From: a virus | Reading direction: 5' to 3' (one strand) | DNA: 64,000 bases | IMG/VR virus record: IMGVR_UViG_3300019776_000365 | Coordinates: 26,822 to 90,821 of that record | Shown: one piece after another, positions 1 to 64,000 of the stretch | Layout of the letters: every line of letters starts with the position of its first letter | How positions within the stretch are numbered: position 1 is the stretch's first letter | Translations under genes and position numbers: made by a program | The notes under the pieces: generated by a model | The model's database searches: none | Seen by the model: the letters and a program-made list of their open reading frames with translations, nothing else | Told to the model about the DNA's origin: nothing

Positions 1-1
1 A

Positions 2-3000
2 GCACCCGTTATTAATGCTTTAGCTGTTTTAGGCTTTGATGAAGAGACTATATGTTATTTCATTAATCAGCCTATAATAGAATATTACACAGAATTTATG
101 GCATCTAAGGATTCATCATTAAATGATTTCGATCCAGATGCCGGCGCTAATGTTTTTGATAAAATAGAGAATTTTATAATAGGCAAGTACAATATAACTG
201 ATATTGACAACTCATTAAATAATTCTGGAGTTGATGTTTTAAAAGAACAAATTGCAACTAAAGAACAAAATAGATCTAAAAGTTTTTGGGAAAAACAACT
301 TGGATTGCTTAGAAAATTTGAAGAAATTAACGAAGTTGGCAATTCAGTTCAAGCATTGATGCAAACCGTAAATGCAGAGTCTAAAGGACTCGGTAAGACA
401 TTGTTTGGCTCATTATCAAGAGAAGATAAAATTAATGATATAGATGATGTAACTGAGAGGTATAACTCTGGTAAGTCAGCTACAGGTATTATTAATGCAG
501 GTAGAATTCTATATGAATTTAATGAAGATGGTGAGTATACAACTAATGAGTTTAATGGAAAAATCACAGACTCATTAAATGGTTTTGTAGCAGAGTATGG
601 CACTAAAATATTAAATAATATTGGTTCTCAAATATTCCCATATAGAAAGAAGCCAATTAATGATATATTTGATTATCTAAGAGAGCTATTAGGCAAGAAA
701 GGTTCTTCAATATCTCAAGATGAAGATTTTATGGGTAAAACTTTTACAGCAATGAAGTCGTATTTATTCTCTAATACTAATCTATATGGAGATAAAGTTG
801 ATTTAAAGGCTGAAAGAAAACGTTTATTTCTTGGTGAATATAAACTATTAGATCCAAATAATCCTAACGGAGAAGCTATATTAGTAAACCCATCACTTGC
901 TGACACCATAGAAGCATTAAAAAATGAAAACATAGGTAAGTCTAACATGCTACTCAGGATGCTTACAGTGGACAAAAGAATGACCTCTAGCGCTGTTAAA
1001 CTGGTTAAATATAATGCAGCATCTGGTCAAAATGCAGATGAGTCTGAAATACACCAAGCATTTATAGCTTTATTTAGAGAAAATGTGCCATTAGAGTATA
1101 AAATTGGTGATAAAATTAATAAGATAAACTCAAGAGATCTTGCTTTAGATTTAATTAAATACACTTATTTATCTGGTGGCTCTCAAGAGGCTATACAATT
1201 CACTAGATATATACCTATAGATGTGCTTGAATATATTGGATTTGGCGATAGAATCAATACTATAGCAAAAAATATTAGCTTATCACATTTTGGTACAAGT
1301 GTAGAAAAAAATTCAATTAAAAATTCCAACTTTGTTGAACAGTATTTACAACATAACCCAAGTAAAGTGCCAGTCAAAATTAAAGGTAAACTAAACAAAG
1401 GCAATAAAGATTTAAAAAATGTTCAAATAAAAGATGGTATTGTTTGGAAATTCACTCCAAACTTTACAGTAGATACAACTAAAGGTTCCGCTGATTATAT
1501 GTTAGGTCAAAAATATGTTGTTGGCATGACCGACAATATGAAATATCTAATATATAAATTTAATGGTACTGAGTTTGTAAATATACCTACACTTGGAACA
1601 TTTGGTATGAGTGAATATGACTTTAACCTACCATCAGGAGAAGTTGCTCAATCTGTAATTACATCAAGAAATATAACTCCTTTAAATGAAAACAAACCTA
1701 GTGATATTAGCAATAAATTATCACAACAGGTTAAGCAAGAAGAGTTAGATGTAACAAAAGAATATGACTTATATAAGAATTCATTAGATAATGAAAATCA
1801 AATTAAAGGTATATTAGAGTTAATATCAAAAAATGGTAATGAAGCCAACAGTCGCATTGCTAAAAAGCTATTAGAAAACACTCACCTTTTAAATTCTATT
1901 AGTGATTATAATTTATCTTATGGAGATGTTGGTAGGTCATCTGGTAGGCACAACATGTATGATAAAACTATAACCATATCTAATATTAAAAACAAGTTTA
2001 AATCAAAAGATAAACTTGAAAATACTTTAGTTCATGAAATAGTTCATGCATATACTGTTAGAACGCTTAGATTAATATTTGATGATAAATTCAAATCAGA
2101 AAATATAGAAGAGTTTGAAAATCTAGATCCTAAAATTATTGAATCCGCTCGTAGAATTAGATCTATAAGAAGAGCTTTAGTTTATAAGGCTAAGTCATCT
2201 TCTAAAGAACTTAGCGATAAACTTAAAGACATAGAAGCTTGGTGGGCCAACAACAAAACAACTAAACTTACAGAAGAACATAAATTTGCTTATTCATTGA
2301 GTGATGATTTTGAGTTTGTCTCAATGGCGCTTACAGATAGTAGTTTTAGGTCAGAGATTGATAAACTAGATTCTATAAGTGATAATAATAGCACTCTAAA
2401 GAAGCTATGAGACGCTTTGCTTAAATTCTTAGGTCTTGATAGTGTATCTAATATAGATAAAACATTTATTGAAAACAATATATTTAATTTTATAGATACT
2501 ATTGAAACATCTATTAAAGAACCATCAAAAAAGATTGACAAGAAAGAATTTAAAGATAATGAAGAGTATAGAAACTTATCCAATATACTTGATGAAATAG
2601 AGTCTAAAAAAGAAGTTGAGATAATTAAAGAGCCAGTTAAATATTACGAAGGAAATATAACTCCAGATAAAAATACTATATTTGTTTTTGGTAGTAATCC
2701 AGAAGGTCGTCATGGTGCTGGTGCCGCTAAAATAGCGAGAACACAATTTGGCGCTATTTATGGTCAAGGTGAAGGATTGCAGGGTAATGCATATGCTCTA
2801 CCAACAAAAGATCTCAGGATTACCGAAAATAAAGGATTTAAATATATATCATTTGATCAAATCGTAGAAAACATTAAAAAACTATATGAAGTTGCCAAAC
2901 AAAATCCAGATAAACAATTCAAAATAGCTTATAGAAATACTACGACAACATCTTTAAATGGATATACTGGATTGGAAATGATTGAGATGTTTAAAACTGC

Positions 3001-4870
3001 CGGTGATATTCCATCAAATATTGTATTTAGTAAAGAGTGGATTGAAACTGGCGAATTTAATAAAAAAGAAGAACCAAAAGTTGAAGAGCAAACAAAACAA
3101 GAAGATCCAAAAAGTAAATCATTTTCATATAAAGGTGTATCAATAGACACTGAATTTCAATTAGGTGAAGACCAAGACAAATCACTTAAAGAGTTAATAG
3201 ATTTTATTGATGGCTCATCTGACACAGCAATGACACTACAAGGTGCTGCTGGTACTGGCAAAACAGCTACAATTGGTTATCTTCAGAAATACTTAAACAA
3301 AAAAGGTTATACTCCTTTTGTTTATATGGCTCCAACACATGCAGCAACTGTAGAATTAGCATTTGCTACTGTTAAAACTGGAAATACATCTATGCCATTT
3401 ACTGTAGCTAAGGCTGTAAGATATGATAGTCTAAATAAAAAGAATGTATTTACCATGAGAATAAATGAAATTTTATCTTATGGTGGTGTTATAGTAGTCG
3501 ATGAATCTTCAATGCTTGATGATAATGACGTAAATGCTATAATAGAAGCATCTGAAAATATTGGTGTTAAGGTTGTTTTTATGGGTGATGAGAAGCAGAT
3601 ACCAAAGGTTAGCAAAGAAGGTGGTGATGTAATGTCATTATTTGGTGAAGATTTTGGGACTATTAAAAAAAGAGTATCATCTGCTTTTACGAAACTAAAG
3701 CAAACAAATCTTAGACAAGTTTTTAGACAATCAGACAATGGATTGCTTGCACTTTTATCTAAAATGAGATCTCAAAATAATTTTAAATTATTTAAAGTGA
3801 ATAACAGAAAGTCTGTAAAATTTGTTGATAGAAGTGAGTATAATAAATTATTAAGGGAAGATATATTAAACGATCCTGAAAATACTATTGTTATATCATA
3901 CACAAACGGTTCTGTTCAAGAAGTTAACAAAAATGTTAGATTAATTAGAGGTATGAGTGGTAGTCCAAAAGTGTTTGATGTTATCATTGGATATATAGGG
4001 TATGCCAATAAAAAGATAGATGCTGGGAATATAGCTAATAGTGTTCAATATACTATTGATACAATACAAAGAGATGGCTCAGAACTTAGAATTATAGCAA
4101 ATTCTGATAAACTAAAACAACTAGTTGATTTAGGGATATCTGGTATATCTAAAGTAGCATTTACTAGATATTTGCAGTTATCACAAGGTGATAGTCTTTC
4201 TATTGATGATATGACAAAAGAAGATTATGACAACAACAATGAAACATTATCTAATATATTTAGATCGGTGCATGAATTAAATATGGCTTATGACAGAAAA
4301 CAGATTAAATATTACACATATCTAAATGCATTAGCAGAAAAAACTGCTATTTTAGCTGAATTGTCTGTTGGTGATAGTTATATTTATAATCCAAAAATCG
4401 ATAAAATGGAGCGTTATGATCAAAAGATTCATAAAAACATCAAATCATCTGGTAGTGGGTCTTTGTTGTTTGAGAAGGGCGTTGATTATGGTCATGCTAT
4501 AACAATACATAAATCTCAGGGATCTACTATAAACAATGTTTATTTTGACGCAGATTCAATAAATTCAGCTAGAGATACAAAAATACTTGATGAAAAAGAC
4601 AATCAAGTCACAACTGAAAAAATGGCTTTAGCTTATGTAGCTATGAGTAGAAGTAAGAATAAACTTGTTGTAAATAAAGGTAGTCAAGCTTTTGAACAGA
4701 TAGATGAAAATGAAGTTGAATCATTGCCTGAATTTAACGACTCTAGTTTTTTCGAATTAACAGAGGATGAAAGCAAAACTTTAATTAAAAAGCATGGCGA
4801 CAAAGCTATAGAGATGTATAATAACTTAAATGACGAACAAAAAGAAATAATACTTAAATGTTTAAGATAA
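2..4870 (+). CDS. Giant multidomain virion protein, 5'-truncated (>=1622 aa with TGA=Trp); probably the C-terminal part of the crAss-type virion RNA polymerase protein, followed by zincin, FVFGSN-type and RecD/Dda-like SF1 helicase domains
   Basis: Frame is open from position 2. ORFs 98-2410 and 2417-4870 share a frame and are separated by one TGA (2408-2410; KKL*DALLKFLG). Motifs: HEIVH (HExxH); IFVFGSNPEGRHGAGAA; GAAGTGKT, DESSM, GDEKQI, TIHKSQG, YVAMSR. The RNAP assignment is inferred from position, size and the LGF..FINQPII segment; no catalytic DxDxD lies in the window. Confidence 0.8.
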
Positions 4871-4871
4871 T

Positions 4872-7800
4872 ATGGCTAAATGTATAATACATAATGATAA
4901 ATTTAAAGACCTGGTTGAAAAATCAGGTCTTAACTCTATGCAATTAGAGGCTGAGATGAATCTTTGGATGACTAGAAATAATACAGATATTTGGCCAACT
5001 CTTAGTCAATTGGGTATTGAATTCAAAGATATAACAAAAGAACATAAAGGCATTATAAGAAATAGACTTTCAGATATAATCCCAAACATATCTGAAGATA
5101 AATTTAAAGAGATATATGAAAATTATACTTCATTAATGGGTAGAGGCGGTAGGCCTGGGAAGGAATTGCCTTTTAATAAATTCAAAGCGTTTGTTTCAAA
5201 TGCAAATGTGTATAACTATAAAGATACTTTTATTTTTGGACACTATGATACAATAAATAATGTTTTTATAACTACCATAAGTAGCAGCCCAAGTAGTAAA
5301 GAACTTTTAGCTGAAGCTATACCAAATATAGCTAAGAATTTTGATGTTATAGGATTTGCGCCAAAGGATGTTGTTGGCAAATATAAAAGAAGTGGATACG
5401 TTGTTAGCGATGCATTTTTTAATTATAATTTTAGAGGCGAAGAAATGAATAAATTTCTATATGCATCAAATCCTAATATAACAAAACGTATATATGGTAA
5501 AAATATAGAAGATTTATCTCAGAAGGAAATATTGGATTTAGATAATAGATCGTTGGGGTATATTTCATTTAGAAATCTTCTTGACGAATTAGTTACAAAT
5601 AAAGATAATTATAACTATAATATTGTAAACAATAACCTAAAAGAGCTTAGGGTTCCAGCTCATCAAAGAGAGAGGTTTTTAAAAGAAATAAAAAATGGTA
5701 GATATGAATATACAGAATACTCACTAATACCAGCAATCAAAAAGCTATACGATTTTAAAAAGGTTGATATTGATGAGAAAGACGAAAATGCTCTAAATCA
5801 AATAGTTCCAGATACCGAAAATCAATTAAACAAACTGTTAGTCAATTATCTTTCTAACTTTGGAATAAAAACAGAATACATTGAAGATATACAAAATAAA
5901 CTTGGTATAGATTCACTAGGAACTGTTGATATTCTTAACAAAATTGCATATGTAGATAAAGATAATACTGAAGATTTGCCGGAAATTGCAGGTAAATTTA
6001 TAGCATATATGCTTCAACACAACCCATTGATAACATCCACATATGAACAGCTTAGAAAAATAGGTAAATATAAAAATAGTAATAAGGATGAATTGTTAGA
6101 TATAATAGGCGAACTTATAGCTAAAGAGTTGCACAACAAAACGGATGTTAATTTACCTAAATCTTTAGCAGAAAAAATACAATCTATAATTGCATATTTT
6201 TTTGATTTACTAACAAAGGCCAGAATAAATAAAATCAACAAAGATATTGGAGTTATTGTTGATTCAATCTTATCAAATAATAAATCATTAATAACCGCAA
6301 GTAAATACAAGCCAGGATCTCCTGGTAAACAGGTTTTGCAAGTGTCACTAAAAGAGGCATTAAGATCTGATAGTTTTGCTAACTCTATAGTTAACAAGAT
6401 GGCTGATAAAGGATTTATTCTAACTGGAAGTGTTGTTCTTTCAGAGCAGGGCTCTATATTTAGACCAGAAGAAAATCAAGTTCATGATTTAGATTGGGTA
6501 AATCCTCATAATGAAGAAAAAACTAATGAGATATTAGATGAAATATATCCAAATAGAAAACATATAAGAAATATATATAACGAAGGTGAAGAGTCGTATA
6601 CTCATACATTTTTAATAAGTCCAGAAGGAACTAAAATAACAAACCTAAAACTTGAGGGGTCAAATTCCATAGTTAGATCATACAATATAGTAAATGATAA
6701 TAATGAAATAGTTGGCTCTTATTCCAATGAAAATGGTGTTGAAAGATCTAATGGTATTGAAGGGAAGGCTATAGATCTATTTATGAATGAACGTAACAAA
6801 TTAACTCCAACTCAAACAATATTAGAATCTGGAATAGTTTTAAACATGTCAAATTGAAGAGATATTTTTAAAGCTAAACTAAGATATGCAAGATTAAAAG
6901 ATATCTGAGACTATAATAGATTTATACCAAATGAAAATATAACAATAAAAGAAATTGCAAAATCAGAAATTAAAGGAGAAACTTATAATTCCACAGAAGA
7001 TGCCCCAGATATGACAGAGCCAGATGATATTACCGAAATGGGAACTTTATTTGACATAGAAATACCTGATGAATATAAGCTGTCAGATTTCAACTTAACA
7101 GAAGAAGATGAAGATACTATAAGTCAAAGCTCATACGCTAATCTTACAAGGATGCTTATATATAGACGCAATGATATATATAATGACATGCAAAATACTA
7201 GTACAGCCATTAGAAATGCTAAAGATGAATCTGAAAGAACCAAACTTAGAGAAAAGTACGCTGAGTTAAAAAGCAAAATGGACTCTATCGTTGAACGTAT
7301 AGATAAAGCCAATCAGCTTAAAAACATATCTCAATTAGTTACATTTGGTGAAGAGGATTTATCTGAGGCTATAAAGTTGTTAGAAGATCCTAATTTAACA
7401 GAGCATGGCCTTAGATATGCTAAAAGAATTGTTGATTTTTGGATTAAAGTAGCTGATTTTAATGTAGAGCGTGAGGGCCATGTTTTATTTGGTAAGAGCT
7501 ACGATAAAGTTATATCAGATAAAGAAAAAAATGAGTTTTTAGATTTGGCTAATAGAAAAGAAACTGGTGCTATAGCTTTGAGTCATATAATCAATGGGCT
7601 ATCTAGAGATTATATATCAAAAATGGTTAATAAACAATTAGATGGGACATTTAGTATAAAAGATATATATAAAGCTATAGAAGATATTAACTGGTGGAAA
7701 GCTAATGCATTCTCAATACAAGACTATTCTTCGCCATTATTAACGGCTATGTATAAAACTATGCGTCAAGCCGACATGGATGCTTCTAAAGAGGCTGAAG

Positions 7801-10568
7801 TGCTATCTAAACAGTTGAATGATCTACTTAGTAGGGTTAACAAAAAGCTAACATCAAAAGGAAGTGGTAGATATAGGATATTCTATCAAGAAGAGAATGG
7901 TAAGCTAAATGGTAATCTAGTAAGGATATATACAAAGAAATATCAAGATACAAAAGAAGAGTTACTTAAAAAAGCTCAAAATGCCACTGGTGACAATAAG
8001 GCTAGAGCTTGGGATGATTTTAAAAGATGGTCTAAAGCCAATGAAGATCTAATAGATATTAGATTGTTGTTCCCCACAGAAGAGTTAACTCAAGATCAAC
8101 AAATAGCAGCAGATAAACATAAAGCTCATATACTTAAAATGTTGGGTCAACGACAGTACGATAAAGTTATGAGTGAAATTTCTGAAGCTTTAATTGATTA
8201 TGATATATCAAGAAATCTAAAGAAGAATCAATTAGAATTAGATGATACTTTATCTGAAGATGATAAGTTTTTTAAACTAAAAGAGTGAGAGCATAAGAAA
8301 TCTCCATATATTGAGATGGAGAGACGCTTGGGTAGTTTAGAAGATGATGGTACATACAAGGATTCTAAAGTTATGTTAGGCCCTAATAGAACATTTGCAG
8401 ACAAAGGCGTTAGAGGTCTTAGAACTATTGCAAAAGAGTATTTGAGTGATGGTACAAAAACAGAATGGTATGATCCTAAATTTAAAGAAATATCTAAAGA
8501 TAAGGATTTGTTAGAGCTGTATAACTTCATATACGATACTATGGATTATATGAAGACATTATTACCAGAGCATCAGAGAAATCAAATATCAACTAATACA
8601 CTACCATTTATAGAAAAATCTATTGTTGATATGTTTTCTGAAAACTCCGCTATTGGCATGGCTAATATGTGGAGTGAGATACAGAACTCATTTATGATTA
8701 AAAACTTAGATGAACGCAAATATGATGAAATTGATGTAACAACAGGCAAGGCTATATCAAAGGTAAAAGTTACCACCTTTATGTCTGGAGATAAGAGATT
8801 AAATGATGCTATAAAAATAAAAGAAGCTGAGTTCATAGCTAAGACTGGTAAAAACCCATCAAAAGAAGATGCAGTAAAATTTAGAAAAGAAGCTTTAGAT
8901 GATTTAAATAAAGAAAGATCATTTGATTTGCCATCATTAATAAAGATGTATACAGGCTCGTTATTGGCCTATAAGCATAAATCTAACGTTATAGATATAA
9001 TAGAGATAGCTAGAGATGCCGTTGATGAAATAAGCGAAATATCGACATCTAATGCCGGTAGAGAGCAAATAGATCCATTGACTGGTAAGCCTAGAGTTCA
9101 AGCTGGACTAACACACCTCAAAGAGTCATTAGATTACGCCATGGATGCTTTTAAAGGGCAGCCAATACATACTAGAACGGCTGCATCACAAAATAAAAAA
9201 TACAACCATAAAGACAAAGTAGAATTAAATAAGTTATTATCTACTAAAGCTTTGTTGGATGAAAAATTTAATAAAGGTAAGATTAGCAAAGCAGAGCATG
9301 ATAAGCAAATATCTGTAATAGACAGTAAAATAAACTCATTGGGAGGATATGCTTCTTTTGAAAAAGCTGGTGAAAATGTATTGAAATACATTCAACTTAA
9401 AGGCATGGGATTTAATGCTATAGCAGGTGCTGTCAATCTAACTACAGGCTGGTTAGAGAACTGCATTAGATCTGCTGATGGTAGGTTCTTTGATTCATCT
9501 CAATTAGGAGCTTCATATAGAGATGTTATGTCTACTATATACGACCCTATGAGAAAAAATAGCACTACTAGAAAATTGGTAGGTATAGAAAAGTCCTTAA
9601 GGATATTAAATAATCCAGCTCATGAGTTGTATAAAACCGAGTCTAAGTTTGGAAAAGTAGCTTATATTATAACAGAAAAGACTGAGTTTGTGAACGTTAT
9701 GTCTATGTCTGGTGCTTATCTTAGAAATATTAAAGTTAAAGACGCTAAAGGCAATGATTCTAATCTATATGAAGCATTTAAAGAGGATGGGTCTATTAAA
9801 GATGGCTGGAAGTTAAGCAATACTAAAACTAATGATGAGTTTTTGTTTGATGTAAGCCAAGCTATACAAGCTTTAATTAAAAGATCTCATGGTAACTACA
9901 GAGATTCACTCAAGGGTAAAAAAACTATATTGGGTCAAATGGCCTTTCAGTTTAGGACTTGGATGCCAGAATTGTACAATTCAAGGTGAGGAGCAACTCA
10001 GTATGACTATATACTTAATAAAGAATTTAAGGGTAGATGGAAATCATATGGCACATTAACTGGTAGTGAGTTTAATGGAAATACATTTACAGCAGCAGAC
10101 AATACATTGTATACATTAGGTCAGCTATGTAGAAAGATATTATTTATGAGGACTTCATTTGATGGTAGGATGTCAGAAGTTGATGCTGCTAACATGAAAG
10201 CAAACCTTATGGAGCTTCATTTTGTACTTGGTACTATAGCTTTGATGTTAATGTTAAGAGCAGCCATTCCAGATGAAGATAGAAAGAAAAACTTTACATA
10301 TAATATGTTGATTAATCTTATTACAAGACAGCAGAATGATATATTAGTTTTCGCTAACCCTGGGACATTTGAGCAGATTAATAAAAATGTATTACCAGTA
10401 ACAAGTGTTATATCTGATACTAAAAACTTAATGACGGCTATTAAAAATGAATTTAGCGATGATGATAAACAGCATGGTAAATCATTTGTTAAGGCCGTTA
10501 AGATGGTCCCACTTGGAGGCCAGCTAGTTAGAATTGGTCAATATGGATCTAAAGAAATAGCTCAATAA
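4872..10568 (+). CDS. Giant virion/ejection-type protein (1898 aa with TGA=Trp)
   Basis: ORFs 4872, 7011, 8316 and 10107 are all in one frame, joined by TGA at 6855, 6906, 8286 and 9987 with no TAA/TAG until 10566. Hydrophobic helix near the C-terminus; internal GS...DLD nucleotidyltransferase-like motif. Confidence 0.85.
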
Positions 10569-10591
10569 CGTTTTGTTGGATAAAATTTTTT

Positions 10592-10629
10592 ATAGGTGGG
10601 ACTTTTTACATCCCACCTATTTTTGTTTT
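10592..10629 (+). terminator. Rho-independent terminator at the convergence of the + and - blocks
   Basis: ATAGGTGGGA / TCCCACCTAT 10-bp stem followed by TTTTGTTTT. Confidence 0.8.
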
Positions 10630-11089
10630 ATTTTTTACTATCAATTAAGTCAGTACAAAGATAAACACTTGAAATTACTGGAATTCCTACTTGTTTGCAA
10701 GAATTTTTAATATCATTAATTGAATACATTGGTTTATTATATTTAATATATTCTTCTGCTTTTTCTTTAGTTGAAAAATATTTATAATTCATTAAATCTG
10801 GGTTACATAGAGTATTGCTATAATCAATTCCCATTGAAAATGACTTTAAATTTACATAAAATATATCCGGATGGTTGTTTTTATAAATATCTACACCATC
10901 TTCTGTTGTAAATAATGGTCTTGGTTTTACCAACTCCCAGTATTCTGGATAACTGTTATAAAAATTAGTACCCATCCAATCAGGGTGAGATCTTAAATGC
11001 AATACATCAATACCATCATACCAATGTATTGTATTTAAAGATGGGCTACCAGGATATGTTTTGATTAATTTATACTCTATTTTACTCAT
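10628..11089 (-). CDS. hypothetical protein
   Basis: 153-aa ORF in a tightly packed - strand operon. Confidence 0.7.
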   Translation of the reverse strand: MSKIEYKLIKTYPGSPSLNTIHWYDGIDVLHLRSHPDWMGTNFYNSYPEYWELVKPRPLFTTEDGVDIYKNNHPDIFYVNLKSFSMGIDYSNTLCNPDLMNYKYFSTKEKAEEYIKYNKPMYSINDIKNSCKQVGIPVISSVYLCTDLIDSKK

Positions 11090-11342
11090 ACACTTGTGTT
11101 TTTATTAATTGTTTGTTTTTATCGTAAGTTTCTATTACATTTAAATTAAGCTTATTTGCAGCCTGTTTAAGCGCATATCTCAAGTCAAACATGCCATTGC
11201 TTATCAATTGAAATATAACCCGGATTTCGTCAGCGGAAGGCTCTTTAACGCCACATAGGTTGCAATAATATACTATAAACTCAGTTAGTTTATTTTGATC
11301 TACACTATTGTTCTCAAGTGTGTTTTTTATGAAATCTTTCAT
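11082..11342 (-). CDS. hypothetical protein
   Basis: 86-aa ORF overlapping the next start. Confidence 0.7.
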   Translation of the reverse strand: MKDFIKNTLENNSVDQNKLTEFIVYYCNLCGVKEPSADEIRVIFQLISNGMFDLRYALKQAANKLNLNVIETYDKNKQLIKTQVYE

Positions 11343-11360
11343 AAATACTTATGATTAACT

Positions 11361-11591
11361 TTATTTGATATTATTTATAGTTATAAATGCATCAAACTCT
11401 TTAAATATTTCATTATGCTCAAATACGATTCTATCTTTCACTTCATCTTCAAATTCATCCTCTGGTAGTTTAAATAGGTTTGATTGCATATCATAATATC
11501 CAATATTGCTATGTTTAAACACAAGACCACCAATGTCAATTAATATATCATATTCTACTCTTACTGAAATTTCATCTCTTGGGTCGTGCAT
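11361..11591 (-). CDS. hypothetical protein
   Basis: 76-aa acidic ORF. Confidence 0.6.
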   Translation of the reverse strand: MHDPRDEISVRVEYDILIDIGGLVFKHSNIGYYDMQSNLFKLPEDEFEDEVKDRIVFEHNEIFKEFDAFITINNIK

Positions 11592-11730
11592 AATATTTAT
11601 TTATTTGTAATCAACCGCAGGGTTACTGGTTTGTAATGTTTAGTGTTAACCATTTTTATTTAGCGTATTACCTAACAGCTCTCCTTCAAGCAATACAATT
11701 GCCGTTTAGTGTGTTTTGGTTGATTGTTTA

Positions 11731-11982
11731 TTATTTTTTAGTTAATTTAGCCCCAATGCCAAGGCCACCACATATAGCTATTACATATCCGCAAGCAGTA
11801 AATAAAACAGGCGACACATGATATGAGTTTTGCAAATCAAAGTATTTATCCATTGCAAGAACTCCAGCATTAGCCACACCTATGGTTATTGCATAGCTTT
11901 TTACTTTTTTAAAAAAGATTGGACTTTCTGCCTTCCACCTAATAAATACTTCTTTTATAAATGATGTTTCTTTAAATTTCAT
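11731..11982 (-). CDS. small membrane protein (two hydrophobic segments)
   Basis: RWKAESPIFFKK followed by two TM-like stretches. Confidence 0.65.
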   Translation of the reverse strand: MKFKETSFIKEVFIRWKAESPIFFKKVKSYAITIGVANAGVLAMDKYFDLQNSYHVSPVLFTACGYVIAICGGLGIGAKLTKK

Positions 11983-12205
11983 TTTGTTTTTCCTCTAATA
12001 TTTTTATTAGTTTCTCGATATACCACTTAGCTTTTTTAATATCTTCTAAGCCATTCTTATCTTCATATCTCCATAGGTATTTAATGGCATTCGCTGTACA
12101 TATAGCTTCAATACCAGATTTACCTACTGTTGCACTTTCTAATGCATCAATACATTCTATTTTACCATTTTTATAATGGTTTGGATTAATATTATCTTTA
12201 CTCAT
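11972..12205 (-). CDS. DUF3310 / T7 gp1.7-like protein
   Basis: INPNHY..IECID, NAIKYLWRY, KNG.EDIKKAKWY. Confidence 0.85.
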   Translation of the reverse strand: MSKDNINPNHYKNGKIECIDALESATVGKSGIEAICTANAIKYLWRYEDKNGLEDIKKAKWYIEKLIKILEEKQNEI

Positions 12206-12806
12206 TTGTTTTGCCTGTAATTAAATTTGACATTGGTAATGTTTCGATAAAGTCACAAAAGTATTGCCATTCATCAAGTTTATGATGTCTTCTTTGCGAA
12301 TAAATTGTTTTTAATTGAAGATAATTCGTAGAAATTCCCATCCATTTTAAATAGCCAGAAGGAATATTTGAAATAATCTTGTTAAAATAATGAGATTTTT
12401 CCTCTTTTGAGTCTACTAGATTATAAGAGTCTATATAATCATTTATTGCAGCAATAAAATCTGGGTCTGTGCTGTCTGTAAAATCATCTAACGTAAGACT
12501 TCTTGATGTAATCTTATGCATTTTAGATTGGCTGCTAATGATGTCAACCCAATGATATCGTTGTAATTGTGGGCTAAAATACTCAGGGTAACACAAATCA
12601 AATTGAATGATTATGCCTTTGAGAAAATTCGAATGGCCTGACCCATTTGGGGCATTGGATAATTGACATGCTCTTTTTATTCTGTTGGTTGTAAGATCTT
12701 CGCTATTAATAAATTCAAGGCTAATAGGCTCTCCTACTTTCATTGGGTATTGGCTGCGAATTATTGACTCATTCAATCCATACACTTCTAAATTCTTAAT
12801 CTGCAT
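12198..12806 (-). CDS. divergent ThyX-like (flavin-dependent thymidylate synthase-like) protein
   Basis: GH.NFL, QLQRYH, SQSKMH, NYLQLKTIYSQRRHH.L.EW pattern. Confidence 0.55.
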   Translation of the reverse strand: MQIKNLEVYGLNESIIRSQYPMKVGEPISLEFINSEDLTTNRIKRACQLSNAPNGSGHSNFLKGIIIQFDLCYPEYFSPQLQRYHWVDIISSQSKMHKITSRSLTLDDFTDSTDPDFIAAINDYIDSYNLVDSKEEKSHYFNKIISNIPSGYLKWMGISTNYLQLKTIYSQRRHHKLDEWQYFCDFIETLPMSNLITGKTNE

Positions 12807-12974
12807 TTTCTTCGTATTCTTTTATTAGTTTATTGCTTTCTTTTTTAACAAAATTTCTAGCCAATTTTGACCATCTTTTTGTTTTGCTATTTTGGGCTTT
12901 TGACCAATGCCTTGGAAGGTAATCATCCATATCCCAGCCAAGTATTTGGATTAATATTCTACGACCAGTCATAT

Positions 12975-13667
12975 TTAATCGTAATTACAATTTAACAACA
13001 TTTTATTACTTTCTCCCCACATAAAATCTTCATAGTTTTCAATAGTACATTTAACCCCAAATTTACCTTTAATAATATCAATCAATTCATAAGTTGGTGA
13101 TATAAATAAGTCTTGATGAAATGTTCTTTGAAAAACCTGCACATTGCCTTTTTGTATAAATACACCAAGATTATCTTCTATCCATTCAATTATATCATTA
13201 GACCATACTTTAGGATCTAAATGTATTACAAAAATAGTTCCTTTCTTAAAATCTACATGTTCTAATAACTTACATTTGTCGAATGTACAAAATTCATTTC
13301 TAACACTCAAATTAAACAAACAGCATTTACCAACTATTAACTGATTTGCAAACTCTTTAAATGTTTTTTCATTGCAATACACTTTTATTGAGCTATAATC
13401 ATCAACTAAATATATCCATAAAAACATATTGCCAGCTTGTGATGTCTTATATTCTATTTTATCTATCACAGCGGCTATCATACAGCCTTTAAGGTCATTT
13501 CTATCAAGTATTTGCTCATTTAAATACGCAATGTTACTTAGATTCCAATTATCTGCTTTAAGCTTATATTCGCCTAATACGGAGGTTAAATTAAACCCTA
13601 AAACTTCTCTTTCTAATGATAGTAATTGTTGTTTAGTTGGATTAACTATTCTTTCTTTTTTTGCCAT
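12975..13667 (-). CDS. stand-alone protein resembling the C-terminal OB-fold region of DNA Pol III alpha (DnaE)
   Basis: LSLEREVLGFNLT matches DnaE ExExLGxYLS; KTSQAGNMFLWIYLVDDYSSIKVYC matches the TKxGxxMAFxxLED.xG.IEV OB strand pattern; no catalytic domains. Confidence 0.6.
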   Translation of the reverse strand: MAKKERIVNPTKQQLLSLEREVLGFNLTSVLGEYKLKADNWNLSNIAYLNEQILDRNDLKGCMIAAVIDKIEYKTSQAGNMFLWIYLVDDYSSIKVYCNEKTFKEFANQLIVGKCCLFNLSVRNEFCTFDKCKLLEHVDFKKGTIFVIHLDPKVWSNDIIEWIEDNLGVFIQKGNVQVFQRTFHQDLFISPTYELIDIIKGKFGVKCTIENYEDFMWGESNKMLLNCNYD

Positions 13668-13953
13668 TAAATATAAACAAATATCCTACATTTTCGTCAT
13701 ATTTGAAGTCAATTATTTCACCCAAATACTCTCTTGAATTAGATTCTGTATTTTTACAGTCTAATTGCATTCCTACATACAATCTAGGACATGTGTGTAT
13801 CTCAATAAATTTCTCACCCTCGTCATTGTAGCCAATATACACAGGATTTGGCCCTGTAATTAATTTAGCAGCCCTAAATGAAGGTCTGCTTTTGATTGGT
13901 ATTAAAAACCTTAAGAACGAATCACTCTTTTTAAATATTTTGTATGTTGCCAT
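13642..13953 (-). CDS. hypothetical protein
   Basis: ORF 13642-14001; ATG at 13953 is the more likely start. Confidence 0.6.
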   Translation of the reverse strand: MATYKIFKKSDSFLRFLIPIKSRPSFRAAKLITGPNPVYIGYNDEGEKFIEIHTCPRLYVGMQLDCKNTESNSREYLGEIIDFKYDENVGYLFIFNGKKRKNS

Positions 13954-14137
13954 ATTTTTCTTGTAAGAATAAATTAAACAATTCGTATTCGTCAAACCCA
14001 CCTAATCCATTGTTATAGTCGTGGTAGTAATATTTAACTGATTTATCTACATGTCTTATTGCAAAGAAATGCTCACTAGTCCACTTTAAGAACTCAATAG
14101 ATAGGCTTTTAGATTCCTCTTTTACTACATCTACCAT
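13931..14137 (-). CDS. hypothetical protein
   Basis: 68-aa ORF in the operon. Confidence 0.55.
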   Translation of the reverse strand: MVDVVKEESKSLSIEFLKWTSEHFFAIRHVDKSVKYYYHDYNNGLGGFDEYELFNLFLQEKYGNIQNI

Positions 14138-14142
14138 AATTA

Positions 14143-14652
14143 TTACTTTTTAACCCAAACTACCAGTTCATCAAAATCTAAAGACCATTTGTTTTTATTG
14201 AAGAATTGCCCACTTAAAATACCGACGATATTAACACCATACGCATTATTTAGTTGTTCAAATGTATTCAAATTTATAACATCAAAAGAACATTCTTGCT
14301 CTAATACTCCACTAATATTTATGTTGATATAAGTTTCATAAGAATCTACTACAACCTCATGGCCAGTAATCGTGCTTGTTTTACCAGTGTTTTTTAGTAG
14401 ATCTTTATGTTTATCACAAAACGATCTACTAATACAATTATCGCTAGCACCGCTGTCTAAAAGCATATAAACATCTTCGCCAAATATAGTTGCTTTAATA
14501 ATTGGCAGCTTTGTAATATTGAAATTATCTTTAAAGCAAATTGAATACTTATTTTGTTTTTTTATCTTATTACTAAGATCTTTAATTATTAAATATACAC
14601 CAATTGCACATCCAATAATTAGCCCTGAAATATATACATATCCTAAAATCAT
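14143..14652 (-). CDS. membrane-anchored retropepsin-like aspartic protease
   Basis: N-terminal TM segment; LLDSGAS catalytic motif; GILSG near the C-terminus. Confidence 0.8.
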   Translation of the reverse strand: MILGYVYISGLIIGCAIGVYLIIKDLSNKIKKQNKYSICFKDNFNITKLPIIKATIFGEDVYMLLDSGASDNCISRSFCDKHKDLLKNTGKTSTITGHEVVVDSYETYININISGVLEQECSFDVINLNTFEQLNNAYGVNIVGILSGQFFNKNKWSLDFDELVVWVKK

Positions 14653-14658
14653 CTATTA

Positions 14659-14904
14659 TTATTTTTCATGTTTATAATCACCAAATGTTATATATCTAAC
14701 AAATGTTTCAAATGGTGTTTTATCATATTCGTAATAATGATACTTACCGTAAACTCTTTTTCCTGTGAACCACTCCCAATTTGACCTTTTTGCTTTAAAA
14801 TCCCATAAGAATCTAATCGTTATATAAAATAAATATACGATTAAATCCATAATCCACAATAAAGTTGCAAATATAATCCACACTGGATATAAAATATATT
14901 TCAT
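14659..14904 (-). CDS. hypothetical membrane protein
   Basis: 81 aa with a hydrophobic N-terminus. Confidence 0.6.
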   Translation of the reverse strand: MKYILYPVWIIFATLLWIMDLIVYLFYITIRFLWDFKAKRSNWEWFTGKRVYGKYHYYEYDKTPFETFVRYITFGDYKHEK

Positions 14905-14907
14905 TTA

Positions 14908-15168
14908 TTATTTGTTTTTGTTAATACCATTCTTATTATCCCAAATAAGCGTTCCATCCCAATCGTAAAATTCTTCAGTTGGATTGCCGTCATTCTCTTC
15001 TACTGAAATATCCTCCATTGAATCATATAGAGATTCAGATTCATAGTTTACATTATAGATCTCGCCATTTTTAATAAGTTCGATAATCTCTTCATCTGAA
15101 ATATCATCGTCAAGCCATTGTCTATCCCAGATAGTAAATTTTCTATCTATATATTTTCTTCTACCCAT
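14908..15168 (-). CDS. hypothetical acidic protein
   Basis: 86-aa ORF. Confidence 0.65.
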   Translation of the reverse strand: MGRRKYIDRKFTIWDRQWLDDDISDEEIIELIKNGEIYNVNYESESLYDSMEDISVEENDGNPTEEFYDWDGTLIWDNKNGINKNK

Positions 15169-15171
15169 AAT

Positions 15172-15654
15172 TTATTTATTATATCCACCAGTAGAACCAA
15201 ATCCACCACGAGATTCGTTATTAAAATGTTTTACTTTCTCAAACACCGGCCTGCCAATAAATATATGCCTAATTTTAGCCCACCACGGAGCGTCTTGAGT
15301 GAGTCTAATTTCAAACTGACATATACGTTCATACTTGTTTACTTCAGTCGCTTTAAGAGCAAATAAAGGACATTTCCATATGTCATTATTACCAATATAG
15401 CCTTTATTATAATTATTTGGCCCATCAATTACCCCATAATGGTTTAAAACAACTAGGTGTTTTTTAATACCAAGACTACTCCTGGGTACTATATTTGCTT
15501 GATAATACCTAGGTAGATTCATTGACAATCCTAATGACACTACAGCTTGACCGAATCTTTCAAACTTTATGTGTTCTGCTGATTTAAGATCGTACCAATT
15601 GCCATTCTTTTCAATTTTACACCCATTGTCGTGATATATTACTTGTATTTTCAT
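15172..15654 (-). CDS. dut: trimeric dUTPase
   Basis: YDL, PRSS, GVID, RICQF, RGGFGSTG motifs. Confidence 0.9.
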   Translation of the reverse strand: MKIQVIYHDNGCKIEKNGNWYDLKSAEHIKFERFGQAVVSLGLSMNLPRYYQANIVPRSSLGIKKHLVVLNHYGVIDGPNNYNKGYIGNNDIWKCPLFALKATEVNKYERICQFEIRLTQDAPWWAKIRHIFIGRPVFEKVKHFNNESRGGFGSTGGYNK

Positions 15655-15666
15655 TTAATTATTATT

Positions 15667-16107
15667 TTATTTCTTAAACTTAAAAATTAGGCCATCTTCT
15701 GATTTTGTATACATTTTATCAATTTTTACTCTTTTGTATATTGTTGCATATGGTATATTAAGAATTATTGATGCTATTGTTATGTTTTTAAATTCAGCGA
15801 TTTTATCCCCATTAAGACTATAACATTCGATTGGGGTATTATCGTACTTGCCTATTCTTATATTTGAGAATTTATCATTAATTATTCTATATAATTTCAC
15901 AATATCATCCCTATATGTTCTTTTTTTTTTGAAAAGAAGCGTATCGTCTGGTAATACATGGATATCATTATTTTTTGAAAACATTGGATATTTACCAATT
16001 GTGTCTGGATAAAATTTATTCCTAGCGTCATTTAAACAATCGAATGATTCTATAAAAGATCCATCATTATTGTATCTAAAAACCTTTATTTTTTGTCTTC
16101 CACTCAT
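15667..16107 (-). CDS. NUMOD1-repeat DNA-binding protein
   Basis: Two repeats of the type V..Y..DG.FI..F....A. Confidence 0.6.
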   Translation of the reverse strand: MSGRQKIKVFRYNNDGSFIESFDCLNDARNKFYPDTIGKYPMFSKNNDIHVLPDDTLLFKKKRTYRDDIVKLYRIINDKFSNIRIGKYDNTPIECYSLNGDKIAEFKNITIASIILNIPYATIYKRVKIDKMYTKSEDGLIFKFKK

Positions 16108-16124
16108 TTTGATTTATTTGTTTA

Positions 16125-17009
16125 TTAAAATATTTCTGGGCATTTATCTTTTATCTGCTGTGTACAAAAATACGATAACCGTTTAAAATCGATTATAGGG
16201 TTTTTAAATTCTTTAATGAAATTCCAACACTCCTCTTTTACAAGACAATAAAAAACAGTATTTATTAATCGTGGAATAAATTTAGAACTCCAATCTCCGT
16301 TATTATCGTTTTCAATTTTTGACTTTTCTTTGTCAATAAGTGCTTTTGTAATATATTTTTTACAAATTTCTTCCTCAATAATTTTAGCTTCTTTTATTTC
16401 AGTTATTTGCACTTTTTGATGTCTTGCTTTAAAATCATTGGTTACAATTTTAGCCCATATTTGATTTCCAAATCTATTTTTATAGTCGTAGTTTTTTATA
16501 ACAATTCCTTCTCCGACCCCATTGCCATCTTTAATTAAATATCCATTTTTATCTAATTGATTTATGAGTCTTTCATATGTTGGATTTTCAATTTTGCATA
16601 TTGGAGGAATATATTCAATATCAAATTCATCAAGTAACTCTTTATATTCTTCGTATGGTAAATATTCATTTTCATTCATTACATCAAAAGCATAAAACTT
16701 TCTCCAAGCTGAATCTTCATACGTCTTTAAAGAGTGTGGTACTAACCACTCTCCATATAATCGCAAATTAGGATATTTGCAGAAAAACAAATTGATATTA
16801 TCTTGCTCTAAAACCCATTTATAAAAACCGGCATTGTCATATTCCAATGAAAGTTTTCTGTTTCTAGAGCCAGCCATTAGTATGTTATTTTTCCAAATCT
16901 GCGCATTTGTTCCATCGATTTTTGGGAAAATATAGCATATGCCATTTTCTATTCCATTTGTTTCAGTAGTGCCAAATCTCTCTACGTGTTGATATTTTAA
17001 AAAATCCAT
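16125..17009 (-). CDS. ATP-dependent RNA ligase (Rnl2-like)
   Basis: PKIDGTNA (motif I), LYGEW, FYAFDV, GEGIVIK, WAK. Confidence 0.8.
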   Translation of the reverse strand: MDFLKYQHVERFGTTETNGIENGICYIFPKIDGTNAQIWKNNILMAGSRNRKLSLEYDNAGFYKWVLEQDNINLFFCKYPNLRLYGEWLVPHSLKTYEDSAWRKFYAFDVMNENEYLPYEEYKELLDEFDIEYIPPICKIENPTYERLINQLDKNGYLIKDGNGVGEGIVIKNYDYKNRFGNQIWAKIVTNDFKARHQKVQITEIKEAKIIEEEICKKYITKALIDKEKSKIENDNNGDWSSKFIPRLINTVFYCLVKEECWNFIKEFKNPIIDFKRLSYFCTQQIKDKCPEIF

Positions 17010-17028
17010 GTAATCTTTTTTTTAATGA

Positions 17029-18885
17029 TTATTTAATCTCGCAATTTCCACCACTACATGCACCTTCGGCTTGTAGATTTACATTATCATCTAATTCAAT
17101 AACATCATCTAGATTGACTTGATTTACATATTGCATTAGATTGTCATAAACCTCTTTAGTGCATTCCTCAAATGGTGCTTGTTTAAATGTACCACCATTG
17201 TATGGTAAAATACTCAATCCGTTATAAAACTTCTTGTTATTCCACATCCAATCTCTAACAGCATCCCACTCATCATTTTTAATAGATACTGTGGCTGAGA
17301 TGTTATGAGTGTTAGATCCTTTAATATGACCAGGTAATACCCATTCATTATAAACCTTCTTAATACGCTCTAATAAATCAACGGATGTTTCATTTCTAAT
17401 AATACAACCATCTGGAGATTTAACTGGCATACTAATAACTGCAGTGTCTTTAGGATTCATCCAATCATCTTCAACAAGCTGTGGTAGATTATTTTTCAAG
17501 TAAGTGTAAATCTCTTCATTCTTATTTACACGTACTCTACGAATGTAATACTGTGCATAATAAGCATGTATGCCACTAGACGATCCAACAACTAACGAGG
17601 ATGTTCCTGCTGGTTTAATACATGTAGTTCTTGCGGCAGCGTTAATACCAATTTGTTCCGCTACTTTCCTGTTAGTCTCTACAACTAATTTAGCACCTTC
17701 TGATAAATCAACTATATTTAGGTTACCAGATGCTATTCCAGTAATACTAACACCTAGTAAGGAGTCTAACTCTGTATTTTCACGCCATTTATCACGCAAA
17801 TAATAAAAGTCGGTATAACCAGCTTGCAGTGTGCCAATAAACGATGCTGCATAACATCTTTCCAAGAAATCTTCCTGGTTTTCTACTGATGCTAAATTAA
17901 TTTCTGTTAAATTACAATAAGTGTTTTCTTTTAACGATGCTTCACAACACGGATTATAACCCATATTTTTGTCATTACTAAAGATAAAAGCAGGATCACC
18001 CTTACCTTCCTTAACTTTCTCCCAAAAGTAGTTAAAGTCTTCACGTTTGATTTTATGTCTAATAACCATAGCTGAATTATTAGCCATAGCTCTTTGACTA
18101 TTCAATTCCCACCAATTACCATACTTGCATGTAGTCATAAGCTCATCATCAATACTAAAGATTGATATGATAGAGCTACGTCTAATACCACCAGCCAATA
18201 CAGCCTGAGCAATAAAACACATAATATCATGGCATTCCAATGTTGTTAGCTTGGAAAAATCATCTTTAGAATCTAAAATGCCTTGAATTTTAAGAATGCA
18301 TTCCTTTAATGGTTGTGGTCCTGGAGCTACACCACCTGATGTTAATAGCTTGGCTCCTTTCTTTCTAATTTGACTATAATCGAATTTAATAGTATATCCA
18401 CCATTAACATATGATTTCATCAACACCTTAATTGCATCAGACCAGCCTTGAATATCATCACTTACTACAAATCTTTTTGTTTTCTTTGGGTTTGGTTTAT
18501 GAATTTCTGGTAATTTATCTACATGATGCTTTTGCACAGATATACCTTGACCAGCCCCAGATAATAAGTTAAACATTGCTTCCGAAAATGCTTTAATATT
18601 ATCAACTGGCATATAAGCACAGTTAAACAAACGAGTATTATTTACTTCAATAGCCTTACCTCCAAACTGAAGAGATCGCATCGAGGGTAATACTTTTTTA
18701 TCTAACACATATTTAGAAAACACTCTGTAAATTTCATCTGCTATATGAGGGTATTTCTTTGCGTGCATATCTGCACATCTCATAACAATTTCCGTCCAAT
18801 TCTCACGTCTATTCAATTTTGGAATATAGCGTGCATACTTCATGTAAACAACTAAATCGCTTAATACCTTCTGACTTTTATCCAT
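17029..18885 (-). CDS. nrdJ: class II (B12-dependent) ribonucleotide reductase
   Basis: FNCAY, GGIRRS, NPCCE, CNLTE, TTCIKPAGT, C-terminal CSGGNCE; no beta-subunit gene nearby. Confidence 0.85.
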   Translation of the reverse strand: MDKSQKVLSDLVVYMKYARYIPKLNRRENWTEIVMRCADMHAKKYPHIADEIYRVFSKYVLDKKVLPSMRSLQFGGKAIEVNNTRLFNCAYMPVDNIKAFSEAMFNLLSGAGQGISVQKHHVDKLPEIHKPNPKKTKRFVVSDDIQGWSDAIKVLMKSYVNGGYTIKFDYSQIRKKGAKLLTSGGVAPGPQPLKECILKIQGILDSKDDFSKLTTLECHDIMCFIAQAVLAGGIRRSSIISIFSIDDELMTTCKYGNWWELNSQRAMANNSAMVIRHKIKREDFNYFWEKVKEGKGDPAFIFSNDKNMGYNPCCEASLKENTYCNLTEINLASVENQEDFLERCYAASFIGTLQAGYTDFYYLRDKWRENTELDSLLGVSITGIASGNLNIVDLSEGAKLVVETNRKVAEQIGINAAARTTCIKPAGTSSLVVGSSSGIHAYYAQYYIRRVRVNKNEEIYTYLKNNLPQLVEDDWMNPKDTAVISMPVKSPDGCIIRNETSVDLLERIKKVYNEWVLPGHIKGSNTHNISATVSIKNDEWDAVRDWMWNNKKFYNGLSILPYNGGTFKQAPFEECTKEVYDNLMQYVNQVNLDDVIELDDNVNLQAEGACSGGNCEIK

Positions 18886-18915
18886 AATAATTTATTTGTG
18901 TTTTATTTATAACTT

Positions 18916-19596
18916 TTAAATTTCAATTTTAATAGGCCCATGTTTTTCCAAACAATCACAAAATAGTACTTCTGCATTTTTGGTTGTATGTTGTTTTGGC
19001 TTATCTACTGGTGTATGTCCTACTATTTGCTTAAATCCTTGCAATGGCTTTTTAAGTTCTTGCCTATCACACCAGAATATACCACCTACATTACATCTCA
19101 TACCACCCCTTAAATAACCTACATCATGTAGGGTGATTTCTTGCCATTTATCTTTTGGCTTATTTAATTGGTCTGCAATATTCTTATCTATATCACCTTT
19201 ATATCTTTCTACAAACCAATTGTGCTGAATCCCCGCATGAGTAAAAATTACGTCTTCTATTTGATAAGCGTTTTGAAATAAATTCTTATTTGGATGTAAA
19301 ATATCATAAATATCGTATTGTATTTCAGGTCTTAGGCCACTACATTTAAATTCATTTGTATGCGGATATAAATAATTAAATTCATGATTACCGTAAAGTA
19401 ATACAACTTTATCTAAATTGTCTAACTTAAATTGTATAATATCTTTTAAGTTATTTATCATTTGCTCATTGCTATAAATATATGAATCAACATAATCACC
19501 TAAAAAGACAATTTTATCACAACTTAGATCAATATATTTCTTCCATATATCAGAGCAATGAATATCGCCAAAAACTTGTGTATTTATTTTACTCAC
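18916..19596 (-). CDS. calcineurin-like metallophosphoesterase
   Basis: GDIH, GDYVD, GNHE, THAG, GHTP. Confidence 0.9.
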   Translation of the reverse strand: MSKINTQVFGDIHCSDIWKKYIDLSCDKIVFLGDYVDSYIYSNEQMINNLKDIIQFKLDNLDKVVLLYGNHEFNYLYPHTNEFKCSGLRPEIQYDIYDILHPNKNLFQNAYQIEDVIFTHAGIQHNWFVERYKGDIDKNIADQLNKPKDKWQEITLHDVGYLRGGMRCNVGGIFWCDRQELKKPLQGFKQIVGHTPVDKPKQHTTKNAEVLFCDCLEKHGPIKIEI

Positions 19597-19599
19597 ATT

Positions 19600-19830
19600 C
19601 TATAATTTTTCAATTTCTTGTTTGACTTGTTGCCAATATTCTTTTGCTCCATAAGTTACTGGCAAATAAAATGTTTTTATTATTTCATCAACTGCAATTA
19701 ATGCACATTGTTTAGCATCACTATCTGTTAAAGAATATTCTTTTTCCCATAATCCATCAACCAATATGGTTTCACTATTTACTAATGAAAATTTATTTAT
19801 TAATTCTATTGCTTTTTCTTTTGCTGTCAT
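19600..19830 (-). CDS. hypothetical protein (paralog of 40121-40357)
   Basis: MT.KEKA.EL ... KQCALIAV.EII ... YWQ.VK.EIEKL. Confidence 0.75.
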   Translation of the reverse strand: MTAKEKAIELINKFSLVNSETILVDGLWEKEYSLTDSDAKQCALIAVDEIIKTFYLPVTYGAKEYWQQVKQEIEKL

Positions 19831-19831
19831 C

Positions 19832-20860
19832 TTATAAATGATTTAAATCAATAATACAATCACCATTTTGTTTTACCACTTTGACTGGATAATCAAAATA
19901 GTCATTTTTAATATGCCAATGAGCATTTTGAGCTAATGTCATCCAATTAACACCGAATTTATCCATAGACCAATTATTCACGCTGGCAGCACTTGGTATA
20001 GTCCAGCACATAGGCATTTTATTACGCCTATTTACTACAATGAATTTAAATGGTAATATTTTGTAATCAGAGTATTCGGTATCAGCTATAATGCTCTCGA
20101 TTAAATAAGTATACTGTGGGCTTTGTATCCAATAATTCCATTCAACAAATGATTTCTCAAAATCCCACTCATTCTTACCTGTGGTTTTTAAGTCAATAGG
20201 TTGTATTGTTTTAGCTTCATTATCAACAATAATCTTGTCAAGCATACCTCTAATCGGAACATCACCATAAAATGACTTAAATTTAAGCTGATAATAATGT
20301 TCTACTAGATAATCAAATGGATCTTCGTTGAAATATTCTTTAGTAAATGAGTTTGTCTTTAAAGCATCAACACATTCTAAAGCGTCGGTATAATCATATT
20401 GAGATACTTTTATTTTACCAATAGATTCCTTTAGGATGTTAAAATATTCAGATCCTTCTTTGATTATTTTATCATATCTAGTTTGATCTTTCCAGTTTGA
20501 TTGATAACCAACTGCATCAGCTAGTACTATAACTGATTCCATAGGAATTTCATTTAGTGGTATTTTATCAAACCCTTCAACATTAAATTCAAAATTAATA
20601 TTTTCAACTATCTTCCTAATAGAATCACTTGGAATCTTATCATTTCTAGCTATATAAAACCTATCATTTAATGTTTCTGGCTCTGTAATTAAACAGTCAA
20701 CCAAACTGCCAAATCTCAAAGAATCAGTATCTTTCTTTTCTTTAGATATTAGCGACTTTGGCCCACTTCTATAAAACTCACTCAATCCTGAGTATGACAG
20801 AGAGGAGTCTTGTCTGTACTCCTCTTCTGTTACATTCCATGCTAAATCTTTAAATATCAT
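19832..20860 (-). CDS. PD-(D/E)XK exonuclease (RecE/exoVIII-like)
   Basis: LSYSGL, FGSLVDC, RGMLD..IDLKTT, Y..Q...Y. Confidence 0.8.
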   Translation of the reverse strand: MIFKDLAWNVTEEEYRQDSSLSYSGLSEFYRSGPKSLISKEKKDTDSLRFGSLVDCLITEPETLNDRFYIARNDKIPSDSIRKIVENINFEFNVEGFDKIPLNEIPMESVIVLADAVGYQSNWKDQTRYDKIIKEGSEYFNILKESIGKIKVSQYDYTDALECVDALKTNSFTKEYFNEDPFDYLVEHYYQLKFKSFYGDVPIRGMLDKIIVDNEAKTIQPIDLKTTGKNEWDFEKSFVEWNYWIQSPQYTYLIESIIADTEYSDYKILPFKFIVVNRRNKMPMCWTIPSAASVNNWSMDKFGVNWMTLAQNAHWHIKNDYFDYPVKVVKQNGDCIIDLNHL

Positions 20861-21119
20861 ATTCGTTTAAAATAAAATTATTCTCACCTTCATAATAGAA
20901 ATTTACATCATTAACCAATGATTTCATTGACATGAGATTGCAATATCTTTCTGTCATTTCTTCAGGATTGCATTTTTTATACTCTTTTTTAATCTCAGAT
21001 TCTACAATCTCACTTATACTTTGGAAATCTCTTTTATCAATAAATCTATTTACAATGATGTTATCTTTAAATGATAGATTATTAATAGAATATTCTTTTA
21101 GCTTATCTAGCTTTTTCAT
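20850..21119 (-). CDS. hypothetical protein
   Basis: 89-aa ORF overlapping its neighbours. Confidence 0.65.
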   Translation of the reverse strand: MKKLDKLKEYSINNLSFKDNIIVNRFIDKRDFQSISEIVESEIKKEYKKCNPEEMTERYCNLMSMKSLVNDVNFYYEGENNFILNEYDI

Positions 21120-21519
21120 TTTCTTTTATTATTTCTATTGCTTTTAAGATTGCTTGTTCTTTGGTATGATCTAAATTGTCATAAAATTTATTCCTAAATT
21201 TACCCCTTGAATCAAATCCTGAATCAATCATATCTAAATTTCTAACAGTAAAATACATTCTTCGAATTTTTCCAAATATATCTAAATGATCAAATTCGAT
21301 ATTAATAATAATAAGATGTTTTTCTCTGAACCAATCAATTACTTGTTGCCAAAGAGGTGCATCAATAATATAATCATTTGACTCCACAATATTTGAGTGT
21401 GAATAATTCGTTTTATTAAACTTTTTATTTTCTATATAATAAAGTCCCATACATGGTTCATTAAAACATAATTCTTTCAGCTTCAATGCTATTTCATAAG
21501 TTACAAATTGCTCCTTCAT
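21103..21519 (-). CDS. hypothetical protein, MKEQFV family (copy 1)
   Basis: MKEQFVTYEIALKLKE...APLWQQVIDWFREKH...EQAILKAIEII. Confidence 0.75.
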   Translation of the reverse strand: MKEQFVTYEIALKLKELCFNEPCMGLYYIENKKFNKTNYSHSNIVESNDYIIDAPLWQQVIDWFREKHLIIINIEFDHLDIFGKIRRMYFTVRNLDMIDSGFDSRGKFRNKFYDNLDHTKEQAILKAIEIIKENEKAR

Positions 21520-21525
21520 TTATTT

Positions 21526-21717
21526 TTACTTTTTAATTTCATTAAACATACTATTTAAATCGTCTAGGTTGTACTCGAAATCATCAACCAATGATTGTAT
21601 AGACTCAACTATTTGATCTCCATCAAAGCCATTATATAAATACTTATTACACTCTGATTTGATTGAAGCAATTCTTAACTTAAGCTCTTCAACTATAGAA
21701 TTAAATGATCTTTTCAT
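21526..21717 (-). CDS. hypothetical protein
   Basis: 63-aa ORF with TAATG overlap. Confidence 0.6.
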   Translation of the reverse strand: MKRSFNSIVEELKLRIASIKSECNKYLYNGFDGDQIVESIQSLVDDFEYNLDDLNSMFNEIKK

Positions 21718-22121
21718 TATTGTTTGTTTTTAATGATTTCTATTGCTTTTAGAATTGCAGCTTCACGGGCTTCTTCATATGAATCAATTAATTCATCAGT
21801 AGCGCCTAAATCGATTTCGTTGCATAGAATACCATATAGCTCTTCAGAGTCTTCAACTATCGAATAATACCAGCATAATTCAATATTATCTTCATTATTT
21901 CTATATGGCAGTATTGCAGTATATATCGAATGTTTTTCTCTAAACCAATCTATAGTTTGCTGCCAAAGCGGAGCTTTTATTACCGGGATATCTTTAGAGC
22001 TATAAACAGAATCGCTAGTAATTAATAAGTCACCACACACAAATACACCTAAGCATTCTTCATCAAACTCTAATTTTTTTAAAGCTAGAGCAATTCTATA
22101 ACTTACAAATTGTTCTTTCAT
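21717..22121 (-). CDS. hypothetical protein, MKEQFV family (copy 2)
   Basis: MKEQFVSYRIALALKK...APLWQQTIDWFREKH...EAAILKAIEII. Confidence 0.75.
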   Translation of the reverse strand: MKEQFVSYRIALALKKLEFDEECLGVFVCGDLLITSDSVYSSKDIPVIKAPLWQQTIDWFREKHSIYTAILPYRNNEDNIELCWYYSIVEDSEELYGILCNEIDLGATDELIDSYEEAREAAILKAIEIIKNKQ

Positions 22122-22576
22122 TATTTTAGTGATTTAATTATATCAATACACTCATTTATATGTTTTTGACTATGAGGCTCTAAAAACACTGGTTTTTCTG
22201 GTAATAGTGGGTAATTGTCTTCAATCCATTTAATGAACATCTTCCTTACTAATGGATATGTATCATTACCTCTACCTTTACATTCCACAAAGATAACATA
22301 ATTATCTTTCCTAACAACAAAATCTGGTGTATAAACTTTCTTTTGTGCATTTTTACGCTCTTTTAACGTCTTGGTATCTACACCAGTGTCATTTGGTCTT
22401 ACTACCAATGCTTCGACTATATCATATTTGGGTATTAATTCAAAAGACTCTTTGTTATAAGTGAAGGAGAGATTACTCTCCTTCAACTTTTTATAACAAT
22501 ATAGCTCTAATTTACTATCAAAATTAACACCATCAAAGCTTACTTTTGTTGCATTTCTTACTTTTTTATTTATCAT
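22121..22576 (-). CDS. PD-(D/E)XK endonuclease (DUF1064 / endonuclease I-like)
   Basis: DG..FDSKLE, YTPDF, VECKG. Confidence 0.8.
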   Translation of the reverse strand: MINKKVRNATKVSFDGVNFDSKLELYCYKKLKESNLSFTYNKESFELIPKYDIVEALVVRPNDTGVDTKTLKERKNAQKKVYTPDFVVRKDNYVIFVECKGRGNDTYPLVRKMFIKWIEDNYPLLPEKPVFLEPHSQKHINECIDIIKSLK

Positions 22577-22898
22577 TAGTTTTTATTAAATTAAGTCCAA
22601 CAACCAATGCTGCTTCTAGTGCATCTTCATATGAATCGAATATTTTTTGCTCATTTATATAGCCGTAAATCCACCCATAAGAGTTTATAAACGCAACATA
22701 TTTACCTTTTATTCCAGCGGTATCTACCAATAGATTAACATCATGCACTTCTCTCAACCATTTTTGCAATAAAGATTGGGTTGGATTTAAATTGTCACAG
22801 ATGCATTCTGGAAATCCACCACATTTACATACTTTAATATCAAGCCCCTTCTCTTTAGCTAATTCAGCTGTTTCAAAACTTATTAATTGTTCCTTCAT
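22566..22898 (-). CDS. hypothetical protein, MKEQ family (copy 3, diverged)
   Basis: MKEQLISFETAELAKEKG...PTQSLLQKWLREVH...SYEDALEAAL. Confidence 0.7.
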   Translation of the reverse strand: MKEQLISFETAELAKEKGLDIKVCKCGGFPECICDNLNPTQSLLQKWLREVHDVNLLVDTAGIKGKYVAFINSYGWIYGYINEQKIFDSYEDALEAALVVGLNLIKTNDK

Positions 22899-22899
22899 A

Positions 22900-24318
22900 T
22901 TAATACAGTATTAATGGCGTTTTAAATATTTGTTTTGAGTCTTCTATTAGATCAAAATATCCATAGTTATCATTAAATAGATTGTTGCATCTAGTAAAAT
23001 AAGTAGATCTTTCATTTATATAATCTAATAAATAAACAGATTCTTGCCCATTTGTTACAAGAATAATGTCTTCTAACGATGTTTTAACTCCTTGCTTATA
23101 CTCAACCTCTTCTGCATATTTTAAAATACTCATGCAAATAAACAACCAGTTAATAATTTTATATTTATTCAAAGTAGCATTATGCATTCTAAATTCAACA
23201 GTTTTACCGCCATTACCAAACAACAAATTGATAAAATTAATTGCATAATATCTGCGATTTATCTCCCATTTGCGATTTCTATCTGGATCTGATGGGTGAG
23301 GGTCATAAAATCCATTGAATTCAAAACCATCTTCTCCAGATAAATATTCATACAGCTTATCAAATTCTTCAAATTGAAGATCATCTGGCAATCTTTTGCA
23401 GTAATCCTTACCATGGCTTTTATATTCAGCGGTGTTAAAAATAGATCTTGGCATAATTGAAGATAAATCATCTTGAATGTCCACTAGAATATTATAAAGA
23501 TTCATAATTTTACACTTATCTAATGGGAATCCACCTAAATGCAAATGCACCGAGCATTCTTTGTCAATAAGACATTTATCATTAAGCTCGTCCAATTGGT
23601 TTAATAATAGATTTACACCATCTTTACCTTGCATTGGAATAGTTGTATACTCATGGCCATTAATAGAGCCATCCCTAAGTGGAATCAACCCTAATTGTTT
23701 GCATGTAAACTCTGGAATTAACCCACTAGATGTCTCAAACTCAAAGCCAAATGAATATTTATCTAGCAAATCAAACCAATTATTATAATCGAACTTAGCT
23801 TTTGTATATTTAGAATTGTTAATATCTTTAAATAAACTTATAATCTTATCAGAATTATACACCCTTTCAAAAGAATAATAATATTTATTATGGTAGGTTT
23901 TTCTTGATAAGTCATACCCAGAATACATTGCAGCTTTATAGTCAAAATACTCGCCCCTATTGCCAATATAAATCTTTGGAATAGAATCAAACACATTCAT
24001 ATTTATAACAGAAACATTTCCATTTCCATATGTTTGTATTTTAATATCAATTGATTTATCTTTCTCAAATCTACCAAATACATATTTATTATAGTCTTGT
24101 TTATATTCAACAATACCTATAGTTGTATTCTCTGTAGTCTTTAAATATCTTTGCAGTTCATTGTTGAAATAAATTTTTGGATTACCTTTTCTATACCACT
24201 TGCCATCAATATTAAAACAGTCAACATTCTTTTCAAAGAAATAATCGCCAATTTTAATACAGTCTTTTCTTAAAACCTCTTTACCTGATATTGTTGTTAC
24301 AAAATTTACTTGTGCCAT
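22900..24318 (-). CDS. putative amidoligase (COOH-NH2 ligase fold)
   Basis: FGFEFE, DGSI..HEY, CSVHLHLG, RYYAINF, TVEFRMH. Confidence 0.8.
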   Translation of the reverse strand: MAQVNFVTTISGKEVLRKDCIKIGDYFFEKNVDCFNIDGKWYRKGNPKIYFNNELQRYLKTTENTTIGIVEYKQDYNKYVFGRFEKDKSIDIKIQTYGNGNVSVINMNVFDSIPKIYIGNRGEYFDYKAAMYSGYDLSRKTYHNKYYYSFERVYNSDKIISLFKDINNSKYTKAKFDYNNWFDLLDKYSFGFEFETSSGLIPEFTCKQLGLIPLRDGSINGHEYTTIPMQGKDGVNLLLNQLDELNDKCLIDKECSVHLHLGGFPLDKCKIMNLYNILVDIQDDLSSIMPRSIFNTAEYKSHGKDYCKRLPDDLQFEEFDKLYEYLSGEDGFEFNGFYDPHPSDPDRNRKWEINRRYYAINFINLLFGNGGKTVEFRMHNATLNKYKIINWLFICMSILKYAEEVEYKQGVKTSLEDIILVTNGQESVYLLDYINERSTYFTRCNNLFNDNYGYFDLIEDSKQIFKTPLILY

Positions 24319-24341
24319 TTTATTATTTGTAATTTAATTAA

Positions 24342-25805
24342 TTATAGAAATCTTACTATCTCATCTGCTATCATTTCTTCTAGCATTTCATCGCTAATCA
24401 TACCCATTCTAATTCTAGAGTCAAGTAAAAGTGAATCTTTAGTTTGCTCATAAGATGGAATTCCAGCAGTTTTAAATTTATTAAACTCTGTAATTTCACC
24501 ATTACTGTTGCATTTATAAATCTCTTTGTCTAATGTGAAATATACCTGAAAAACACCACAGAATGGTAATATTGATTTAGTTGATGTATCAAAATGGTAC
24601 ATCTGATAGTCATTAGCACTGATTTCAAATGGTACTGGATGTACAGCAAATGGAGCTAAAAACACATCAATAAAATCATCGTCAGATTCTTGCTCTAATG
24701 CACTAATATATGCGTTTGCGCATAAATAGTCAAAATAGCTTTTAATCATAACTCCATCAATAAAGTAATAAGTAGATCCATAGGTTTCTGAATTAATTTC
24801 GTAACCACTATTGCTTAGCTTATACTCACCATTAGCTTTTTTATTATTAATGTAATAATACCCATCTGAAGATATTCCCATTTTTTTATTAACAAAAAGC
24901 TTTTGAGCTCGTATTTTATTTACAAATTCTTTCTCTGTTGGCTGGTTTGTACTGTGTTTGCTATTATAATACCCACCATAATCATAATCATCATAATCTT
25001 CATAAGAACCAAATGGCAGATATCTTTGACCAACAGTGCTTTTATAAGACAATTGTTTTGTTTGTTTTCTTTTAGATCTATCAATCTCTATTGTAGATTC
25101 AATATTACCGTTTTTAATTTTATAAAGAGTGTTACACTCCATGTCAACAATAGTATCATTGTCGTCCATTATGAATTCTAATGAGTTTTCCATTGATGAA
25201 AACCAAAATGAATTCTTATGATTAATAAAATATAACGGTCTTTCTTCATATAGTTTATCATCATTTTTATAAAACAATGACGCACCCTTGAAGATAAATA
25301 CTGTATTTAGATCTACACGACTATCCCAAAAAACAAAAGCACCAGCACCTTCATATTCTGATAATACCTTAAAGCCAGCTTTATAAACTATTTTACAAAA
25401 TATTTGAGAGTCAGTTTCGTGATTGCTATATGCAACATCATATGTATTTGCAAGTTCTTCATAGTTAATTAAAGTGCCATTATGAATCATAGCAAATACA
25501 GGCTTGTCGTTCTCATATATAACCACTGGTTGAGCTTGTTGTAGTCCTATAGCGCCTACTGATGCTTTTCTACAATGACCTAGAGCTATTGTTGGTTTAC
25601 CTATTTTTGCATCAATAAATAAACCATTTTCTACAAAATCTTTGAATTTTTTGTTTTTATCAGCACCATAAGCTACATCTGTTTTTAATTTACCGTGATG
25701 AAACACCCCACATGAATCACCACCTCTAGCGTCATTGTACAACCCTAATACTTTGAATTTATTTTTATCGTAATTTGTTCCAATATGTCCAAAAATTCCA
25801 CACAT
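24342..25805 (-). CDS. class II (Ntn) glutamine amidotransferase
   Basis: N-terminal MCGIFG, RGGDSCG, GHCRKAS, HNGTL.N, TDS. Confidence 0.9.
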   Translation of the reverse strand: MCGIFGHIGTNYDKNKFKVLGLYNDARGGDSCGVFHHGKLKTDVAYGADKNKKFKDFVENGLFIDAKIGKPTIALGHCRKASVGAIGLQQAQPVVIYENDKPVFAMIHNGTLINYEELANTYDVAYSNHETDSQIFCKIVYKAGFKVLSEYEGAGAFVFWDSRVDLNTVFIFKGASLFYKNDDKLYEERPLYFINHKNSFWFSSMENSLEFIMDDNDTIVDMECNTLYKIKNGNIESTIEIDRSKRKQTKQLSYKSTVGQRYLPFGSYEDYDDYDYGGYYNSKHSTNQPTEKEFVNKIRAQKLFVNKKMGISSDGYYYINNKKANGEYKLSNSGYEINSETYGSTYYFIDGVMIKSYFDYLCANAYISALEQESDDDFIDVFLAPFAVHPVPFEISANDYQMYHFDTSTKSILPFCGVFQVYFTLDKEIYKCNSNGEITEFNKFKTAGIPSYEQTKDSLLLDSRIRMGMISDEMLEEMIADEIVRFL

Positions 25806-25842
25806 AAGTTAATTGTTGTTAATTTATAATACTTAATAGTTT

Positions 25843-25879
25843 AAAAAAAAAGAAACGCCTAGTTTTTACGCTAGGCGTT
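25843..25879 (-). terminator. Rho-independent terminator
   Basis: AACGCCTAG/CTAGGCGTT stem; the A-run on + is the U-tail on -. Confidence 0.7.
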
Positions 25880-25886
25880 ATTGCAA

Positions 25887-26705
25887 TTACATAATAGCTT
25901 CTTCTTGATAGATTTTGAATTTACTTATAATTGATTTAGCTAAATCCCTATCACCAGTATTAATACACTGAATAATATCGTTTTTAGCTTCATTAATGGC
26001 ATCGAGTCCAAACTCATTAAGATATTCAATAGCCATTAAAGTTCTGTCTAACGACCATTTAAACAGTTCTCTTGAGCTGATAAAATGACCAGAAAGAACT
26101 CTATATTCGCATCCGAATGGAGTTAGCCTGAAGCATCCAGCCTTACCATACAATCTACGTCTATTCATGTCACCATCAAGAAGCGCAGATGGCACCCCAA
26201 CGAATAAATCCATTGCTTTAATTAGGTTTAAAGATGCATTTGGGTTAAAATCATCATATCCAACATGGATGTGACATCCCGCCGATCTAAGGTTTGTATT
26301 TTGACCGTTCGGCTTTTCGTTTTTGTTTGCAGTCCATGCATTATAGTCTGGATCACAACCGAACATTTTAGATTCATCTGATTGTAGCTGGTCATCAGCA
26401 AACACACCAGAAGCCGCATATACTGGTTTTAAATTAAATGAGCTAAGATATTCAGTAATATACGATTTCATTAGCTCTACATTATCCGCCACAACTGATG
26501 GGCTACTATGTGGTGGTACATTAAACTCACCTAACACATTATCTACCTGAATTGCATATCCTTTGCCTAGTGATAATATGTGAGATGGTTCATCTTTAGT
26601 TCCTTGAATAATACCAATAGAACTAATTAGTTTGCCATTATTGTCTGAAATGAAAAACTCTGGATCTGTGCCTAATGTTACGTTTTTATATTGAAATGGT
26701 TTCAT
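25887..26705 (-). CDS. phiEco32-like COOH-NH2 ligase type 2
   Basis: LGTDPEFF, QVDNVLGEFN, FGCDPDYNAW, RSAGCHIHVG, RRRLYGKAG, EYR. Confidence 0.85.
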   Translation of the reverse strand: MKPFQYKNVTLGTDPEFFISDNNGKLISSIGIIQGTKDEPSHILSLGKGYAIQVDNVLGEFNVPPHSSPSVVADNVELMKSYITEYLSSFNLKPVYAASGVFADDQLQSDESKMFGCDPDYNAWTANKNEKPNGQNTNLRSAGCHIHVGYDDFNPNASLNLIKAMDLFVGVPSALLDGDMNRRRLYGKAGCFRLTPFGCEYRVLSGHFISSRELFKWSLDRTLMAIEYLNEFGLDAINEAKNDIIQCINTGDRDLAKSIISKFKIYQEEAIM

Positions 26706-26739
26706 TTTATTTTATTTTAATAATTAATAAATAACTGTT

Positions 26740-26925
26740 TTAAATTCTTCCACCAATAATATCGCCATTATTTCTTACAGCTATATATAATTGATCTGGA
26801 ATAAAAGCATTTTCCCATATTGGATCTATACCCATTGGTTGTCCTTGTAATTTAATATGTTTTCTAACATTTCCCAAGGCAGCCATCATTTTCTCTGCGT
26901 CAAATTTTACATCTTTTACTTCCAC
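26740..26925 (-). CDS. hypothetical protein
   Basis: 61-aa ORF within the cluster. Confidence 0.55.
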   Translation of the reverse strand: MEVKDVKFDAEKMMAALGNVRKHIKLQGQPMGIDPIWENAFIPDQLYIAVRNNGDIIGGRI

Positions 26926-27602
26926 TTCTTTTTGTGGTTTAGCTGGCTTTTAGGCTGTTCTTTTTTAACCACATCATCAAGAAGTTCATTTACCAACATA
27001 TTGATAAACTTAACAGCTTCTGACTTTTTAGGCATATATTCAGGATGACCTTGAATACACAAGCAATTTGTTTTATTATAATAAACAATCTCTGGTTCTA
27101 CGAAATTATCCGGCAATTTTTTCTCGTTATCCCATCCATCTAAATATGTTTTAGATAGATTTTTTGAAGATTTTGCAATAATCGTATAGTCAGATGGATT
27201 CATATCAAATGGATACATCATTTGATGATGTGTACTAGTGATATTAAATTTAATATTAGCACCCAACACTTCAATTTCGTGGTCGCCATTGCAATGCCCA
27301 GTAGTGTGTTGCACTAATTTACCCCCAGATTTAGCTGTGCAAAATTGACTTCCACGGCATATTCCAACTATTATTTTCCCCAAATTAACAGCTTTTTCAA
27401 ATTCTTCAATTTCATGAAGATCTCTAGATGTGTTATAATACGTTTGTTTACCTTTTGGTTCGTCATATAATGATGGATGTACATCTTCTCCGCCTGTAAA
27501 TATAACTAAATCAGCCAACTCCATGTCGTCAACCAATTCAAATTTACATGTTAGAAAATTAGCATAATTTGTTGCACCACTTACTACATATACTTTTATC
27601 AT
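26916..27602 (-). CDS. class I glutamine amidotransferase-like (peptidase C26 / PuuD-like)
   Basis: FTGGEDVHP, GICRG.Q, HHQ, QGHPE. Confidence 0.9.
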   Translation of the reverse strand: MIKVYVVSGATNYANFLTCKFELVDDMELADLVIFTGGEDVHPSLYDEPKGKQTYYNTSRDLHEIEEFEKAVNLGKIIVGICRGSQFCTAKSGGKLVQHTTGHCNGDHEIEVLGANIKFNITSTHHQMMYPFDMNPSDYTIIAKSSKNLSKTYLDGWDNEKKLPDNFVEPEIVYYNKTNCLCIQGHPEYMPKKSEAVKFINMLVNELLDDVVKKEQPKSQLNHKKKWK

Positions 27603-28366
27603 AATCCAATAATTTTTTTATTATTTTTTAATAGTTTTAATGTCTTTTTATCTATTGTGTTTGTTTTCATTAAATCTACAAACTGGTCGCTTTCTTCATA
27701 GTCACGAAACACCTCAAGTTTACCTCTATAGCTATCATCTAGTTGAATAGATTTTCCCACTTTATTAACATCCTTGTCGTTTATATTCTTGATTATATCT
27801 ATATCAGTAATTGTTGATTTCGCTCCAAAAGAAGTGCATTCGTGAATACCTGAATTAAAACCTGGCATAATACTATTAGCCAATACGTATCTTTTAGATA
27901 AACTCAATCTTTTAAATCCACAGGTATTTTTCATAGCAAAAGCAAGTTTAACTGGGGCTAATACTTTCATCTCATATAGATTCCTAACCATAGTTAATGC
28001 TAGTTTAATCTTATAATGAGACATATTCTCAAAATCAGAATGTACCACTATGAATTTACCATGAACACCATCACTAGGAAAATTATCTTTAATTTCAAAT
28101 TTGAATTTAGTTAATTTAGTTACCCATTGTAGATATTCTTTTATTTCGTCCATAGTTAATGGGCAATAGTTGTTTAGATTTTCATCTAAATCACTTTCAT
28201 CTAATCTAACTAAAACCCCAAAATAACCATTATTGTTTTTTGGTTTAAAAGAATCACCCCCACTAAACGCTCTACTAAAACATGCTGAATTTACAAATAT
28301 TTTTTCTTCACCACCATTTACTTTGTAGTAATATGTAGTTGAATATGACAGAAATTTAATATTCAT
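27599..28366 (-). CDS. hypothetical protein
   Basis: 255-aa ORF ending in TGA with an ATGA overlap onto the next gene. Confidence 0.75.
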   Translation of the reverse strand: MNIKFLSYSTTYYYKVNGGEEKIFVNSACFSRAFSGGDSFKPKNNNGYFGVLVRLDESDLDENLNNYCPLTMDEIKEYLQWVTKLTKFKFEIKDNFPSDGVHGKFIVVHSDFENMSHYKIKLALTMVRNLYEMKVLAPVKLAFAMKNTCGFKRLSLSKRYVLANSIMPGFNSGIHECTSFGAKSTITDIDIIKNINDKDVNKVGKSIQLDDSYRGKLEVFRDYEESDQFVDLMKTNTIDKKTLKLLKNNKKIIGL

Positions 28367-28368
28367 CT

Positions 28369-29184
28369 TTAAACCATTTTTTTAAGTTGTTCAATATATT
28401 TTTCTAATGTTATATCTCCAAGTGAGCTTGCGGAGTTTGTTTCTAAAATAATAAAGTAAGGTTCAAAATCATCTTTTTTGTTTTTTTCTGTTTGAACCTT
28501 AACATCACATGAGCAAATATCTAAACCTACCGCTTGCATAGCTTTAACGCATTCTTCAACTATTTTATCCCAGTTTTTAGGTTTTTCAAATAAATCATTG
28601 TCTTCAAGAATCCATACTGAATTCATGTCGTGTCTATGCCATCTAACTTCTGCATCATTTTTAAGCATTTTACGACATGTGTAAAAGCAACCATCTTTAG
28701 TTACGTGCAAACGATACTCTTTAGTGCAATTATAATATTTTTCAATAATATAATTTCCTACATTATGATTAGCTACAAATTCAGATAATTTTTCTTGATT
28801 TTCTATATAGAAAATACCATTACCTTTTGAGCTATTCTTATGTTTGATGATTGCTGGGAATATATCCCAATTAAATTCAGCATTATTGAAATATAATGGA
28901 GACCATTCTGCTGACTTTATTTTATGATAATCAAACCATCCCTTCATTATAATCTTATCACCACTTTTTGCACAAGCTTCTGCTGTGTTTATCTCACGAA
29001 TTGGCTTACCTAACTTAACTCCTTTTGGGAATATCTTTTCAGTTGGTGTTGTTGAGCCCATTCGTAATACAGTTCTAACATCGCAATCTATTAGATTCTT
29101 CAGTGGCTTTGCTGAGTAATTTCTACTTCTAATTTGTAATTTCATTTTATCATAAAAATAAAGGGCTATATTTCTATAGCCCAA
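28369..29184 (-). CDS. ATP-grasp ligase (RimK-like)
   Basis: FPAIIK...SKGNG, IEKY, EYRLHV, LD.C..DV, ILETNSA; likely start is the ATG at 29145. Confidence 0.8.
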   Translation of the reverse strand: MGYRNIALYFYDKMKLQIRSRNYSAKPLKNLIDCDVRTVLRMGSTTPTEKIFPKGVKLGKPIREINTAEACAKSGDKIIMKGWFDYHKIKSAEWSPLYFNNAEFNWDIFPAIIKHKNSSKGNGIFYIENQEKLSEFVANHNVGNYIIEKYYNCTKEYRLHVTKDGCFYTCRKMLKNDAEVRWHRHDMNSVWILEDNDLFEKPKNWDKIVEECVKAMQAVGLDICSCDVKVQTEKNKKDDFEPYFIILETNSASSLGDITLEKYIEQLKKMV

Positions 29185-29193
29185 TTAATAATT

Positions 29194-29412
29194 TCAATAC
29201 AATTCTTTAACTTTGTTATATACTAGATTAGCTAAATCCTTTGTAGATAACCTCATATACATACCAAATTGGTTACAACCTTTGGCTGCATTTGTTGATT
29301 TTATGATCCAATACAATTCCCATCTGCTAAGAGATGAAAATCTTCTAGCACTTAAATTAGAAAGAAATGGAAATCTTTGAATTAACTTATTAAACAAAAC
29401 TGCTTTTTTCAT
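29194..29412 (-). CDS. hypothetical protein
   Basis: 72-aa ORF ending in TGA. Confidence 0.6.
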   Translation of the reverse strand: MKKAVLFNKLIQRFPFLSNLSARRFSSLSRWELYWIIKSTNAAKGCNQFGMYMRLSTKDLANLVYNKVKELY

Positions 29413-29414
29413 AA

Positions 29415-30422
29415 TTATTTTATTAAATTAAAAATTGTTTCTTTGAATATCTTTTCACCATGATTTCTATAAAGATCAAATGAATCTTTTGATAGTAATT
29501 TAGTTGGTATTTCTATTTGAGGTAACTTAAACTCATTTGCTATTTTAGCACCATAAATTCTACCGTGATTTTCATCTTTATCAAAATCATTGTCATATAA
29601 TACAAAAATGTTTTTAAATCTACTTTTTAGTTCATCTACTACTTGTTTTTTAGGAAATCCACTTTCTGACTGTAATGATGTGCATGGTATCCCAGCATGT
29701 TTCCATATAGTTAATGCGTCTTTTCTTGATTTGGTTATAATCAACACATCACCAGTAGATGGTAGCTGCTGCCATAAGTCCCATACGCCATCCTTGTGAG
29801 ATGTAAGCCATTTAAAACACTTGCTGTATGGTTGATATGTCTTTATAGTTTGAATATTATCCTTAGCTTCTAAATAAGCATACGCCAATCTATCCGCTGG
29901 TATAATTGATTCTTTTAAATCACCAAATCTATCTATTCTTTTATAGAATATATGAGTTATTGGATATACATTGCCAAATCTAAGAAAATCCTCATCTAAA
30001 CCACCTTGCATCCAAAACTCATTGTCATAGCTTCTGAATTTTCTAATTTTAACATTAAGTTCTACGTTTGAACTATATACTTTGTGTTGTGATTTTTGCT
30101 TTTTGATTTTATCTGGTTTTTCATCTAATGATTCTATGATATCTTTATGAATTTTCTCAACACACGATTGAAATGGAAGCTTCCATGTTTTAATAAAAAT
30201 ATCAATTAATCCGCCATACTCGTCTGTGCTAAAATCATGAAATATTATTCTATTAGATGAATTGTAGTATAGCCCAAAGGAAGGACTTTTATCCTCCCTA
30301 AATGGGCTATTGATTACAACAGGTATTCTATCTATATCAAAGTAAAAAGACAATATATCAAATTCTGTTTTGTAGTCAAATATATCACTTAATGATATTG
30401 TTTTACTTCCTTTAGATATCAT
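29415..30422 (-). CDS. DNA primase (crAss-type DnaG-like)
   Basis: SPFREDKSPSF, IITKS.KDA, TOPRIM YDND, KD..D. Confidence 0.85.
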   Translation of the reverse strand: MISKGSKTISLSDIFDYKTEFDILSFYFDIDRIPVVINSPFREDKSPSFGLYYNSSNRIIFHDFSTDEYGGLIDIFIKTWKLPFQSCVEKIHKDIIESLDEKPDKIKKQKSQHKVYSSNVELNVKIRKFRSYDNEFWMQGGLDEDFLRFGNVYPITHIFYKRIDRFGDLKESIIPADRLAYAYLEAKDNIQTIKTYQPYSKCFKWLTSHKDGVWDLWQQLPSTGDVLIITKSRKDALTIWKHAGIPCTSLQSESGFPKKQVVDELKSRFKNIFVLYDNDFDKDENHGRIYGAKIANEFKLPQIEIPTKLLSKDSFDLYRNHGEKIFKETIFNLIK

Positions 30423-30425
30423 TTA

Positions 30426-31382
30426 TTAAAATGGTAAATCATCTTTATTTACTGGCCATGCATTAACTTCTTGCCTTACTTCTTTTGCTGGTTCTTGAGC
30501 GCCTCCCCATACATCCTCTGATGCGTCTTGTTTAACAAAATCAGTCGCCTTAAGCTCGTATTGCTTAAAATCTGTAGTTTTACCAAAGTCTACGTTAGGA
30601 TATGAACCATTATCTTGTTTTTCTTTGATTTGCTTCATGGTATAGTCATACTTTTTAGTAGCAAATCTCATTGGGAATTCTTTGGCAAATTGCTGATAAA
30701 GCTTATTGTCGTCTGTTGATTTAACTCCACATACAAGCTTAACCCTGTTGTCTGGGTTAATACCAATAGCATCTTTTACACACTTAATATTACCCTTAAG
30801 TAATTCTTTAATTTCCGCAGCCTCAAATTGACATTCAGCATCTTCTGGTTTGTCAATTTCTACTCTAGACCAAGAACCATCGTCATTCTTTTTAGGTCTC
30901 ATACGGTCTGGAATTGATAGAAATGCTTTAATAAAGTTAGTAAAATCAACTTCTCCAACAAAAGCGGGGCGCATACCCTTGGTTGGAAACCAACTCATAT
31001 TTTCAGGCATCTTACCAGATTTTGCATTATCTACTGGTATATAAGAAGATTCGCCATATGCATTAATTACTTGAATTTTAAGACCATCATTACTGTATTT
31101 TACCTTATTGCTTATGAAATACATAATACGATCTTTCATCTGAATTTTCTCATCATCACCTGCATATTCAAGAATAAATTTAATCTCCGCTTGATCTACA
31201 CCATCTTTGTTTTTAATATATTCTGGTTCATTTTCGATCTCACGACCATAAATATCAGACATTTCTTTTGCTGTAGGATTAATTGAAATTACTTTAAATG
31301 GAGCTACACCTGTATAGCGAGCAAAGTTGTTTCCTGTTGTTGATTCTGCGTTGTTTGTTTGATTACCTTTAGAAAATGCCAT
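30426..31382 (-). CDS. probable single-stranded DNA-binding protein
   Basis: YTGVA...V..INPT..E N-terminus; acidic tail ending DDLPF; adjacent to primase. Confidence 0.7.
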   Translation of the reverse strand: MAFSKGNQTNNAESTTGNNFARYTGVAPFKVISINPTAKEMSDIYGREIENEPEYIKNKDGVDQAEIKFILEYAGDDEKIQMKDRIMYFISNKVKYSNDGLKIQVINAYGESSYIPVDNAKSGKMPENMSWFPTKGMRPAFVGEVDFTNFIKAFLSIPDRMRPKKNDDGSWSRVEIDKPEDAECQFEAAEIKELLKGNIKCVKDAIGINPDNRVKLVCGVKSTDDNKLYQQFAKEFPMRFATKKYDYTMKQIKEKQDNGSYPNVDFGKTTDFKQYELKATDFVKQDASEDVWGGAQEPAKEVRQEVNAWPVNKDDLPF

Positions 31383-31573
31383 AATTTTTATTTTTTAATT
31401 TGGTTAATTGTTTTGTTTATTTCTAAAATTTGATTCTGTAAATCTTTAATTTGTTTGTCCATTTCCCCTACTATCTTGCTTCTTTTTACTTGCAAGCAAA
31501 CTACTTTTGCATATAGCTTTTGTTTTGATTTTTCAAGTAATATCTCTTGAGTTTTTACTATAGACATAATTGT

Positions 31574-32360
31574 TTATTGATAAATATATTGATCAATGTA
31601 ATCTCTGTTTTGTGTAAAAATTGGAATTTCTGTGTCAATAAACCATTTATTTCTAACAACACCATTTGCTTCAATTTCTTTTTTAATAACACAAGAGCCT
31701 CTTTTATAATGTGTTTTAAAATCGTTAAAATTGATATCTTTTTCTATAAAAAGTTTTTCTTGAATTTGATTACAATTTTTATTTTCTAAACTTTTATGTG
31801 AAAAATTAGTTCTCCCAACCATTTGGATTGCATTTCTTGTTGCATCTTGTTGTCTCCAAATAAAACAATTACAAACTTCTTCTTTTGGTAAATTAAATAC
31901 ACGTGAATCGAATACAGCTTTATTAAATCTGTTTAACATAGTGTTTTTTTTAAGTTTATCATCTAATTCATTATTGTCAATACAATTATTCACGTTTTCA
32001 ATAAAATACTTATTGAAAGCTAATGTCGCTAATGAAGCTGAAATAGAACACATTTTTTTTTGGATGTTTTTTATCAAACCAAGATTGGGTTGTGATATTT
32101 TCATAATCAGTTAGAACTAATGTTATTTCATCTGATTGTGTATAAGCAATTTTACAACTTTGGATATTTTCACAAAGGAACTTTGCTGTTTCTTGCATTG
32201 TTTTAATTAAAACATCGTCAAATGGTTTTTTAAACCCTCTTGTGAATGTGTGAAATGCTTTACCATCCAATCTTATAATTGTTGGACTTCTTCTCATTAG
32301 AAAACGTCTTTCGATATTTTCATACTGTTTCATCCTATCGCCTAAACTATCTTTTTTCAT
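31574..32360 (-). pseudogene. Thg1-like tRNA(His) guanylyltransferase / 3'-5' polymerase, split by a one-base homopolymer frameshift
   Basis: LGDRMK.YE, IIRLDGKAFHTFT, YTQSDEITL lie in one frame; S.SAS, FDSR, WRQQDATRN in another. The break is at the A6 tract (32067-32072) next to an A9 tract (32053-32061). Confidence 0.8.
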
Positions 32361-32465
32361 AATTATTTCTTTCTTTTTTTTGGTTGAGCTCCACTGATAT
32401 AATGGGTTACATAGATTAACTGACCTTCGCAAGATCCAATACAATATTTTACCTCATGCATATTA

Positions 32466-33179
32466 TTATTTATAAAATTCGTTAATCCTATCCACCACAT
32501 ACCCTAGGTCATTTGGTATGTATAGTTCTTCAAACATACCAAATGGACTTTTAGGAGAGCTACAGAATTCATCTTCATTTGTAATAAACTCTTTTACTAC
32601 TTTTTTAGCACCAGCATCAAACCTACTTTTACCAACTAGTGTTATATCAAACAAACCTTCTGGCGTGGAGTATTCGTCCACCATTTTGCCGGTGGTTTTA
32701 AATTTCACATAAACCCTACCATCTTGGCTAGGCACATCTTCACCATGAGCTAAAACAAATACATTTCTATCTAATGTGCTGTATTTATCGATAGCAGAAA
32801 AAAATTTACCCATGAAATAACCAATTTTTTTCGGTGCTTCCCAACCCGACTTTAAAGCATTATCCATATACCAGTCTTGCATCATATAGTTAGAATCATC
32901 TACAATAACATTTGTAAATGGACTATTTGGTGATGCCAATTTATCTAACACGGTTGCAACAACCTCTGGATTGTTGGATATAATACGATTACCTTTCGCT
33001 AATTGATCTGGTGTAGTTAAAATATAATCTTTCGCATTAGCAAATGGCAGCGGCTTACCTTTTACGCTAATTACAAAAGTTTTTTTAGGATCTAATCCTT
33101 TAATATTTAATTGTGGAATTGAACCAAAACTTGATGATTTTCCAAAACCGCTTTTTGCTAATACTAGAATTCTGCTCAT
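32466..33179 (-). CDS. AAA-family ATPase (Sak4/AAA_24-like recombination ATPase)
   Basis: Walker A AKSGFGKS, IVDD, LAH, KTTGKM, KSP.GMF, IPNDL. Confidence 0.75.
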   Translation of the reverse strand: MSRILVLAKSGFGKSSSFGSIPQLNIKGLDPKKTFVISVKGKPLPFANAKDYILTTPDQLAKGNRIISNNPEVVATVLDKLASPNSPFTNVIVDDSNYMMQDWYMDNALKSGWEAPKKIGYFMGKFFSAIDKYSTLDRNVFVLAHGEDVPSQDGRVYVKFKTTGKMVDEYSTPEGLFDITLVGKSRFDAGAKKVVKEFITNEDEFCSSPKSPFGMFEELYIPNDLGYVVDRINEFYK

Positions 33180-34344
33180 TTCTTTTTGTTTTAAATAAAA
33201 AATTAATAGTTTTAAATTTCTCTGCTTCGTTTATTTTGTTTTTATGCATTAGATTGTAGAACCTCTCTAACTCTGGTTGATTGTTAGATAATGGTAACTC
33301 CATAAAGAAATTAACCTTACCATCAAAGTACAATGGGCATGTCATACCATTACCACCTTCACGAGAAATCATAATTTCCATAAATCTAATGTTATCCCTA
33401 AACTTATCTATAGAATAACCCATATATTCATGAATATCATGTCTAAATGGGCTAAAGATTCCTAACATAATGTTACAATCTCTTGAGGTCAACTTATTAT
33501 CACCGAGATCCGCTACAGACGGTTTAAGTTTATTAAGCTTTACATTTTCAGTAGATTCACCAGCTAATGCCTGTTGCTGTATTGCCACTGGAATATACTT
33601 ATAATCATCTTTTAGCTCAAGAAAATACTTTGAAGATAGTCTGCTCATAGATTTGTGCAAGTCCTCACCACCCTCTGGTGTTATTAAACCTATGTGGTCT
33701 GTTATAACCAAAACATATTCATCTGGATCATTAGGTTCATAATAGTCATTAACCACAGTGGGGGTAATTTCTCCTGTAGCTTTATCAACTATATTAATAG
33801 TCTTTTTATGCCACTTACCATTAGCTTCTGCATATTTTTTCATGAACTTCATAATACCAGTTGGATTCCTAATATCAGATATAATAGTAATACATTCCTC
33901 AAAGAAATCGTAATACTTTTGATATTCTGGCGAATCCATAATGTCAATTATTTCTTGGCTTAAAGGCTTACCTTTTGTAACTGAGTTTAGTTCTCGCTGA
34001 TCTATTCTAATTTTGCCATGAGATAATTTATATAATAAATGACATAAAAACTGTTTGTATTTTTCTTCTGCTGATATTTCTAAGCTAAAATAAAATATCT
34101 TTAATCTTATCTTATCTGGATTATTAAATGCATAAAAGAATGGGTCATATAAAAACATCTTATCTGCTAATTGAGTCTTACCAACTTTTTGCTGTGCCGT
34201 GACAATTATGTACTTACCCTTCTCTATACCAGGCCATTCTTGACTAAACCTAGGAAAGCTACATGGTATGCAGTTGATCTTACCAGATAAAACTCTTTCT
34301 CTACGCCTAATTAAGTCATCCCTAGTTCTTTCATATAGTGTCAT
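33100..34344 (-). CDS. DnaB-like replicative helicase
   Basis: AQQKVGKT, YFSLE, ITDHIGL, IQQQ, SREG. Confidence 0.85.
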   Translation of the reverse strand: MTLYERTRDDLIRRRERVLSGKINCIPCSFPRFSQEWPGIEKGKYIIVTAQQKVGKTQLADKMFLYDPFFYAFNNPDKIRLKIFYFSLEISAEEKYKQFLCHLLYKLSHGKIRIDQRELNSVTKGKPLSQEIIDIMDSPEYQKYYDFFEECITIISDIRNPTGIMKFMKKYAEANGKWHKKTINIVDKATGEITPTVVNDYYEPNDPDEYVLVITDHIGLITPEGGEDLHKSMSRLSSKYFLELKDDYKYIPVAIQQQALAGESTENVKLNKLKPSVADLGDNKLTSRDCNIMLGIFSPFRHDIHEYMGYSIDKFRDNIRFMEIMISREGGNGMTCPLYFDGKVNFFMELPLSNNQPELERFYNLMHKNKINEAEKFKTINFLFKTKRNEQNSSISKKRFWKIIKFWFNSTIKY

Positions 34345-34529
34345 TTGTTTCTAGTTATAGGTGTTTCATCTATCTCAAGAAGATCTTTATCTGTGCGCAT
34401 TCCATCATTTTCAAATAATGTCCATGTTGAGTCAATAGAAGAATACCACGCAGGTTCCCATGTTGTATATTCTAATTCTCTAATCCAATAATAACCAGAC
34501 TCTCTTTTTATACTATTTGACTCGTCCAT
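34341..34529 (-). CDS. hypothetical protein
   Basis: 62 aa; ends in TGA overlapping the helicase ATG (ATGA). Confidence 0.65.
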   Translation of the reverse strand: MDESNSIKRESGYYWIRELEYTTWEPAWYSSIDSTWTLFENDGMRTDKDLLEIDETPITRNK

Positions 34530-35083
34530 AATTGATTATTCTCCTCATCTTTAATGTTGTCTATATTTTCAATACTTGTTAATAACTCAGAATTACCATC
34601 TTTTATAATAAAATATGGTAGTATCCTCATTAATTGTTTATCATCACCAAAGCTTTTTACATACTTTTCTGTAGCTTTAATTACAATATCGTCATCAAAT
34701 CTACCATAAGCTTTAAAGAATGTATTTAGCTTGTTAATAACACTAGGCTTATTATCACGCCAGTATTTATTAGTGCCATTCTTCTTACCTTGGGGATATA
34801 TATCTTGCAGGCATTTAGCAAGTTCATCTAAAGATTTATTTTTATCTGTATTTTCATCTATAGATTTAATTTCAATATCTTTGATGAATTTAATACCATC
34901 ACCAGTTATATAATATGACTTATCGTATTGTCTCACAAAACCGAGCTTCAATGAATTAGACATATCTAAGTCTGTATTTATATTGGGCTTTAACATTAAA
35001 ATTCTCATAAATAAAAACTCAGATAAATTTACACCACTATCTTTGATTAGTTTTGTGTCAAACTTGAATATATTTTTATCCAT
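34508..35083 (-). CDS. putative replication initiator / helicase loader-associated protein
   Basis: IYPQGKK.GT..YWR, IKAT.KYV, L.YFI.K; lies upstream of the helicase. Confidence 0.55.
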   Translation of the reverse strand: MDKNIFKFDTKLIKDSGVNLSEFLFMRILMLKPNINTDLDMSNSLKLGFVRQYDKSYYITGDGIKFIKDIEIKSIDENTDKNKSLDELAKCLQDIYPQGKKNGTNKYWRDNKPSVINKLNTFFKAYGRFDDDIVIKATEKYVKSFGDDKQLMRILPYFIIKDGNSELLTSIENIDNIKDEENNQLWTSQIV

Positions 35084-35116
35084 TTATGTCATAATTATTT
35101 TATTTATAGTTAGTCT

Positions 35117-35320
35117 TTAGTTCTCTGTAAGATCACGCAACTCTTCCATATATACTTCTGGTATAATATGACTAATTGCCCCTTCGCAAACATCATATAG
35201 ATTGCAACTATCACATGATTTATCACAATGTAATGATATGTTTTCTGCGTTTTGATATAAATCTTCCATAATTATTTTATATTTTTTAAATAAATTTCCA
35301 ATGCTTAGCGTGATATCCAC
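35117..35320 (-). CDS. small Cys-rich protein
   Basis: CDKSCDSC...C. Confidence 0.5.
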   Translation of the reverse strand: MDITLSIGNLFKKYKIIMEDLYQNAENISLHCDKSCDSCNLYDVCEGAISHIIPEVYMEELRDLTEN

Positions 35321-35804
35321 ATTTTTTGCACCTCATATATACTTTTGTTCCGTTTTTAAATTCATATTCGCAATGTTTTTCTTTATAAATCCATTCATGT
35401 TTGCAAAAAATTTGTCTAATGTAATTTACTATTGTTCTCATTGTTTATTTAATTTGATTAATAGTATTAAGAATTGAGTTTTTATTTACAGTAGTCCAAT
35501 TTTCATCAAATGATTTTTTAACTTTTTTGATATTCATAAAAATTATTCAATAACTTTTAATAATTGTAATGATGTTTTTAATGGTAAATTCAAAACACCA
35601 ATTAAACAACCATCATATAACCCGAAATCTAACTCAGCGTTCTGAATAATTTTTAAAACATCTTTTTTATCATTTGTGATATTATTTCGTTTATAAAGAT
35701 TATTAATAACTTTAAAAGAATGAATTACATAATCAATTTCAACACCATCTCAATATTTATGGAACTCAATTTGCTTTCAAGTATTTCTTCTAAATTAATT
35801 TCTT

Positions 35805-36365
35805 TCATAATTTTTTAAACTCAATATATTTACAAATCCAACCAATTAATATACTAAAATTATCAGAACTTAAACTTCTATTTACTTCAGAAGTTAAATT
35901 AAGTTCTTTGTCAATTAATCCTGAATGATATAAAAGATAATGAGATAAAAATTCAATTTGAAAATAATCTTTTTTACAATCATCAACATTGTCCCATTCT
36001 CCATCTATATATTCAATTAGTACTGGCTCTCCACACCAACTTCTAGATATAAACCAATTATTTCTTTCTATAATTGGATATATTAAATTATTAAAAGAAT
36101 TATATAGTGATTTTGATATCTGTTCATTTAAAATTGTAGTAATATTATCAATTGCTTTTTGATCAAACTCATTATAAAAACAATAAGGAATTCCATTAAT
36201 TAAATATATTTCAGCATATTTAAATTTTTTCTTTATTACATTTACAATTTCATAAACTGTTTTACAATTAGAAATATCTGGCACATCTTTCTGATAAGAT
36301 ACATATAATTTTGTTAACTCTAAAACATTCATATCTTTGTCGGAATATAATTCATAATATTGCAA
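35805..36365 (-). CDS. hypothetical protein (start possibly frameshifted at the A-run near 36404-36409)
   Basis: 186-aa ORF with TGA stop. Confidence 0.6.
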   Translation of the reverse strand: MQYYELYSDKDMNVLELTKLYVSYQKDVPDISNCKTVYEIVNVIKKKFKYAEIYLINGIPYCFYNEFDQKAIDNITTILNEQISKSLYNSFNNLIYPIIERNNWFISRSWCGEPVLIEYIDGEWDNVDDCKKDYFQIEFLSHYLLYHSGLIDKELNLTSEVNRSLSSDNFSILIGWICKYIEFKKL

Positions 36366-36408
36366 AATACCAGAAGCTGAAAATCTTATAGTTATTTTAT
36401 TGGTTTTT

Positions 36409-36942
36409 TCATTTCACAAATTGTTTTAGTTTTTCAACATATTTCTTATCACTTGCATATCTCAATCTGAGTCTTTCATAATATTCTTCATTAGTAAGAT
36501 TCTTATAATGACTCATTTGAAGTAATGCATAATCAATTAACGATTCTCTCCAGTTAGCATAATAGGCATAACCATTTAATACTTGATTAGATGTTGTAGC
36601 TCTTTGACCACAACATTTCATTCCAAACATATTATGATTTGTTTTGAATAGATTGCTTCTTAAGCTATCCGTCTCATGTAACACTTGGCTATATACAATT
36701 TCAGGATGTTCAATCTCTAATTTCAAAATTTCATTATAAATTGAATCATATAAAGATTGTTGTATTACGGTTTGTTGTTTAATTTGTTTTGGTTGTTGTT
36801 TTTCTGTTTTTGTTGTCCAATCGTATTCAACAATAAATGGTACCGAAAAACACCACATTATAAAAATAATCATTAACCAATTCTTTTTAATCCAATTCAT
36901 AAATAAATAATTTAATTTAAAATAAATAAGTGTGTAAATCAA
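36409..36942 (-). CDS. membrane-anchored glucosaminidase-like (GH73) peptidoglycan hydrolase
   Basis: TM segment; Q..HET, NMFGMK, YA.Y..WRES, YA.D..Y; likely start ~36900; TGA stop. Confidence 0.75.
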   Translation of the reverse strand: MIYTLIYFKLNYLFMNWIKKNWLMIIFIMWCFSVPFIVEYDWTTKTEKQQPKQIKQQTVIQQSLYDSIYNEILKLEIEHPEIVYSQVLHETDSLRSNLFKTNHNMFGMKCCGQRATTSNQVLNGYAYYANWRESLIDYALLQMSHYKNLTNEEYYERLRLRYASDKKYVEKLKQFVK

Positions 36943-36966
36943 TACACACTTATTTTAGTTATTGTT

Positions 36967-37194
36967 TTAAAATTGTTTTTCAATTGTGTTTGTAATTTCA
37001 GAATTTATTTCTGACATATCTTTTACTAATCTATCAATTGGTAAATAAAACTCATCACCAACTTTATGAAATGAGTTTTCGGTTCTTACTTGGCAATAAA
37101 TTTCATTATCGCCAAAGTAGTCAAAATACACATCAGTAAAGCAATTCCTTCGATGTTCTACAACTCCAATATATGGAAATATTCTTTCTTTCAT
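36967..37194 (-). CDS. hypothetical protein
   Basis: 75-aa ORF. Confidence 0.55.
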   Translation of the reverse strand: MKERIFPYIGVVEHRRNCFTDVYFDYFGDNEIYCQVRTENSFHKVGDEFYLPIDRLVKDMSEINSEITNTIEKQF

Positions 37195-37212
37195 GATTGT
37201 ATTTTATTTAAT

Positions 37213-37455
37213 CTACCAATAAGCAATTGATATAAACATTATTCCTATAATAAATAATAATATAACAAGTGATACCCAAATATTAGTATAATTAATTGTT
37301 GTAGTATTAGAAAATACTGTAGCATAAAGGTAAGTTAAAAACGACACATTATGAAAAGAAGGATTATTTTTCTTGTTAAGTATTATTTCTTTTATTGAGT
37401 AATAACTCCATGCAATAAAAATTAAGACGAATAATGGTATTATTATGTACCTCAT
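37213..37455 (-). CDS. hypothetical membrane protein
   Basis: 80 aa, two TM-like segments. Confidence 0.6.
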   Translation of the reverse strand: MRYIIIPLFVLIFIAWSYYSIKEIILNKKNNPSFHNVSFLTYLYATVFSNTTTINYTNIWVSLVILLFIIGIMFISIAYW

Positions 37456-37860
37456 AACTCTTTTGTTTTTTGTAAATTGTTTTTAATGTTAGGCTTAAAC
37501 TCGCCATCACCTTCTAAGGTAAATAGTCTTTTTCCATACCTAATCCTACCTAGTTGTGTTAGCTTGTTATACCATGATTGCAGCATATTCTCGGCCTTTC
37601 TATTAACAAGCTGTTTTTCTGCTTTTCTAAAAGCATGTCTTATGTTATCTGGGTTTCTTTTATTAAAGTCAATATAACTTTAATTTCATTTTCTGAATAT
37701 TTTGCCATGATTTTAATTGTTTAAAATAAAATATTTACTACCATTTTTGCATTCTTTTATCGTGGAATTGTCTAAAATTTCTTTTAACAAATCTTCTTCT
37801 CCCGAATTATACAATAATGCGAGAGTTTGTTCCATATAAATAATCATAATTTAATTTGTT

Positions 37861-38250
37861 TTATAATGTTAGGTCAAATCGTTTATTACCAATATTGTCA
37901 ATCACTGAGGTGCATTGAATTAATCCACATAATTTCCCAATAGCTCTTTCTATAGGTAATTCATCATCATTTATAATTCCTTTATAAAAAGAAGCAAAGA
38001 ATATTTCTTTTAATTGACCATTATCATCAGCCCAATTATCTTTTATTTTTAGCTGAATATCAAGTAATTTATTAAATACTCCTCTTAAATAATCATGATA
38101 ATTATTATTTTCGTCAGGATTCCATCCATATATTTCTGTAAATAACGATTTTAAAGTTTCAACCCATTTGCCTTTATATGGATATTTTTCTTGCAATTGA
38201 CCTTTTATTAAAAGAATCCATTGTTTTTCATATTTGTCCAATTGTATCAT
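37861..38250 (-). CDS. hypothetical protein
   Basis: 129-aa ORF. Confidence 0.7.
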   Translation of the reverse strand: MIQLDKYEKQWILLIKGQLQEKYPYKGKWVETLKSLFTEIYGWNPDENNNYHDYLRGVFNKLLDIQLKIKDNWADDNGQLKEIFFASFYKGIINDDELPIERAIGKLCGLIQCTSVIDNIGNKRFDLTL

Positions 38251-38269
38251 AATTTTAATCTGTTTTTAA

Positions 38270-38297
38270 ATAGGTGGTGAAGTTAATCACCACCTAT
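38270..38297. terminator. intergenic hairpin, probable terminator
   Basis: ATAGGTGGTGA/TCACCACCTAT 11-bp stem. Confidence 0.55.
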
Positions 38298-38321
38298 AAT
38301 TTGTAATCCTTAACAGTGTTT

Positions 38322-38636
38322 TTATTTATTATTAAATTTCATTATACCAAAATAAAGATTATTTATATCTTCTATAGATAGATTTGACTTTAAACTATTA
38401 AATTTTTTATCACAAGCAACAATATTGCCTGATATATAACCTTTTGAGTTGTCAACTCTATCAATTGAAAAATTACCATTTCCACCATGTTGCAACTTTT
38501 TGTTTGTATAAAGACATCTTTTTTGATTATATACTTTTTTAAACTCTGCAAAAGATACGTCAAATTCAAGCTTTCTTGTTAAAGCTGAGGTCATGATGGC
38601 TTGATATTTTTTGATTATATCTACGTCTGAATGCAT
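38322..38636 (-). CDS. HNH-like / T4 Srd-like protein
   Basis: R.LEF.VSF, C.YT, SIDRVDNSKGY..GNIV.C...N..K. Confidence 0.6.
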   Translation of the reverse strand: MHSDVDIIKKYQAIMTSALTRKLEFDVSFAEFKKVYNQKRCLYTNKKLQHGGNGNFSIDRVDNSKGYISGNIVACDKKFNSLKSNLSIEDINNLYFGIMKFNNK

Positions 38637-38638
38637 AG

Positions 38639-38944
38639 TTATAACTCTTCAAATGTTACACCATATCCTTCATCAAAGCGATTTAGATACGATTTAAGCC
38701 TGTCTTGTTTGCTCATTTTAGACCAAACAAACTTTTTCTCCCAAAATGGGCATTCGTTTGATTGCCAATGATTAATAATATCAGCTTTAATTACTGTTTT
38801 AACACAGCAGTTAAAGTCTTTGGTAGTCTCATAAGTTTTACCACCTGCATAAAAACCATTATGGTTTAAATACATCTCTGTGTGTCTCAATGCGCCTTTT
38901 TTGTTTACTGTTAGAATAATACCTTCAGTCATAATACTTTCCAT
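38639..38944 (-). CDS. hypothetical protein
   Basis: 101-aa ORF. Confidence 0.65.
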   Translation of the reverse strand: MESIMTEGIILTVNKKGALRHTEMYLNHNGFYAGGKTYETTKDFNCCVKTVIKADIINHWQSNECPFWEKKFVWSKMSKQDRLKSYLNRFDEGYGVTFEEL

Positions 38945-39407
38945 GCCCTTGGATTATTAAAGTGGCAAATTCAGTTATTTATCCTGCAATCATATAATTT
39001 TCATGAGACAATTACTGTACTTCATTTCTACTAAGAAAATTATAAAAACAATAATATTTTAATAAATTGATTTAAAAAATTAATAGGCTTAACTTACCTA
39101 TTATGAATAGCTGTTGAGCTATAAAGACTGATTTGTTATTCAAGATCCCATTGTATCAGTAAACGCCTTAAACTTGGCAACACATTCTATTGGTTTGTGT
39201 TTTTGAGATACTTTGTTTATACAAAACAAAGAAAGGTAGATGTTAACTTTAAGTTCATTTCCTTAAAGATCAGATTTATTAACTATAATAATAATCTCAA
39301 CGGCTGTATTTAAACTTGCCTCGATTTTGAATCATCTCAGATATTCCGATATAAATTATAGTATTGTGACTAATAGATATATTCTCTACGATCTATTAGT
39401 CTTAAAG

Positions 39408-39680
39408 TTATTTCTTTTTGTTTTGTTCAAACCAATCATCAAACTTAGTTCCACAAATAATTGAATTTGTACACAACTCGCCTATAGCTTTTGCTATAAG
39501 CAATTTAACTTCTTTTCTTGAATACATACCTTGAGTATGATATTCTTTAGCAAAATCGGATTTAATTGAGTCTTTGGCTAATTGTAATAACTCATATTTT
39601 TTAACATCTTCGTAAGGGTCATACATATCATTAACCAATTTTTCAGCAGCTTTCTCAATATTTTCTAATAACTTTTCCAT
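39408..39680 (-). CDS. hypothetical protein
   Basis: 90-aa ORF ending WFEQNKKK. Confidence 0.65.
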   Translation of the reverse strand: MEKLLENIEKAAEKLVNDMYDPYEDVKKYELLQLAKDSIKSDFAKEYHTQGMYSRKEVKLLIAKAIGELCTNSIICGTKFDDWFEQNKKK

Positions 39681-39744
39681 AATTATTTAATTTAAAAATT
39701 AGTGCCTATAACACATATTCACTACGGTGTTATAGGCTTGTTTT

Positions 39745-40110
39745 TTACTGCACAATATTACATTCAAATGTTATAATAGTATTACCATCTGACAAGATAA
39801 GATAAGTTTGATTATCAATAACCACTATAATCATAGTCAATGGTATTCCAATAATTTTAAAATGATAATAGATGTTGCCTTGATTATCTTCTGTGGTGTT
39901 AGTAAGTTGTATTTGATATACATTGCTACAACCAGGAGATATCCAAGTCATTTTATTACCCTTGAAACTAAAGAAATTAGTTTCATGTTTATCAAATGAT
40001 TCTCCATTTCTTTCAACTACAGATAAGCTGCTCTTATAGTTATATACAGTTTGAGCATAAGTTCCTAATGATAAAATTAATGCAATTACCAAGAATAAAT
40101 ACTTTTTCAT
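39745..40110 (-). CDS. secreted/periplasmic protein
   Basis: Signal peptide MKKYLFLVIALILSLGTYA-Q (Gln after cleavage is typical of Bacteroidota). Confidence 0.7.
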   Translation of the reverse strand: MKKYLFLVIALILSLGTYAQTVYNYKSSLSVVERNGESFDKHETNFFSFKGNKMTWISPGCSNVYQIQLTNTTEDNQGNIYYHFKIIGIPLTMIIVVIDNQTYLILSDGNTIITFECNIVQ

Positions 40111-40120
40111 TTTGTTTGTT

Positions 40121-40357
40121 TTAATCTAACTTTTCAATTTCTTTTTTAACTTCTTGCCAGTAATTTTTCTCTTCATAAGAACCAGACTCCATATACTCCC
40201 AATATGCAATATCAATTATCTCATTAACTGCTATTAATGCACATTGTTTGGATATATGGATTTCATCTTCTGATACATTGTAATCATACTTATCAGCAAT
40301 TCTGATGTAAGTCCTATATTTATTAACTAACTCTACTGCTTTTTCTTTTGGTGTCAT
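40121..40357 (-). CDS. hypothetical protein (paralog of 19600-19830)
   Basis: MTPKEKAVEL...KQCALIAVNEII...YWQEVKKEIEKL. Confidence 0.75.
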   Translation of the reverse strand: MTPKEKAVELVNKYRTYIRIADKYDYNVSEDEIHISKQCALIAVNEIIDIAYWEYMESGSYEEKNYWQEVKKEIEKLD

Positions 40358-40689
40358 AATTATTCGTTATAATGGTTATAATGCGGATTATTAGGTTGAT
40401 TCCTACCATAATCATTTATTGTTATTATCCTCAATAGACTGCATTGCTAAAGATATTTGATTATCAATAGTAATACATTCTATTTCTGGTTTAATATACT
40501 TTTTTATTTGTTAAAAGTCATTGTCATCTTTGTTTAATTCATCGCAAATATTGTTTTTCCACCATTTAGGGAATTTGCGTTTAATCCATTCAAATATTGA
40601 TGGAATTATTGGAGTAAAAACCAATAACGCTATAATAATTGTAAGAATCAAACCAATAACTATATCGTAATTAATTGTTTCCATGTTTA

Positions 40690-41157
40690 TTATAATAAAG
40701 GTTTTGCAATTTCAATTAAATCTCTAAAATTATTAAGAAATTCATCTTTTAATTCCCGTGTTTTGAATGTTAGTACTCGACTATGGCAAAATTCTTCATT
40801 TTTATCAATTCTATTTCTATTATTGATTATAGAGTACTTCGCATCAACACAAGTCCAATCAGGTTGCCAACCATCGTTATATGCTTCTCTCAATTGAAGT
40901 AATTGAGACAATGCTAATGATGCTTCAGCTAACTCTTTTGTTGGTAATGTATTTTTATTTGTATAAAGTGGCTTAAAATGGTATTCTTTTATTTCACAAA
41001 AGTTATTTATATAATAACCATTAATTATTTCTAAATCTTCCCATCTTTTAGGTAATGATTTAACAATAGGTTTAAATACTATATTCTCAAAAGTTGACTT
41101 TTCTTTGTCAATTTCATACCCTTCTGGTATTTCTATTTGAATAGTCCTTGTTTTCAT
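40690..41157 (-). CDS. hypothetical protein
   Basis: IEIPEGYEIDKEKS, QL.QLR.AYN.GW.PDW. Confidence 0.75.
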   Translation of the reverse strand: MKTRTIQIEIPEGYEIDKEKSTFENIVFKPIVKSLPKRWEDLEIINGYYINNFCEIKEYHFKPLYTNKNTLPTKELAEASLALSQLLQLREAYNDGWQPDWTCVDAKYSIINNRNRIDKNEEFCHSRVLTFKTRELKDEFLNNFRDLIEIAKPLL

Positions 41158-41285
41158 AAATTTGTTGTTTTAAAATTAATAATGTCTGATCTTTAGTAAT
41201 AAACACTTTCTTAGTTAAATGGTATTCATTCCAATTGGGAAGTCTATAACCATTTGATGTCTTAATTAAATCAACGTGCAGCATA

Positions 41286-41513
41286 TTACTCTTGAGTTAA
41301 TGTAATACTTTCACCTTTTAATAATTTCCTGCCTATAATATCAACGTCATGAGTCCAAACTTTAATTGGTTCTGATAATGATACAAATCTATCATATGTT
41401 TTTAATATTACATGGATTTCTTTGTTTAATTCAATCTCCATCATTTCACCAATTTTTAATTTCGTAGAACTAAATTTTTCTTCTAAATTGTAATTTCTTT
41501 CAAGTATTGACAT
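41286..41513 (-). CDS. hypothetical protein
   Basis: 75-aa ORF. Confidence 0.6.
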   Translation of the reverse strand: MSILERNYNLEEKFSSTKLKIGEMMEIELNKEIHVILKTYDRFVSLSEPIKVWTHDVDIIGRKLLKGESITLTQE

Positions 41514-41598
41514 AATATATATTGTTTTAAATTAATAATTCAAAGGTAAGAGATAATTACATCTATATAATGGGTTTCAACCATTACCTTGGCTTCTC

Positions 41599-41707
41599 GG
41601 CATATAAATGTAATTACCTGATTAGTAGAATAACTGTTTCACAACAGTAGTAGATTGGCATATAAATATACCTAAGTAGAATAACTCTTCACAGAGTAAT
41701 GTAGATT
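41599..41707 (-). repeat. imperfect tandem duplication of a ~51-58 nt hairpin-containing motif
   Basis: GGCATATAAAT..TACCT..AGTAGAATAACT[hairpin]GTAGATT occurs twice; stems covary around a GUGA loop (- strand). Confidence 0.75.
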
Positions 41708-41777
41708 AAGTTTGCGCTTACCTCGAACTACGACGTTCAACAATAGGCCTTAAAACCTAACCAGATAAGCATTGTTT

Positions 41778-42005
41778 TTACTCTTCAATACATAAAATAC
41801 TAAAGCATTTTGTATTGTCTTTAGTTACACCTGATTGAAAGAATTCATTTTCAGTTCTTTTCACGCCAGATGTTCCAGCAGCATGTAAGTTGCCCCAGCC
41901 ACCAAGTTCTTTTTCAATTGTTTTGTCAATTGTATCAACATTTCTTTCTAAGTGGTGAATTGTGTTTGTAGTTCTTTCCACGATTGTAACATAATACTTT
42001 ACCAT
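41778..42005 (-). CDS. hypothetical protein
   Basis: 75-aa ORF. Confidence 0.6.
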   Translation of the reverse strand: MVKYYVTIVERTTNTIHHLERNVDTIDKTIEKELGGWGNLHAAGTSGVKRTENEFFQSGVTKDNTKCFSILCIEE

Positions 42006-42037
42006 GATTTTAAGGTTTTAAATTTAAATTAAGTTTG

Positions 42038-42195
42038 TGTAGATGACAGGATTCGAACCTGTAACTAAGAGTTGCGTGGGCTATACCTTTAAAGAGGTTT
42101 TCAGGATTGACTATTGAGCCAGTACATTCCCGTACTACAACTATTCCCTACTTTTTAATTACTACCGCTGCGTCTACCAATTTCGCCACATCTAC
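42038..42195 (-). ncRNA. tRNA-like RNA with a ~107-nt insert in place of the anticodon/variable arms
   Basis: Acceptor GTAGATG/CATCTAC-A, Leu-type D region TGGCGAAATTGGTAGACGC, T arm ACAGG-TTCGAAT-CCTGT. Confidence 0.7.
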
Positions 42196-42292
42196 ATTTA
42201 AAAAACAATCCCAACAAGGTTGCACCTTGCAAAATATTGCGTTCCCAATTAGTTTGACAATATAATCCTACAATTGGATTGGAATTGTTTTG

Positions 42293-42367
42293 TGCCACAA
42301 TACAGAATCGAACTGTTTAACTCATATTATTTAGAGTCGTCATGCTGTTAAGCCCAACTATTGTGGC
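42293..42367 (-). ncRNA. degenerate tRNA-like element
   Basis: Acceptor GCCACAA/TTGTGGC-A, D arm GTTG/CAGC, T loop TTCGATT; no canonical anticodon arm. Confidence 0.5.
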
Positions 42368-42374
42368 AAATAAA

Positions 42375-42626
42375 TTAATACTTCAATACTCTTATAATTT
42401 TAATACTATCATATTGTACTTCACAATCCTTATAAGCCACATCTAACGCCATAGCTTCAGAACAACTGTCTTTATCAGTCTCTAAACTACAGTGATGTTT
42501 AATGACTTCAGGATTTCCATAATAGTTAGTTGAATAACTATTGTATTCAACCATATAATCAGTATAAGTAGGTGTGCAACTAGCCATTCCTAGAACAACT
42601 AATGCAATTAATATCAAATTTTTCAT
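42375..42626 (-). CDS. putative lipoprotein
   Basis: MKNLILIALVVLGMAS-C lipobox. Confidence 0.7.
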   Translation of the reverse strand: MKNLILIALVVLGMASCTPTYTDYMVEYNSYSTNYYGNPEVIKHHCSLETDKDSCSEAMALDVAYKDCEVQYDSIKIIRVLKY

Positions 42627-43411
42627 ATAAAATTGTATTTAACAAAACAAATTCAAACAAATATAACCCAAAAATAAAAATAAAGCAACACAAAAACCAC
42701 CTGAACAATCGTCTAAGGTTGGTCTGATTTTAAATAACCACATAATATTTAGTGTTAAAAATGTTATTGACTAAAGTTAATTATAGCTCAAATTGAGCAA
42801 ATGGTTTGAGGGTGGATAATCTCCCTCTCATAATAACAGCAAAACGTAGACGATAAGCCGCTGTTTTATAGTGTTTTACATTAGAACGTCTCATATTTAT
42901 TTAGAATTAGTTATAAATAAGTTTAAAATAAAAACCTCTGTATAACATACAGATTTGCTTTTGTTTTGCTGTATAATATATGTACGCGTACATTATATAT
43001 AGCAGTAGTGGTATGTATCATATAGAAAAGAAGTGTCAATCCTTATCGAAGGGATTGAGGTTGTAATAAATGGTTTTATAGCTTCGGACTTATTATTATA
43101 GTTTAACCATTAAAAATCATCTATAATTGCTTACCTATTGTCTTCTAAGCACTAATACTGACACTGTTTGTTGCTATATATTTTACAACTCTAAGATTTT
43201 AATTTACGATATAACAAAATATTGTTTTAATTACTCTCTACGTTTATAGTAGGTGAGCCTATTCGGCATATCTTGCAATTAAAATTACTCAGCACTTCTT
43301 TTATATGACATATATATGTATCTAATAGAATATTATTAGTTATCTATTAGAACACAAACAAAACAAAAAAAATAAAAGCAGTTTATACACTTGCTTAGGT
43401 GTTGAAAGATC

Positions 43412-43696
43412 TTAAAATAAAGAGCCTTCGGATTGTTTTTTGCCATCACCCTCGTTATGTAGTACATAGTAAGGCTGACCTTCGTCGTTTTTGAATTCGC
43501 TAATGACTGGTTTTGTTACGTCATTAAATGAGTGAATCTTAGTTGACACGAAACACACAGGCACATGAGGTGCATCGGCTTCAGCGCAATACATAGACTC
43601 GCCTGACTTAGATTTAAATAAGTCGAGAGATGTGATTTTCATCTTTTTAACGAACTCTTTAACACTGTAGGTGTTGATAGGATTGAAATCTGACAT
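43412..43696 (-). CDS. hypothetical protein, first gene of the - strand block
   Basis: 94-aa ORF with visibly higher GC than its neighbours. Confidence 0.7.
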   Translation of the reverse strand: MSDFNPINTYSVKEFVKKMKITSLDLFKSKSGESMYCAEADAPHVPVCFVSTKIHSFNDVTKPVISEFKNDEGQPYYVLHNEGDGKKQSEGSLF

Positions 43697-43955
43697 ATTA
43701 TACTACGGTTTCCACACTTGAGCAACCGAAAAGCTTTAAATTATTGATTTTGAAAACACTAAACGTCTGAAACCCAAGGGGGTACAACAGCCGCTCCAAA
43801 ATTAGTGGGGGAGTTAATACGGGGGTATCTCACTCTCAAAAGAATTTACAGTAAAAATTTTTACGATAAAAAATATTTTTGTTGTATTTTTTTTTATATC
43901 ACAGTAAACACTCTTATCTTATTGAATAACAGGTATATATTTTTTTGTAATAGTA

Positions 43956-43987
43956 TTTGGATATGTCAAATATTTTTATTATATTTG
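43956..43987 (+). promoter_or_regulatory. Bacteroidota sigma70-type promoter
   Basis: TTTG-N20-TATATTTG. Confidence 0.7.
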
Positions 43988-44427
43988 TACCACTTGAATA
44001 ACTAATCACAGTTATTATCACCCTAGAGGGCAGAAATGTAGTTATAGGGTCAGAAGTTGGGTTGTATAATTTAGTATTTTAATTAGAGATGTCCCCAATA
44101 CAAGTAAAAATTGCCTATATATAAGTAGTCTTGATGAGCCAAGTGATTGAGATAATTGGTAGAGGATAAAATCATCCATTAGGGGTATAACCAAGACGCA
44201 GACTATGAAGTTATAGGTTAATATAGCACTATAGTAATATAGATGTTTTTAGTCATTTGGTTGGCTAGGACCTATTATGTTTAATAATTAATAAGATAAA
44301 AACAATATGATACAAATAGCTTCTTCAATAGTTATTGTAGTGATAATACTCTGTATTGAATGTATATATAATAAGTGGTATAATCATAGGAAGAAATAAT
44401 TTAACAAAAAAAATAATTAGTAAAATA

Positions 44428-44459
44428 TTTGTTTATTTGAATTATTTGATTTACCTTTG
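44428..44459 (+). promoter_or_regulatory. Bacteroidota sigma70-type promoter
   Basis: TTTG-N20-TACCTTTG upstream of the 44480 ORF. Confidence 0.7.
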
Positions 44460-44479
44460 TATTATAAATAAAAACAGAT

Positions 44480-44668
44480 ATGAAAAGAAAGACTTGCAAA
44501 GAAAGTATTAAGAGTAATCAGATTGGTGAGGATTTTGATAAGTTTGATTTCATTGAAGATGAAGAATCAAAAGTATTCGTAGATAAACTAGGCATTCAAT
44601 TCGATTCTAAAAATTGGGCAACTATCTTTTATTGTAGTCAGACTATGGATAACTTTAATTTATTTTAA
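44480..44668 (+). CDS. small hypothetical protein upstream of the tRNA cluster
   Basis: 62-aa ORF with its own promoter and an A-rich leader. Confidence 0.55.
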   Translation: MKRKTCKESIKSNQIGEDFDKFDFIEDEESKVFVDKLGIQFDSKNWATIFYCSQTMDNFNLF

Positions 44669-44669
44669 C

Positions 44670-44700
44670 TTGCGTATTTAATTTGTTTTGTTTACTTTTG
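44670..44700 (+). promoter_or_regulatory. Bacteroidota sigma70-type promoter for the tRNA cluster
   Basis: TTG-N20-TACTTTTG. Confidence 0.6.
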
Positions 44701-44830
44701 TGTCAGTAGAATAATCGTAGATTAAGTAGATATTTTAAAACCCTTCGAGTTAAAGGAAAGCCACGCTTGCCTCTGTAAAGAAAGAGAAAAACTTTAGTGG
44801 ACATGATGAGGAGTGGGAGCTCATCAAACT

Positions 44831-44901
44831 AGGAGTATCGTTTAACGGTAAGACATCAGACTTCAACTCTGATTTTGTGGGTTCGAAACCTGCTGCTCCT
44901 G
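44831..44901 (+). tRNA. opal suppressor tRNA (anticodon UCA), tRNA-Trp-like body
   Basis: Acceptor AGGAGTA/TGCTCCT, discriminator G, anticodon arm TCAGA-CTTCAAC-TCTGA (TCA at 44863-44865), T loop TTCGAAA; no long Sec-type variable arm. Confidence 0.92.
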
Positions 44902-44907
44902 CCGATA

Positions 44908-44980
44908 TGTGGAGTGCAAGTAATGGTAACTGGTAGGTCTCATAAGCCTTACGATGGTAGTTCGACTCTACCCTCCGCAA
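44908..44980 (+). tRNA. tRNA with CAU anticodon (Met; initiator versus elongator unresolved)
   Basis: Acceptor TGTGGAG/CTCCGCA-A, loop CTCATAA, T arm GGTAG-TTCGACT-CTACC. Confidence 0.85.
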
Positions 44981-45141
44981 CATAAGCTCTAAGTACACGA
45001 GATCGAAATCAGCGAAAGCCTATCGCAGCTATATGTAAGTGATATTGATTAACAATATTATCTGCTGATGCTAAAATGTCGCTCTGAATCGTTAGTCAGC
45101 GCAGTTTTGTAGTTCTGGGGTTATTTCAAAAACTACAACTT

Positions 45142-45223
45142 ACTCCAATGGCGAAATTGGTAGACGCAACAGATTTAAGTTCTGTCGGTTTTTATCGTGA
45201 GAGTTCGAGTCTCTCTTGGAGTA
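45142..45223 (+). tRNA. tRNA-Leu(UAA)
   Basis: Acceptor ACTCCAA/TTGGAGT-A, arm ACAGA-TTTAAGT-TCTGT, long variable arm. Confidence 0.9.
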
Positions 45224-45232
45224 CTATAAACT

Positions 45233-45306
45233 GCTCAGGTAGCATAATTGGTAAATGCCTATGGCTTATATCCATAAGATAGTGTGTTCGATCCACACCC
45301 TGAGTA
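45233..45306 (+). tRNA. tRNA-Ile(UAU)
   Basis: Acceptor GCTCAGG/CCTGAGT-A, arm TATGG-CTTATAT-CCATA, T arm GTGTG-TTCGATC-CACAC. Confidence 0.88.
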
Positions 45307-45337
45307 CTAAAAATAATAATATAATAAATAAAACAGC

Positions 45338-45745
45338 ATGATTATAGCTATAGATTTTGATGGAACATGCGTAACTCATGATTTTCCAAATGTAGGTAAA
45401 GATATAAATGCGGTTCCAGTCTTAAAAAGACTTCAAAATGAGGGGCATTTGTTTGTATTAAATACGATGAGAAGTGGCGAGTATTTGGAATTCGCTGTTA
45501 ATTGGTTTAAAACAAATGGATTAAATCTTTTTGGAATTAATGAAAATCCAACTCAAAGTAAATGGACTTCTTCGCCTAAGGTTTATGCACATATCTATAT
45601 TGATGATGCAGCATTAGGTTGTCCATTAATTTATGATAAACATGATAGACCTTATGTAGATTGGAGTAAAGTAGAAGATTATTTTTTCAATTCAAACTCA
45701 GCAAACTTAACAGCTAATAGTCAATCAATTCACACAAATGATTAA
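45338..45745 (+). CDS. HAD-superfamily phosphatase (BT0820-like)
   Basis: IAIDFDGT, T.R, K.YA..YIDD. Confidence 0.85.
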   Translation: MIIAIDFDGTCVTHDFPNVGKDINAVPVLKRLQNEGHLFVLNTMRSGEYLEFAVNWFKTNGLNLFGINENPTQSKWTSSPKVYAHIYIDDAALGCPLIYDKHDRPYVDWSKVEDYFFNSNSANLTANSQSIHTND

Positions 45746-45944
45746 ACTAGAAATTACTCTATTTGATGATACGCAACTAAATCCCAACATTAGGGTTGTG
45801 AATAACATCATTAGAGCGGTAGGTAAAAACAATGGTTATTGCCCATGTGTAATAGCAGGATTACAAACAGAAGATACTAAGTGCCCATGTAGGGCTTATA
45901 TTCAAAACAGAGATTGTAAGTGTACTTTATATATTAAAAAATAA
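45738..45944 (+). CDS. ferredoxin-thioredoxin reductase catalytic-subunit-like small protein
   Basis: GYCPC, KCPC, CKC.LY. Confidence 0.7.
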   Translation: MIKLEITLFDDTQLNPNIRVVNNIIRAVGKNNGYCPCVIAGLQTEDTKCPCRAYIQNRDCKCTLYIKK

Positions 45945-45948
45945 ACTT

Positions 45949-46161
45949 ATGAAAGAAAAACTTACTAACGTTATAACAACTTACGGTGTTGATAATATTG
46001 ATGCACTACTTGTAAATGATGAGACTTATGGTAAGATTGCTAAAGAGCTTTTTTACTTTAGTAGTGACTATATGAAATCTAGACTGTATTACATGGATAT
46101 TTCTATAGAAAGAGATGATTCAGTGCCAACTGGCGATGTTTATATTAGAGATAAAAACTAA
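45949..46161 (+). CDS. hypothetical protein
   Basis: 70-aa ORF in the operon. Confidence 0.6.
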   Translation: MKEKLTNVITTYGVDNIDALLVNDETYGKIAKELFYFSSDYMKSRLYYMDISIERDDSVPTGDVYIRDKN

Positions 46162-46391
46162 TGAAGTATATATATCACTATTTTAATCAGTTAAACTCTA
46201 ATGATGTGTGGCGTACACAAAAAGGATATGCAGGCTGGTATGATAAATCTGTTATATCTGATAGCGGTACACCTGTAACTCACATGTACTACTGTAGAGA
46301 GGATAATGACGAACCATTAAGAATAACACCATCTATGGAATATAAAGATGAATGGACTTTAGGTGATGATGATATAATTTTTATGTATTAA
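46161..46391 (+). CDS. hypothetical protein
   Basis: 76-aa ORF with TAATG overlap. Confidence 0.6.
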   Translation: MKYIYHYFNQLNSNDVWRTQKGYAGWYDKSVISDSGTPVTHMYYCREDNDEPLRITPSMEYKDEWTLGDDDIIFMY

Positions 46392-46393
46392 TT

Positions 46394-46714
46394 ATGGGTA
46401 TACTAGATAAATATATAGAAGAGTTTAATAGACTTGATAAACCAAAGAATTTTCCATACAAACTAACATGTGATCTATCTACAATAAATAGATTGTGTGG
46501 ATATGGGGTTGAAAAATATATTGTAGAAAAGCATTTAAATATTAATCTTATAAAAGATATATCCGAGAATTTTACTACATATGTAAAACTTTTTACTATA
46601 GTTGATGAAATTTGCACTGATGATGTTGTAAATTATGAGGATGAATTAGACAAAAATCTTATAAAAACATTTGAGAAAATTAAATTTCAGGATACATTGA
46701 GAAATCTATTTTAA
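46394..46714 (+). CDS. hypothetical protein
   Basis: 106-aa ORF. Confidence 0.6.
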   Translation: MGILDKYIEEFNRLDKPKNFPYKLTCDLSTINRLCGYGVEKYIVEKHLNINLIKDISENFTTYVKLFTIVDEICTDDVVNYEDELDKNLIKTFEKIKFQDTLRNLF

Positions 46715-46716
46715 AT

Positions 46717-46923
46717 ATGAACGAAGATTATAATGAAGAAAAAGTAGCATACTGTAAATCATGTTTATCGTTGCGTATAGTCAACTTGGGAGATGACGAT
46801 ATAGTACCATACTACTGTGACGATAAAGGCTGTGGTAGCACTGATATTGGCTACACAGATATACATACATGAGAATTGCTGTATGAAAAAAGATATAACA
46901 AAAAGTATATAACCAAAAAGTAA
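46717..46923 (+). CDS. Zn-ribbon protein (68 aa with TGA=Trp), absent from the ORF track
   Basis: MNEDYNEEKVAYCKSCLSL...YCDDKGCGSTDIGYTDIHT*ELLYEKRY; TGA at 46870; fills the intergenic gap. Confidence 0.8.
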
Positions 46924-46931
46924 ATAACAAA

Positions 46932-47186
46932 ATGGGAGAAGTTAAAGAAAAAAAAGAACTTACTTACGAAGAGCTAAAAACAGTCGCAGATCAATTGCAC
47001 CAACAAAATCAAATGTTGATTAAAGAGGTCAATCAACGTGGCAATGCAGACTTTCATAAACGAGTAGAATATCTATTCAAGGTAATTGAAAATAAATCTG
47101 TATTTAATGAAGGATTTGTTTCTAACTGTGCTAAAGAAATTCAATCTATTATTACAATACCAGAACAAGTAGAAGAACAAAAATAA
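46932..47186 (+). CDS. hypothetical coiled-coil protein
   Basis: LTYEEL...QL.QQN, RVEYLFKVIE. Confidence 0.75.
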   Translation: MGEVKEKKELTYEELKTVADQLHQQNQMLIKEVNQRGNADFHKRVEYLFKVIENKSVFNEGFVSNCAKEIQSIITIPEQVEEQK

Positions 47187-47187
47187 T

Positions 47188-47592
47188 ATGGCGACACCAG
47201 CAATATCAAAAAACTCAAATATTGCAAAAGTCCCAGCTAAGTTAGATATTGATTTTTTCTATAAATGGTTATCATTTTTACAACCATTTCATAAGTTATC
47301 AAATAAAGAAATGGAAGTTCTGTCTGCATTTTTAAAAAAACGACACGAATTGGTTCAGTTAGTTAGAGATGAAAATGTACTTGATAACCTTTTAAAATCA
47401 ATAGATGTTAGAAAAGAAATACGAGAGTCAATTGGTATGAATATATCGCAGTTTAACATATTATGCACTAAACTCAGGAAAACTGGGGCTTTAACTGAGA
47501 ATAAAATAAACAAAAGATACATACCTAATATTGAATTTGACTCAAAAGAGTATAGATTGATTATTATATTTGATTTAAATGACAAAAATTAA
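47188..47592 (+). CDS. hypothetical protein, possibly winged-HTH
   Basis: FF.KWL.FL.PFHKL, KLRK.G, IN.RYIP. Confidence 0.7.
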   Translation: MATPAISKNSNIAKVPAKLDIDFFYKWLSFLQPFHKLSNKEMEVLSAFLKKRHELVQLVRDENVLDNLLKSIDVRKEIRESIGMNISQFNILCTKLRKTGALTENKINKRYIPNIEFDSKEYRLIIIFDLNDKN

Positions 47593-47917
47593 ATCTATAT
47601 ATTTAAATAAAGACTTAATCAAGATGGCTAAGATAACGTCTGAAAAACTAGGTATAGAACTTCACTTAGTTATATTGGCATACAAGTCTTATTTTGATTG
47701 TATAAAAGAAACTTTTGAGAGTATAGATTATAGTAGCATAAAGTCAGAAGATGATTTAAAAACTATAAACTCATCATTTAATGTAAATGGTATTGGAAAA
47801 TTCTATACATCATTTAAAATAATAGATAAGTTAAATAACAGAAAATTTAAAAATGAAGATTCTAAATATAAAGAAAGCAACACCAATGTTTACACGGTTG
47901 ATCACAACCGCAGATAG
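47579..47917 (+). CDS. HU/IHF-like DNA-binding protein
   Basis: N-terminal helices followed by FNVNGIGKFY. Confidence 0.5.
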   Translation: MTKIKSIYLNKDLIKMAKITSEKLGIELHLVILAYKSYFDCIKETFESIDYSSIKSEDDLKTINSSFNVNGIGKFYTSFKIIDKLNNRKFKNEDSKYKESNTNVYTVDHNRR

Positions 47918-48308
47918 ATATACAGAGAAAGAAGCAACACATAATGGTATTATTGACAGCTCAAAGGTAAATGTTATTAAAGATCTGCAAACTATTGTGT
48001 CAGTATCAGAGCAAGCTACTGCTAGGGATTTAAAAGTAGGTGATACAATCTTGCTAGATTTTGGTAGATATGCTCAAATGAAGCAGAAGAAAGACTCATT
48101 GAAGGCTACCACAGATGAATTCTATAATAATGTGGCATCATATAATATTCCAATTATTATGATTAATCTAGAAGAGCATTTATTTGTAGATATTTCAGAC
48201 GTTCAACTAGTGGTAGAAGAGCATGAGTTCATCGATGAGGGTGAAGGCTTTATTACTGGTGGCCCTAAAGATATTATTAATACAGATAAAAAACTAATTT
48301 TACTATAA
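47853..48308 (+). CDS. GroES-like fold protein
   Basis: PMF.RLI.T...Q.IV.V....R.LKVGD pattern. Confidence 0.5.
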   Translation: MKILNIKKATPMFTRLITTADRYTEKEATHNGIIDSSKVNVIKDLQTIVSVSEQATARDLKVGDTILLDFGRYAQMKQKKDSLKATTDEFYNNVASYNIPIIMINLEEHLFVDISDVQLVVEEHEFIDEGEGFITGGPKDIINTDKKLILL

Positions 48309-48309
48309 T

Positions 48310-48597
48310 ATGGATTTTGGAGAAGCAATTAAAGAATTAAAAAGAGGTAATCTAGTTTCAAGAACCGGATGGAATGGTAGTGGAATGTTTATTATGAAAC
48401 AAATCCCAGCAGAGATTGGTTTAGATATCATCCCCAAAATGCAAAGTGTTCAACAGTCTGCAAAAGATGTTTTAATTGATCGAAATACAACTTTAAAATA
48501 CAATAACCAAATGCTGATTATCAAACAAGATGGAACTGCTGATTCATGGGTTCCAAGTTCTAGCGATGTATTTGCAGAAGATTGGATTATACTATAA
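48310..48597 (+). CDS. DUF2829 / Tad2-like anti-defence protein
   Basis: MDFGEAI..LK.G..V.R.GWNG.GMF ... W.PS.SD..AEDW. Confidence 0.8.
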   Translation: MDFGEAIKELKRGNLVSRTGWNGSGMFIMKQIPAEIGLDIIPKMQSVQQSAKDVLIDRNTTLKYNNQMLIIKQDGTADSWVPSSSDVFAEDWIIL

Positions 48598-48622
48598 TAC
48601 CCTAGTGGGTACAATATTAACT

Positions 48623-48648
48623 AAGCCCATGTAATAATGGGCTTTTAT
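48623..48648 (+). terminator. Rho-independent terminator
   Basis: AAGCCCAT/ATGGGCTT stem followed by a T-rich tail. Confidence 0.6.
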
Positions 48649-48659
48649 TGTTTAAATAC

Positions 48660-49199
48660 ATGAGATTATTTGAATATTCAAATTATAAATTAAATATAGC
48701 ACCAGAGGTATATACAGTAAAAGCATTTAAGGATCTTGTTAAACGAGATAGAACTGTAGAAAAAACACAAGCAGAACAAGCGTTTTCTTTCATTTATTTC
48801 GTATATGACCCAAGGAGTGACTTGCAGTATATAACTGATGAAGATGAGCGTATATCAAGAGCAATAGAGCTTTTAGGTATAAATGACAAGTTTAAGGTAG
48901 ATGAAGTTATATCAAAAGCTATAGAGGTGTATAAGAGTCTTACAAAGACAACATCTTCTATGCTACTTGATGACATTAAAATGAGTGTTGACAAGATTAG
49001 GGAATACCTTAGAGATGCCTCTGTTAACGATGACACCTTTGATAGATACACTAGGGCTGTAGAACGATTAATACCACTTACAGAGAAGGTTACTAATGCA
49101 GAGAAAGTTGTAGTTAAAGAAGTAGAAGAACTGTCTAAGATGCGTGGTGATAAGCAACAAACCTTGTTAGACGGAGGTTTTAGTAACTTTATGAAATAA
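48660..49199 (+). CDS. conserved protein upstream of the terminase (candidate small terminase subunit)
   Basis: MRLFEY start; FIYF.YDPRS; TAATG overlap with terL. Confidence 0.65.
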   Translation: MRLFEYSNYKLNIAPEVYTVKAFKDLVKRDRTVEKTQAEQAFSFIYFVYDPRSDLQYITDEDERISRAIELLGINDKFKVDEVISKAIEVYKSLTKTTSSMLLDDIKMSVDKIREYLRDASVNDDTFDRYTRAVERLIPLTEKVTNAEKVVVKEVEELSKMRGDKQQTLLDGGFSNFMK

Positions 49200-51487
49200 T
49201 GAGTAATATAATTATACCAACAAACAAATATCAAACACAGATAACCGACGATCTTTTAAACGGTCTAAAAGATGAGGTTAAAAGTGAGTTGTTTGATATT
49301 ATAAATAATGTAGAATTTGTTAGACGAATTATATCACCAGATAGAAAGTATGCAAAAGATTGTGATAAAGATTCATCAGGTAGACTAATTGTCGATCTTT
49401 GCAATCCTCACATACTTGAAAATATGGATTACTTTAGGGAGTCAGCTATACACTTTCAAAAGCACGGAGTATATACTAAATTAAGACCAAACCCAAACCC
49501 ACAATCTGAGTATGGTCAATGGCTTAAAAGAGAGCTACTTAGGTGTTGGAATGGCATGGTAAGACAATCAGATGGGGAGTGGATTACTGGCGATATGTAC
49601 TTCTATTTAAATTACTTCCCAATTATTCAAACTAAAATTAGGAAGGGTACTAAAATTGGAGACCGTATAACAGATTTACCAGAAGTCTGAGAAGGAGTAT
49701 ATTGAAGATTTCATTATATGGAGCAAGCTAAATATGGTGGAATATATAACGATTTTAAAGGTGCAAATCATGGTTGTGAAATAGCTCGAAGGGGGGCTAG
49801 CAAGTCGTATACGATAGCATCTATATTATCTAAGCATTTTATATTAGGCGACAATGAGATATCAAATAGCAAGGTTAAATGTTTAATTAGCGCATATCAA
49901 AAAGAATTTCTAGTTAAAGATGGCACTTTAAATAAATTCTCAGATGGGTTGGCTCATTGCTCTAAATATACTCAATTTCCATCTAAAAAGCTAAAACAAT
50001 CATGGTCTGATTTAACATGAAGGGCTGGGTATATAGATACAGATAGAGATGTAGAGGCTGGTACTCTAAATGAAGTTATAGGCGTAGCAGTAAAAGATGA
50101 TGAAACAAAACTAAATGGAAAACGTAGTGTAAAAATGTTTTACGAAGAGTTTGGTATGTATCCTAAGTTTCTGGATGTATGACAGTTAGGTCTTCCAAAT
50201 GTTCAAGAAGGTGAAGTTGCATTTGGTTTTGCATACTCAATTGGCACGGGCGGGGCAGAGGGGTCTGACTTTATGGGAGCTTTAGAAATGCTTAACCACC
50301 CAGAAGGATACAATGTTTATTCATTACCTAATTTTTGGGATAAAAATTCTCAAGGTAAAAAGAAAACTATATTTTTCTTTCCAGGATATATTAATTCAAA
50401 GGGTTATTACAATAATGATGGAGTATCAGATGTTATAGGCGCTCTTATATCCGAGATTGAATTCAGGGTTAACCTGAAATACAACTCATCAGATCCAATG
50501 CAGTTGACTAGAAGAAAGGCTAATACAGCTTTTACTATACAAGATGCTATCATGAGACGAGATGGGTCGTTATATCCATCAGATAAACTAAATGACGTTA
50601 TTAATCAAATATCATTAGATCCAACATATACTGATGATATGTGGATTGGTAGATTAAGGATATCTAAAAATGGTGATGTTGAATATAAGCCAGACAATGA
50701 CGTTAAATATATAACAGAGTTTCCACATAAAGATAACAAACATAATGGTGCTATATGTATAAAGCACATGCCAGTTAGAGATAGCTCTGGCAGAGTTCCA
50801 TGAGGTAGATATATAGCTGGCATTGACACATTTGACGATGATGGTTCAGATACATTATCGTTGTTTAGCTTATTTATATTAGATTTGTTTACCGATGAAT
50901 TAGTATTTGAATATACTGGTCGTGAGATGTTTGCTGATGATTCTTATGAGGTAGCTCGTATGGCATTATTAATGTATAATGCTGAATGCAACTATGAAAA
51001 TAACAAGAAGGGGTTTTTTACTTATATGTCTAAACACAATTGTTTATACTTACTGTCTGATACATTGGATTTTCTTAAAGATAAAGAAATTGTTAAAGGC
51101 GGTATGTATGGCAATAAAGCCAAAGGTACTGGCAATTATGGTAGTGTAGCGCCATATGCTAGAAGATGTATTAGAGATTACCTATTAAAAACATCAGAAA
51201 ATATTCAAGTAAAAGAAGTTGATGGTAAGCTAGAATCATTATCAACTACCAATATATTTAATTACCAAAAGATATGGTCAAAAGCATTACTGCAGGAGTT
51301 AGCTTCATGAACTCCAGATGGTAACTATGATAGGCATGATGCTATAGCAATGCTTATGTTGCTTAGAGAAGACAAACTTAGACTTCTTGGTAACACATCA
51401 GCAAAGGATGCTATAAACAATAGAGATGTTAATTACGCTGGTAATGACGAATTTTTTAAGAAGAATTATAAAAGAAATAAATCATAA
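49199..51487 (+). CDS. terL: terminase large subunit (762 aa with TGA=Trp)
   Basis: Four ORF fragments in one frame joined by TGA at 49688, 49703, 50018, 50180, 50801 and 51308. Motifs: RRGASKS (Walker A-like), YEEFG (Walker B), GTGG, YIAGIDTFD nuclease motif, YENN, NYDR. Confidence 0.92.
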
Positions 51488-51598
51488 CAAATTTAACCAA
51501 CATATATAGGGTATTACTTTTTTTGTGCAATACTTTTATATGTTGGTTATTTTGTTTATATTTGGTAACAAAATAAAATAAATTAATAACACTAATAT

Positions 51599-53980
51599 AT
51601 GCAGTGATTAAGTACATTTCCACAGCAAAAGCTTCCATTCAATAAAAAAAATAGAGAGTGGAGAATGAAGCACTGCGACTGAGCAGACAAAAAGATTTAC
51701 TTTTATGACAACTCCGTTAGAAAGTCATTCATTCGTAAAAGAGTAAACTACAATCTTGTAAATGGCTATTTGGATTTAACTGATATGACAATGGTTTTAA
51801 ATCCAGATAATATAGATGCCAGTTATATTCCAGAGAACATAATGCACTACAATATAATGCAATCTTATTTGAATGTTCTTAAGGGCGAAGAAGCAAAGCG
51901 TAGTTTTGATTGAAAACTTATAGTAACAAATCCAAATGCTATATCTGAGATTGAAGAAAATCGCAAGAATGAATTTATGCAAAAACTTCAAGAATCTATC
52001 CAATCGGAATATCCAGATGAAGAGTCTTTTAATAAAGAGATTCAAGATATGCAATACTTTTTTAATTATGAATGGCAAGACATTAGAGAAGAACGTGGTA
52101 ATCTACTATTAAATCACTATATAAAAGAACTTGATATTAAACTTAAGTTTAATCAAGGGTTTGGTGATGCTATGTATGTTGGAGAAGAGATTTACCAATG
52201 TGACATAGTAGGAGGAGAGCCGACTTTTGAAAGGATGAATCCACTCAAAATTCATATGTTTAAGAATGGATATTCTAATAGATTTGAAGATGCTGACATT
52301 TTGGTATATATAGATTTCTGGCAACCAGGTCGTATTATAGATACATTCTATGATGTATTAACTGATAAAGATATTGAGTTTATTGACAATATGCCTCAAA
52401 TATACTACTCAGATAATAATGCAAATATAGATGAAAGAAACTCATTCTTGAATCTATCTGATATGAATGGATTTGAGAATGGGGAAGGCTCTGTTATTGA
52501 AAACTATAGTATATTTGCGCAGAATGTAGGCGCAGCAGCAACAACTAATTATTATGATAATAACGGTAATATCCGTGTTATACGTGTATATTGGAAGTCT
52601 AAGCGTAAGATTAAGCAAGTTAAATGGTTCGACCCAGAGACTGGCGATGAAAGATTTGACTTTTATCCAGAGACTTATAAATGCGATAAAGATTTAGGTC
52701 AAGAAGAGTCTGTATTTTGGATTAACGAAGCATGGGAGGGTACTAAAATAGGTAGAGATATTTATGTTAATATGCGTCCTAGGATTGTGCAATACAATAG
52801 GATGTCAAATCCATCAAGATGTCACTTTGGCATAGTAGGATCTGTTTACAACCTGAATGATAACAAGCCATTATCGATGGTTGATATAATGAAACCATAC
52901 GCTTATTTATATGATGTTATACATGATAGATTAAATAAAGCAATAGCTGCCAACTGGGGTAAATTAGTTAAACTAGACTTAGCTATGATACCGAAAGGCT
53001 GGGAGGTTGACAAATGGCTGTATTATGCAAAGATAAATCATATAGCTGTAGTAGATAGTTTTAAAGAAGGTAATATTGGAGCAGCTACTGGGAAGTTGTC
53101 AGGTATGCTAAATAATCAATCATCTGGTGTTATTGACGCTGAAACTGGTAATTATATACAACAGCATATAAATCTACTACAGTTTGTTAAAAATGAAATG
53201 GCAGATGCTTGTGGTATATCAGATCAACGGAAGGGGCAAATATCAGCATCAGAGACCGTAGGAGGCGTAGAAAGGGCGACATTGCAATCTTCTCATATAA
53301 CTGAGTGGTTATTCCTAACACATGATAACGTCAAAAAGAGAGCCTTAGAATGCTTTCTAGAAACTGCTAAGATTGCATTAAAAGGTCAGAATAAAAAGTT
53401 TCAATATATACTAAGTGATGGATCGTCTAAATTTATTGACATAGATGGTGATGAATTTAATGAGTGTGATTATGGGTTGGTATTAGATAATTCAATAGAG
53501 TCTAAAAACCTTAAGGAAAATCTTAATCAGTTAGCACACGCAGCATTGCAAAATCAAACGTTATCATTCTCTTCTATAATGAAAATTTACTCATCTCCAT
53601 CATTGTCTGAAATACAAAGAATTATTGAGAAAGACGAAAAAAATATTCAAGAAAGAAAGTCTCAAGAACAACAGCAAGTGCAACAAATGCAACAACAGCA
53701 ACTTCAATCAAATATGCAAATAACTCAAGCTAAAATAGATCATGAGACTCTGTTAAACAACAATGATAACGAGACTAAAATCCTTATTGCAGAAATACAG
53801 GCTGGATCTAATAACGAAGAATCCACCAGAGAGGATCTAATGGAAAAAATCAGACAATTTGATGAAAAAATGAATTTACAAAAAGAACAGTTAAGTCATC
53901 AAATAAATCATGACAACGAGGTTAATCGCATGAAAGAAAAGTCGCTTGAAATGCAAAAACAAAATAAAAATAGAAAATAA
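51599..53980 (+). CDS. portal protein (793 aa with TGA=Trp)
   Basis: ATG 51599 is in frame with ORF 51977; TGA at 51605, 51680 and 51911 (FPQQKLPF..K...WR....D*AD; RSFD*KLIVTNPNAIS); follows terL; Gln-rich coiled-coil C-terminus. Confidence 0.88.
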
Positions 53981-54270
53981 TGAATTCTACATCAAGAGGA
54001 GTTAATAATAAATACTCTACTGCACAAATAGGAACTCCAAAAATAACAAAATCTTTGTTAGTTGGAGTTTATAATGAATTTAGTGATTGTTTTGTTAGCG
54101 TGTACAATCCAAATGAAACATACTCAAAATTATTTGTATATAACACAAGTAAAGATCCAATTGATATTGGTAAAACATTTCCACCTGGGTACAATGAGTT
54201 CATATATATACCTAATGGGTGAACTTTAGAAGTTGCTACAAACACATTAGAAGTTACAGTTCAGGTTTAG
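53980..54270 (+). CDS. hypothetical structural protein (96 aa with TGA=Trp)
   Basis: TGA at 54220 (IPNG*TLEV), TAG at 54268. Confidence 0.65.
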
Positions 54271-54279
54271 AATTGACAT

Positions 54280-54513
54280 ATGGAATGAACTGATGACAAA
54301 ATATTACACTACCGTATTGGATATAAATTTGGAAGATATGGTAGTGTTTTTGGATTATTAATTATATCAATTATACTGGCACATGTAAAAGAAATATGTG
54401 ATTTAATTAGAAATAAAATATTTAATAAAAAATATTATTTTGAAATTAATGATTATATTTCTAGTGTAATTGGAGCATTTTATGGAATGTTGTTTGAAAA
54501 GAAAAAATACTAA
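54280..54513 (+). CDS. small membrane protein (77 aa, TGA at codon 3), absent from the ORF track
   Basis: ME*TDDKILHY...LAHVKEICD; DKxxH...KExxD pattern; fills the gap. Confidence 0.65.
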
Positions 54514-54526
54514 AATAAAATAATAA

Positions 54527-57397
54527 ATGGCTAATAAAAAATTAAGCGAATCGCCAGATCTATTAGCTGGCGATATTGGATCAACAACCAAGATAGTTGC
54601 TTTATCTGGTGTTGTAAGCCAAAATGTAAACATACCAATAGATGAGTTTGTTAATGATAGTTTAACATCTACTAACAAATATCAAGCATTAAGTGCAAAT
54701 CAAGGTAAAACACTTGATAATAAAAAGATAGATAAAACGTCAATAGAAAATTCTCTAATATCAACAGATAGTACAAAAGTATTATCAGCAAATCAAGGTA
54801 AATCGCTAAAAGATTCATTTGATACTTTGTCTACAAATTTATCATCACATACGCATAATGGAACTAATGCACAAAAAGTAGATCATGTTAACCTATTAAA
54901 TAAAGGAATTCTTACACACGAGCAACTAGATACTGCGTTTAATATCAACACTGGACACAAACATGATGGATCTGATAGTAGAAAGATAAGCCATATAGAT
55001 CTATTAAATATTGGTACTAATACACATAATCAAATTGACAATACATTAATAGATTTACAAACACAAATACAAGATATTGAAGGTGGTATATTAGGTGGTA
55101 TTGCTTATAATGATCCAGCCCCTACACCTGGCAAATCTGGTAAATATTCCTTTACTTCCGCTGGTGTATGTAGTTGAATTACGGGTACACCTACTGTAAA
55201 GATAGGGGATGAAGTGTTGGTTACTTTTACTGCTCCAAGTACTTATGCTTATAAGTGGTTAGATACAGGGAGTAACTATGCTATAAAGTCAATAGTAGAC
55301 AGCGATCAAAGAATTAAAAATGCAGTTTTACAATTGAGGAATACAATCGATTTGTCTGAAGTCATATGGTCTAATATAATATTTGCGAACAATGGTTATA
55401 ATATGGGTAATGCAGATTACACGGCAAGCACTAATTATATTGCAATCCCTCCGGGAGAATATTATATTAGAATAAAAGAAGGTTATAGATTTAGTTGTGT
55501 TGAACAGGATGCCGGTAATATTGGTGCTGCTGCGGATAATTTATTGGTTAGTACGTATGGAAAAAGCCAAACAATAACTGTGACGAAAAGTTATATTCGA
55601 TTGCAGATAGTAAAATGGACTAATGACGCAATTGATGAATCTATTGTATTTGACATTTCTGATTTGACTGATATTATCGAAACTATTCAGGTATTAGAAA
55701 AAAAAGATAGAATATCTAATATAGAAGATACCGTCAAAATAAAACAAGATGTACTAACGGACGGTAGTGTAACAGACAGTTTATTAAAGTCATCATTTAT
55801 TAAACAGCAACAAAAATCTTTTGCTGTATCTAAATTAGAACTGATACCTAGCGACAACATCAATTTACTATCAACGTCTTCAAATACCGCATATGTTAGA
55901 GGGAAGAACTTTTGCGCAAATTCATTTGGTTCTGGTGATGGCGTCACATTGGTATCTCAAACAGCATCTCATACAGATATACTGGTTTCATCAGGGTTAT
56001 ATAGGGCATTTTATATGCCGTATCAGCAGTATCCAGCCGGTATGTTTACGGCTTCTACGGAAATCGAAATTTTGTCTGGAGTGGTAACTGAGCAAATGTA
56101 CTTATATTTTGATGATACTGCGGTTGCATTAACATTAGACCAAAATGATAACAAATACAAAGGACACATCTCTAAAGAAATATTAACCCAGAACTTGAAA
56201 AGACCATTTATCCAATTTTCAATGGGTAATGCTACTAACGAGCTTACTTGCCGTGTCAGGATACAAGTTGAGTCAGGTTCATATGTAAGTTTTATTGAGG
56301 ATTATGTAGGGCAAGACGTTATATTATCACCTAATGTTGCAAGCAAGTTAGATGCTGATAATTATATATGGATATTTGGCAATGGATATAACTTATCTTA
56401 CTATAGTGATATTATTTATAATACGACAAATAGGGTGGTATGTTGGGGTGACTCATTGACCGCTGGGGCTGGTAGTAATATTTTAAAACCTGTTTCAGAT
56501 ATAAATACAGATACAAGCTACCCAGCAGTTTTAGGGAGACTGTTGACTAATAAAAAACAGGTGGTGAATATGGGTGTCGGTGGTGAAACATCTTGGATGA
56601 TAGCCGCAAGACACGGTGCAATTCCAGTTAGTGTATTACCAACAACGATTCCATCTTCAACTAATGCTGTTAGAGTATATTTGAAAGGCAAGGAGCAGGA
56701 TTTCTATTATGTTAATGGTGATTGGACATATTTAAAAGACAATTTGTCGTATAATATAGATACAACAGGAGTAAATCCGTGTTATATAAACGGAATAAAA
56801 GGAAATTTAAGTCGTATGTTGTTGTCAGTTGGAGAGCCTGATCCAGAAACAGGAGAAACCGTTCAGTCATCTACATACGCTTACTATTTTACAAGGGAAG
56901 AAGCAGGAGATATTTCAGCATTTACATATCCAAAACAGTTAGTGACATTTGCGTCATCAGAATACAGAAATGATATTCAAGTAATTTGGATGGGTCAAAA
57001 TGATGCTCCAAATCATGACGGTCAGTATGTATTGCAGGTTGGATCTTATAATAGAGCGAGAGCTATGGCAGACCACTGTATTGCGAATGATAAGAGATTT
57101 ATCGTTATGAATGCACCTGCTGGGGATGATTTAAATAACGCTGTCATTGATCAGCAATACGCTTTAGAATTTGGGAATCACTTCATAAATATACGTAAAT
57201 ATATTTGTGAGTTTGGGGTGGATATAGCAAATAGTATGGGCGCCGGAATAACATTAGATGCTAACGATCTTGCATTGGTGGAGGCTGGATCTATTCCATA
57301 TGCATTTCGTATTGATGGAGTACATGGCAACTATTGGTATTATCAAATTGTAGCTAAGGCTGTATTTGAAAAAGGGAACGATTTGGGGTATTGGTAA
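54527..57397 (+). CDS. tail fibre/spike with C-terminal SGNH hydrolase domain (956 aa with TGA=Trp)
   Basis: ORFs 54527 and 55214 are in frame across TGA 55175. LSANQGK.L repeats and H-x-H motifs; WGDSLT, GVGGETS, GQND, DGVH. Confidence 0.8.
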
Positions 57398-57515
57398 TAA
57401 TATTATATTATATTATATAATGTTACAAAACACTCTATATTTTAAAGAAGATTAATGCTATTACATACGCAATTATATTTCGGAACTATAAAATAAATTT
57501 AATACATATGAATAA

Positions 57516-57776
57516 ATGATTTTAATAAATAAAATGCTACCAGACTCACAATGTGGCATCTGTCTTAAAAATAAATATGAATATTATACGTACAATCAGA
57601 CAAGTTCTGATTGTATATGTAATAATATAGCTGGTTATACAATAGGATATTTAAATAATGGTACTTATATATTGCCATATATGAATACCAATAATAATTA
57701 CATCATTAACACTGCCAATGAAAGTATTTGTTTGATGACAAACGTTCTAATGACTTATCGTATTAATACTTTTTAA
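57516..57776 (+). CDS. hypothetical protein
   Basis: 86-aa ORF, weak support. Confidence 0.35.
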   Translation: MILINKMLPDSQCGICLKNKYEYYTYNQTSSDCICNNIAGYTIGYLNNGTYILPYMNTNNNYIINTANESICLMTNVLMTYRINTF

Positions 57777-57920
57777 TTTAAATTTCATAAAATGGCATTA
57801 GAAATAACAAATGAAGTCCAATGATAATTAGATTCATTGTAAAATGAATTAAAAACATTTGTGTACACTAATGATATATCAAAAATAATAGATAGATAAA
57901 TATATAATAATCAATATAAT

Positions 57921-58058
57921 ATGCAATTTATAAGATTTGGACATTTATTGTCTAGTATAAAAAACAAAATAGATATTGACTCATTAATATGGATACTGAC
58001 AACTGGGTTTTGGGATGACATTGGAGTTTGAGATGATGATGATACTTGGATAGATTAA
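57921..58058 (+). CDS. small Trp/Asp-rich protein (45 aa with TGA=Trp), absent from the ORF track
   Basis: WILTTGFWDDIGV*DDDDTWID; TGA 58029 falls exactly on the 6-residue Trp periodicity. Confidence 0.7.
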
Positions 58059-58078
58059 AAATAATATAAAAATAATAC

Positions 58079-59476
58079 ATGGCAAGGCAAGAAATATTAA
58101 ACGGACAAACAGGTGCGTCAGTTAGAGATTCATTGAACAGTATGACAGATGAACTATATAGAACTAAAGTAGATGTTGTAGATTTACCAGTATCTAATGA
58201 TATAGTAATACTAAGCGAAAACGGTGGTATAAGTGATTCTGGGAAATCATTTTCCACAGATGGCTCTTTGTCAAATAATAGTGATTTTGAAATTCCAACC
58301 GTAAGGGCTGTAAAAACATATTCAGACACAAAGGTGACTGCAAATTTATCCATTGTTGGAGCAACAAAAACAAAGGTTTCTTATGATTCAAAAGGTCTTA
58401 TCACCAATGGTTCTGATGCAACAACAGCTGATATTGCGGATTCAACTAATAAAAGATATGTGACTGATAACAATTTGGCTGTTATTGTCAACACAAGTGG
58501 CGTAAATTCAGGCGACGAAACAAATAGTTCTATCATTACAAAGATTGGTTATACACCGGTTAATAAAGCTGGAGATACAATGTCAGGTGCTTTGATTGCT
58601 CCATCCATAAATGTGACTGGTCAATCAGTAACACAATCTGCATTTAATATTTTGGCAGGATCTCAAAAATATATACCAACATCTGGTGATTTTGAGAATA
58701 ATGGCAGAGCGTTATTGTATACAAAATCAGGCGCAACGAAAACTACAATCCCAGGAGTGTTGTATACAGCAAATGCAGCACAAGTTATTGCAAACACAAC
58801 TACAGAAACAACATTATTTGCACCTAAAACCGCAACTGGTATTGTAGGAATTTCAAATAGTACAACCGTGACTGGTACTAATACTTTATTTACTACTGAA
58901 TTACAAGTAGGCGCATTAATTAGAGTAGGCACCGAAAGGCGCATAGTTACTTCAATTGTATCAAACACTTCATTGACGGTAGGTACAGCATTTACACAAG
59001 GTTCTTTGTCTGGTCAAACATTGACTTATAAATCAACTGTTATTAGAGCAAATGATTTATACAGTGGTGCTCAGATTAGAATTAAAATGAGCGGTATTGT
59101 TTCAACTGGCTCACCAACGTCATCTGCTACATTATATTTGAAATTAATCAAAGGAGATGGTACTGAAACTGCATTAAACACTGTAAGTGAGGGATTGGCT
59201 AATAACATGACTAATTATTACTTTGATAAAGATATTGTATTAACCTGTAGGACAACTGGAGAAACTGGTACTATAATCCATCAAGGAAGAAGTCAACTGT
59301 GTAAATCAGATGGTGCTAACTTCTCAATGTTACCATTGACCGCAACAACACCAACTACAGTTGATACAACGGTAGATCAATTTGTAGAATTATCGTTCAA
59401 ATGGGCTGCAGCAAATGCGTCAAATACTATTACAGTAAGTAATTCAAGTATTGAAATGATTGGAGGGGTATTGTAA
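58079..59476 (+). CDS. tail fibre-like structural protein
   Basis: I.NG.TGA.VR..LN N-terminus, TK..YDSKGL, GYTPVNKAGDTM, VTGTNT.FTTEL.VG; Thr/Ser-rich. Confidence 0.75.
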   Translation: MARQEILNGQTGASVRDSLNSMTDELYRTKVDVVDLPVSNDIVILSENGGISDSGKSFSTDGSLSNNSDFEIPTVRAVKTYSDTKVTANLSIVGATKTKVSYDSKGLITNGSDATTADIADSTNKRYVTDNNLAVIVNTSGVNSGDETNSSIITKIGYTPVNKAGDTMSGALIAPSINVTGQSVTQSAFNILAGSQKYIPTSGDFENNGRALLYTKSGATKTTIPGVLYTANAAQVIANTTTETTLFAPKTATGIVGISNSTTVTGTNTLFTTELQVGALIRVGTERRIVTSIVSNTSLTVGTAFTQGSLSGQTLTYKSTVIRANDLYSGAQIRIKMSGIVSTGSPTSSATLYLKLIKGDGTETALNTVSEGLANNMTNYYFDKDIVLTCRTTGETGTIIHQGRSQLCKSDGANFSMLPLTATTPTTVDTTVDQFVELSFKWAAANASNTITVSNSSIEMIGGVL

Positions 59477-59490
59477 TAAAAAACATTATT

Positions 59491-60078
59491 ATGACAAAAT
59501 ATTTATATATATCTATTATAGTTGTTATTTGCTTATTGGCTTCAACACTGTTTTATCAGTATGTTAAGATTAAAGACTTAAATGTAAAATATATTACAGA
59601 AGCAAATAACTATAAAGCATCTATTGACAATTCAATAAAACTGAAACTAACAATAGACCAGCTGGAATTACAGAATGATTCTATATCAAAAAAAATAGAT
59701 TCAGTAATTTTATCTAATAAGATTAAATCAAAAACAATATCTAGTGTATCATATATAAAACAAAAAGTATCAAAAAAAGATACATTAATAATAAGTGATA
59801 CTATATTTGTAAAAAATCTAAACCTTGACACAGTTATTGTTGATAAATGGAGTCGTATTAAAATAGTTCTTAAATACCCATCTATAATCGCTTTAGAACA
59901 ACAATTTACCAATGAGCAATACATTGTTTCATCTGTAAAAAAAGAGACCGTAAAACCAAAAAAGATATGACCATTGTGTATATTTCAAAAGAAGCAATTA
60001 ATAGAAAGAGTTTCAATATTCAATTCTAACCCATATGTCACAAATAAAGAGCAAAGATATATAAATATAATTAAATAA
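59491..60078 (+). CDS. membrane-anchored coiled-coil protein, spanin-like candidate (195 aa with TGA=Trp)
   Basis: N-terminal TM segment; TGA 59968 (KPKKI*PLCIFQKK...NPY); stop 60076 abuts the next gene. Confidence 0.65.
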
Positions 60079-60084
60079 AAATAC

Positions 60085-60483
60085 ATGATTACAACAGCGT
60101 TTCTAACACAATTTATTTTACCAGCATTACTTATGATAGCAACATCGTGGGTAACTTGATTTTTTAGCAAAAAAAAAACAAAAGAAGAAGTTGAAGTCCA
60201 AGAGTTAGATACAGAGTCTAAAGAAATAGATAATCTAAAAAAATTGATAGAAACACTTCAGGGGGAAATCACCAGACTAAATGGAGTGCAAACAAATTTA
60301 GTTGAAAGAATAGAAACATTAGAGAAAAAGTTAGAACAAAAAGATATAACTATTGATTCTAAAGATAAACTAATTCAAAGAAAAAAGTTAGTTATATCTC
60401 AATCTTATAAATGTAAATATTCAGAAGAGTGTCCTGTTTTAAAAAAGCATATAGAGCTAGGGGGTAATAATGAGTTATTTTAG
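60085..60483 (+). CDS. holin-like membrane protein (132 aa with TGA=Trp)
   Basis: ATG 60085 is in frame with ORF 60244; TM segment ending SWVT*FFSKKK (TGA 60157), then coiled coil; overlaps the endolysin start. Confidence 0.6.
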
Positions 60484-60865
60484 CATAAAAGAATTAGAGC
60501 ATAGCGATAAAGCAATTAAATTAGGTATAGATAATTCTATACCTAATGAGCTTTTATCAAATGTAAATAAACTGATAAATACTCTTGATATAATAAGAGA
60601 AAAGTATGGTAAGCCAATAACTGTTACATCTGGATATAGATGTAGCAAATTAAATAAAGCTGTTGGTGGTGAAAAGACATCGGCTCATATGATGGCTAAT
60701 GCCGCTGATATAACTTGCGATGACAATAAAAAGTTATACAATACTATAATATTGTTGCGTAAAATTGGCAAGATAAAATACGACCAAAATATAAATGAAA
60801 AGAATTATGCATGAATTCATATTAGCACGGATGGTAGATTTAGATCACAGGATTTTTCTTTATAA
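60470..60865 (+). CDS. endolysin, peptidase M15 family (131 aa with TGA=Trp)
   Basis: YF...EL..S, SGYRC..LN.AVGG...SAH....AAD, then NYA*IHIS (TGA 60812), which restores the W-x-H motif. Confidence 0.9.
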
Positions 60866-60931
60866 CGATAGGTGAAATGATTATTTAGTTATTACGCATA
60901 ACTCAATTGCAATATATCGAAATTAATAAAT

Positions 60932-60962
60932 TTTGATTTTTAAATATCATTTTATACCTTTG
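60932..60962 (+). promoter_or_regulatory. Bacteroidota sigma70-type promoter for the capsid operon
   Basis: TTTG-N19-TACCTTTG. Confidence 0.7.
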
Positions 60963-60997
60963 CAGAAATTATAAACTTAATAAGGGAGAAGTTTTAA

Positions 60998-62188
60998 ATG
61001 GAGAATTATATTAAAGTATGTTTTTTAACTTTTGATGCAGATGATGGACTGTCAATGGATAATATCTTTGATGATTCAGCATCTGATAGTGTTTTTGGTG
61101 AGGATACACCAGAAGAATCAAATGATCAAAACGATCTATTTGATAATAATGAAGAAAATAAATCAGCCGATGTGGAGGTAGATGCGGATAAGATATTCGA
61201 TGAAAATAATCCACAGGGGAACGTAGGCGAAGAAGATAGTCAAGAAGAGGTAGAAAAGCCAGAATCTAATAAAACAGATGAAGGTTCTTCTCCCAAAAGT
61301 ACATTTTATTCTTCCGCCTTGAAAGCCCTAAAGGATGATGGCGTTCTACCAGACCTTGACGATGATTTTATCAAAACAGCAGACTCTCCAGAAAAGATGG
61401 CTGAAGCTATTGAAAAACAAGTAGAAGCTAGACTATCTGAAGCAGACAGGCGAATTAAACAAGCATTAGACTATGGTGTAGAACCTGACGAGATTAGTTA
61501 TTATGAAGGAATAATTTCTAAACTTAGTGGTATTAATGAAGAGACAATTTCTGGTGAAGATGACAAATCCATGGATATTAGAAGACAGATTATATATCAG
61601 GATTACATCAATAAGGGCTTTTCAGAACAGAAGGCTAAACGAGAAGTTGAGAAATCATTTAACGCAGGTACTGATATAGATGATGCTCAAGAAGCTCTTG
61701 AAAGCAACAAGCAATTCTTTCAAGAGTCATATAATAACTTAATAAATAAAAACAAAGAACAGACGGAGGAATTAAAAAGAATCAGAGACAATCAAATTAA
61801 CGAATACAAAAAGAAAGTATTAGAGAATGAATCTCCATTTGGAGTTAAGGTCGATAAAAATTCTAGGCAGAAAATATTAGATATTTCTACTAAACCTACA
61901 TACAAAGCAGAAGACGGTAGGTTAATCACAGAACTGCAGAAATATCGGTCAGAAAATCCAATTGATTCAGAGTATTATTTTAGCTTATTTTACACAATGA
62001 CTGACGGATTTAAAAATATTGATAAATTCGTTGGACAAAAGGTTACACAAAAAACAAAATCTAGTCTAAAAGACTTAGAGAATAAATTAAAGAATATTCC
62101 ACTTAATGGAGATGGTTCTGTTGATTTTGGGTTTGGTTCTGATGATGACCAGTCGTTCTTTGGCAAAGGTCTTAAATTGAACATATAA
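60998..62188 (+). CDS. acidic protein preceding the MCP (scaffold-like)
   Basis: Very acidic N-terminus, coiled coils, located directly before the capsid gene. Confidence 0.7.
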   Translation: MENYIKVCFLTFDADDGLSMDNIFDDSASDSVFGEDTPEESNDQNDLFDNNEENKSADVEVDADKIFDENNPQGNVGEEDSQEEVEKPESNKTDEGSSPKSTFYSSALKALKDDGVLPDLDDDFIKTADSPEKMAEAIEKQVEARLSEADRRIKQALDYGVEPDEISYYEGIISKLSGINEETISGEDDKSMDIRRQIIYQDYINKGFSEQKAKREVEKSFNAGTDIDDAQEALESNKQFFQESYNNLINKNKEQTEELKRIRDNQINEYKKKVLENESPFGVKVDKNSRQKILDISTKPTYKAEDGRLITELQKYRSENPIDSEYYFSLFYTMTDGFKNIDKFVGQKVTQKTKSSLKDLENKLKNIPLNGDGSVDFGFGSDDDQSFFGKGLKLNI

Positions 62189-62207
62189 CCAATTAATATA
62201 AAAAGAA

Positions 62208-63206
62208 ATGGCAGGACAATTAGGTAAATTTCAAATGTTGGGGTTTCAATCTTGGAAGGGATTGACAAAAAACAACCACATTGGAGCGATTTACAATGCA
62301 CAACCACAGAGAGCTACAAACCTTATGGTTCAATTGCTAGCTACTCATCGTGGTAAAACTCTTGAAGATTATTTAAAACAATTCCCAACTAAATATTTCG
62401 ACACAGATGACGATTATTTTTGGGAGATCATCGGTAGTTCTCGTCGTAACTACCCACTTGTAGAAGCTCGTCACGCAGATGGCTCTGTAGTTGATGGTAA
62501 TGAATTTGCAGGTGTAGCTGGAGCTCCGTTTTACTTGGTATTTTCAGAAGACTGGGTGGCTGACGGAGAAACTATTGTTGGAGAAAAAAATGAAGTATAC
62601 CCTATTAGAAATCTTGGTGAAGCAAGAATGGAGGGTACAAATGCGGTATATAAAGTAGAACTGATGGGTGGAGTACTTGATGGTATTCCAGCAGAAGAAT
62701 TGGCTATGGGTAAACGATTCTCTTGGGAATATGCTCCTGTAGAATCTACTCGCTCTAAAGGCGTTGGTGGTGTTCGTTATACTAGCCCTGTGGCAATGCG
62801 TAATGAGTGGACTACACTTCGTATTATGGAGCGTGTGCCTGGCAATATGCTTAACAAAAAGCTAGCAGTAGGTATACCAGTTATTGATAACGAAGGTAAA
62901 AAACTCGTACATAGTATGTGGATGCACCACGTCGAATTCAAGGTTGAAGAAACCTTCTCAGAATACAAATGCAACGCTATTATGTACGGTAAATCAAACC
63001 GTAACTCTAATGGTGAATACCTAAACTTTGGTAAATCAGGTGAAGTTATTAAGATGGGTGATGGTATTAGAGCTCAAATGGAAGTGGCTAATACAATCTT
63101 CTATAATGATAACACTGATATTTTAAAACTTATTGAAGACGCTTTGTACGAACTGTCTGAAAGCAAACTTGGATTTTCAGATCGTAAGTTTGTGCTTCGT
63201 ACTGGT
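62208..63206 (+). CDS. major capsid protein, exon 1
   Basis: WKGLT..NH.G, R.YPLV, GEKNE.Y, MRNEWTT.R, G.GIR.Q; the coding frame hits TAG soon after FVLRTG, where intron features begin. Confidence 0.85.
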
Positions 63207-64000
63207 GGAGTTCGCCAGGTAGCATAGAAATATGTTATATACAATTGGGAAATATCGGTGAAGGCCACCAATAAAAAGGCTAATACCGAGATGGATTTGA
63301 AAAATATAAAATGAAAAGTCATGAACTTGAAAGAAATTATAAAAACTCAAATTGATGCTGAATCAGCTATAATTGGAACTTTAATCGCAGATGGAAGTAT
63401 ATCATATAGCAGAAGAAACAGCAAAGGTAGTGTTGAAATTACACATACATCAAGAAATTTAGATTACTTAAAATTTAAAAAAGAAATATTTGAAATTATT
63501 GATGGCGTAAAATGTAACATAAAACCTAAAAATAAAATTACAGAAAATAAAACATATGAACTATTTAGATTAACAACAAATAATCACGATTTGTTTTCTA
63601 CATATAGAGATAAAATGTATGTAAAAGAATCTGATAAAAGAAGAAAGTTGTTAATAAAAGATCATTTAGAAAAGATGTCAGACCTTGGTTTATTTTTGTT
63701 GTATTTAGATGATGGCACAATGAGAGTTAGGTATTATGATGGAACTGATAGAATACGAGAAATAAAACTACTATTATGTTTAGATTCATTTAAACTAGAA
63801 GAATTAGTTATGATGAAGAATTGGTTTGTAGAAAGATATAATATACAACCAAACATAAACAAACATGGCAATGGGTATAGACTTGTATTTAGCACTCAAA
63901 AAACAAAAGATTTTTTGAATATAATTTCAAAATATCAAGATTTTGTTCCATCAATGAAATATAAATTTCTTGAATATTATAATCTATCGTAACGCATAGG
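63207..64000 (+). mobile_element. group I intron in the MCP gene (extends beyond the window)
   Basis: P1 CTGGT|GG...TCGCCAG with a U-G pair at the splice site; P/Q-like AATATCGGTGAA...AATACCGAG; contains an endonuclease ORF. Confidence 0.8.
63321..63992 (+). CDS. intron-encoded double-motif LAGLIDADG homing endonuclease
   Basis: AIIGTLIADGS and LFLLYLDDG motifs; PSMKYK near the C-terminus. Confidence 0.88.
   Translation: MNLKEIIKTQIDAESAIIGTLIADGSISYSRRNSKGSVEITHTSRNLDYLKFKKEIFEIIDGVKCNIKPKNKITENKTYELFRLTTNNHDLFSTYRDKMYVKESDKRRKLLIKDHLEKMSDLGLFLLYLDDGTMRVRYYDGTDRIREIKLLLCLDSFKLEELVMMKNWFVERYNIQPNINKHGNGYRLVFSTQKTKDFLNIISKYQDFVPSMKYKFLEYYNLS

Follow-up and report, generated by a model that had tools for sequence, protein, structure and literature searches.

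The late, + strand genes of this phage very probably use TGA as a tryptophan codon, most likely decoded by a tRNA(UCA) that the phage itself encodes. The window, meaning the whole 64-kb stretch of DNA analysed here, is part of a complete genome of 90,821 bp (90.8 kb) with terminal repeats, a low GC content (30%) and TAA as the dominant stop codon. The late genes concerned would be those for giant virion proteins, terminase, portal, tail and lysis. The reading of TGA as Trp, proposed earlier from the letters of the window, is upheld by homolog columns rich in Trp or other aromatic residues, by a gain in coding under translation table 4 on the + strand only, and by the encoded tRNA(UCA).

Judged by its profile matches and its layout, the phage belongs to Crassvirales, and its closest named relative is the Steigviridae phage cr108_1. 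A crAss-type major capsid protein is present (PF23898 Crass_capsid, E 1e-124), as are the terminase large subunit (TerL) and the portal, with profile matches to phrog_6681, phrog_6547 and phrog_11589. The best tblastn matches of TerL are crAss-like phages without exception. The genome layout is likewise typical of the order, with a size in the ~90-105 kb class, replication and virion modules on opposed strands, and giant virion proteins, with ORFs of 1349-1898 aa. The TerL search included cultured relatives whose hosts are Bacteroides and Flavobacterium, and these hosts use the standard code; from the Crassvirales lineage and the TGA-free early genes, the host of this phage presumably does too. 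The sequence was found in one DNA run only, labelled aquatic metagenome, at ~9-10x depth, and no RNA run was listed. The record was evidently gene-called with table 11, and public gene calls hold truncated products, namely a 667-aa piece of the portal (P0121) and a 1068-aa piece of a giant protein (P0245).

In-frame TGA codons of the late genes

All 22 coordinates listed as in-frame TGAs by the sequence-only reading are indeed TGA, on the + strand and in the frames it gave. One of them, 58029, is doubtful as a genic site: it lies in a putative 45-codon ORF (57921..58058, + strand) that lacks support and for which the homolog search returned nothing. Homolog alignment showed columns dominated by Trp or aromatic residues, and such columns directly back 16 sites: 2408, 8286, 9987, 46870, the six in TerL, the three in the portal gene, 59968, 60157 and 60812. 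Two more, 6855 and 6906, are backed indirectly, and three (54220, 54286 and 55175) by frame continuity and codon usage; these three and 58029 are the four sites at which homolog support is absent. Across wider homologs, the column at 51605 and, in part, that at 50801 are not predominantly Trp. The frames are interrupted by TGA exclusively, with zero TAA or TAG and zero frameshifts, and since a random frame at 30% GC is expected to meet TAA or TAG every ~16 codons, the long open frames far exceed chance. Codon-usage scoring of the short segments after each TGA was positive in frame, yet such scoring favours any stop-free frame, and we therefore count it as weak support.

Re-calling of genes per strand with table 4 instead of table 11 increased the coding cover of the + strand from 26,253 to 28,602 of 30,700 bases, while that of the - strand block was nearly constant with TGA as sense (27,801 to 28,197 bases). 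Over the whole genome, + strand ORFs carry ~57 in-frame TGA vs 128 TGG, a TGA share of 31% of the Trp codons, and the pattern thus extends beyond the window. In the earlier claim that TGA is read as Trp throughout the + strand genes, "throughout" really denotes the virion, packaging and lysis genes, because the 13 small + strand genes ahead of TerL contain only one TGA. Three table-4 "ORFs" with in-frame TGAs were rejected as spurious and left uncounted: 45076-45282, which lies inside the tRNA cluster; 46352-46393, which overlaps the preceding gene; and 63258-63320, located upstream of the ATG of a homing endonuclease. An Rfam scan of 62900-64000 found no intron family.

The terminase large subunit gene (49199..51487, +) contains six TGAs, at 49688, 49703, 50018, 50180, 50801 and 51308. 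Reading them as sense joins the fragments into one 762-aa ORF with a single phrog_6681 match over residues 98-757 (E 1e-70), and homologs P0001-P0010 are 764 aa long. Trp is the commonest residue at five of the six columns, being found in 120/120 homologs at both 49688 and 50018, and in relatives TGA and TGG interchange at these columns. The portal gene (51599..53980, +; 793 aa), with TGAs at 51605, 51680 and 51911, is joined in the same way, and residues 5-790 of the resulting ORF match phrog_6547 (E 1e-139). Trp occupies the 51680 column in 117/119 homologs, and the 51911 column holds F, Y or W. Position 51605 is codon 3, in the variable N-terminus, where homologs carry D, L or A; the start at 51599 agrees with homolog N-termini. 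Ahead of TerL, a Cys-rich small protein of 68 aa (46717..46923, +) has its TGA at 46870, and the column in related loci is W in 22, Y in 4 and I in 3.

Two giant proteins occupy the beginning of the window. The first, a virion-type protein of 1888 aa (2..4870, +, starting 796 bases before the window), has a virion-structural-like N-terminal part and an SF1 helicase C-terminal part (Pfam AAA_30, PIF1, UvrD_C_2), joined across the TGA at 2408. A phrog_16227 match (stretch 174-828) runs across residue 803. In P0313 the column is W within a conserved L-W-D-A-L motif, with the alignment continuous across the site, and in P0248 it is F. The second giant protein (4872..10568, +; 1898 aa) contains TGAs at 6855, 6906, 8286 and 9987. 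In P0241-P0244 the columns are W, W, F, W at 8286 and W, F, F, F at 9987; as to 6855 and 6906, P0241 and P0242 carry residues 1-49 and ~680/730-1898 within one protein. Residues 1497-1857 gave a weak tblastn match to a cr111_1 gene annotated as "putative RNA-polymerase subunit". The related-loci search with both giant proteins returned zero relatives, and a search for the "gene A" segment in the records of five relatives gave zero matches.

Downstream of the portal gene, two small ORFs of 96 and 77 aa in the same frame (53980..54513, +) are linked by frame and codon usage across 54220 and 54286; no alternative start codon occurs between 54286 and 54487, and the homolog search with both ORFs found none. 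The adjacent tail fibre or tail protein (54527..57397, +; 956 aa) has N-terminal fibre repeats and a C-terminal GDSL-like domain, and continuity at its TGA, 55175, is indicated by the common frame and 12 open codons. A tblastn search of its N-terminal half against phages yielded a short match to residues 42-146 only and none across 55175. The lysis region (59491..60865, +) comprises three genes with one TGA each, with profile matches to phrog_739 and phrog_894. These encode a 195-aa protein (59968; column F 14, W 2, C 1), a membrane Rz-like protein of 132 aa (60157; L017-19 and L048 have W) and an endolysin of the M15 peptidase type (Peptidase_M15_3; 60812; L041 has W). A PDB sequence search with the endolysin aligned residues 39-82 only, which is uninformative for the TGA column.

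The suppressor tRNA and the replication block

A predicted opal suppressor, tRNA(UCA), was located at 44831..44901 on the + strand by ARAGORN and by Rfam (RF00005, 54 bits, full model). It is the first in a cluster of four tRNAs heading the + strand block and is adjoined by tRNA-Met(CAU), tRNA-Leu(UAA) and tRNA-Ile(UAU) (44908..45307, +). The tRNA is of type I and carries every element of the bacterial tRNA-Trp identity set: a short variable loop, A1-U72 as the first pair, G73 as the discriminator, and C35 with A36. It was aligned with the tRNA(UCA) of relatives and with a phage tRNA-Trp(CCA), and it shares A1-U72 and G73 with the latter. A scan for sigma-70 promoters and for the Bacteroidetes-type TAnnTTTG motif barely exceeded chance, and for this reason we claim no promoter for the cluster. 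The genome encodes no release factor or TrpRS, and no other code-change enzyme was found.

The replication, nucleotide-metabolism and amidoligase block on the - strand (10628..41284), which includes ribonucleotide reductase, primase, DnaB-like helicase and exonuclease genes, is compatible with the standard code. Its credible genes comprise 9,344 codons with 140 TGG and 0 internal TGA; at the + strand share of 31%, the chance of such an absence is ~4e-23. Up to six - strand ORFs end in TGA, but a TAA or TAG follows 0-13 codons beyond each, so that these ends are no proof that TGA acts as a stop.

These features suggest the following mechanism. As the tRNA-Trp features A1-U72, G73, C35 and A36 are kept, host TrpRS would charge the tRNA(UCA) with Trp, and the charged tRNA would read UGA in competition with host release factor 2 (RF2). 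With no internal TGA in the - strand block, a host with an unaltered standard code could translate it from the start of infection, whereas full-length late proteins would need the suppressor tRNA to be already present. Such an arrangement may bring a regulatory benefit, for example in late-gene or lysis timing.

Alternative readings of the TGA codons

The TGAs could be true nonsense codons in a decaying genome, or systematic TGG-to-TGA errors of sequencing or assembly, and the occurrence of the sequence in a single run at ~9-10x depth leaves some room for this. Against it, TGA is the only interruption of the frames, free of TAA, TAG and frameshifts, the TGAs fall on Trp columns, and the pattern recurs in fifteen independently assembled relatives at partly different Trp columns. 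Moreover, the record is complete with its terminal repeats, and the Logan assembly (contigs) of the run shows zero differences from it over TerL and portal; this second assembly speaks against the assembly error that had been named as a possible refutation, although it is not an independent read check because the record itself may derive from this sole run. We regard this reading as the least credible of all, with a negligible chance. Decoding of TGA as another amino acid, such as Gly (code 25), Cys, Ser or selenocysteine, might be read from the ARAGORN label "SeC" and from the long-variable-arm tRNA(UCA) of relatives L032 and L063. The label follows from the anticodon, and the window tRNA is 71-73 nt long, its variable loop is short and its acceptor stem has 7 bp, unlike the long variable arm and extended acceptor stem of tRNA-Sec; it also has the A1-U72 pair and G73 of tRNA-Trp. 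The homolog columns are occupied by W, or by F and Y; Gly was not listed at TerL or giant-protein TGA columns and turned up rarely, in 3 loci, at a single portal column, and Cys occurred a single time, at 59968. Such decoding is accordingly most improbable. Only marginally better are the prospects of a host that itself reads TGA as Trp (code 4), with early and late genes of the phage following the host code alike. Trp columns on the + strand, and - strand TGA stops that all have TAA or TAG close behind, would suit such a host; it is at odds with a - strand devoid of internal TGA and with the standard code established for the hosts of cultured relatives, and it would make needless a suppressor tRNA that is kept across the recoded clade.

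An incomplete reassignment deserves more weight, and we consider it possible, though clearly not the likelier outcome. UGA would remain partly a stop via host RF2, and the chief role of the TGAs would be to throttle expression or to yield truncated products; termination at 2408, for instance, would give a giant protein of 1068 aa that lacks the helicase part. The genome carries none of the code-change enzymes sought, 2408 sits between two domains, two homologs (P0341 and P0329) terminate exactly at its column, and Borges et al. (10.1101/2021.08.26.457843) have proposed a delaying role of in-frame stops for late and lysis proteins. Against this, six TGAs would leave very little full-length TerL unless suppression is efficient, and the two homologs that terminate at 2408 may themselves come from recoded genes cut short by table-11 calling. 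Incomplete reassignment would refine rather than exclude the decoding of late-gene TGA as Trp by the phage tRNA.

Recoded relatives and known systems

Fifteen IMG/VR contigs with ~72-78% TerL identity form a recoded clade with the window. All fifteen have TGA in TerL, interchanging with TGG at Trp columns and at partly different positions, and 127/157 in-frame TGAs of recoded relatives align to Trp of the window. A tRNA(UCA) was detected in six recoded relatives, which are all those with sufficient upstream sequence for a call, and in 0/4 standard-code relatives scanned; in L032 and L063 it is the 94-nt form with a long variable arm. In the TerL tree the window is basal within the wholly recoded clade, and the sister is the standard-code cr108_1 (Pipoluvirus rarus, Steigviridae, NC_055878.1). 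The two phages are 59% identical in TerL and 62% in portal and have a common gene order (TerL, portal, tail, lysis, MCP), but cr108_1 has TerL as one CDS, TGG at the Trp columns and no tRNA(UCA). With a standard-code sister so close, the window and cr108_1 make a useful pair for studying the origin of the code switch.

A bolder proposal, which we rate as doubtful, is that a separate, non-gut (aquatic-labelled) Steigviridae-like lineage switches an infected standard-code cell to UGA = Trp by one tRNA alone, with two suppressor architectures in the clade, 73-nt Trp-like and 94-nt with the long variable arm; the two would imply that the tRNA was replaced and the reassignment kept. If true, this would offer a compact natural system for a one-tRNA override of RF2, and for asking whether UGA serves the same cell first as a stop and later as a sense codon.

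Published work already covers recoding of this kind, its confinement to late genes and the suppressor tRNA, and current understanding is unchanged; with the present genome, a complete and terminally redundant example and its clade of 15 contigs join the crAss-like phages known to be TGA-recoded, and its late block must be gene-called with table 4. Yutin 2021 (PMC7886860), with 243 recoded genomes, described late-gene-restricted TGA-to-Trp recoding in crAss-like phages. Like the window, those phages have in-frame TGA in late genes such as TerL and portal, confinement to the late part, a phage suppressor tRNA and code switches over a short phylogenetic distance; the window and its 15-contig clade come from IMG/VR, and the one run with the sequence is labelled an aquatic metagenome, not human gut. 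Peters et al. 2022 (PMC9523058) validated TAG = Gln (code 15) in crAss-like phages by metaproteomics and gave TGA = Trp as a prediction only; both cases rest on the principle that late genes give a stop codon an amino acid meaning, but the codon and the amino acid differ. The preprint of Borges et al. reported stop-codon recoding of late and lysis genes, for example in the TGA-recoded Agate and Jade phages, which share with the window low GC, TAA-dominated stops, a suppressor tRNA, recoded structural and lysis genes, replication genes compatible with the standard code, and a recoded codon in each lysis-region gene. The window belongs to Crassvirales and not to Agate or Jade, and whereas Jade phages carry a "code-change module" of RF1 or TrpRS, its genome has the tRNA alone.

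Coding under two genetic codes

Under the standard code (table 11), the plus-strand genes of this phage are broken up; the TerL gene (49199-51487, +), for example, falls into pieces of 163, 100, 176 and 149 aa. Reading TGA as Trp (table 4) gives single ORFs for TerL (762 aa), the portal (51599-53980, +; 793 aa), a tail protein (54527-57397, +; 956 aa) and giant proteins A (2-4870, +; 1888 aa) and B (4872-10568, +; 1898 aa), and residues 98-757 of TerL and 5-790 of the portal each form one unbroken match to their PHROG. The sequence-only reading had listed 22 in-frame plus-strand TGAs as Trp codons: all 22 positions are TGA, in the frames it assigned, and the per-strand comparison of coding density that it proposed agrees, with plus-strand cover rising from 26,253 to 28,602 bases under table 4 and the minus-strand block nearly constant. 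Outside the window the pattern goes on, with one 1349-aa ORF holding 14 TGAs; plus-strand ORFs of the whole genome contain about 57 TGA versus 128 TGG.

The window covers positions 26822-90821 of an IMG/VR virus record of 90,821 bp, rated complete, with 99-bp direct terminal repeats. Its major capsid protein (MCP) matches Pfam Crass_capsid (E 1e-124), TerL and portal match crAss-type PHROGs, and the best named relatives are crAss-like phages without exception, the nearest being cr108_1 (Steigviridae, Pipoluvirus), at 59% TerL identity. The minus-strand block (window 10628-41284) encodes ribonucleotide reductase, primase, a DnaB-like helicase, exonuclease and an amidoligase cluster; the plus-strand block, running from 44831 through the record end to window 10568, carries tRNAs, small genes, TerL, portal, tail and lysis genes, MCP and the giant virion proteins.

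Across 55 minus-strand ORFs (9,344 codons) TGG occurs 140 times, and none of the credible genes contains an internal TGA; given the plus-strand TGA share of 31%, the probability of zero is about 4e-23. TAA is the main stop on both strands (52/60 minus, 39/43 plus), and the six minus-strand ORFs that stop at TGA under table 11 each have a TAA or TAG 0-13 codons further on. The early block should therefore be readable by a standard-code cell and tolerate suppression; the late block, where the in-frame TGAs lie, needs it. The early block also encodes a glucosaminidase-domain protein (36409-36942, -; PF01832; phrog_21890 'endolysin') that ends at TGA and is a different protein from the recoded late-block M15 endolysin.

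Residues at TGA sites and recoded relatives

In an alignment of the window TerL with 120 homologs, TGAs 49688 and 50018 fall on invariant Trp columns (120/120 each) and 51308 on a column with 111 Trp; 50180 (W 85, Y 34), 50801 (W 67) and 49703 (L 61, W 43) are more mixed. In the portal, 51680 is Trp in 117/119 homologs and 51911 aligns to an aromatic residue (F, Y or W). Counted from the real start at ATG 51599, with which homolog N-termini line up, 51605 is the third codon. At 2408 in giant protein A, homolog P0313, whose alignment covers both flanks, has Trp within a conserved L-W-D-A-L-x-K-F-L-G-L, and P0248 has Phe. Homologs of giant protein B read W, W, F, W at 8286 and W, F, F, F at 9987; support for 6855 and 6906 is indirect, in that P0241 and P0242 hold the first 49 residues and about 700-1898 in one chain. 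Among smaller genes, 46870 in a 68-aa protein aligns to W 22, Y 4 and I 3, 59968 in a 195-aa lysis-region protein to F 14, W 2 and C 1, 60157 in a membrane, Rz-like protein to Trp in 6/6 aligned loci, and 60812 in the endolysin to Trp in the single aligned relative, just ahead of an I-H-[IV]-S motif. For 54220, 54286 and 55175 the evidence is an uninterrupted frame together with codon usage; before 54487 there is no alternative start codon for 54286. At most sites the homolog column is Trp or another aromatic residue, in favour of the proposed assignment; 51605 lies in a variable N-terminus, and 58029 in a 45-codon ORF for which no homolog was found and which we do not accept as an established gene.

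A TerL scan of IMG/VR returned 63 loci. Fifteen with good TerL coverage (~72-78% identity) carry 3-9 in-frame TGAs each in TerL, on Trp columns that partly differ from one relative to the next, indicating that TGA and TGG replace each other as synonymous codons do. Over all genes compared, 127/157 of the relatives' TGAs align to window Trp and 16/157 to Phe. The TerL tree groups these contigs with the window in a single clade, at the base of which the window branches; the clade's sister is cr108_1, which uses the standard code. This sharing of TGAs at partly different Trp columns within one clade excludes assembly error and gene decay, and a second assembly (Logan) of the run holding the sequence, which may be the source sample, is identical across TerL and portal. 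Farther out in the tree, contig L033 is recoded separately, and contig L028 (52% TerL identity) is amber-recoded among standard-code neighbours, with 14 in-frame TAGs in TerL, several at Gln columns.

The UCA tRNA and a possible role for recoding

The plus-strand block opens with a tRNA of anticodon UCA (44831-44903, +; ARAGORN), full-length by Rfam (54 bits) and followed by tRNA-Met, tRNA-Leu(UAA) and tRNA-Ile(UAU). Its short variable loop, first pair A1-U72 and discriminator G73 recur in the phage tRNA-Trp(CCA) of a relative and in E. coli tRNA-Trp; a tRNA-Sec identity was rejected, as the architecture does not fit. A tRNA(UCA) is present in six recoded relatives having upstream sequence and absent from 4/4 standard-code relatives scanned. 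Neither a release factor domain nor a class Ib synthetase was found encoded in the genome, by searches that detected control genomes. The tRNA is 73-74 nt long in the window and in relatives L003, L008, L009 and L061; recoded relatives L032 (3997-4090) and L063 (6975-7068) have a 94-nt form with a long variable arm that retains A1-U72 and G73, and their TerL TGAs are nonetheless on Trp columns. Elsewhere, the Rfam tRNA model matches 158 nt at window 42038-42195 (-) with 38.4 bits; the acceptor, D and T arms are intact there, and a ~107-nt insert takes the place of the anticodon arm.

We infer that host TrpRS would charge tRNA(UCA), which, once accumulated, would outcompete RF2, and that full-length late and lysis proteins would be made only after it wins; Borges et al. 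(10.1101/2021.08.26.457843) proposed this scheme. Yutin et al. (PMC7886860) suggested a different purpose, harm to the host's protein production through readthrough, and neutral drift in a low-GC genome (30% GC) after tRNA capture is a possible alternative to either purpose. Suppression at UGA may be incomplete; TGA 2408 falls between the virion-like and SF1 helicase parts of giant protein A.

Neighbouring genes and known recoded phages

In giant protein A, an N-part that resembles virion structural proteins and gives a weak zincin (SprT/M76-like) signal is joined to an SF1 helicase (AAA_30, PIF1, UvrD_C_2); between them lies a widespread ~150-aa domain, phrog_2072, known in many 2000-6000-aa proteins. 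The MCP gene is split between window 62208-63992 and genome 235-738: the cr108_1 MCP aligns in two parts, residues 2-328 at window 62217-63206 and residues 330-497 at genome 235-738. The ~0.93-kb gap holds a LAGLIDADG_2 homing endonuclease ORF (63321-63992). Since stop codons part the pieces, an intron is likelier than an intein; the window's share of the insertion gave no Rfam match to an intron family. After the portal, ORFs of 96 and 77 aa (53980-54513) share one frame with only TAG-AAT-TGA between them, whereas cr108_1 has one 169-aa gene at this place, with no homology detected.

Yutin et al. found recoding mainly restricted to late genes, with suppressor tRNAs in many phages, and Borges et al. 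described the same module restriction, with lysis genes recoded; the proteomic validation by Peters et al. (PMC9523058) is for TAG = Gln only. The sequence-only interpretation of TGA as Trp is right. Every sequence-level hallmark of the known recoded phages was found here, and the phage is therefore a further case of known late-gene TGA recoding, not a new type.

Follow-up and report, generated by a model that had tools for sequence, protein, structure and literature searches.

A stand-alone gene resembling the C-terminal tail of bacterial DnaE lies in the DNA polymerase slot of a crAss-like phage that lacks a recognizable polymerase gene

The crAss-like phage described here carries a small stand-alone gene, P0001 (12975..13667, - strand), at the place where its relatives carry a DNA polymerase gene. 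Judged from sequence profiles, its 230-aa product is homologous to approximately the last 210 residues of DnaE, comprising the pre-OB motif, the OB fold and the C-terminal domain, and contains none of the catalytic parts. Generally, a phage that encodes a helicase and a primase but lacks a polymerase depends on bringing the host polymerase to its forks, and the reading we favor, tentatively and with a probability of roughly 45%, is that this non-catalytic DnaE tail, replacing the phage polymerase in situ, would serve as an adaptor which recruits host Pol III to the phage forks. Coordinates throughout are those of the window, the whole stretch of 64,000 nucleotides that was analyzed, which corresponds to positions 26822-90821 of the 90,821-bp virus record IMGVR_UViG_3300019776_000365.

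The phage genome is complete, with a length of 90,821 bp, direct terminal repeats (DTR) and a CheckV completeness of 100%. A 33-kb - strand block (approximately 10.6-43.7 kb) is flanked by two + strand blocks, and the GC skew points to a separate transcription unit. Pfam matches to crAss virion proteins include Crass_capsid (1e-124), crAss_AuxCP, crAss_MUZ (4e-226, with TGA read through), CARG1 and CARGO2. The portal protein is 63% identical to that of cr108_1 (Steigviridae), and the nearest relatives by portal are Steigviridae, including Bacteroides phages DAC15/DAC17. The crAss virion proteins, together with the shared order of the replication module, place the phage in Crassvirales as a Steigviridae-like member. 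When TGA is read as sense, late genes of the + strand merge into giant ORFs, and a tRNA with the anticodon UCA is present at 44831-44903; as no TGA-fused ORFs occur in the - strand block, the DnaE-tail gene uses the standard code. The sequencing runs containing this stretch amounted to one aquatic metagenome, possibly the source itself, and no RNA dataset was among the runs listed as containing it.

The original prediction, made by reading the sequence, described a 230-aa ORF with an ExExLG motif followed by an OB-like pattern and without PHP, palm or finger domains, and the ORF, the motif alignment and the OB fold were all found. Upstream of the start, the frame stays open for six more codons only, so the N-terminus of the protein is not cut off. 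Fifteen residues precede the pre-OB motif L-x-x-E-R-E-V-L-G-F-N-x-T-S (residues 16-29; 13581..13622, - strand), which is invariant in the 7-sequence alignment of close homologs, and its E19-R-E-V-L-G24 portion aligns with the E-x-E-x-L-G-x-Y-x-S-x-H-P block preceding the OB fold in DnaE. The OB fold (residues 59-134; 13266..13493, - strand) is delineated by the strands of the AF2 model, by VIA and by a weak tRNA_anti-codon OB match at residues 65-116, which is the only Pfam match of P0001. The C-terminal alpha/beta domain (residues 144-217; 13017..13238, - strand) is, by hhalign, the counterpart of the C-terminal (tau-binding) domain of DnaE, and it aligns with the part of a DnaE fragment, P0028, that matches PF20914 (DNA_pol_IIIA_C). 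P0001 itself stays below the Pfam threshold for PF20914, which P0028 alone reaches in the family. The PHP, palm and finger parts are absent from the 230-aa protein, and the internal beta-clamp-binding motif (Q-x-x-L-F type) upstream of the OB fold is absent in the P0001 clade. PHROGs gave no informative family for P0001, and sequence searches of the PDB with the single protein and with the 7-sequence profile gave chance-level matches with no DnaE among them. The AF2 model of P0001 has a mean pLDDT of 69, with low confidence for residues 1-42, including the pre-OB motif.

The relationship to DnaE was supported by several profile comparisons. P0001 has six close homologs of 218-257 aa (42-60% identity), none of which is annotated, and the 7-sequence profile found 23 matches among 1.84 billion representative proteins, mostly stand-alone proteins of 180-296 aa. 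Among the same 1.84 billion proteins, the profile matched residues 962-1091 of P0029 (1166 aa; E 6.8e-4), a canonical DnaE with PHP, Pol3 alpha, finger, HHH_6 and OB from a Fibrobacterales genome, and the match begins 46 residues ahead of the OB domain, at the E-x-E-x-L-G block. P0028, which has an OB domain besides its above-threshold PF20914 match and lies on a 1066-bp contig, is probably a real DnaE truncated by the contig end, and the clustering of P0023 with a 1133-aa protein makes it certain that P0023 is a truncated DnaE. In hhalign, the close clade aligned with P0028 at 96.6% (E 5.8e-10, residues 12-212) and with three full DnaE C-termini at 95.5% (E 1.4e-8, residues 4-212). With 18 stand-alone members, the value against the three full C-termini was 97.7% (E 1.6e-12, 207 columns, residues 5-216), and this alignment reaches the last residues of DnaE. 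In addition, a full-length DnaE HMM of 27 sequences was run unfiltered (--max) on six-frame segments of the whole phage genome under both codes, and its single genome-wide match was this ORF (E 1.8e-5, HMM positions 966-1135 of 1179).

Structural comparison led to the same protein. The first Foldseek match was 4iqj, the Thermus Pol III alpha-tau-DNA complex (E 8.6e-6, 249 columns), with alignments to 4iqj spanning 219-249 columns, and 2hpi was fifth. The first match in VIA-align was the OB domain of M. tuberculosis DnaE1 (residues 998-1099; Z 11.6, rmsd 2.9, 93 aligned). By structure, the OB match is unspecific, as RPA and tRNA-synthetase OB folds follow less than 1 Z unit behind (Z 10-11); with generic OB folds nearly tied, the assignment depends on the sequence profiles and the domain order rather than on the fold alone. 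The suggestion of a stand-alone DnaE C-terminal-like protein was thus borne out by the hhalign value of 97.7%, the DnaE HMM and the first-ranked 4iqj, in the very structure and profile comparison with DnaE that had been proposed as a check.

More than 15 stand-alone members of this family are present among the 1.84 billion representatives, and one of the distant ones, P0026, lies on a 95-kb contig. Several distant members have about 50 extra N-terminal residues, which align to the DnaE segment with the internal clamp-binding motif, and the clamp-motif-like pentapeptides QLSLF, QFDLF, MLSLF and MNNLF occur in distant members at the DnaE position. The clamp-type motif is kept only in the distant members P0022, P0026, P0014 and P0011, and the P0001 clade is without the extension. 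Docking motifs kept in catalytically empty proteins argue, at the level of sequence, that the DnaE-tail family may work through contacts with the host replisome.

The constraint on these genes bears on whether the gene is a functionless relic, a final remnant of a DnaE gene that had taken the place of PolA before decaying. Of a DnaE gene the phage has the 3' part only, and passages of PMC11348598 document that tailed phages swap polymerases, also from PolA to the PolC family; nevertheless, we regard such a relic as very improbable. The carriers hold intact ORFs of similar length (218-257 aa across homologs, with the motif invariant) down to 36-46% pairwise identity, and the existence of more than 15 stand-alone members likewise speaks against decay. 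The identity range of the tail gene equals that of the neighboring primase, nuclease and helicase genes, and its rate of evolution matches that of the essential genes around it. The dN/dS values were 0.27-0.46 where computable and lend weak support to constraint, since dS is saturated.

The original prediction also held that no DNA polymerase was visible in the replication module, and proposed a search of the rest of the genome for a polymerase or the N-terminal half of DnaE; the complete genome proved negative by Pfam, HMM and tblastn. No candidate for PHP (PF02811), DNA_pol3_alpha (PF07733), DNA_pol_A or DNA_pol_B was found by Pfam in six frames of the complete genome, and the full-length DnaE HMM (--max) gave no match to an N-terminal DnaE half anywhere in the genome. 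A split gene with a separate N-terminal half was ruled out by these PHP, Pol3 alpha and HMM negatives. PF00136 is unreliable for PolB in this clade, as it missed the PolB of the relative G011, and therefore the PolB test was redone with the clade's own protein: tblastn with PolB from G011 and PolA from the relative G005 found nothing in this genome or in the related genome G003 (all E >0.09). The idea that recoding conceals a polymerase was also ruled out, since TGA read-through joins only + strand virion genes, without a polymerase domain.

The - strand ORFs are all shorter than 620 aa, and the unassigned ones are at most 318 aa. The larger ones were assigned to RNR, RNA ligase, metallophosphoesterase, PD-(D/E)XK nuclease, a phiEco32-like amidoligase cluster, primase, a Sak4-like ATPase and a DnaB-like helicase, and the giant + strand proteins contain a zincin plus SF1-helicase region and crAss virion domains only. 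The DnaB-like helicase gene lies at 33100..34344 (- strand; Pfam DnaB_C), and the DnaG-like primase gene at 29415..30422 (- strand; Pfam Zn_ribbon_DnaG, PHROG 12622). Of the replication genes first read in this block, DnaB, primase, RNR, dUTPase and an exonuclease (PD-(D/E)XK) stood, but the SSB did not, as no candidate for a canonical SSB (PF00436) was found in the genome. A conserved 318-aa protein of viral-only distribution adjoins the primase and could instead be the SSB, on a faint lead from DUF669. The accompanying premise that the lack of a polymerase is unusual among crAss-like phages has to be tempered, because published cases exist: sections of PMC7886860 describe the epsilon group and some environmental phages as polymerase-less.

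The same inventory bears on the idea that P0001 is an accessory subunit of an unrecognized phage polymerase, with the tail as the tether between a novel catalytic protein and either DNA or the clamp loader. Several conserved ORFs are without assignment, including a co-inherited 103-aa gene, and a Thg1-like palm-domain nucleotidyltransferase is present, which would provide candidates for such a catalytic protein. We nonetheless consider this improbable, since the unassigned - strand ORFs reach 318 aa at most, the 103-aa protein forms a small beta barrel whose fold does not resemble a polymerase, and a frameshift splits the Thg1-like gene, of which no homolog was found at 1e-5 in G003, G002, G005 or G011.

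The position of the gene was established from the gene order of relatives. The upstream anchors are an Asp-protease-like gene (14143..14652, - strand; Pfam) and, second, a dUTPase gene (15172..15654, - strand; PHROG 135), which has the same order in cr108_1, G005 and G011. The order here is dUTPase, two small ORFs, Asp-protease-like gene, 68-aa ORF, 103-aa ORF, DnaE-tail gene, 58-aa ORF and phrog_6721. The annotation of cr108_1 gives the order RNR, dUTPase, a 185-aa and an 82-aa gene, DNA polymerase I, thioredoxin, metallophosphodiesterase and thymidylate synthase, where the unannotated 185-aa gene takes the Asp-protease-like position ahead of PolA. The gene order of the IMG/VR genome G005 is that of cr108_1, its Asp-protease-like gene being followed by a PolA of 671 aa, and G011 has a 647-aa divergent PolB in the same slot, so that in cr108_1, G005 and G011 the slot reads dUTPase, Asp-protease-like (or unannotated) gene, small ORF, polymerase. 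In G003 and G002, the core order is PD-(D/E)XK nuclease, Asp-protease-like gene, a homolog of the 103-aa ORF and the DnaE-tail gene. What follows the Asp-protease-like homolog is accordingly PolA in G005, PolB in G011 and, in G003/G002, the DnaE-like pair, and this shared gene order indicates that the DnaE-tail gene and its 103-aa partner sit in the polymerase slot.

The 103-aa partner, P0030 (13642..13953, - strand), is all-beta, lies directly upstream of the DnaE-like gene also in G003 and G002, and overlaps the start of that gene by 26 nt. Its AF2 model is a small beta barrel (pLDDT 87). No known family, no PDB sequence match and no Foldseek match was found for P0030, and its best VIA matches, to PilZ-type barrels (Z 5.3, rmsd 3.7, 71 aligned), are at noise level. 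The downstream neighbor is a phrog_6721 protein (12198..12806, - strand), which also adjoins the DnaE-like gene in a distant crAss-like fragment, G001; a by-eye idea that this neighbor is ThyX was dropped, as the PDB sequence search gave it no support.

The distribution of the gene was compared across 49 records related by portal protein, 26 of which are at least 90% complete. The DnaE-tail gene is present in two of the 49, which are the closest long relatives: G003 (98 kb, 97% complete, portal 66% identical) and G002 (a 57-kb fragment, portal 70% identical). PolA, PolB and Pol3 alpha were not found by Pfam in G003 or G002, and for G003 also not by tblastn with the PolA and PolB of the clade. 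Among the relatives at least 90% complete, PolA is present in 23 of 26, G011 has PolB in the slot, G003 has the tail gene, and G014 behaves like G011 in the Pfam search. Among the 49 portal relatives, the tail gene and PolA/PolB are mutually exclusive; as the carriers form one clade, this exclusivity counts as about one evolutionary event. The co-occurrence with polymerase loss that the original prediction had proposed to look for was therefore seen across the portal relatives, in two polymerase-less carriers out of 49 and with the weight of about one event.

A stand-alone 296-aa member of the family was also found in G001, a 35-kb fragment of a distant crAss-like lineage, between the DnaB-like and phrog_6721 genes in a 20-kb replication block with no ORF above 410 aa. 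As a fragment, G001 is suggestive, not conclusive, of a second crAss-like lineage with the tail gene and no polymerase. In tblastn searches of 50,697 GenBank phages, P0001, P0011 and P0016 had no match, and the matches of P0022 were confined to the C-terminal ends of two full-length DnaE genes of phages. IMG/VR scans with A1, P0011, P0022 and P0026 found nothing, and the scan with P0016 found two loci.

The two DnaE domains to which P0001 corresponds have known partners, ssDNA for the OB domain and tau for the C-terminal domain. Under the adaptor reading, the phage polymerase gene would have been replaced in situ by the DnaE-tail gene in this Steigviridae-like lineage, and the phage would keep its own helicase and primase while its DNA is copied by the host polymerase. 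The tail is predicted to dock, as alpha does, on one of the tau protomers in the host Pol III holoenzyme, and the OB fold and/or the invariant N-terminal motif may hold ssDNA or a part of the phage replisome; the host polymerase would thereby be brought to the phage forks. Tau binding, ssDNA binding and polymerase recruitment by the tail protein are thus predictions from homology and gene context, and so is the idea in the original prediction of a mimic or adaptor which hijacks or inhibits the host Pol III replisome. Phage SPP1 offers a precedent, since it recruits host polymerases by a contact of its helicase G40P with tau. In its wider form, the docking tail would plug into host tau, so that host Pol III copies phage DNA in the wake of the phage's own helicase and primase; that it would be the first viral mimic of the tau-binding tail of a replicative polymerase, and a general route for polymerase loss in crAss-like phages, is a possibility which we advance with more reserve than the adaptor itself.

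Several points weigh against the adaptor. A protein in the alpha site of tau could displace the polymerase just as well as recruit it, and the exclusivity is essentially one clade, or one event, plus one fragmentary second lineage. Moreover, DnaX of the Fibrobacterales genome with the nearest DnaE is a 431-aa short form with no obvious C-terminal domain. On the same side stand the unspecific OB match by structure, the missing clamp-type extension in the close clade and the PF20914 threshold, which is passed by P0028 alone.

Displacement would make the protein a decoy or inhibitor, which occupies the alpha site of host tau or the ssDNA at the fork and shuts down host replication without any recruitment. 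Phages are well known to make inhibitors of parts of the host replisome, the homology to the tau-binding tail is the same on either account, and a catalytically empty tail is the expected look of a competitive inhibitor. Such a role is unlikely in our view, because a phage without its own polymerase needs the host enzyme working, and because the gene lies in the polymerase slot and is absent from PolA/PolB relatives, which would gain equally from host shut-off.

Rather unlikely, too, is that P0001 is a plain ssDNA-binding protein, either the SSB of the phage or a partner of the Sak4-like annealase, for which its DnaE ancestry would be irrelevant. Sak4-like annealases work with a cognate SSB, and the genome has such an annealase, no canonical SSB that could be found, and in P0001 a clear OB fold. 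The PolA/PolB relatives, however, share the helicase, Sak4 and primase module and yet do without this gene, so its presence tracks the missing polymerase and not a need for SSB. In addition, conservation of the protein is highest in the pre-OB motif and the C-terminal domain, not in the OB fold, and the role of SSB could fall to the conserved 318-aa protein next to the primase, although this is a faint lead.

For the replication of polymerase-less crAss-like lineages, the tail protein is a concrete, testable candidate that is small and easily expressed. If it binds tau, the adaptor would represent a new viral takeover of the cellular replisome, by copying the docking module of the polymerase itself, and could be used for probing alpha-tau coupling in Bacteroidota-type replisomes. 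Should tau binding fail, the gene would still be a clear example of a non-catalytic fragment, under constraint, that has taken the place of a polymerase gene.

A few polymerase-less crAss-like lineages and the exchange of PolA and PolB at a single genomic position are already known, and we did not find a description of a DnaE-tail gene in the slot. A stand-alone DnaE tail in the polymerase slot has no mention in the portions of the Crassvirales and polymerase-swapping literature consulted (PMC7886860, PMC11348598), a term search in the available text of a survey of bacterial Pol III alpha architectures gave no stand-alone forms, and a full-text literature search for phage tau mimics gave nothing relevant.

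Compared with the C-terminal region of bacterial DnaE (4iqj, 2hpi, 7pu7), P0001 has E-x-E-x-L-G, the OB fold and the C-terminal alpha/beta domain in the same order. Unlike bacterial DnaE, to which its identity is about 20%, the phage gene is separate, encodes 230 aa and is without PHP, palm, thumb, finger, HhH/beta-binding and the internal clamp motif. Full-length phage DnaE proteins, those of Pseudomonas phage Y1 (ORF L003:5235-8792, 1185 aa) and fecal phage MT839029 (ORF L004:80-4024, 1314 aa), have C-termini which resemble the distant family members and which served as DnaE references in hhalign, but they are complete polymerases. Crassvirales have been reported to exchange DNA polymerases in situ (parts of Yutin et al. 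2021, PMC7886860). As in that swapping, the same slot is exchanged here with the neighbors kept, in an environmental (aquatic) phage without a polymerase; the difference is that the slot holds a non-catalytic polymerase tail and a 103-aa gene and not another polymerase family. The phage further resembles those whose proteins capture the replisome, such as SPP1 G40P and lambda P, in that it has its own helicase, is without a polymerase and needs host Pol III. Capture of the host replisome by phage proteins is exemplified by lambda P with DnaB and by staphylococcal phage proteins on the beta clamp, and tau and the clamp are known handles for bringing host Pol III to phage forks. These capturing proteins are not polymerase homologs, whereas the handle predicted here is a copy of the docking tail of the polymerase.

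In G011, a relative with a portal identity of 63%, the polymerase slot that holds PolA in other relatives is occupied by a divergent PolB of 647 aa (G011:C1:87876-89819, equivalent to L187:7876-9819; minus strand), an in situ PolA/PolB swap. The G011 PolB was missed by Pfam PF00136, and the only match that identifies it is a weak one in the PDB, with the Pol II of E. coli at E 0.0095. Directly upstream of the slot, the phage carries a gene for a 169-aa protein that combines a hydrophobic N-terminus with an aspartyl protease domain of the retroviral type (window 14143-14652, minus strand); the protein is conserved at this position in the two closest portal relatives (G003 and G002), in the PolA-bearing relative G005, and in G011.

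The phrog_6721 protein (window 12198-12806, minus strand) is 64% identical to its counterpart in the distant crAss-like phage G001 (L005:4865-5479), whereas the remaining proteins common to the two phages share only 24-40% identity; further relatives are found in Fusobacterium and Clostridioides phages, and a recent horizontal transfer may account for this pattern. As well, a Thg1-like gene (tRNA-His guanylyltransferase, phrog_4717; window 31574-32444, minus strand) is present as two overlapping ORFs, of which 32010-32444 covers profile positions 2-100 and 31574-32104 covers positions 96-240. This division of one profile points to a frameshift, which could be programmed, an error or a sign of decay. 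No Thg1-like homolog was found in G003, G002, G005 or G011 at 1e-5.

A suppressor-type tRNA with anticodon UCA (window 44831-44903) heads the late block. When TGA is read as sense, plus-strand ORFs fuse into proteins of 1351-1900 aa and the full-length muzzle protein is regained, while the minus-strand block contains no in-frame TGA. In addition, an Rfam tRNA match at window 42038-42195 (minus strand, 38.4 bits) spans 158 nt, much above tRNA length, and looks like a tRNA carrying a large insert.

The major capsid gene and the next ORF lie at window 62208-63992 (plus strand). The capsid gene stops at 63227, and its match to the crAss capsid profile, which is 496 positions long, is limited to positions 2-331. 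The following ORF (63321-63992, plus strand) has a LAGLIDADG-like motif; together, these features suggest that the capsid gene is interrupted by an intron with a homing endonuclease, the 3' exon lying past the window end. No intron was found here by Rfam search at gathering score.

Amid the virion genes sits a gene whose 313-aa product is an RNase H-like 3'-5' exonuclease that bears a zinc ribbon at its C-terminus (L001:4256-5197 in genome coordinates, outside the window; plus strand). Moreover, the minus strand carries a phiEco32-like cluster (window 22900-29184) of amidoligase_2, class II GATase, COOH-NH2 ligase, a peptidase C26 type amidotransferase and a RimK-like ATP-grasp protein, the gene order of which is conserved between this phage and the Steigviridae phage cr108_1.

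Follow-up and report, generated by a model that had tools for sequence, protein, structure and literature searches.

In this study, we found that each of the three genes of a phage lysis cassette carries one in-frame TGA that is a sense codon, and we consider it probable that this is an ordinary recoded late cassette in a crAss001-like phage, in which lysis depends on a suppressor tRNA and the recoding is not demonstrably aimed at lysis. The window analysed here (64,000 nucleotides) covers positions 26822-90821 of a virus record that is complete at 90,821 bp, i.e., two thirds of the genome. In the mechanism that we favor, the phage spells about 30% of its late-gene Trp (virion, cargo and lysis genes) as TGA and reads these codons with its own tRNA(UCA), and the early leftward genes stay in the standard code. 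Each cassette gene, with no more than two Trp codons, would simply happen to spell one of them as TGA. Appreciable amounts of full-length, functional lysis proteins would thus be expected only after the suppressor tRNA has appeared, and until then the product of each cassette gene would be truncated and very probably inactive.

Phage identity and code switch in the late genes

The ends of the record carry a 99-bp direct terminal repeat, and the GC content of the genome is 30.7%. The gene at 62208 encodes the Crassvirus major capsid protein (Pfam Crass_capsid, PF23898, E 1e-124), and a comparison with gp25-gp32 of crAss001 revealed the same order of genes, namely tail fibre, gp27-like, gp28-like, endolysin, gp31-like and capsid. 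The crAss001-like Bacteroides phages of the Steigviridae are the nearest named relatives, and Bacteroides is the host of those relatives that have been cultured. Both the Crassvirales capsid and the gene order show that this phage is crAss-like and related to crAss001 (Steigviridae-like).

A leftward block (10.6-44.8 kb of the window) contains 62 replication and early genes, and the virion, cargo and lysis genes are arranged in rightward blocks. At the head of a rightward block lies a cluster of four tRNA genes (44.8-45.3 kb), the first of which is a suppressor tRNA with the anticodon UCA (44831-44901, + strand), identified by ARAGORN, by Rfam (tRNA, 54 bits) and from the sequence itself. This tRNA(UCA) has an A1-U72 pair and a G73 discriminator, which we take to be features of bacterial tRNA-Trp. 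It is located 4.3 kb upstream of the first TGA-rich gene of the rightward block (49199), and the genes between them are free of TGA except for one small ORF with a single TGA at 46870. An exact 17-nt probe of the tRNA(UCA) anticodon arm had no match in IMG/VR, and no group I intron was detected in the window at the Rfam gathering threshold. In the whole genome, the late genes contain 54 in-frame TGAs. The early genes were fully open under table 11 (62/62), with 152 TGG codons and no in-frame TGA, and six of them have apparent TGA stops, several of which overlap the next gene as ATGA and one of which is a TGA-TAA tandem. Since the early block is open under table 11 and uses TGA stops, the phage switches code in its late genes against a standard-code background, and the pattern does not reflect a host with a different code.

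Cassette genes and their TGA codons

When TGA was read as Trp, the cassette resolved into three single, nearly abutting ORFs on the + strand, each of which breaks at its TGA under table 11. ORF1 (59491-60078, 195 aa), the homologue of crAss001 gp27, has its TGA at 59968-59970 (codon 160), and under table 11 it is a 159-aa ORF with a stop at 59968. ORF2 (60085-60483, 132 aa), the homologue of crAss001 gp28, has its TGA at 60157-60159 (codon 25), and the M15 endolysin (60470-60865, 131 aa; Pfam Peptidase_M15_3) has its TGA at 60812-60814 (codon 115). The sequence-only reading of this DNA had placed one TGA in each gene, at 59968, 60157 and 60812, and the ORF calls agreed with all of its coordinates. 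The TGA is the only Trp codon of the endolysin, and ORF1 and ORF2 have two Trp codons each. The cassette TGAs code for Trp and depend on the suppressor tRNA of the phage for their reading: their sites align to W or another aromatic residue in homologues, conserved sequence continues past the TGA in ORF1 and in the endolysin, and a tRNA(UCA) gene is present in the genome.

These observations also bear on the view that there is no code switch, either because the host reads TGA as sense (code 4 or 25) or because the TGAs are real stops with functional short products. A low GC content is all that speaks for it, and no positive evidence was found. The early genes, with their 152 TGG codons, six TGA ends and no in-frame TGA, the supply of a tRNA(UCA) by the phage itself, the alignment of the sites to Trp rather than Gly, and the infection of Bacteroides by the cultured relatives all stand against an altered host code, and the conserved sequence past the TGA in ORF1 and the endolysin argues against real stops. 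Both versions were rejected on the basis of the early-gene code and the homologue alignments past the TGA, and we consider this view extremely improbable.

ORF1 and ORF2

Both ORF1 and ORF2 have one N-terminal TM or hydrophobic segment, and a Pfam search gave no meaningful match for either protein. ORF1 occupies the position of crAss001 gp27 and has ~39% identity to it. By tblastn, ORF1 matched 47 GenBank phages at 35-40% identity, annotated as 'lysis regulatory protein'; this annotation for gp27 is found in crAss001 and about 45 other GenBank crAss-like phages. Of the 80 related IMG/VR loci, 54 had a member of the ORF1 family, and in each of them it preceded the capsid gene by a few kb. In one relative (L058), a lipoprotein occupies the gp27 slot. 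Among 52 distinct homologues from the related crAss-like loci, 39 have F at the column of codon 160, 11 have W and 2 have P; the site is TGG in L004 and L005, whose proteins are 35-40% identical to ORF1. The 36 residues past the TGA of ORF1 are the most conserved segment of the family.

ORF2 consists of an N-terminal TM segment, a KKKTK stretch, a coiled coil and a C-terminal C-x5-CPV motif. A word-index homology search with ORF2 returned only its own window fragment, while an exhaustive HMMER search returned 25 hits, which form a family of small proteins, and hhalign matched ORF2 to crAss001 gp28 ('lysis regulatory protein/holin') with a probability of 97.8% (E 8e-13). In the alignment, the TGA column lies within T-W-F-F-[SA]-x-K-K and is W in many homologues and in crAss001 gp28. 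The TGA at 60157 had been placed at the end of the TM helix, and this was confirmed, codon 25 being the last residue of the N-terminal hydrophobic segment, directly before KKKTK. Without suppression, ORF2 would be a 24-residue stub and ORF1 would lack its 36 most conserved residues.

The names 'lysis regulatory protein' and 'holin' are GenBank annotations only, and a literature search found no experimental papers on the crAss001 lysis proteins. The labels 'spanin-like' for ORF1 and 'holin-like' for ORF2 in the sequence-only reading are tentative at best, as ORF1 belongs to the gp27 family, ORF2 is the one that receives PHROG matches to Rz-like spanins (weak, E about 1e-4), and there is no lipoprotein partner; the two labels may be swapped. 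An embedded Rz1-like lipoprotein gene was considered as the o-spanin partner and rejected, with no lipobox ORF (ATG start, at least 25 aa) in the + frames of 59400-60900. Since KKKTK follows the TM segment in ORF2, the positive-inside rule suggests that its coiled coil would be cytoplasmic, against the topology of an i-spanin.

Endolysin

The endolysin matched Pfam Peptidase_M15_3 (PF08291) at 74.9 bits (E 6.5e-21; the cut-off is 23.2) and PHROG 894 (endolysin) over residues 2-124 (E 4e-33). It has no signal or TM segment and is predicted to be a cytoplasmic zinc peptidase of the M15/LAS fold. A fold comparison with the AF2 (AlphaFold) model (pLDDT 93.8) superposed residues 1-131 on residues 83-209 of 1LBU, the zinc D-Ala-D-Ala carboxypeptidase of Streptomyces albus G, with a Z of 15.1 and an rmsd of 2.0 Å over 115 residues. 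Lower fold matches were to Hedgehog N-domains, LysECD7 (8Q2G, Z 8.3), ChiX (5OPZ, Z 8.0), the T5 endolysin (2MXZ, Z 5.3), VanY and other LAS enzymes. The phage protein thus has the same fold as 1LBU and the M15/LAS endolysins, with the same zinc site of H-x6-D and a C-terminal His; in contrast to 1LBU, it lacks an N-terminal peptidoglycan-binding domain and consists of one domain of 131 aa.

H73 and D80, which form the H-x6-D motif, were invariant in 22 homologues and aligned to H154 and D161 of 1LBU. In the alignment of the same 22 homologues, W115 and H117 were at least 90% conserved, in the motif W-[VIL]-H-[VI]-S. The TGA, as the only Trp codon of the endolysin, thus falls within a near-invariant W-x-H-x-S motif, two residues before His117, and His117 is located on strand 115-119 of the model. 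A PDB sequence search covered the first two zinc ligands only, and the C-terminus was assigned through the fold comparison with 1LBU, whose third zinc ligand we take to be His197. In addition, a weak profile match (E 0.49) aligned W-x-H-x-S to the H-V-H-V-S zinc motif of Desert hedgehog, with H117 as the second His. H73, D80 and H117 are the predicted zinc ligands of the endolysin, H117 being the third by the fold match to 1LBU.

A stop at 60812 cuts off W-IHISTDGRFRSQDFSL (17 residues), His117 included, and according to the model it also removes the last two beta strands (115-119 and 127-130). The claim that termination at 60812 deletes the third zinc ligand is supported by the modelled fold and by the conservation of H117. 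The TGA stands just before the last zinc ligand because the one invariant Trp of the family sits there. In a metagenome scan with the endolysin, the homologues all had at most about 50% identity and all had TGG at the Trp, and some were TAG-recoded. The type of endolysin is exchangeable in this lineage, as crAss001 and L005 have a DUF5675 enzyme instead. From the truncations of ORF1, ORF2 and the endolysin, we infer that all three products are inactive without the tRNA and that lysis depends on the suppressor.

TGA usage in the lysis genes and other late genes of this genome

The late genes of the whole 90.8-kb genome were called under TGA=Trp, and the 3 cassette genes were compared with the 38 others. 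The lysis genes contained 3 TGA and 2 TGG codons, i.e., a TGA share of 60% of Trp codons and 6.6 TGA per 1000 codons, and the other late genes contained 51 TGA and 126 TGG codons (29%, and 2.9 TGA per 1000 codons). The cassette share (3/5 Trp codons) is nominally double the average of the late genes, and the difference between lysis and other late genes was not significant (one-sided Fisher p=0.16; Poisson p=0.15). The chance of all three genes having at least one TGA was 0.044 by gene length and 0.070 by Trp count, for genes that were picked post hoc. At least one TGA was found in 18 of the 38 other late genes, and where the genome uses TGA, 6 of the 10 other late genes shorter than 250 aa had one. 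In two of the three cassette genes the TGA lies in the last fifth of the gene, and in each its position is set by where the one or two Trps occur. Overall, these results suggest that recoding is not special to the lysis genes and that the cassette genes are ordinary members of the recoded late set. The proposal that recoding works as a safety lock on lysis is not supported by these data, with about half of the late genes recoded likewise and the enrichment non-significant in this genome and absent from the TGA-recoded relative L005.

TGA usage differed among individual late genes. The major capsid gene had no TGA among its 8 Trp codons and its 396-aa neighbor had no TGA, and a 1349-aa late protein, presumably of low copy number, had 14 TGA and 8 TGG codons. 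The same contrast was found in TAG-recoded relatives, in which the capsid had 0-1 TAG against about 19 Gln codons and tail-fibre-like proteins had up to 20 against 12. This pattern would fit a sorting by expression level and codon quality, in which a slow, poorly decoded TGA accumulates under AT pressure in low-copy late proteins (lysis, large tail and cargo proteins) and is purged from abundant ones (capsid and scaffold), so that the lysis genes would carry TGA since little of their protein is needed. The low GC of the genome is consistent with this, low GC having been described as a precursor state of recoding (Borges et al., bioRxiv 10.1101/2021.08.26.457843). Protein abundances enter this argument by homology only, and timing may have an effect as well; we regard the sorting as a serious candidate, while stopping somewhat short of calling it probable.

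Recoding in related loci and possible selection for a lysis lock

Among the 80 related IMG/VR loci, about ten are TAG-recoded, one (L005) is TGA-recoded and the rest use the standard code, including the closest locus (L001, 79% capsid identity). In L005, the cassette did not differ from other genes in TGA (3/8 vs 28/83, p=0.56). For TAG, cassette and other genes differed in the crAss001-like relatives L057 (p=0.02) and L073 (p=1e-4), where the set enriched was gp27, gp28 and the endolysin and where the two loci are closely related, so that they are not independent. The difference was borderline in L058 (p=0.066) and absent in L049 (p=0.78) and L011 (p=0.87). The comparison of lysis genes with other late genes across relatives, which had been put forward as a check on the lysis lock, thus gave a divided outcome, with L057 and L073 for it, L005, L049 and L011 against it and L058 in between.

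A sister phage, known from its proteins alone, has an endolysin that is 79% identical to the one described here. Its endolysin call ends at residue 114 and its ORF2 homologue was called only from Met55, giving database calls of 114 and 79 aa. Since the standard-code calls of the sister phage are cut at the same places, the cassette TGAs seem to be retained there.

These data can be set against an adaptive lysis lock, in which selection keeps TGAs in the lysis genes, leaky or host-forced early expression yields inactive fragments, and the timing of lysis is tied to the build-up of the suppressor tRNA. The presence of a TGA in all three cassette genes (p about 0.04-0.07), the expectation that each truncation inactivates its product, the apparent retention of the TGAs in the sister phage, the enrichment of the recoded codon in the cassettes of L057, L073 and, at the borderline, L058, and the location of tRNA(UCA) at the head of a rightward block whose genes up to 49199 are nearly TGA-free are all consistent with such a lock. 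However, no enrichment was demonstrable in this genome or in L005, L049 and L011, and for two of the three TGAs the position is within the final fifth of the gene, as dictated by the few Trp codons on offer. The gp27 homologue of L005 is free of TGA, and the TGA of its endolysin is situated downstream of the complete DUF5675 catalytic domain, five codons from the end. In the lambda paradigm, a cytoplasmic endolysin is harmless until the holin fires; the endolysin of this phage has no signal or TM segment, and therefore a lock on it would not be needed. Moreover, UGA is the leakiest of the stop codons, and this, too, speaks against a lock. Taken together, an adaptive lysis lock seems rather unlikely to us. 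Its more specific form, in which the single TGAs in the gp27-like gene, the gp28-like gene and the endolysin gene are held by selection as a 'triple lock' and lysis is timed by tRNA(UCA) build-up and not by holin kinetics alone, is unlikely in our view.

Discussion

We favor an ordinary recoded late cassette over a device aimed at lysis. The idea that leaky early expression of the cassette gives only inactive products, and that recoding thereby acts as a safety lock, survives in its first part, in that the TGAs need the suppressor and the truncations would remove conserved parts of the proteins; its second part, a lysis-aimed device, finds no support in this genome. A by-product of AT-driven drift from TGG to TGA, tolerated in low-abundance late proteins, fits the data at least as well as a lock. 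Some selection on the lysis genes is nonetheless conceivable, given the TGA in all three cassette genes, the gene calls of the sister phage and the enrichment in L057 and L073.

The hypothesis that recoding blocks premature expression of lysis proteins was put forward by Borges et al. (bioRxiv 10.1101/2021.08.26.457843), who found a significant bias within two kinds of lysis cassette; in TAG-recoded crAss-like phages it concerned an amidase and a spanin, and in TGA-recoded Agate phages a TM protein. This published bias also counts in favor of a lock. The idea of a lysis lock is thus already in the literature, and the present genome adds one more, statistically weak example. If it is true that recoded stops time lysis, they would act as a translational clock distinct from holin triggering, and this would explain why phages have recoded recurrently. 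A practical point concerns annotation, since gene callers that apply the standard code cut all three lysis proteins short and would miss the complete active site of the endolysin. The cassette also lends itself to bench work, being compact and having, in each of its three genes, a single TGA at a known, conserved Trp site.

The TAG-recoded crAss-like phages and the TGA-recoded Agate and Jade phages of Borges et al. likewise have recoded late structural and lysis genes, standard-code replication genes and a suppressor tRNA. In contrast to those phages, TGA=Trp is found here in a crAss001-like lineage, there is one recoded codon per lysis gene, and a lysis bias is not demonstrable. In addition, the tRNA is 15 kb from the cassette here, whereas theirs is in an adjacent 'code change module'. 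[quoted passage not shown] 2021 (PMC7886860) described TGA=Trp and TAG=Gln, mostly in late genes, along with suppressor tRNAs. The likeness to those genomes lies in the mostly late-gene reassignment, the suppressor tRNA and introns in conserved genes, and there is no essential difference, the close IMG/VR relatives of the present phage being mostly standard-code or TAG-recoded. The closest parallel in gene position is provided by gp27-gp30 of Bacteroides phage crAss001 (MH675552), which take the same place between the tail-fibre genes and the gp31/capsid pair. However, crAss001 uses the standard code, has the head-fibre gene gp29 inside the cassette and encodes a DUF5675-type endolysin (gp30), whereas the phage described here has a recoded endolysin of the Peptidase_M15_3 type.

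TGA usage in the early block and beside the tRNA cluster

Early genes were found to end in TGA at 27599-27601 and 36409-36411 on the minus strand, within ATGA start/stop overlaps, and in one early gene the TGA is immediately followed by TAA. These overlaps and the TGA-then-TAA arrangement are direct sequence evidence of TGA remaining a terminator in the early block. Just downstream of the four-tRNA cluster that opens with the suppressor tRNA(UCA), about 4 kb of small genes (45338-49199) is nearly devoid of TGA, with a single one at 46870, and TGA-rich genes begin at 49199; this region could be a standard-code buffer co-transcribed with the suppressor. On the minus strand, the 158 nt at 42038-42195 matched the Rfam tRNA model from end to end (38 bits), and constitute a tRNA-like gene carrying an insert of about 85 nt.

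A split major capsid gene

The major capsid gene is split, occupying 62208-64000 and then genome bases 229-744, beyond the window, with the break falling after approximately codon 339 and exon 2 lying across the terminal repeat of the record. The insert carries a LAGLIDADG-type homing endonuclease ORF (63258-63992), which has a TGA of its own at 63312. A search of the window with Rfam returned no group I intron at the gathering threshold. The capsid gene of L001, the closest related locus, is likewise split, and the endonuclease ORF there (L001:12032-12574) is a different one.

Lysis genes of other loci

In locus L083, the M15 endolysin homologue (L083:10001-11419; 472 aa) is interrupted immediately after the first zinc-ligand His by roughly 340 aa of intein-like sequence (…SDH/CFDEKTEILT … GIQGN/CKG…, slashes marking the insert boundaries), and its active site would arise only once protein splicing was complete. 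TAG-recoded M15_3 endolysins were found in L087 (L087:1150-1542), L086 and L090; the L087 gene has four in-frame TAGs, two of which flank the first zinc-ligand His (T-S-q-H-C-q-G). In the TAG-recoded relative L058, the gp27-like gene slot is occupied by a 130-aa lipoprotein-like ORF (L058:7942-8334; lipobox LFAGC) with three TAG versus no CAA/CAG codons, and its presence there hints at an outer-membrane (spanin-like) role for the gp27-like slot.
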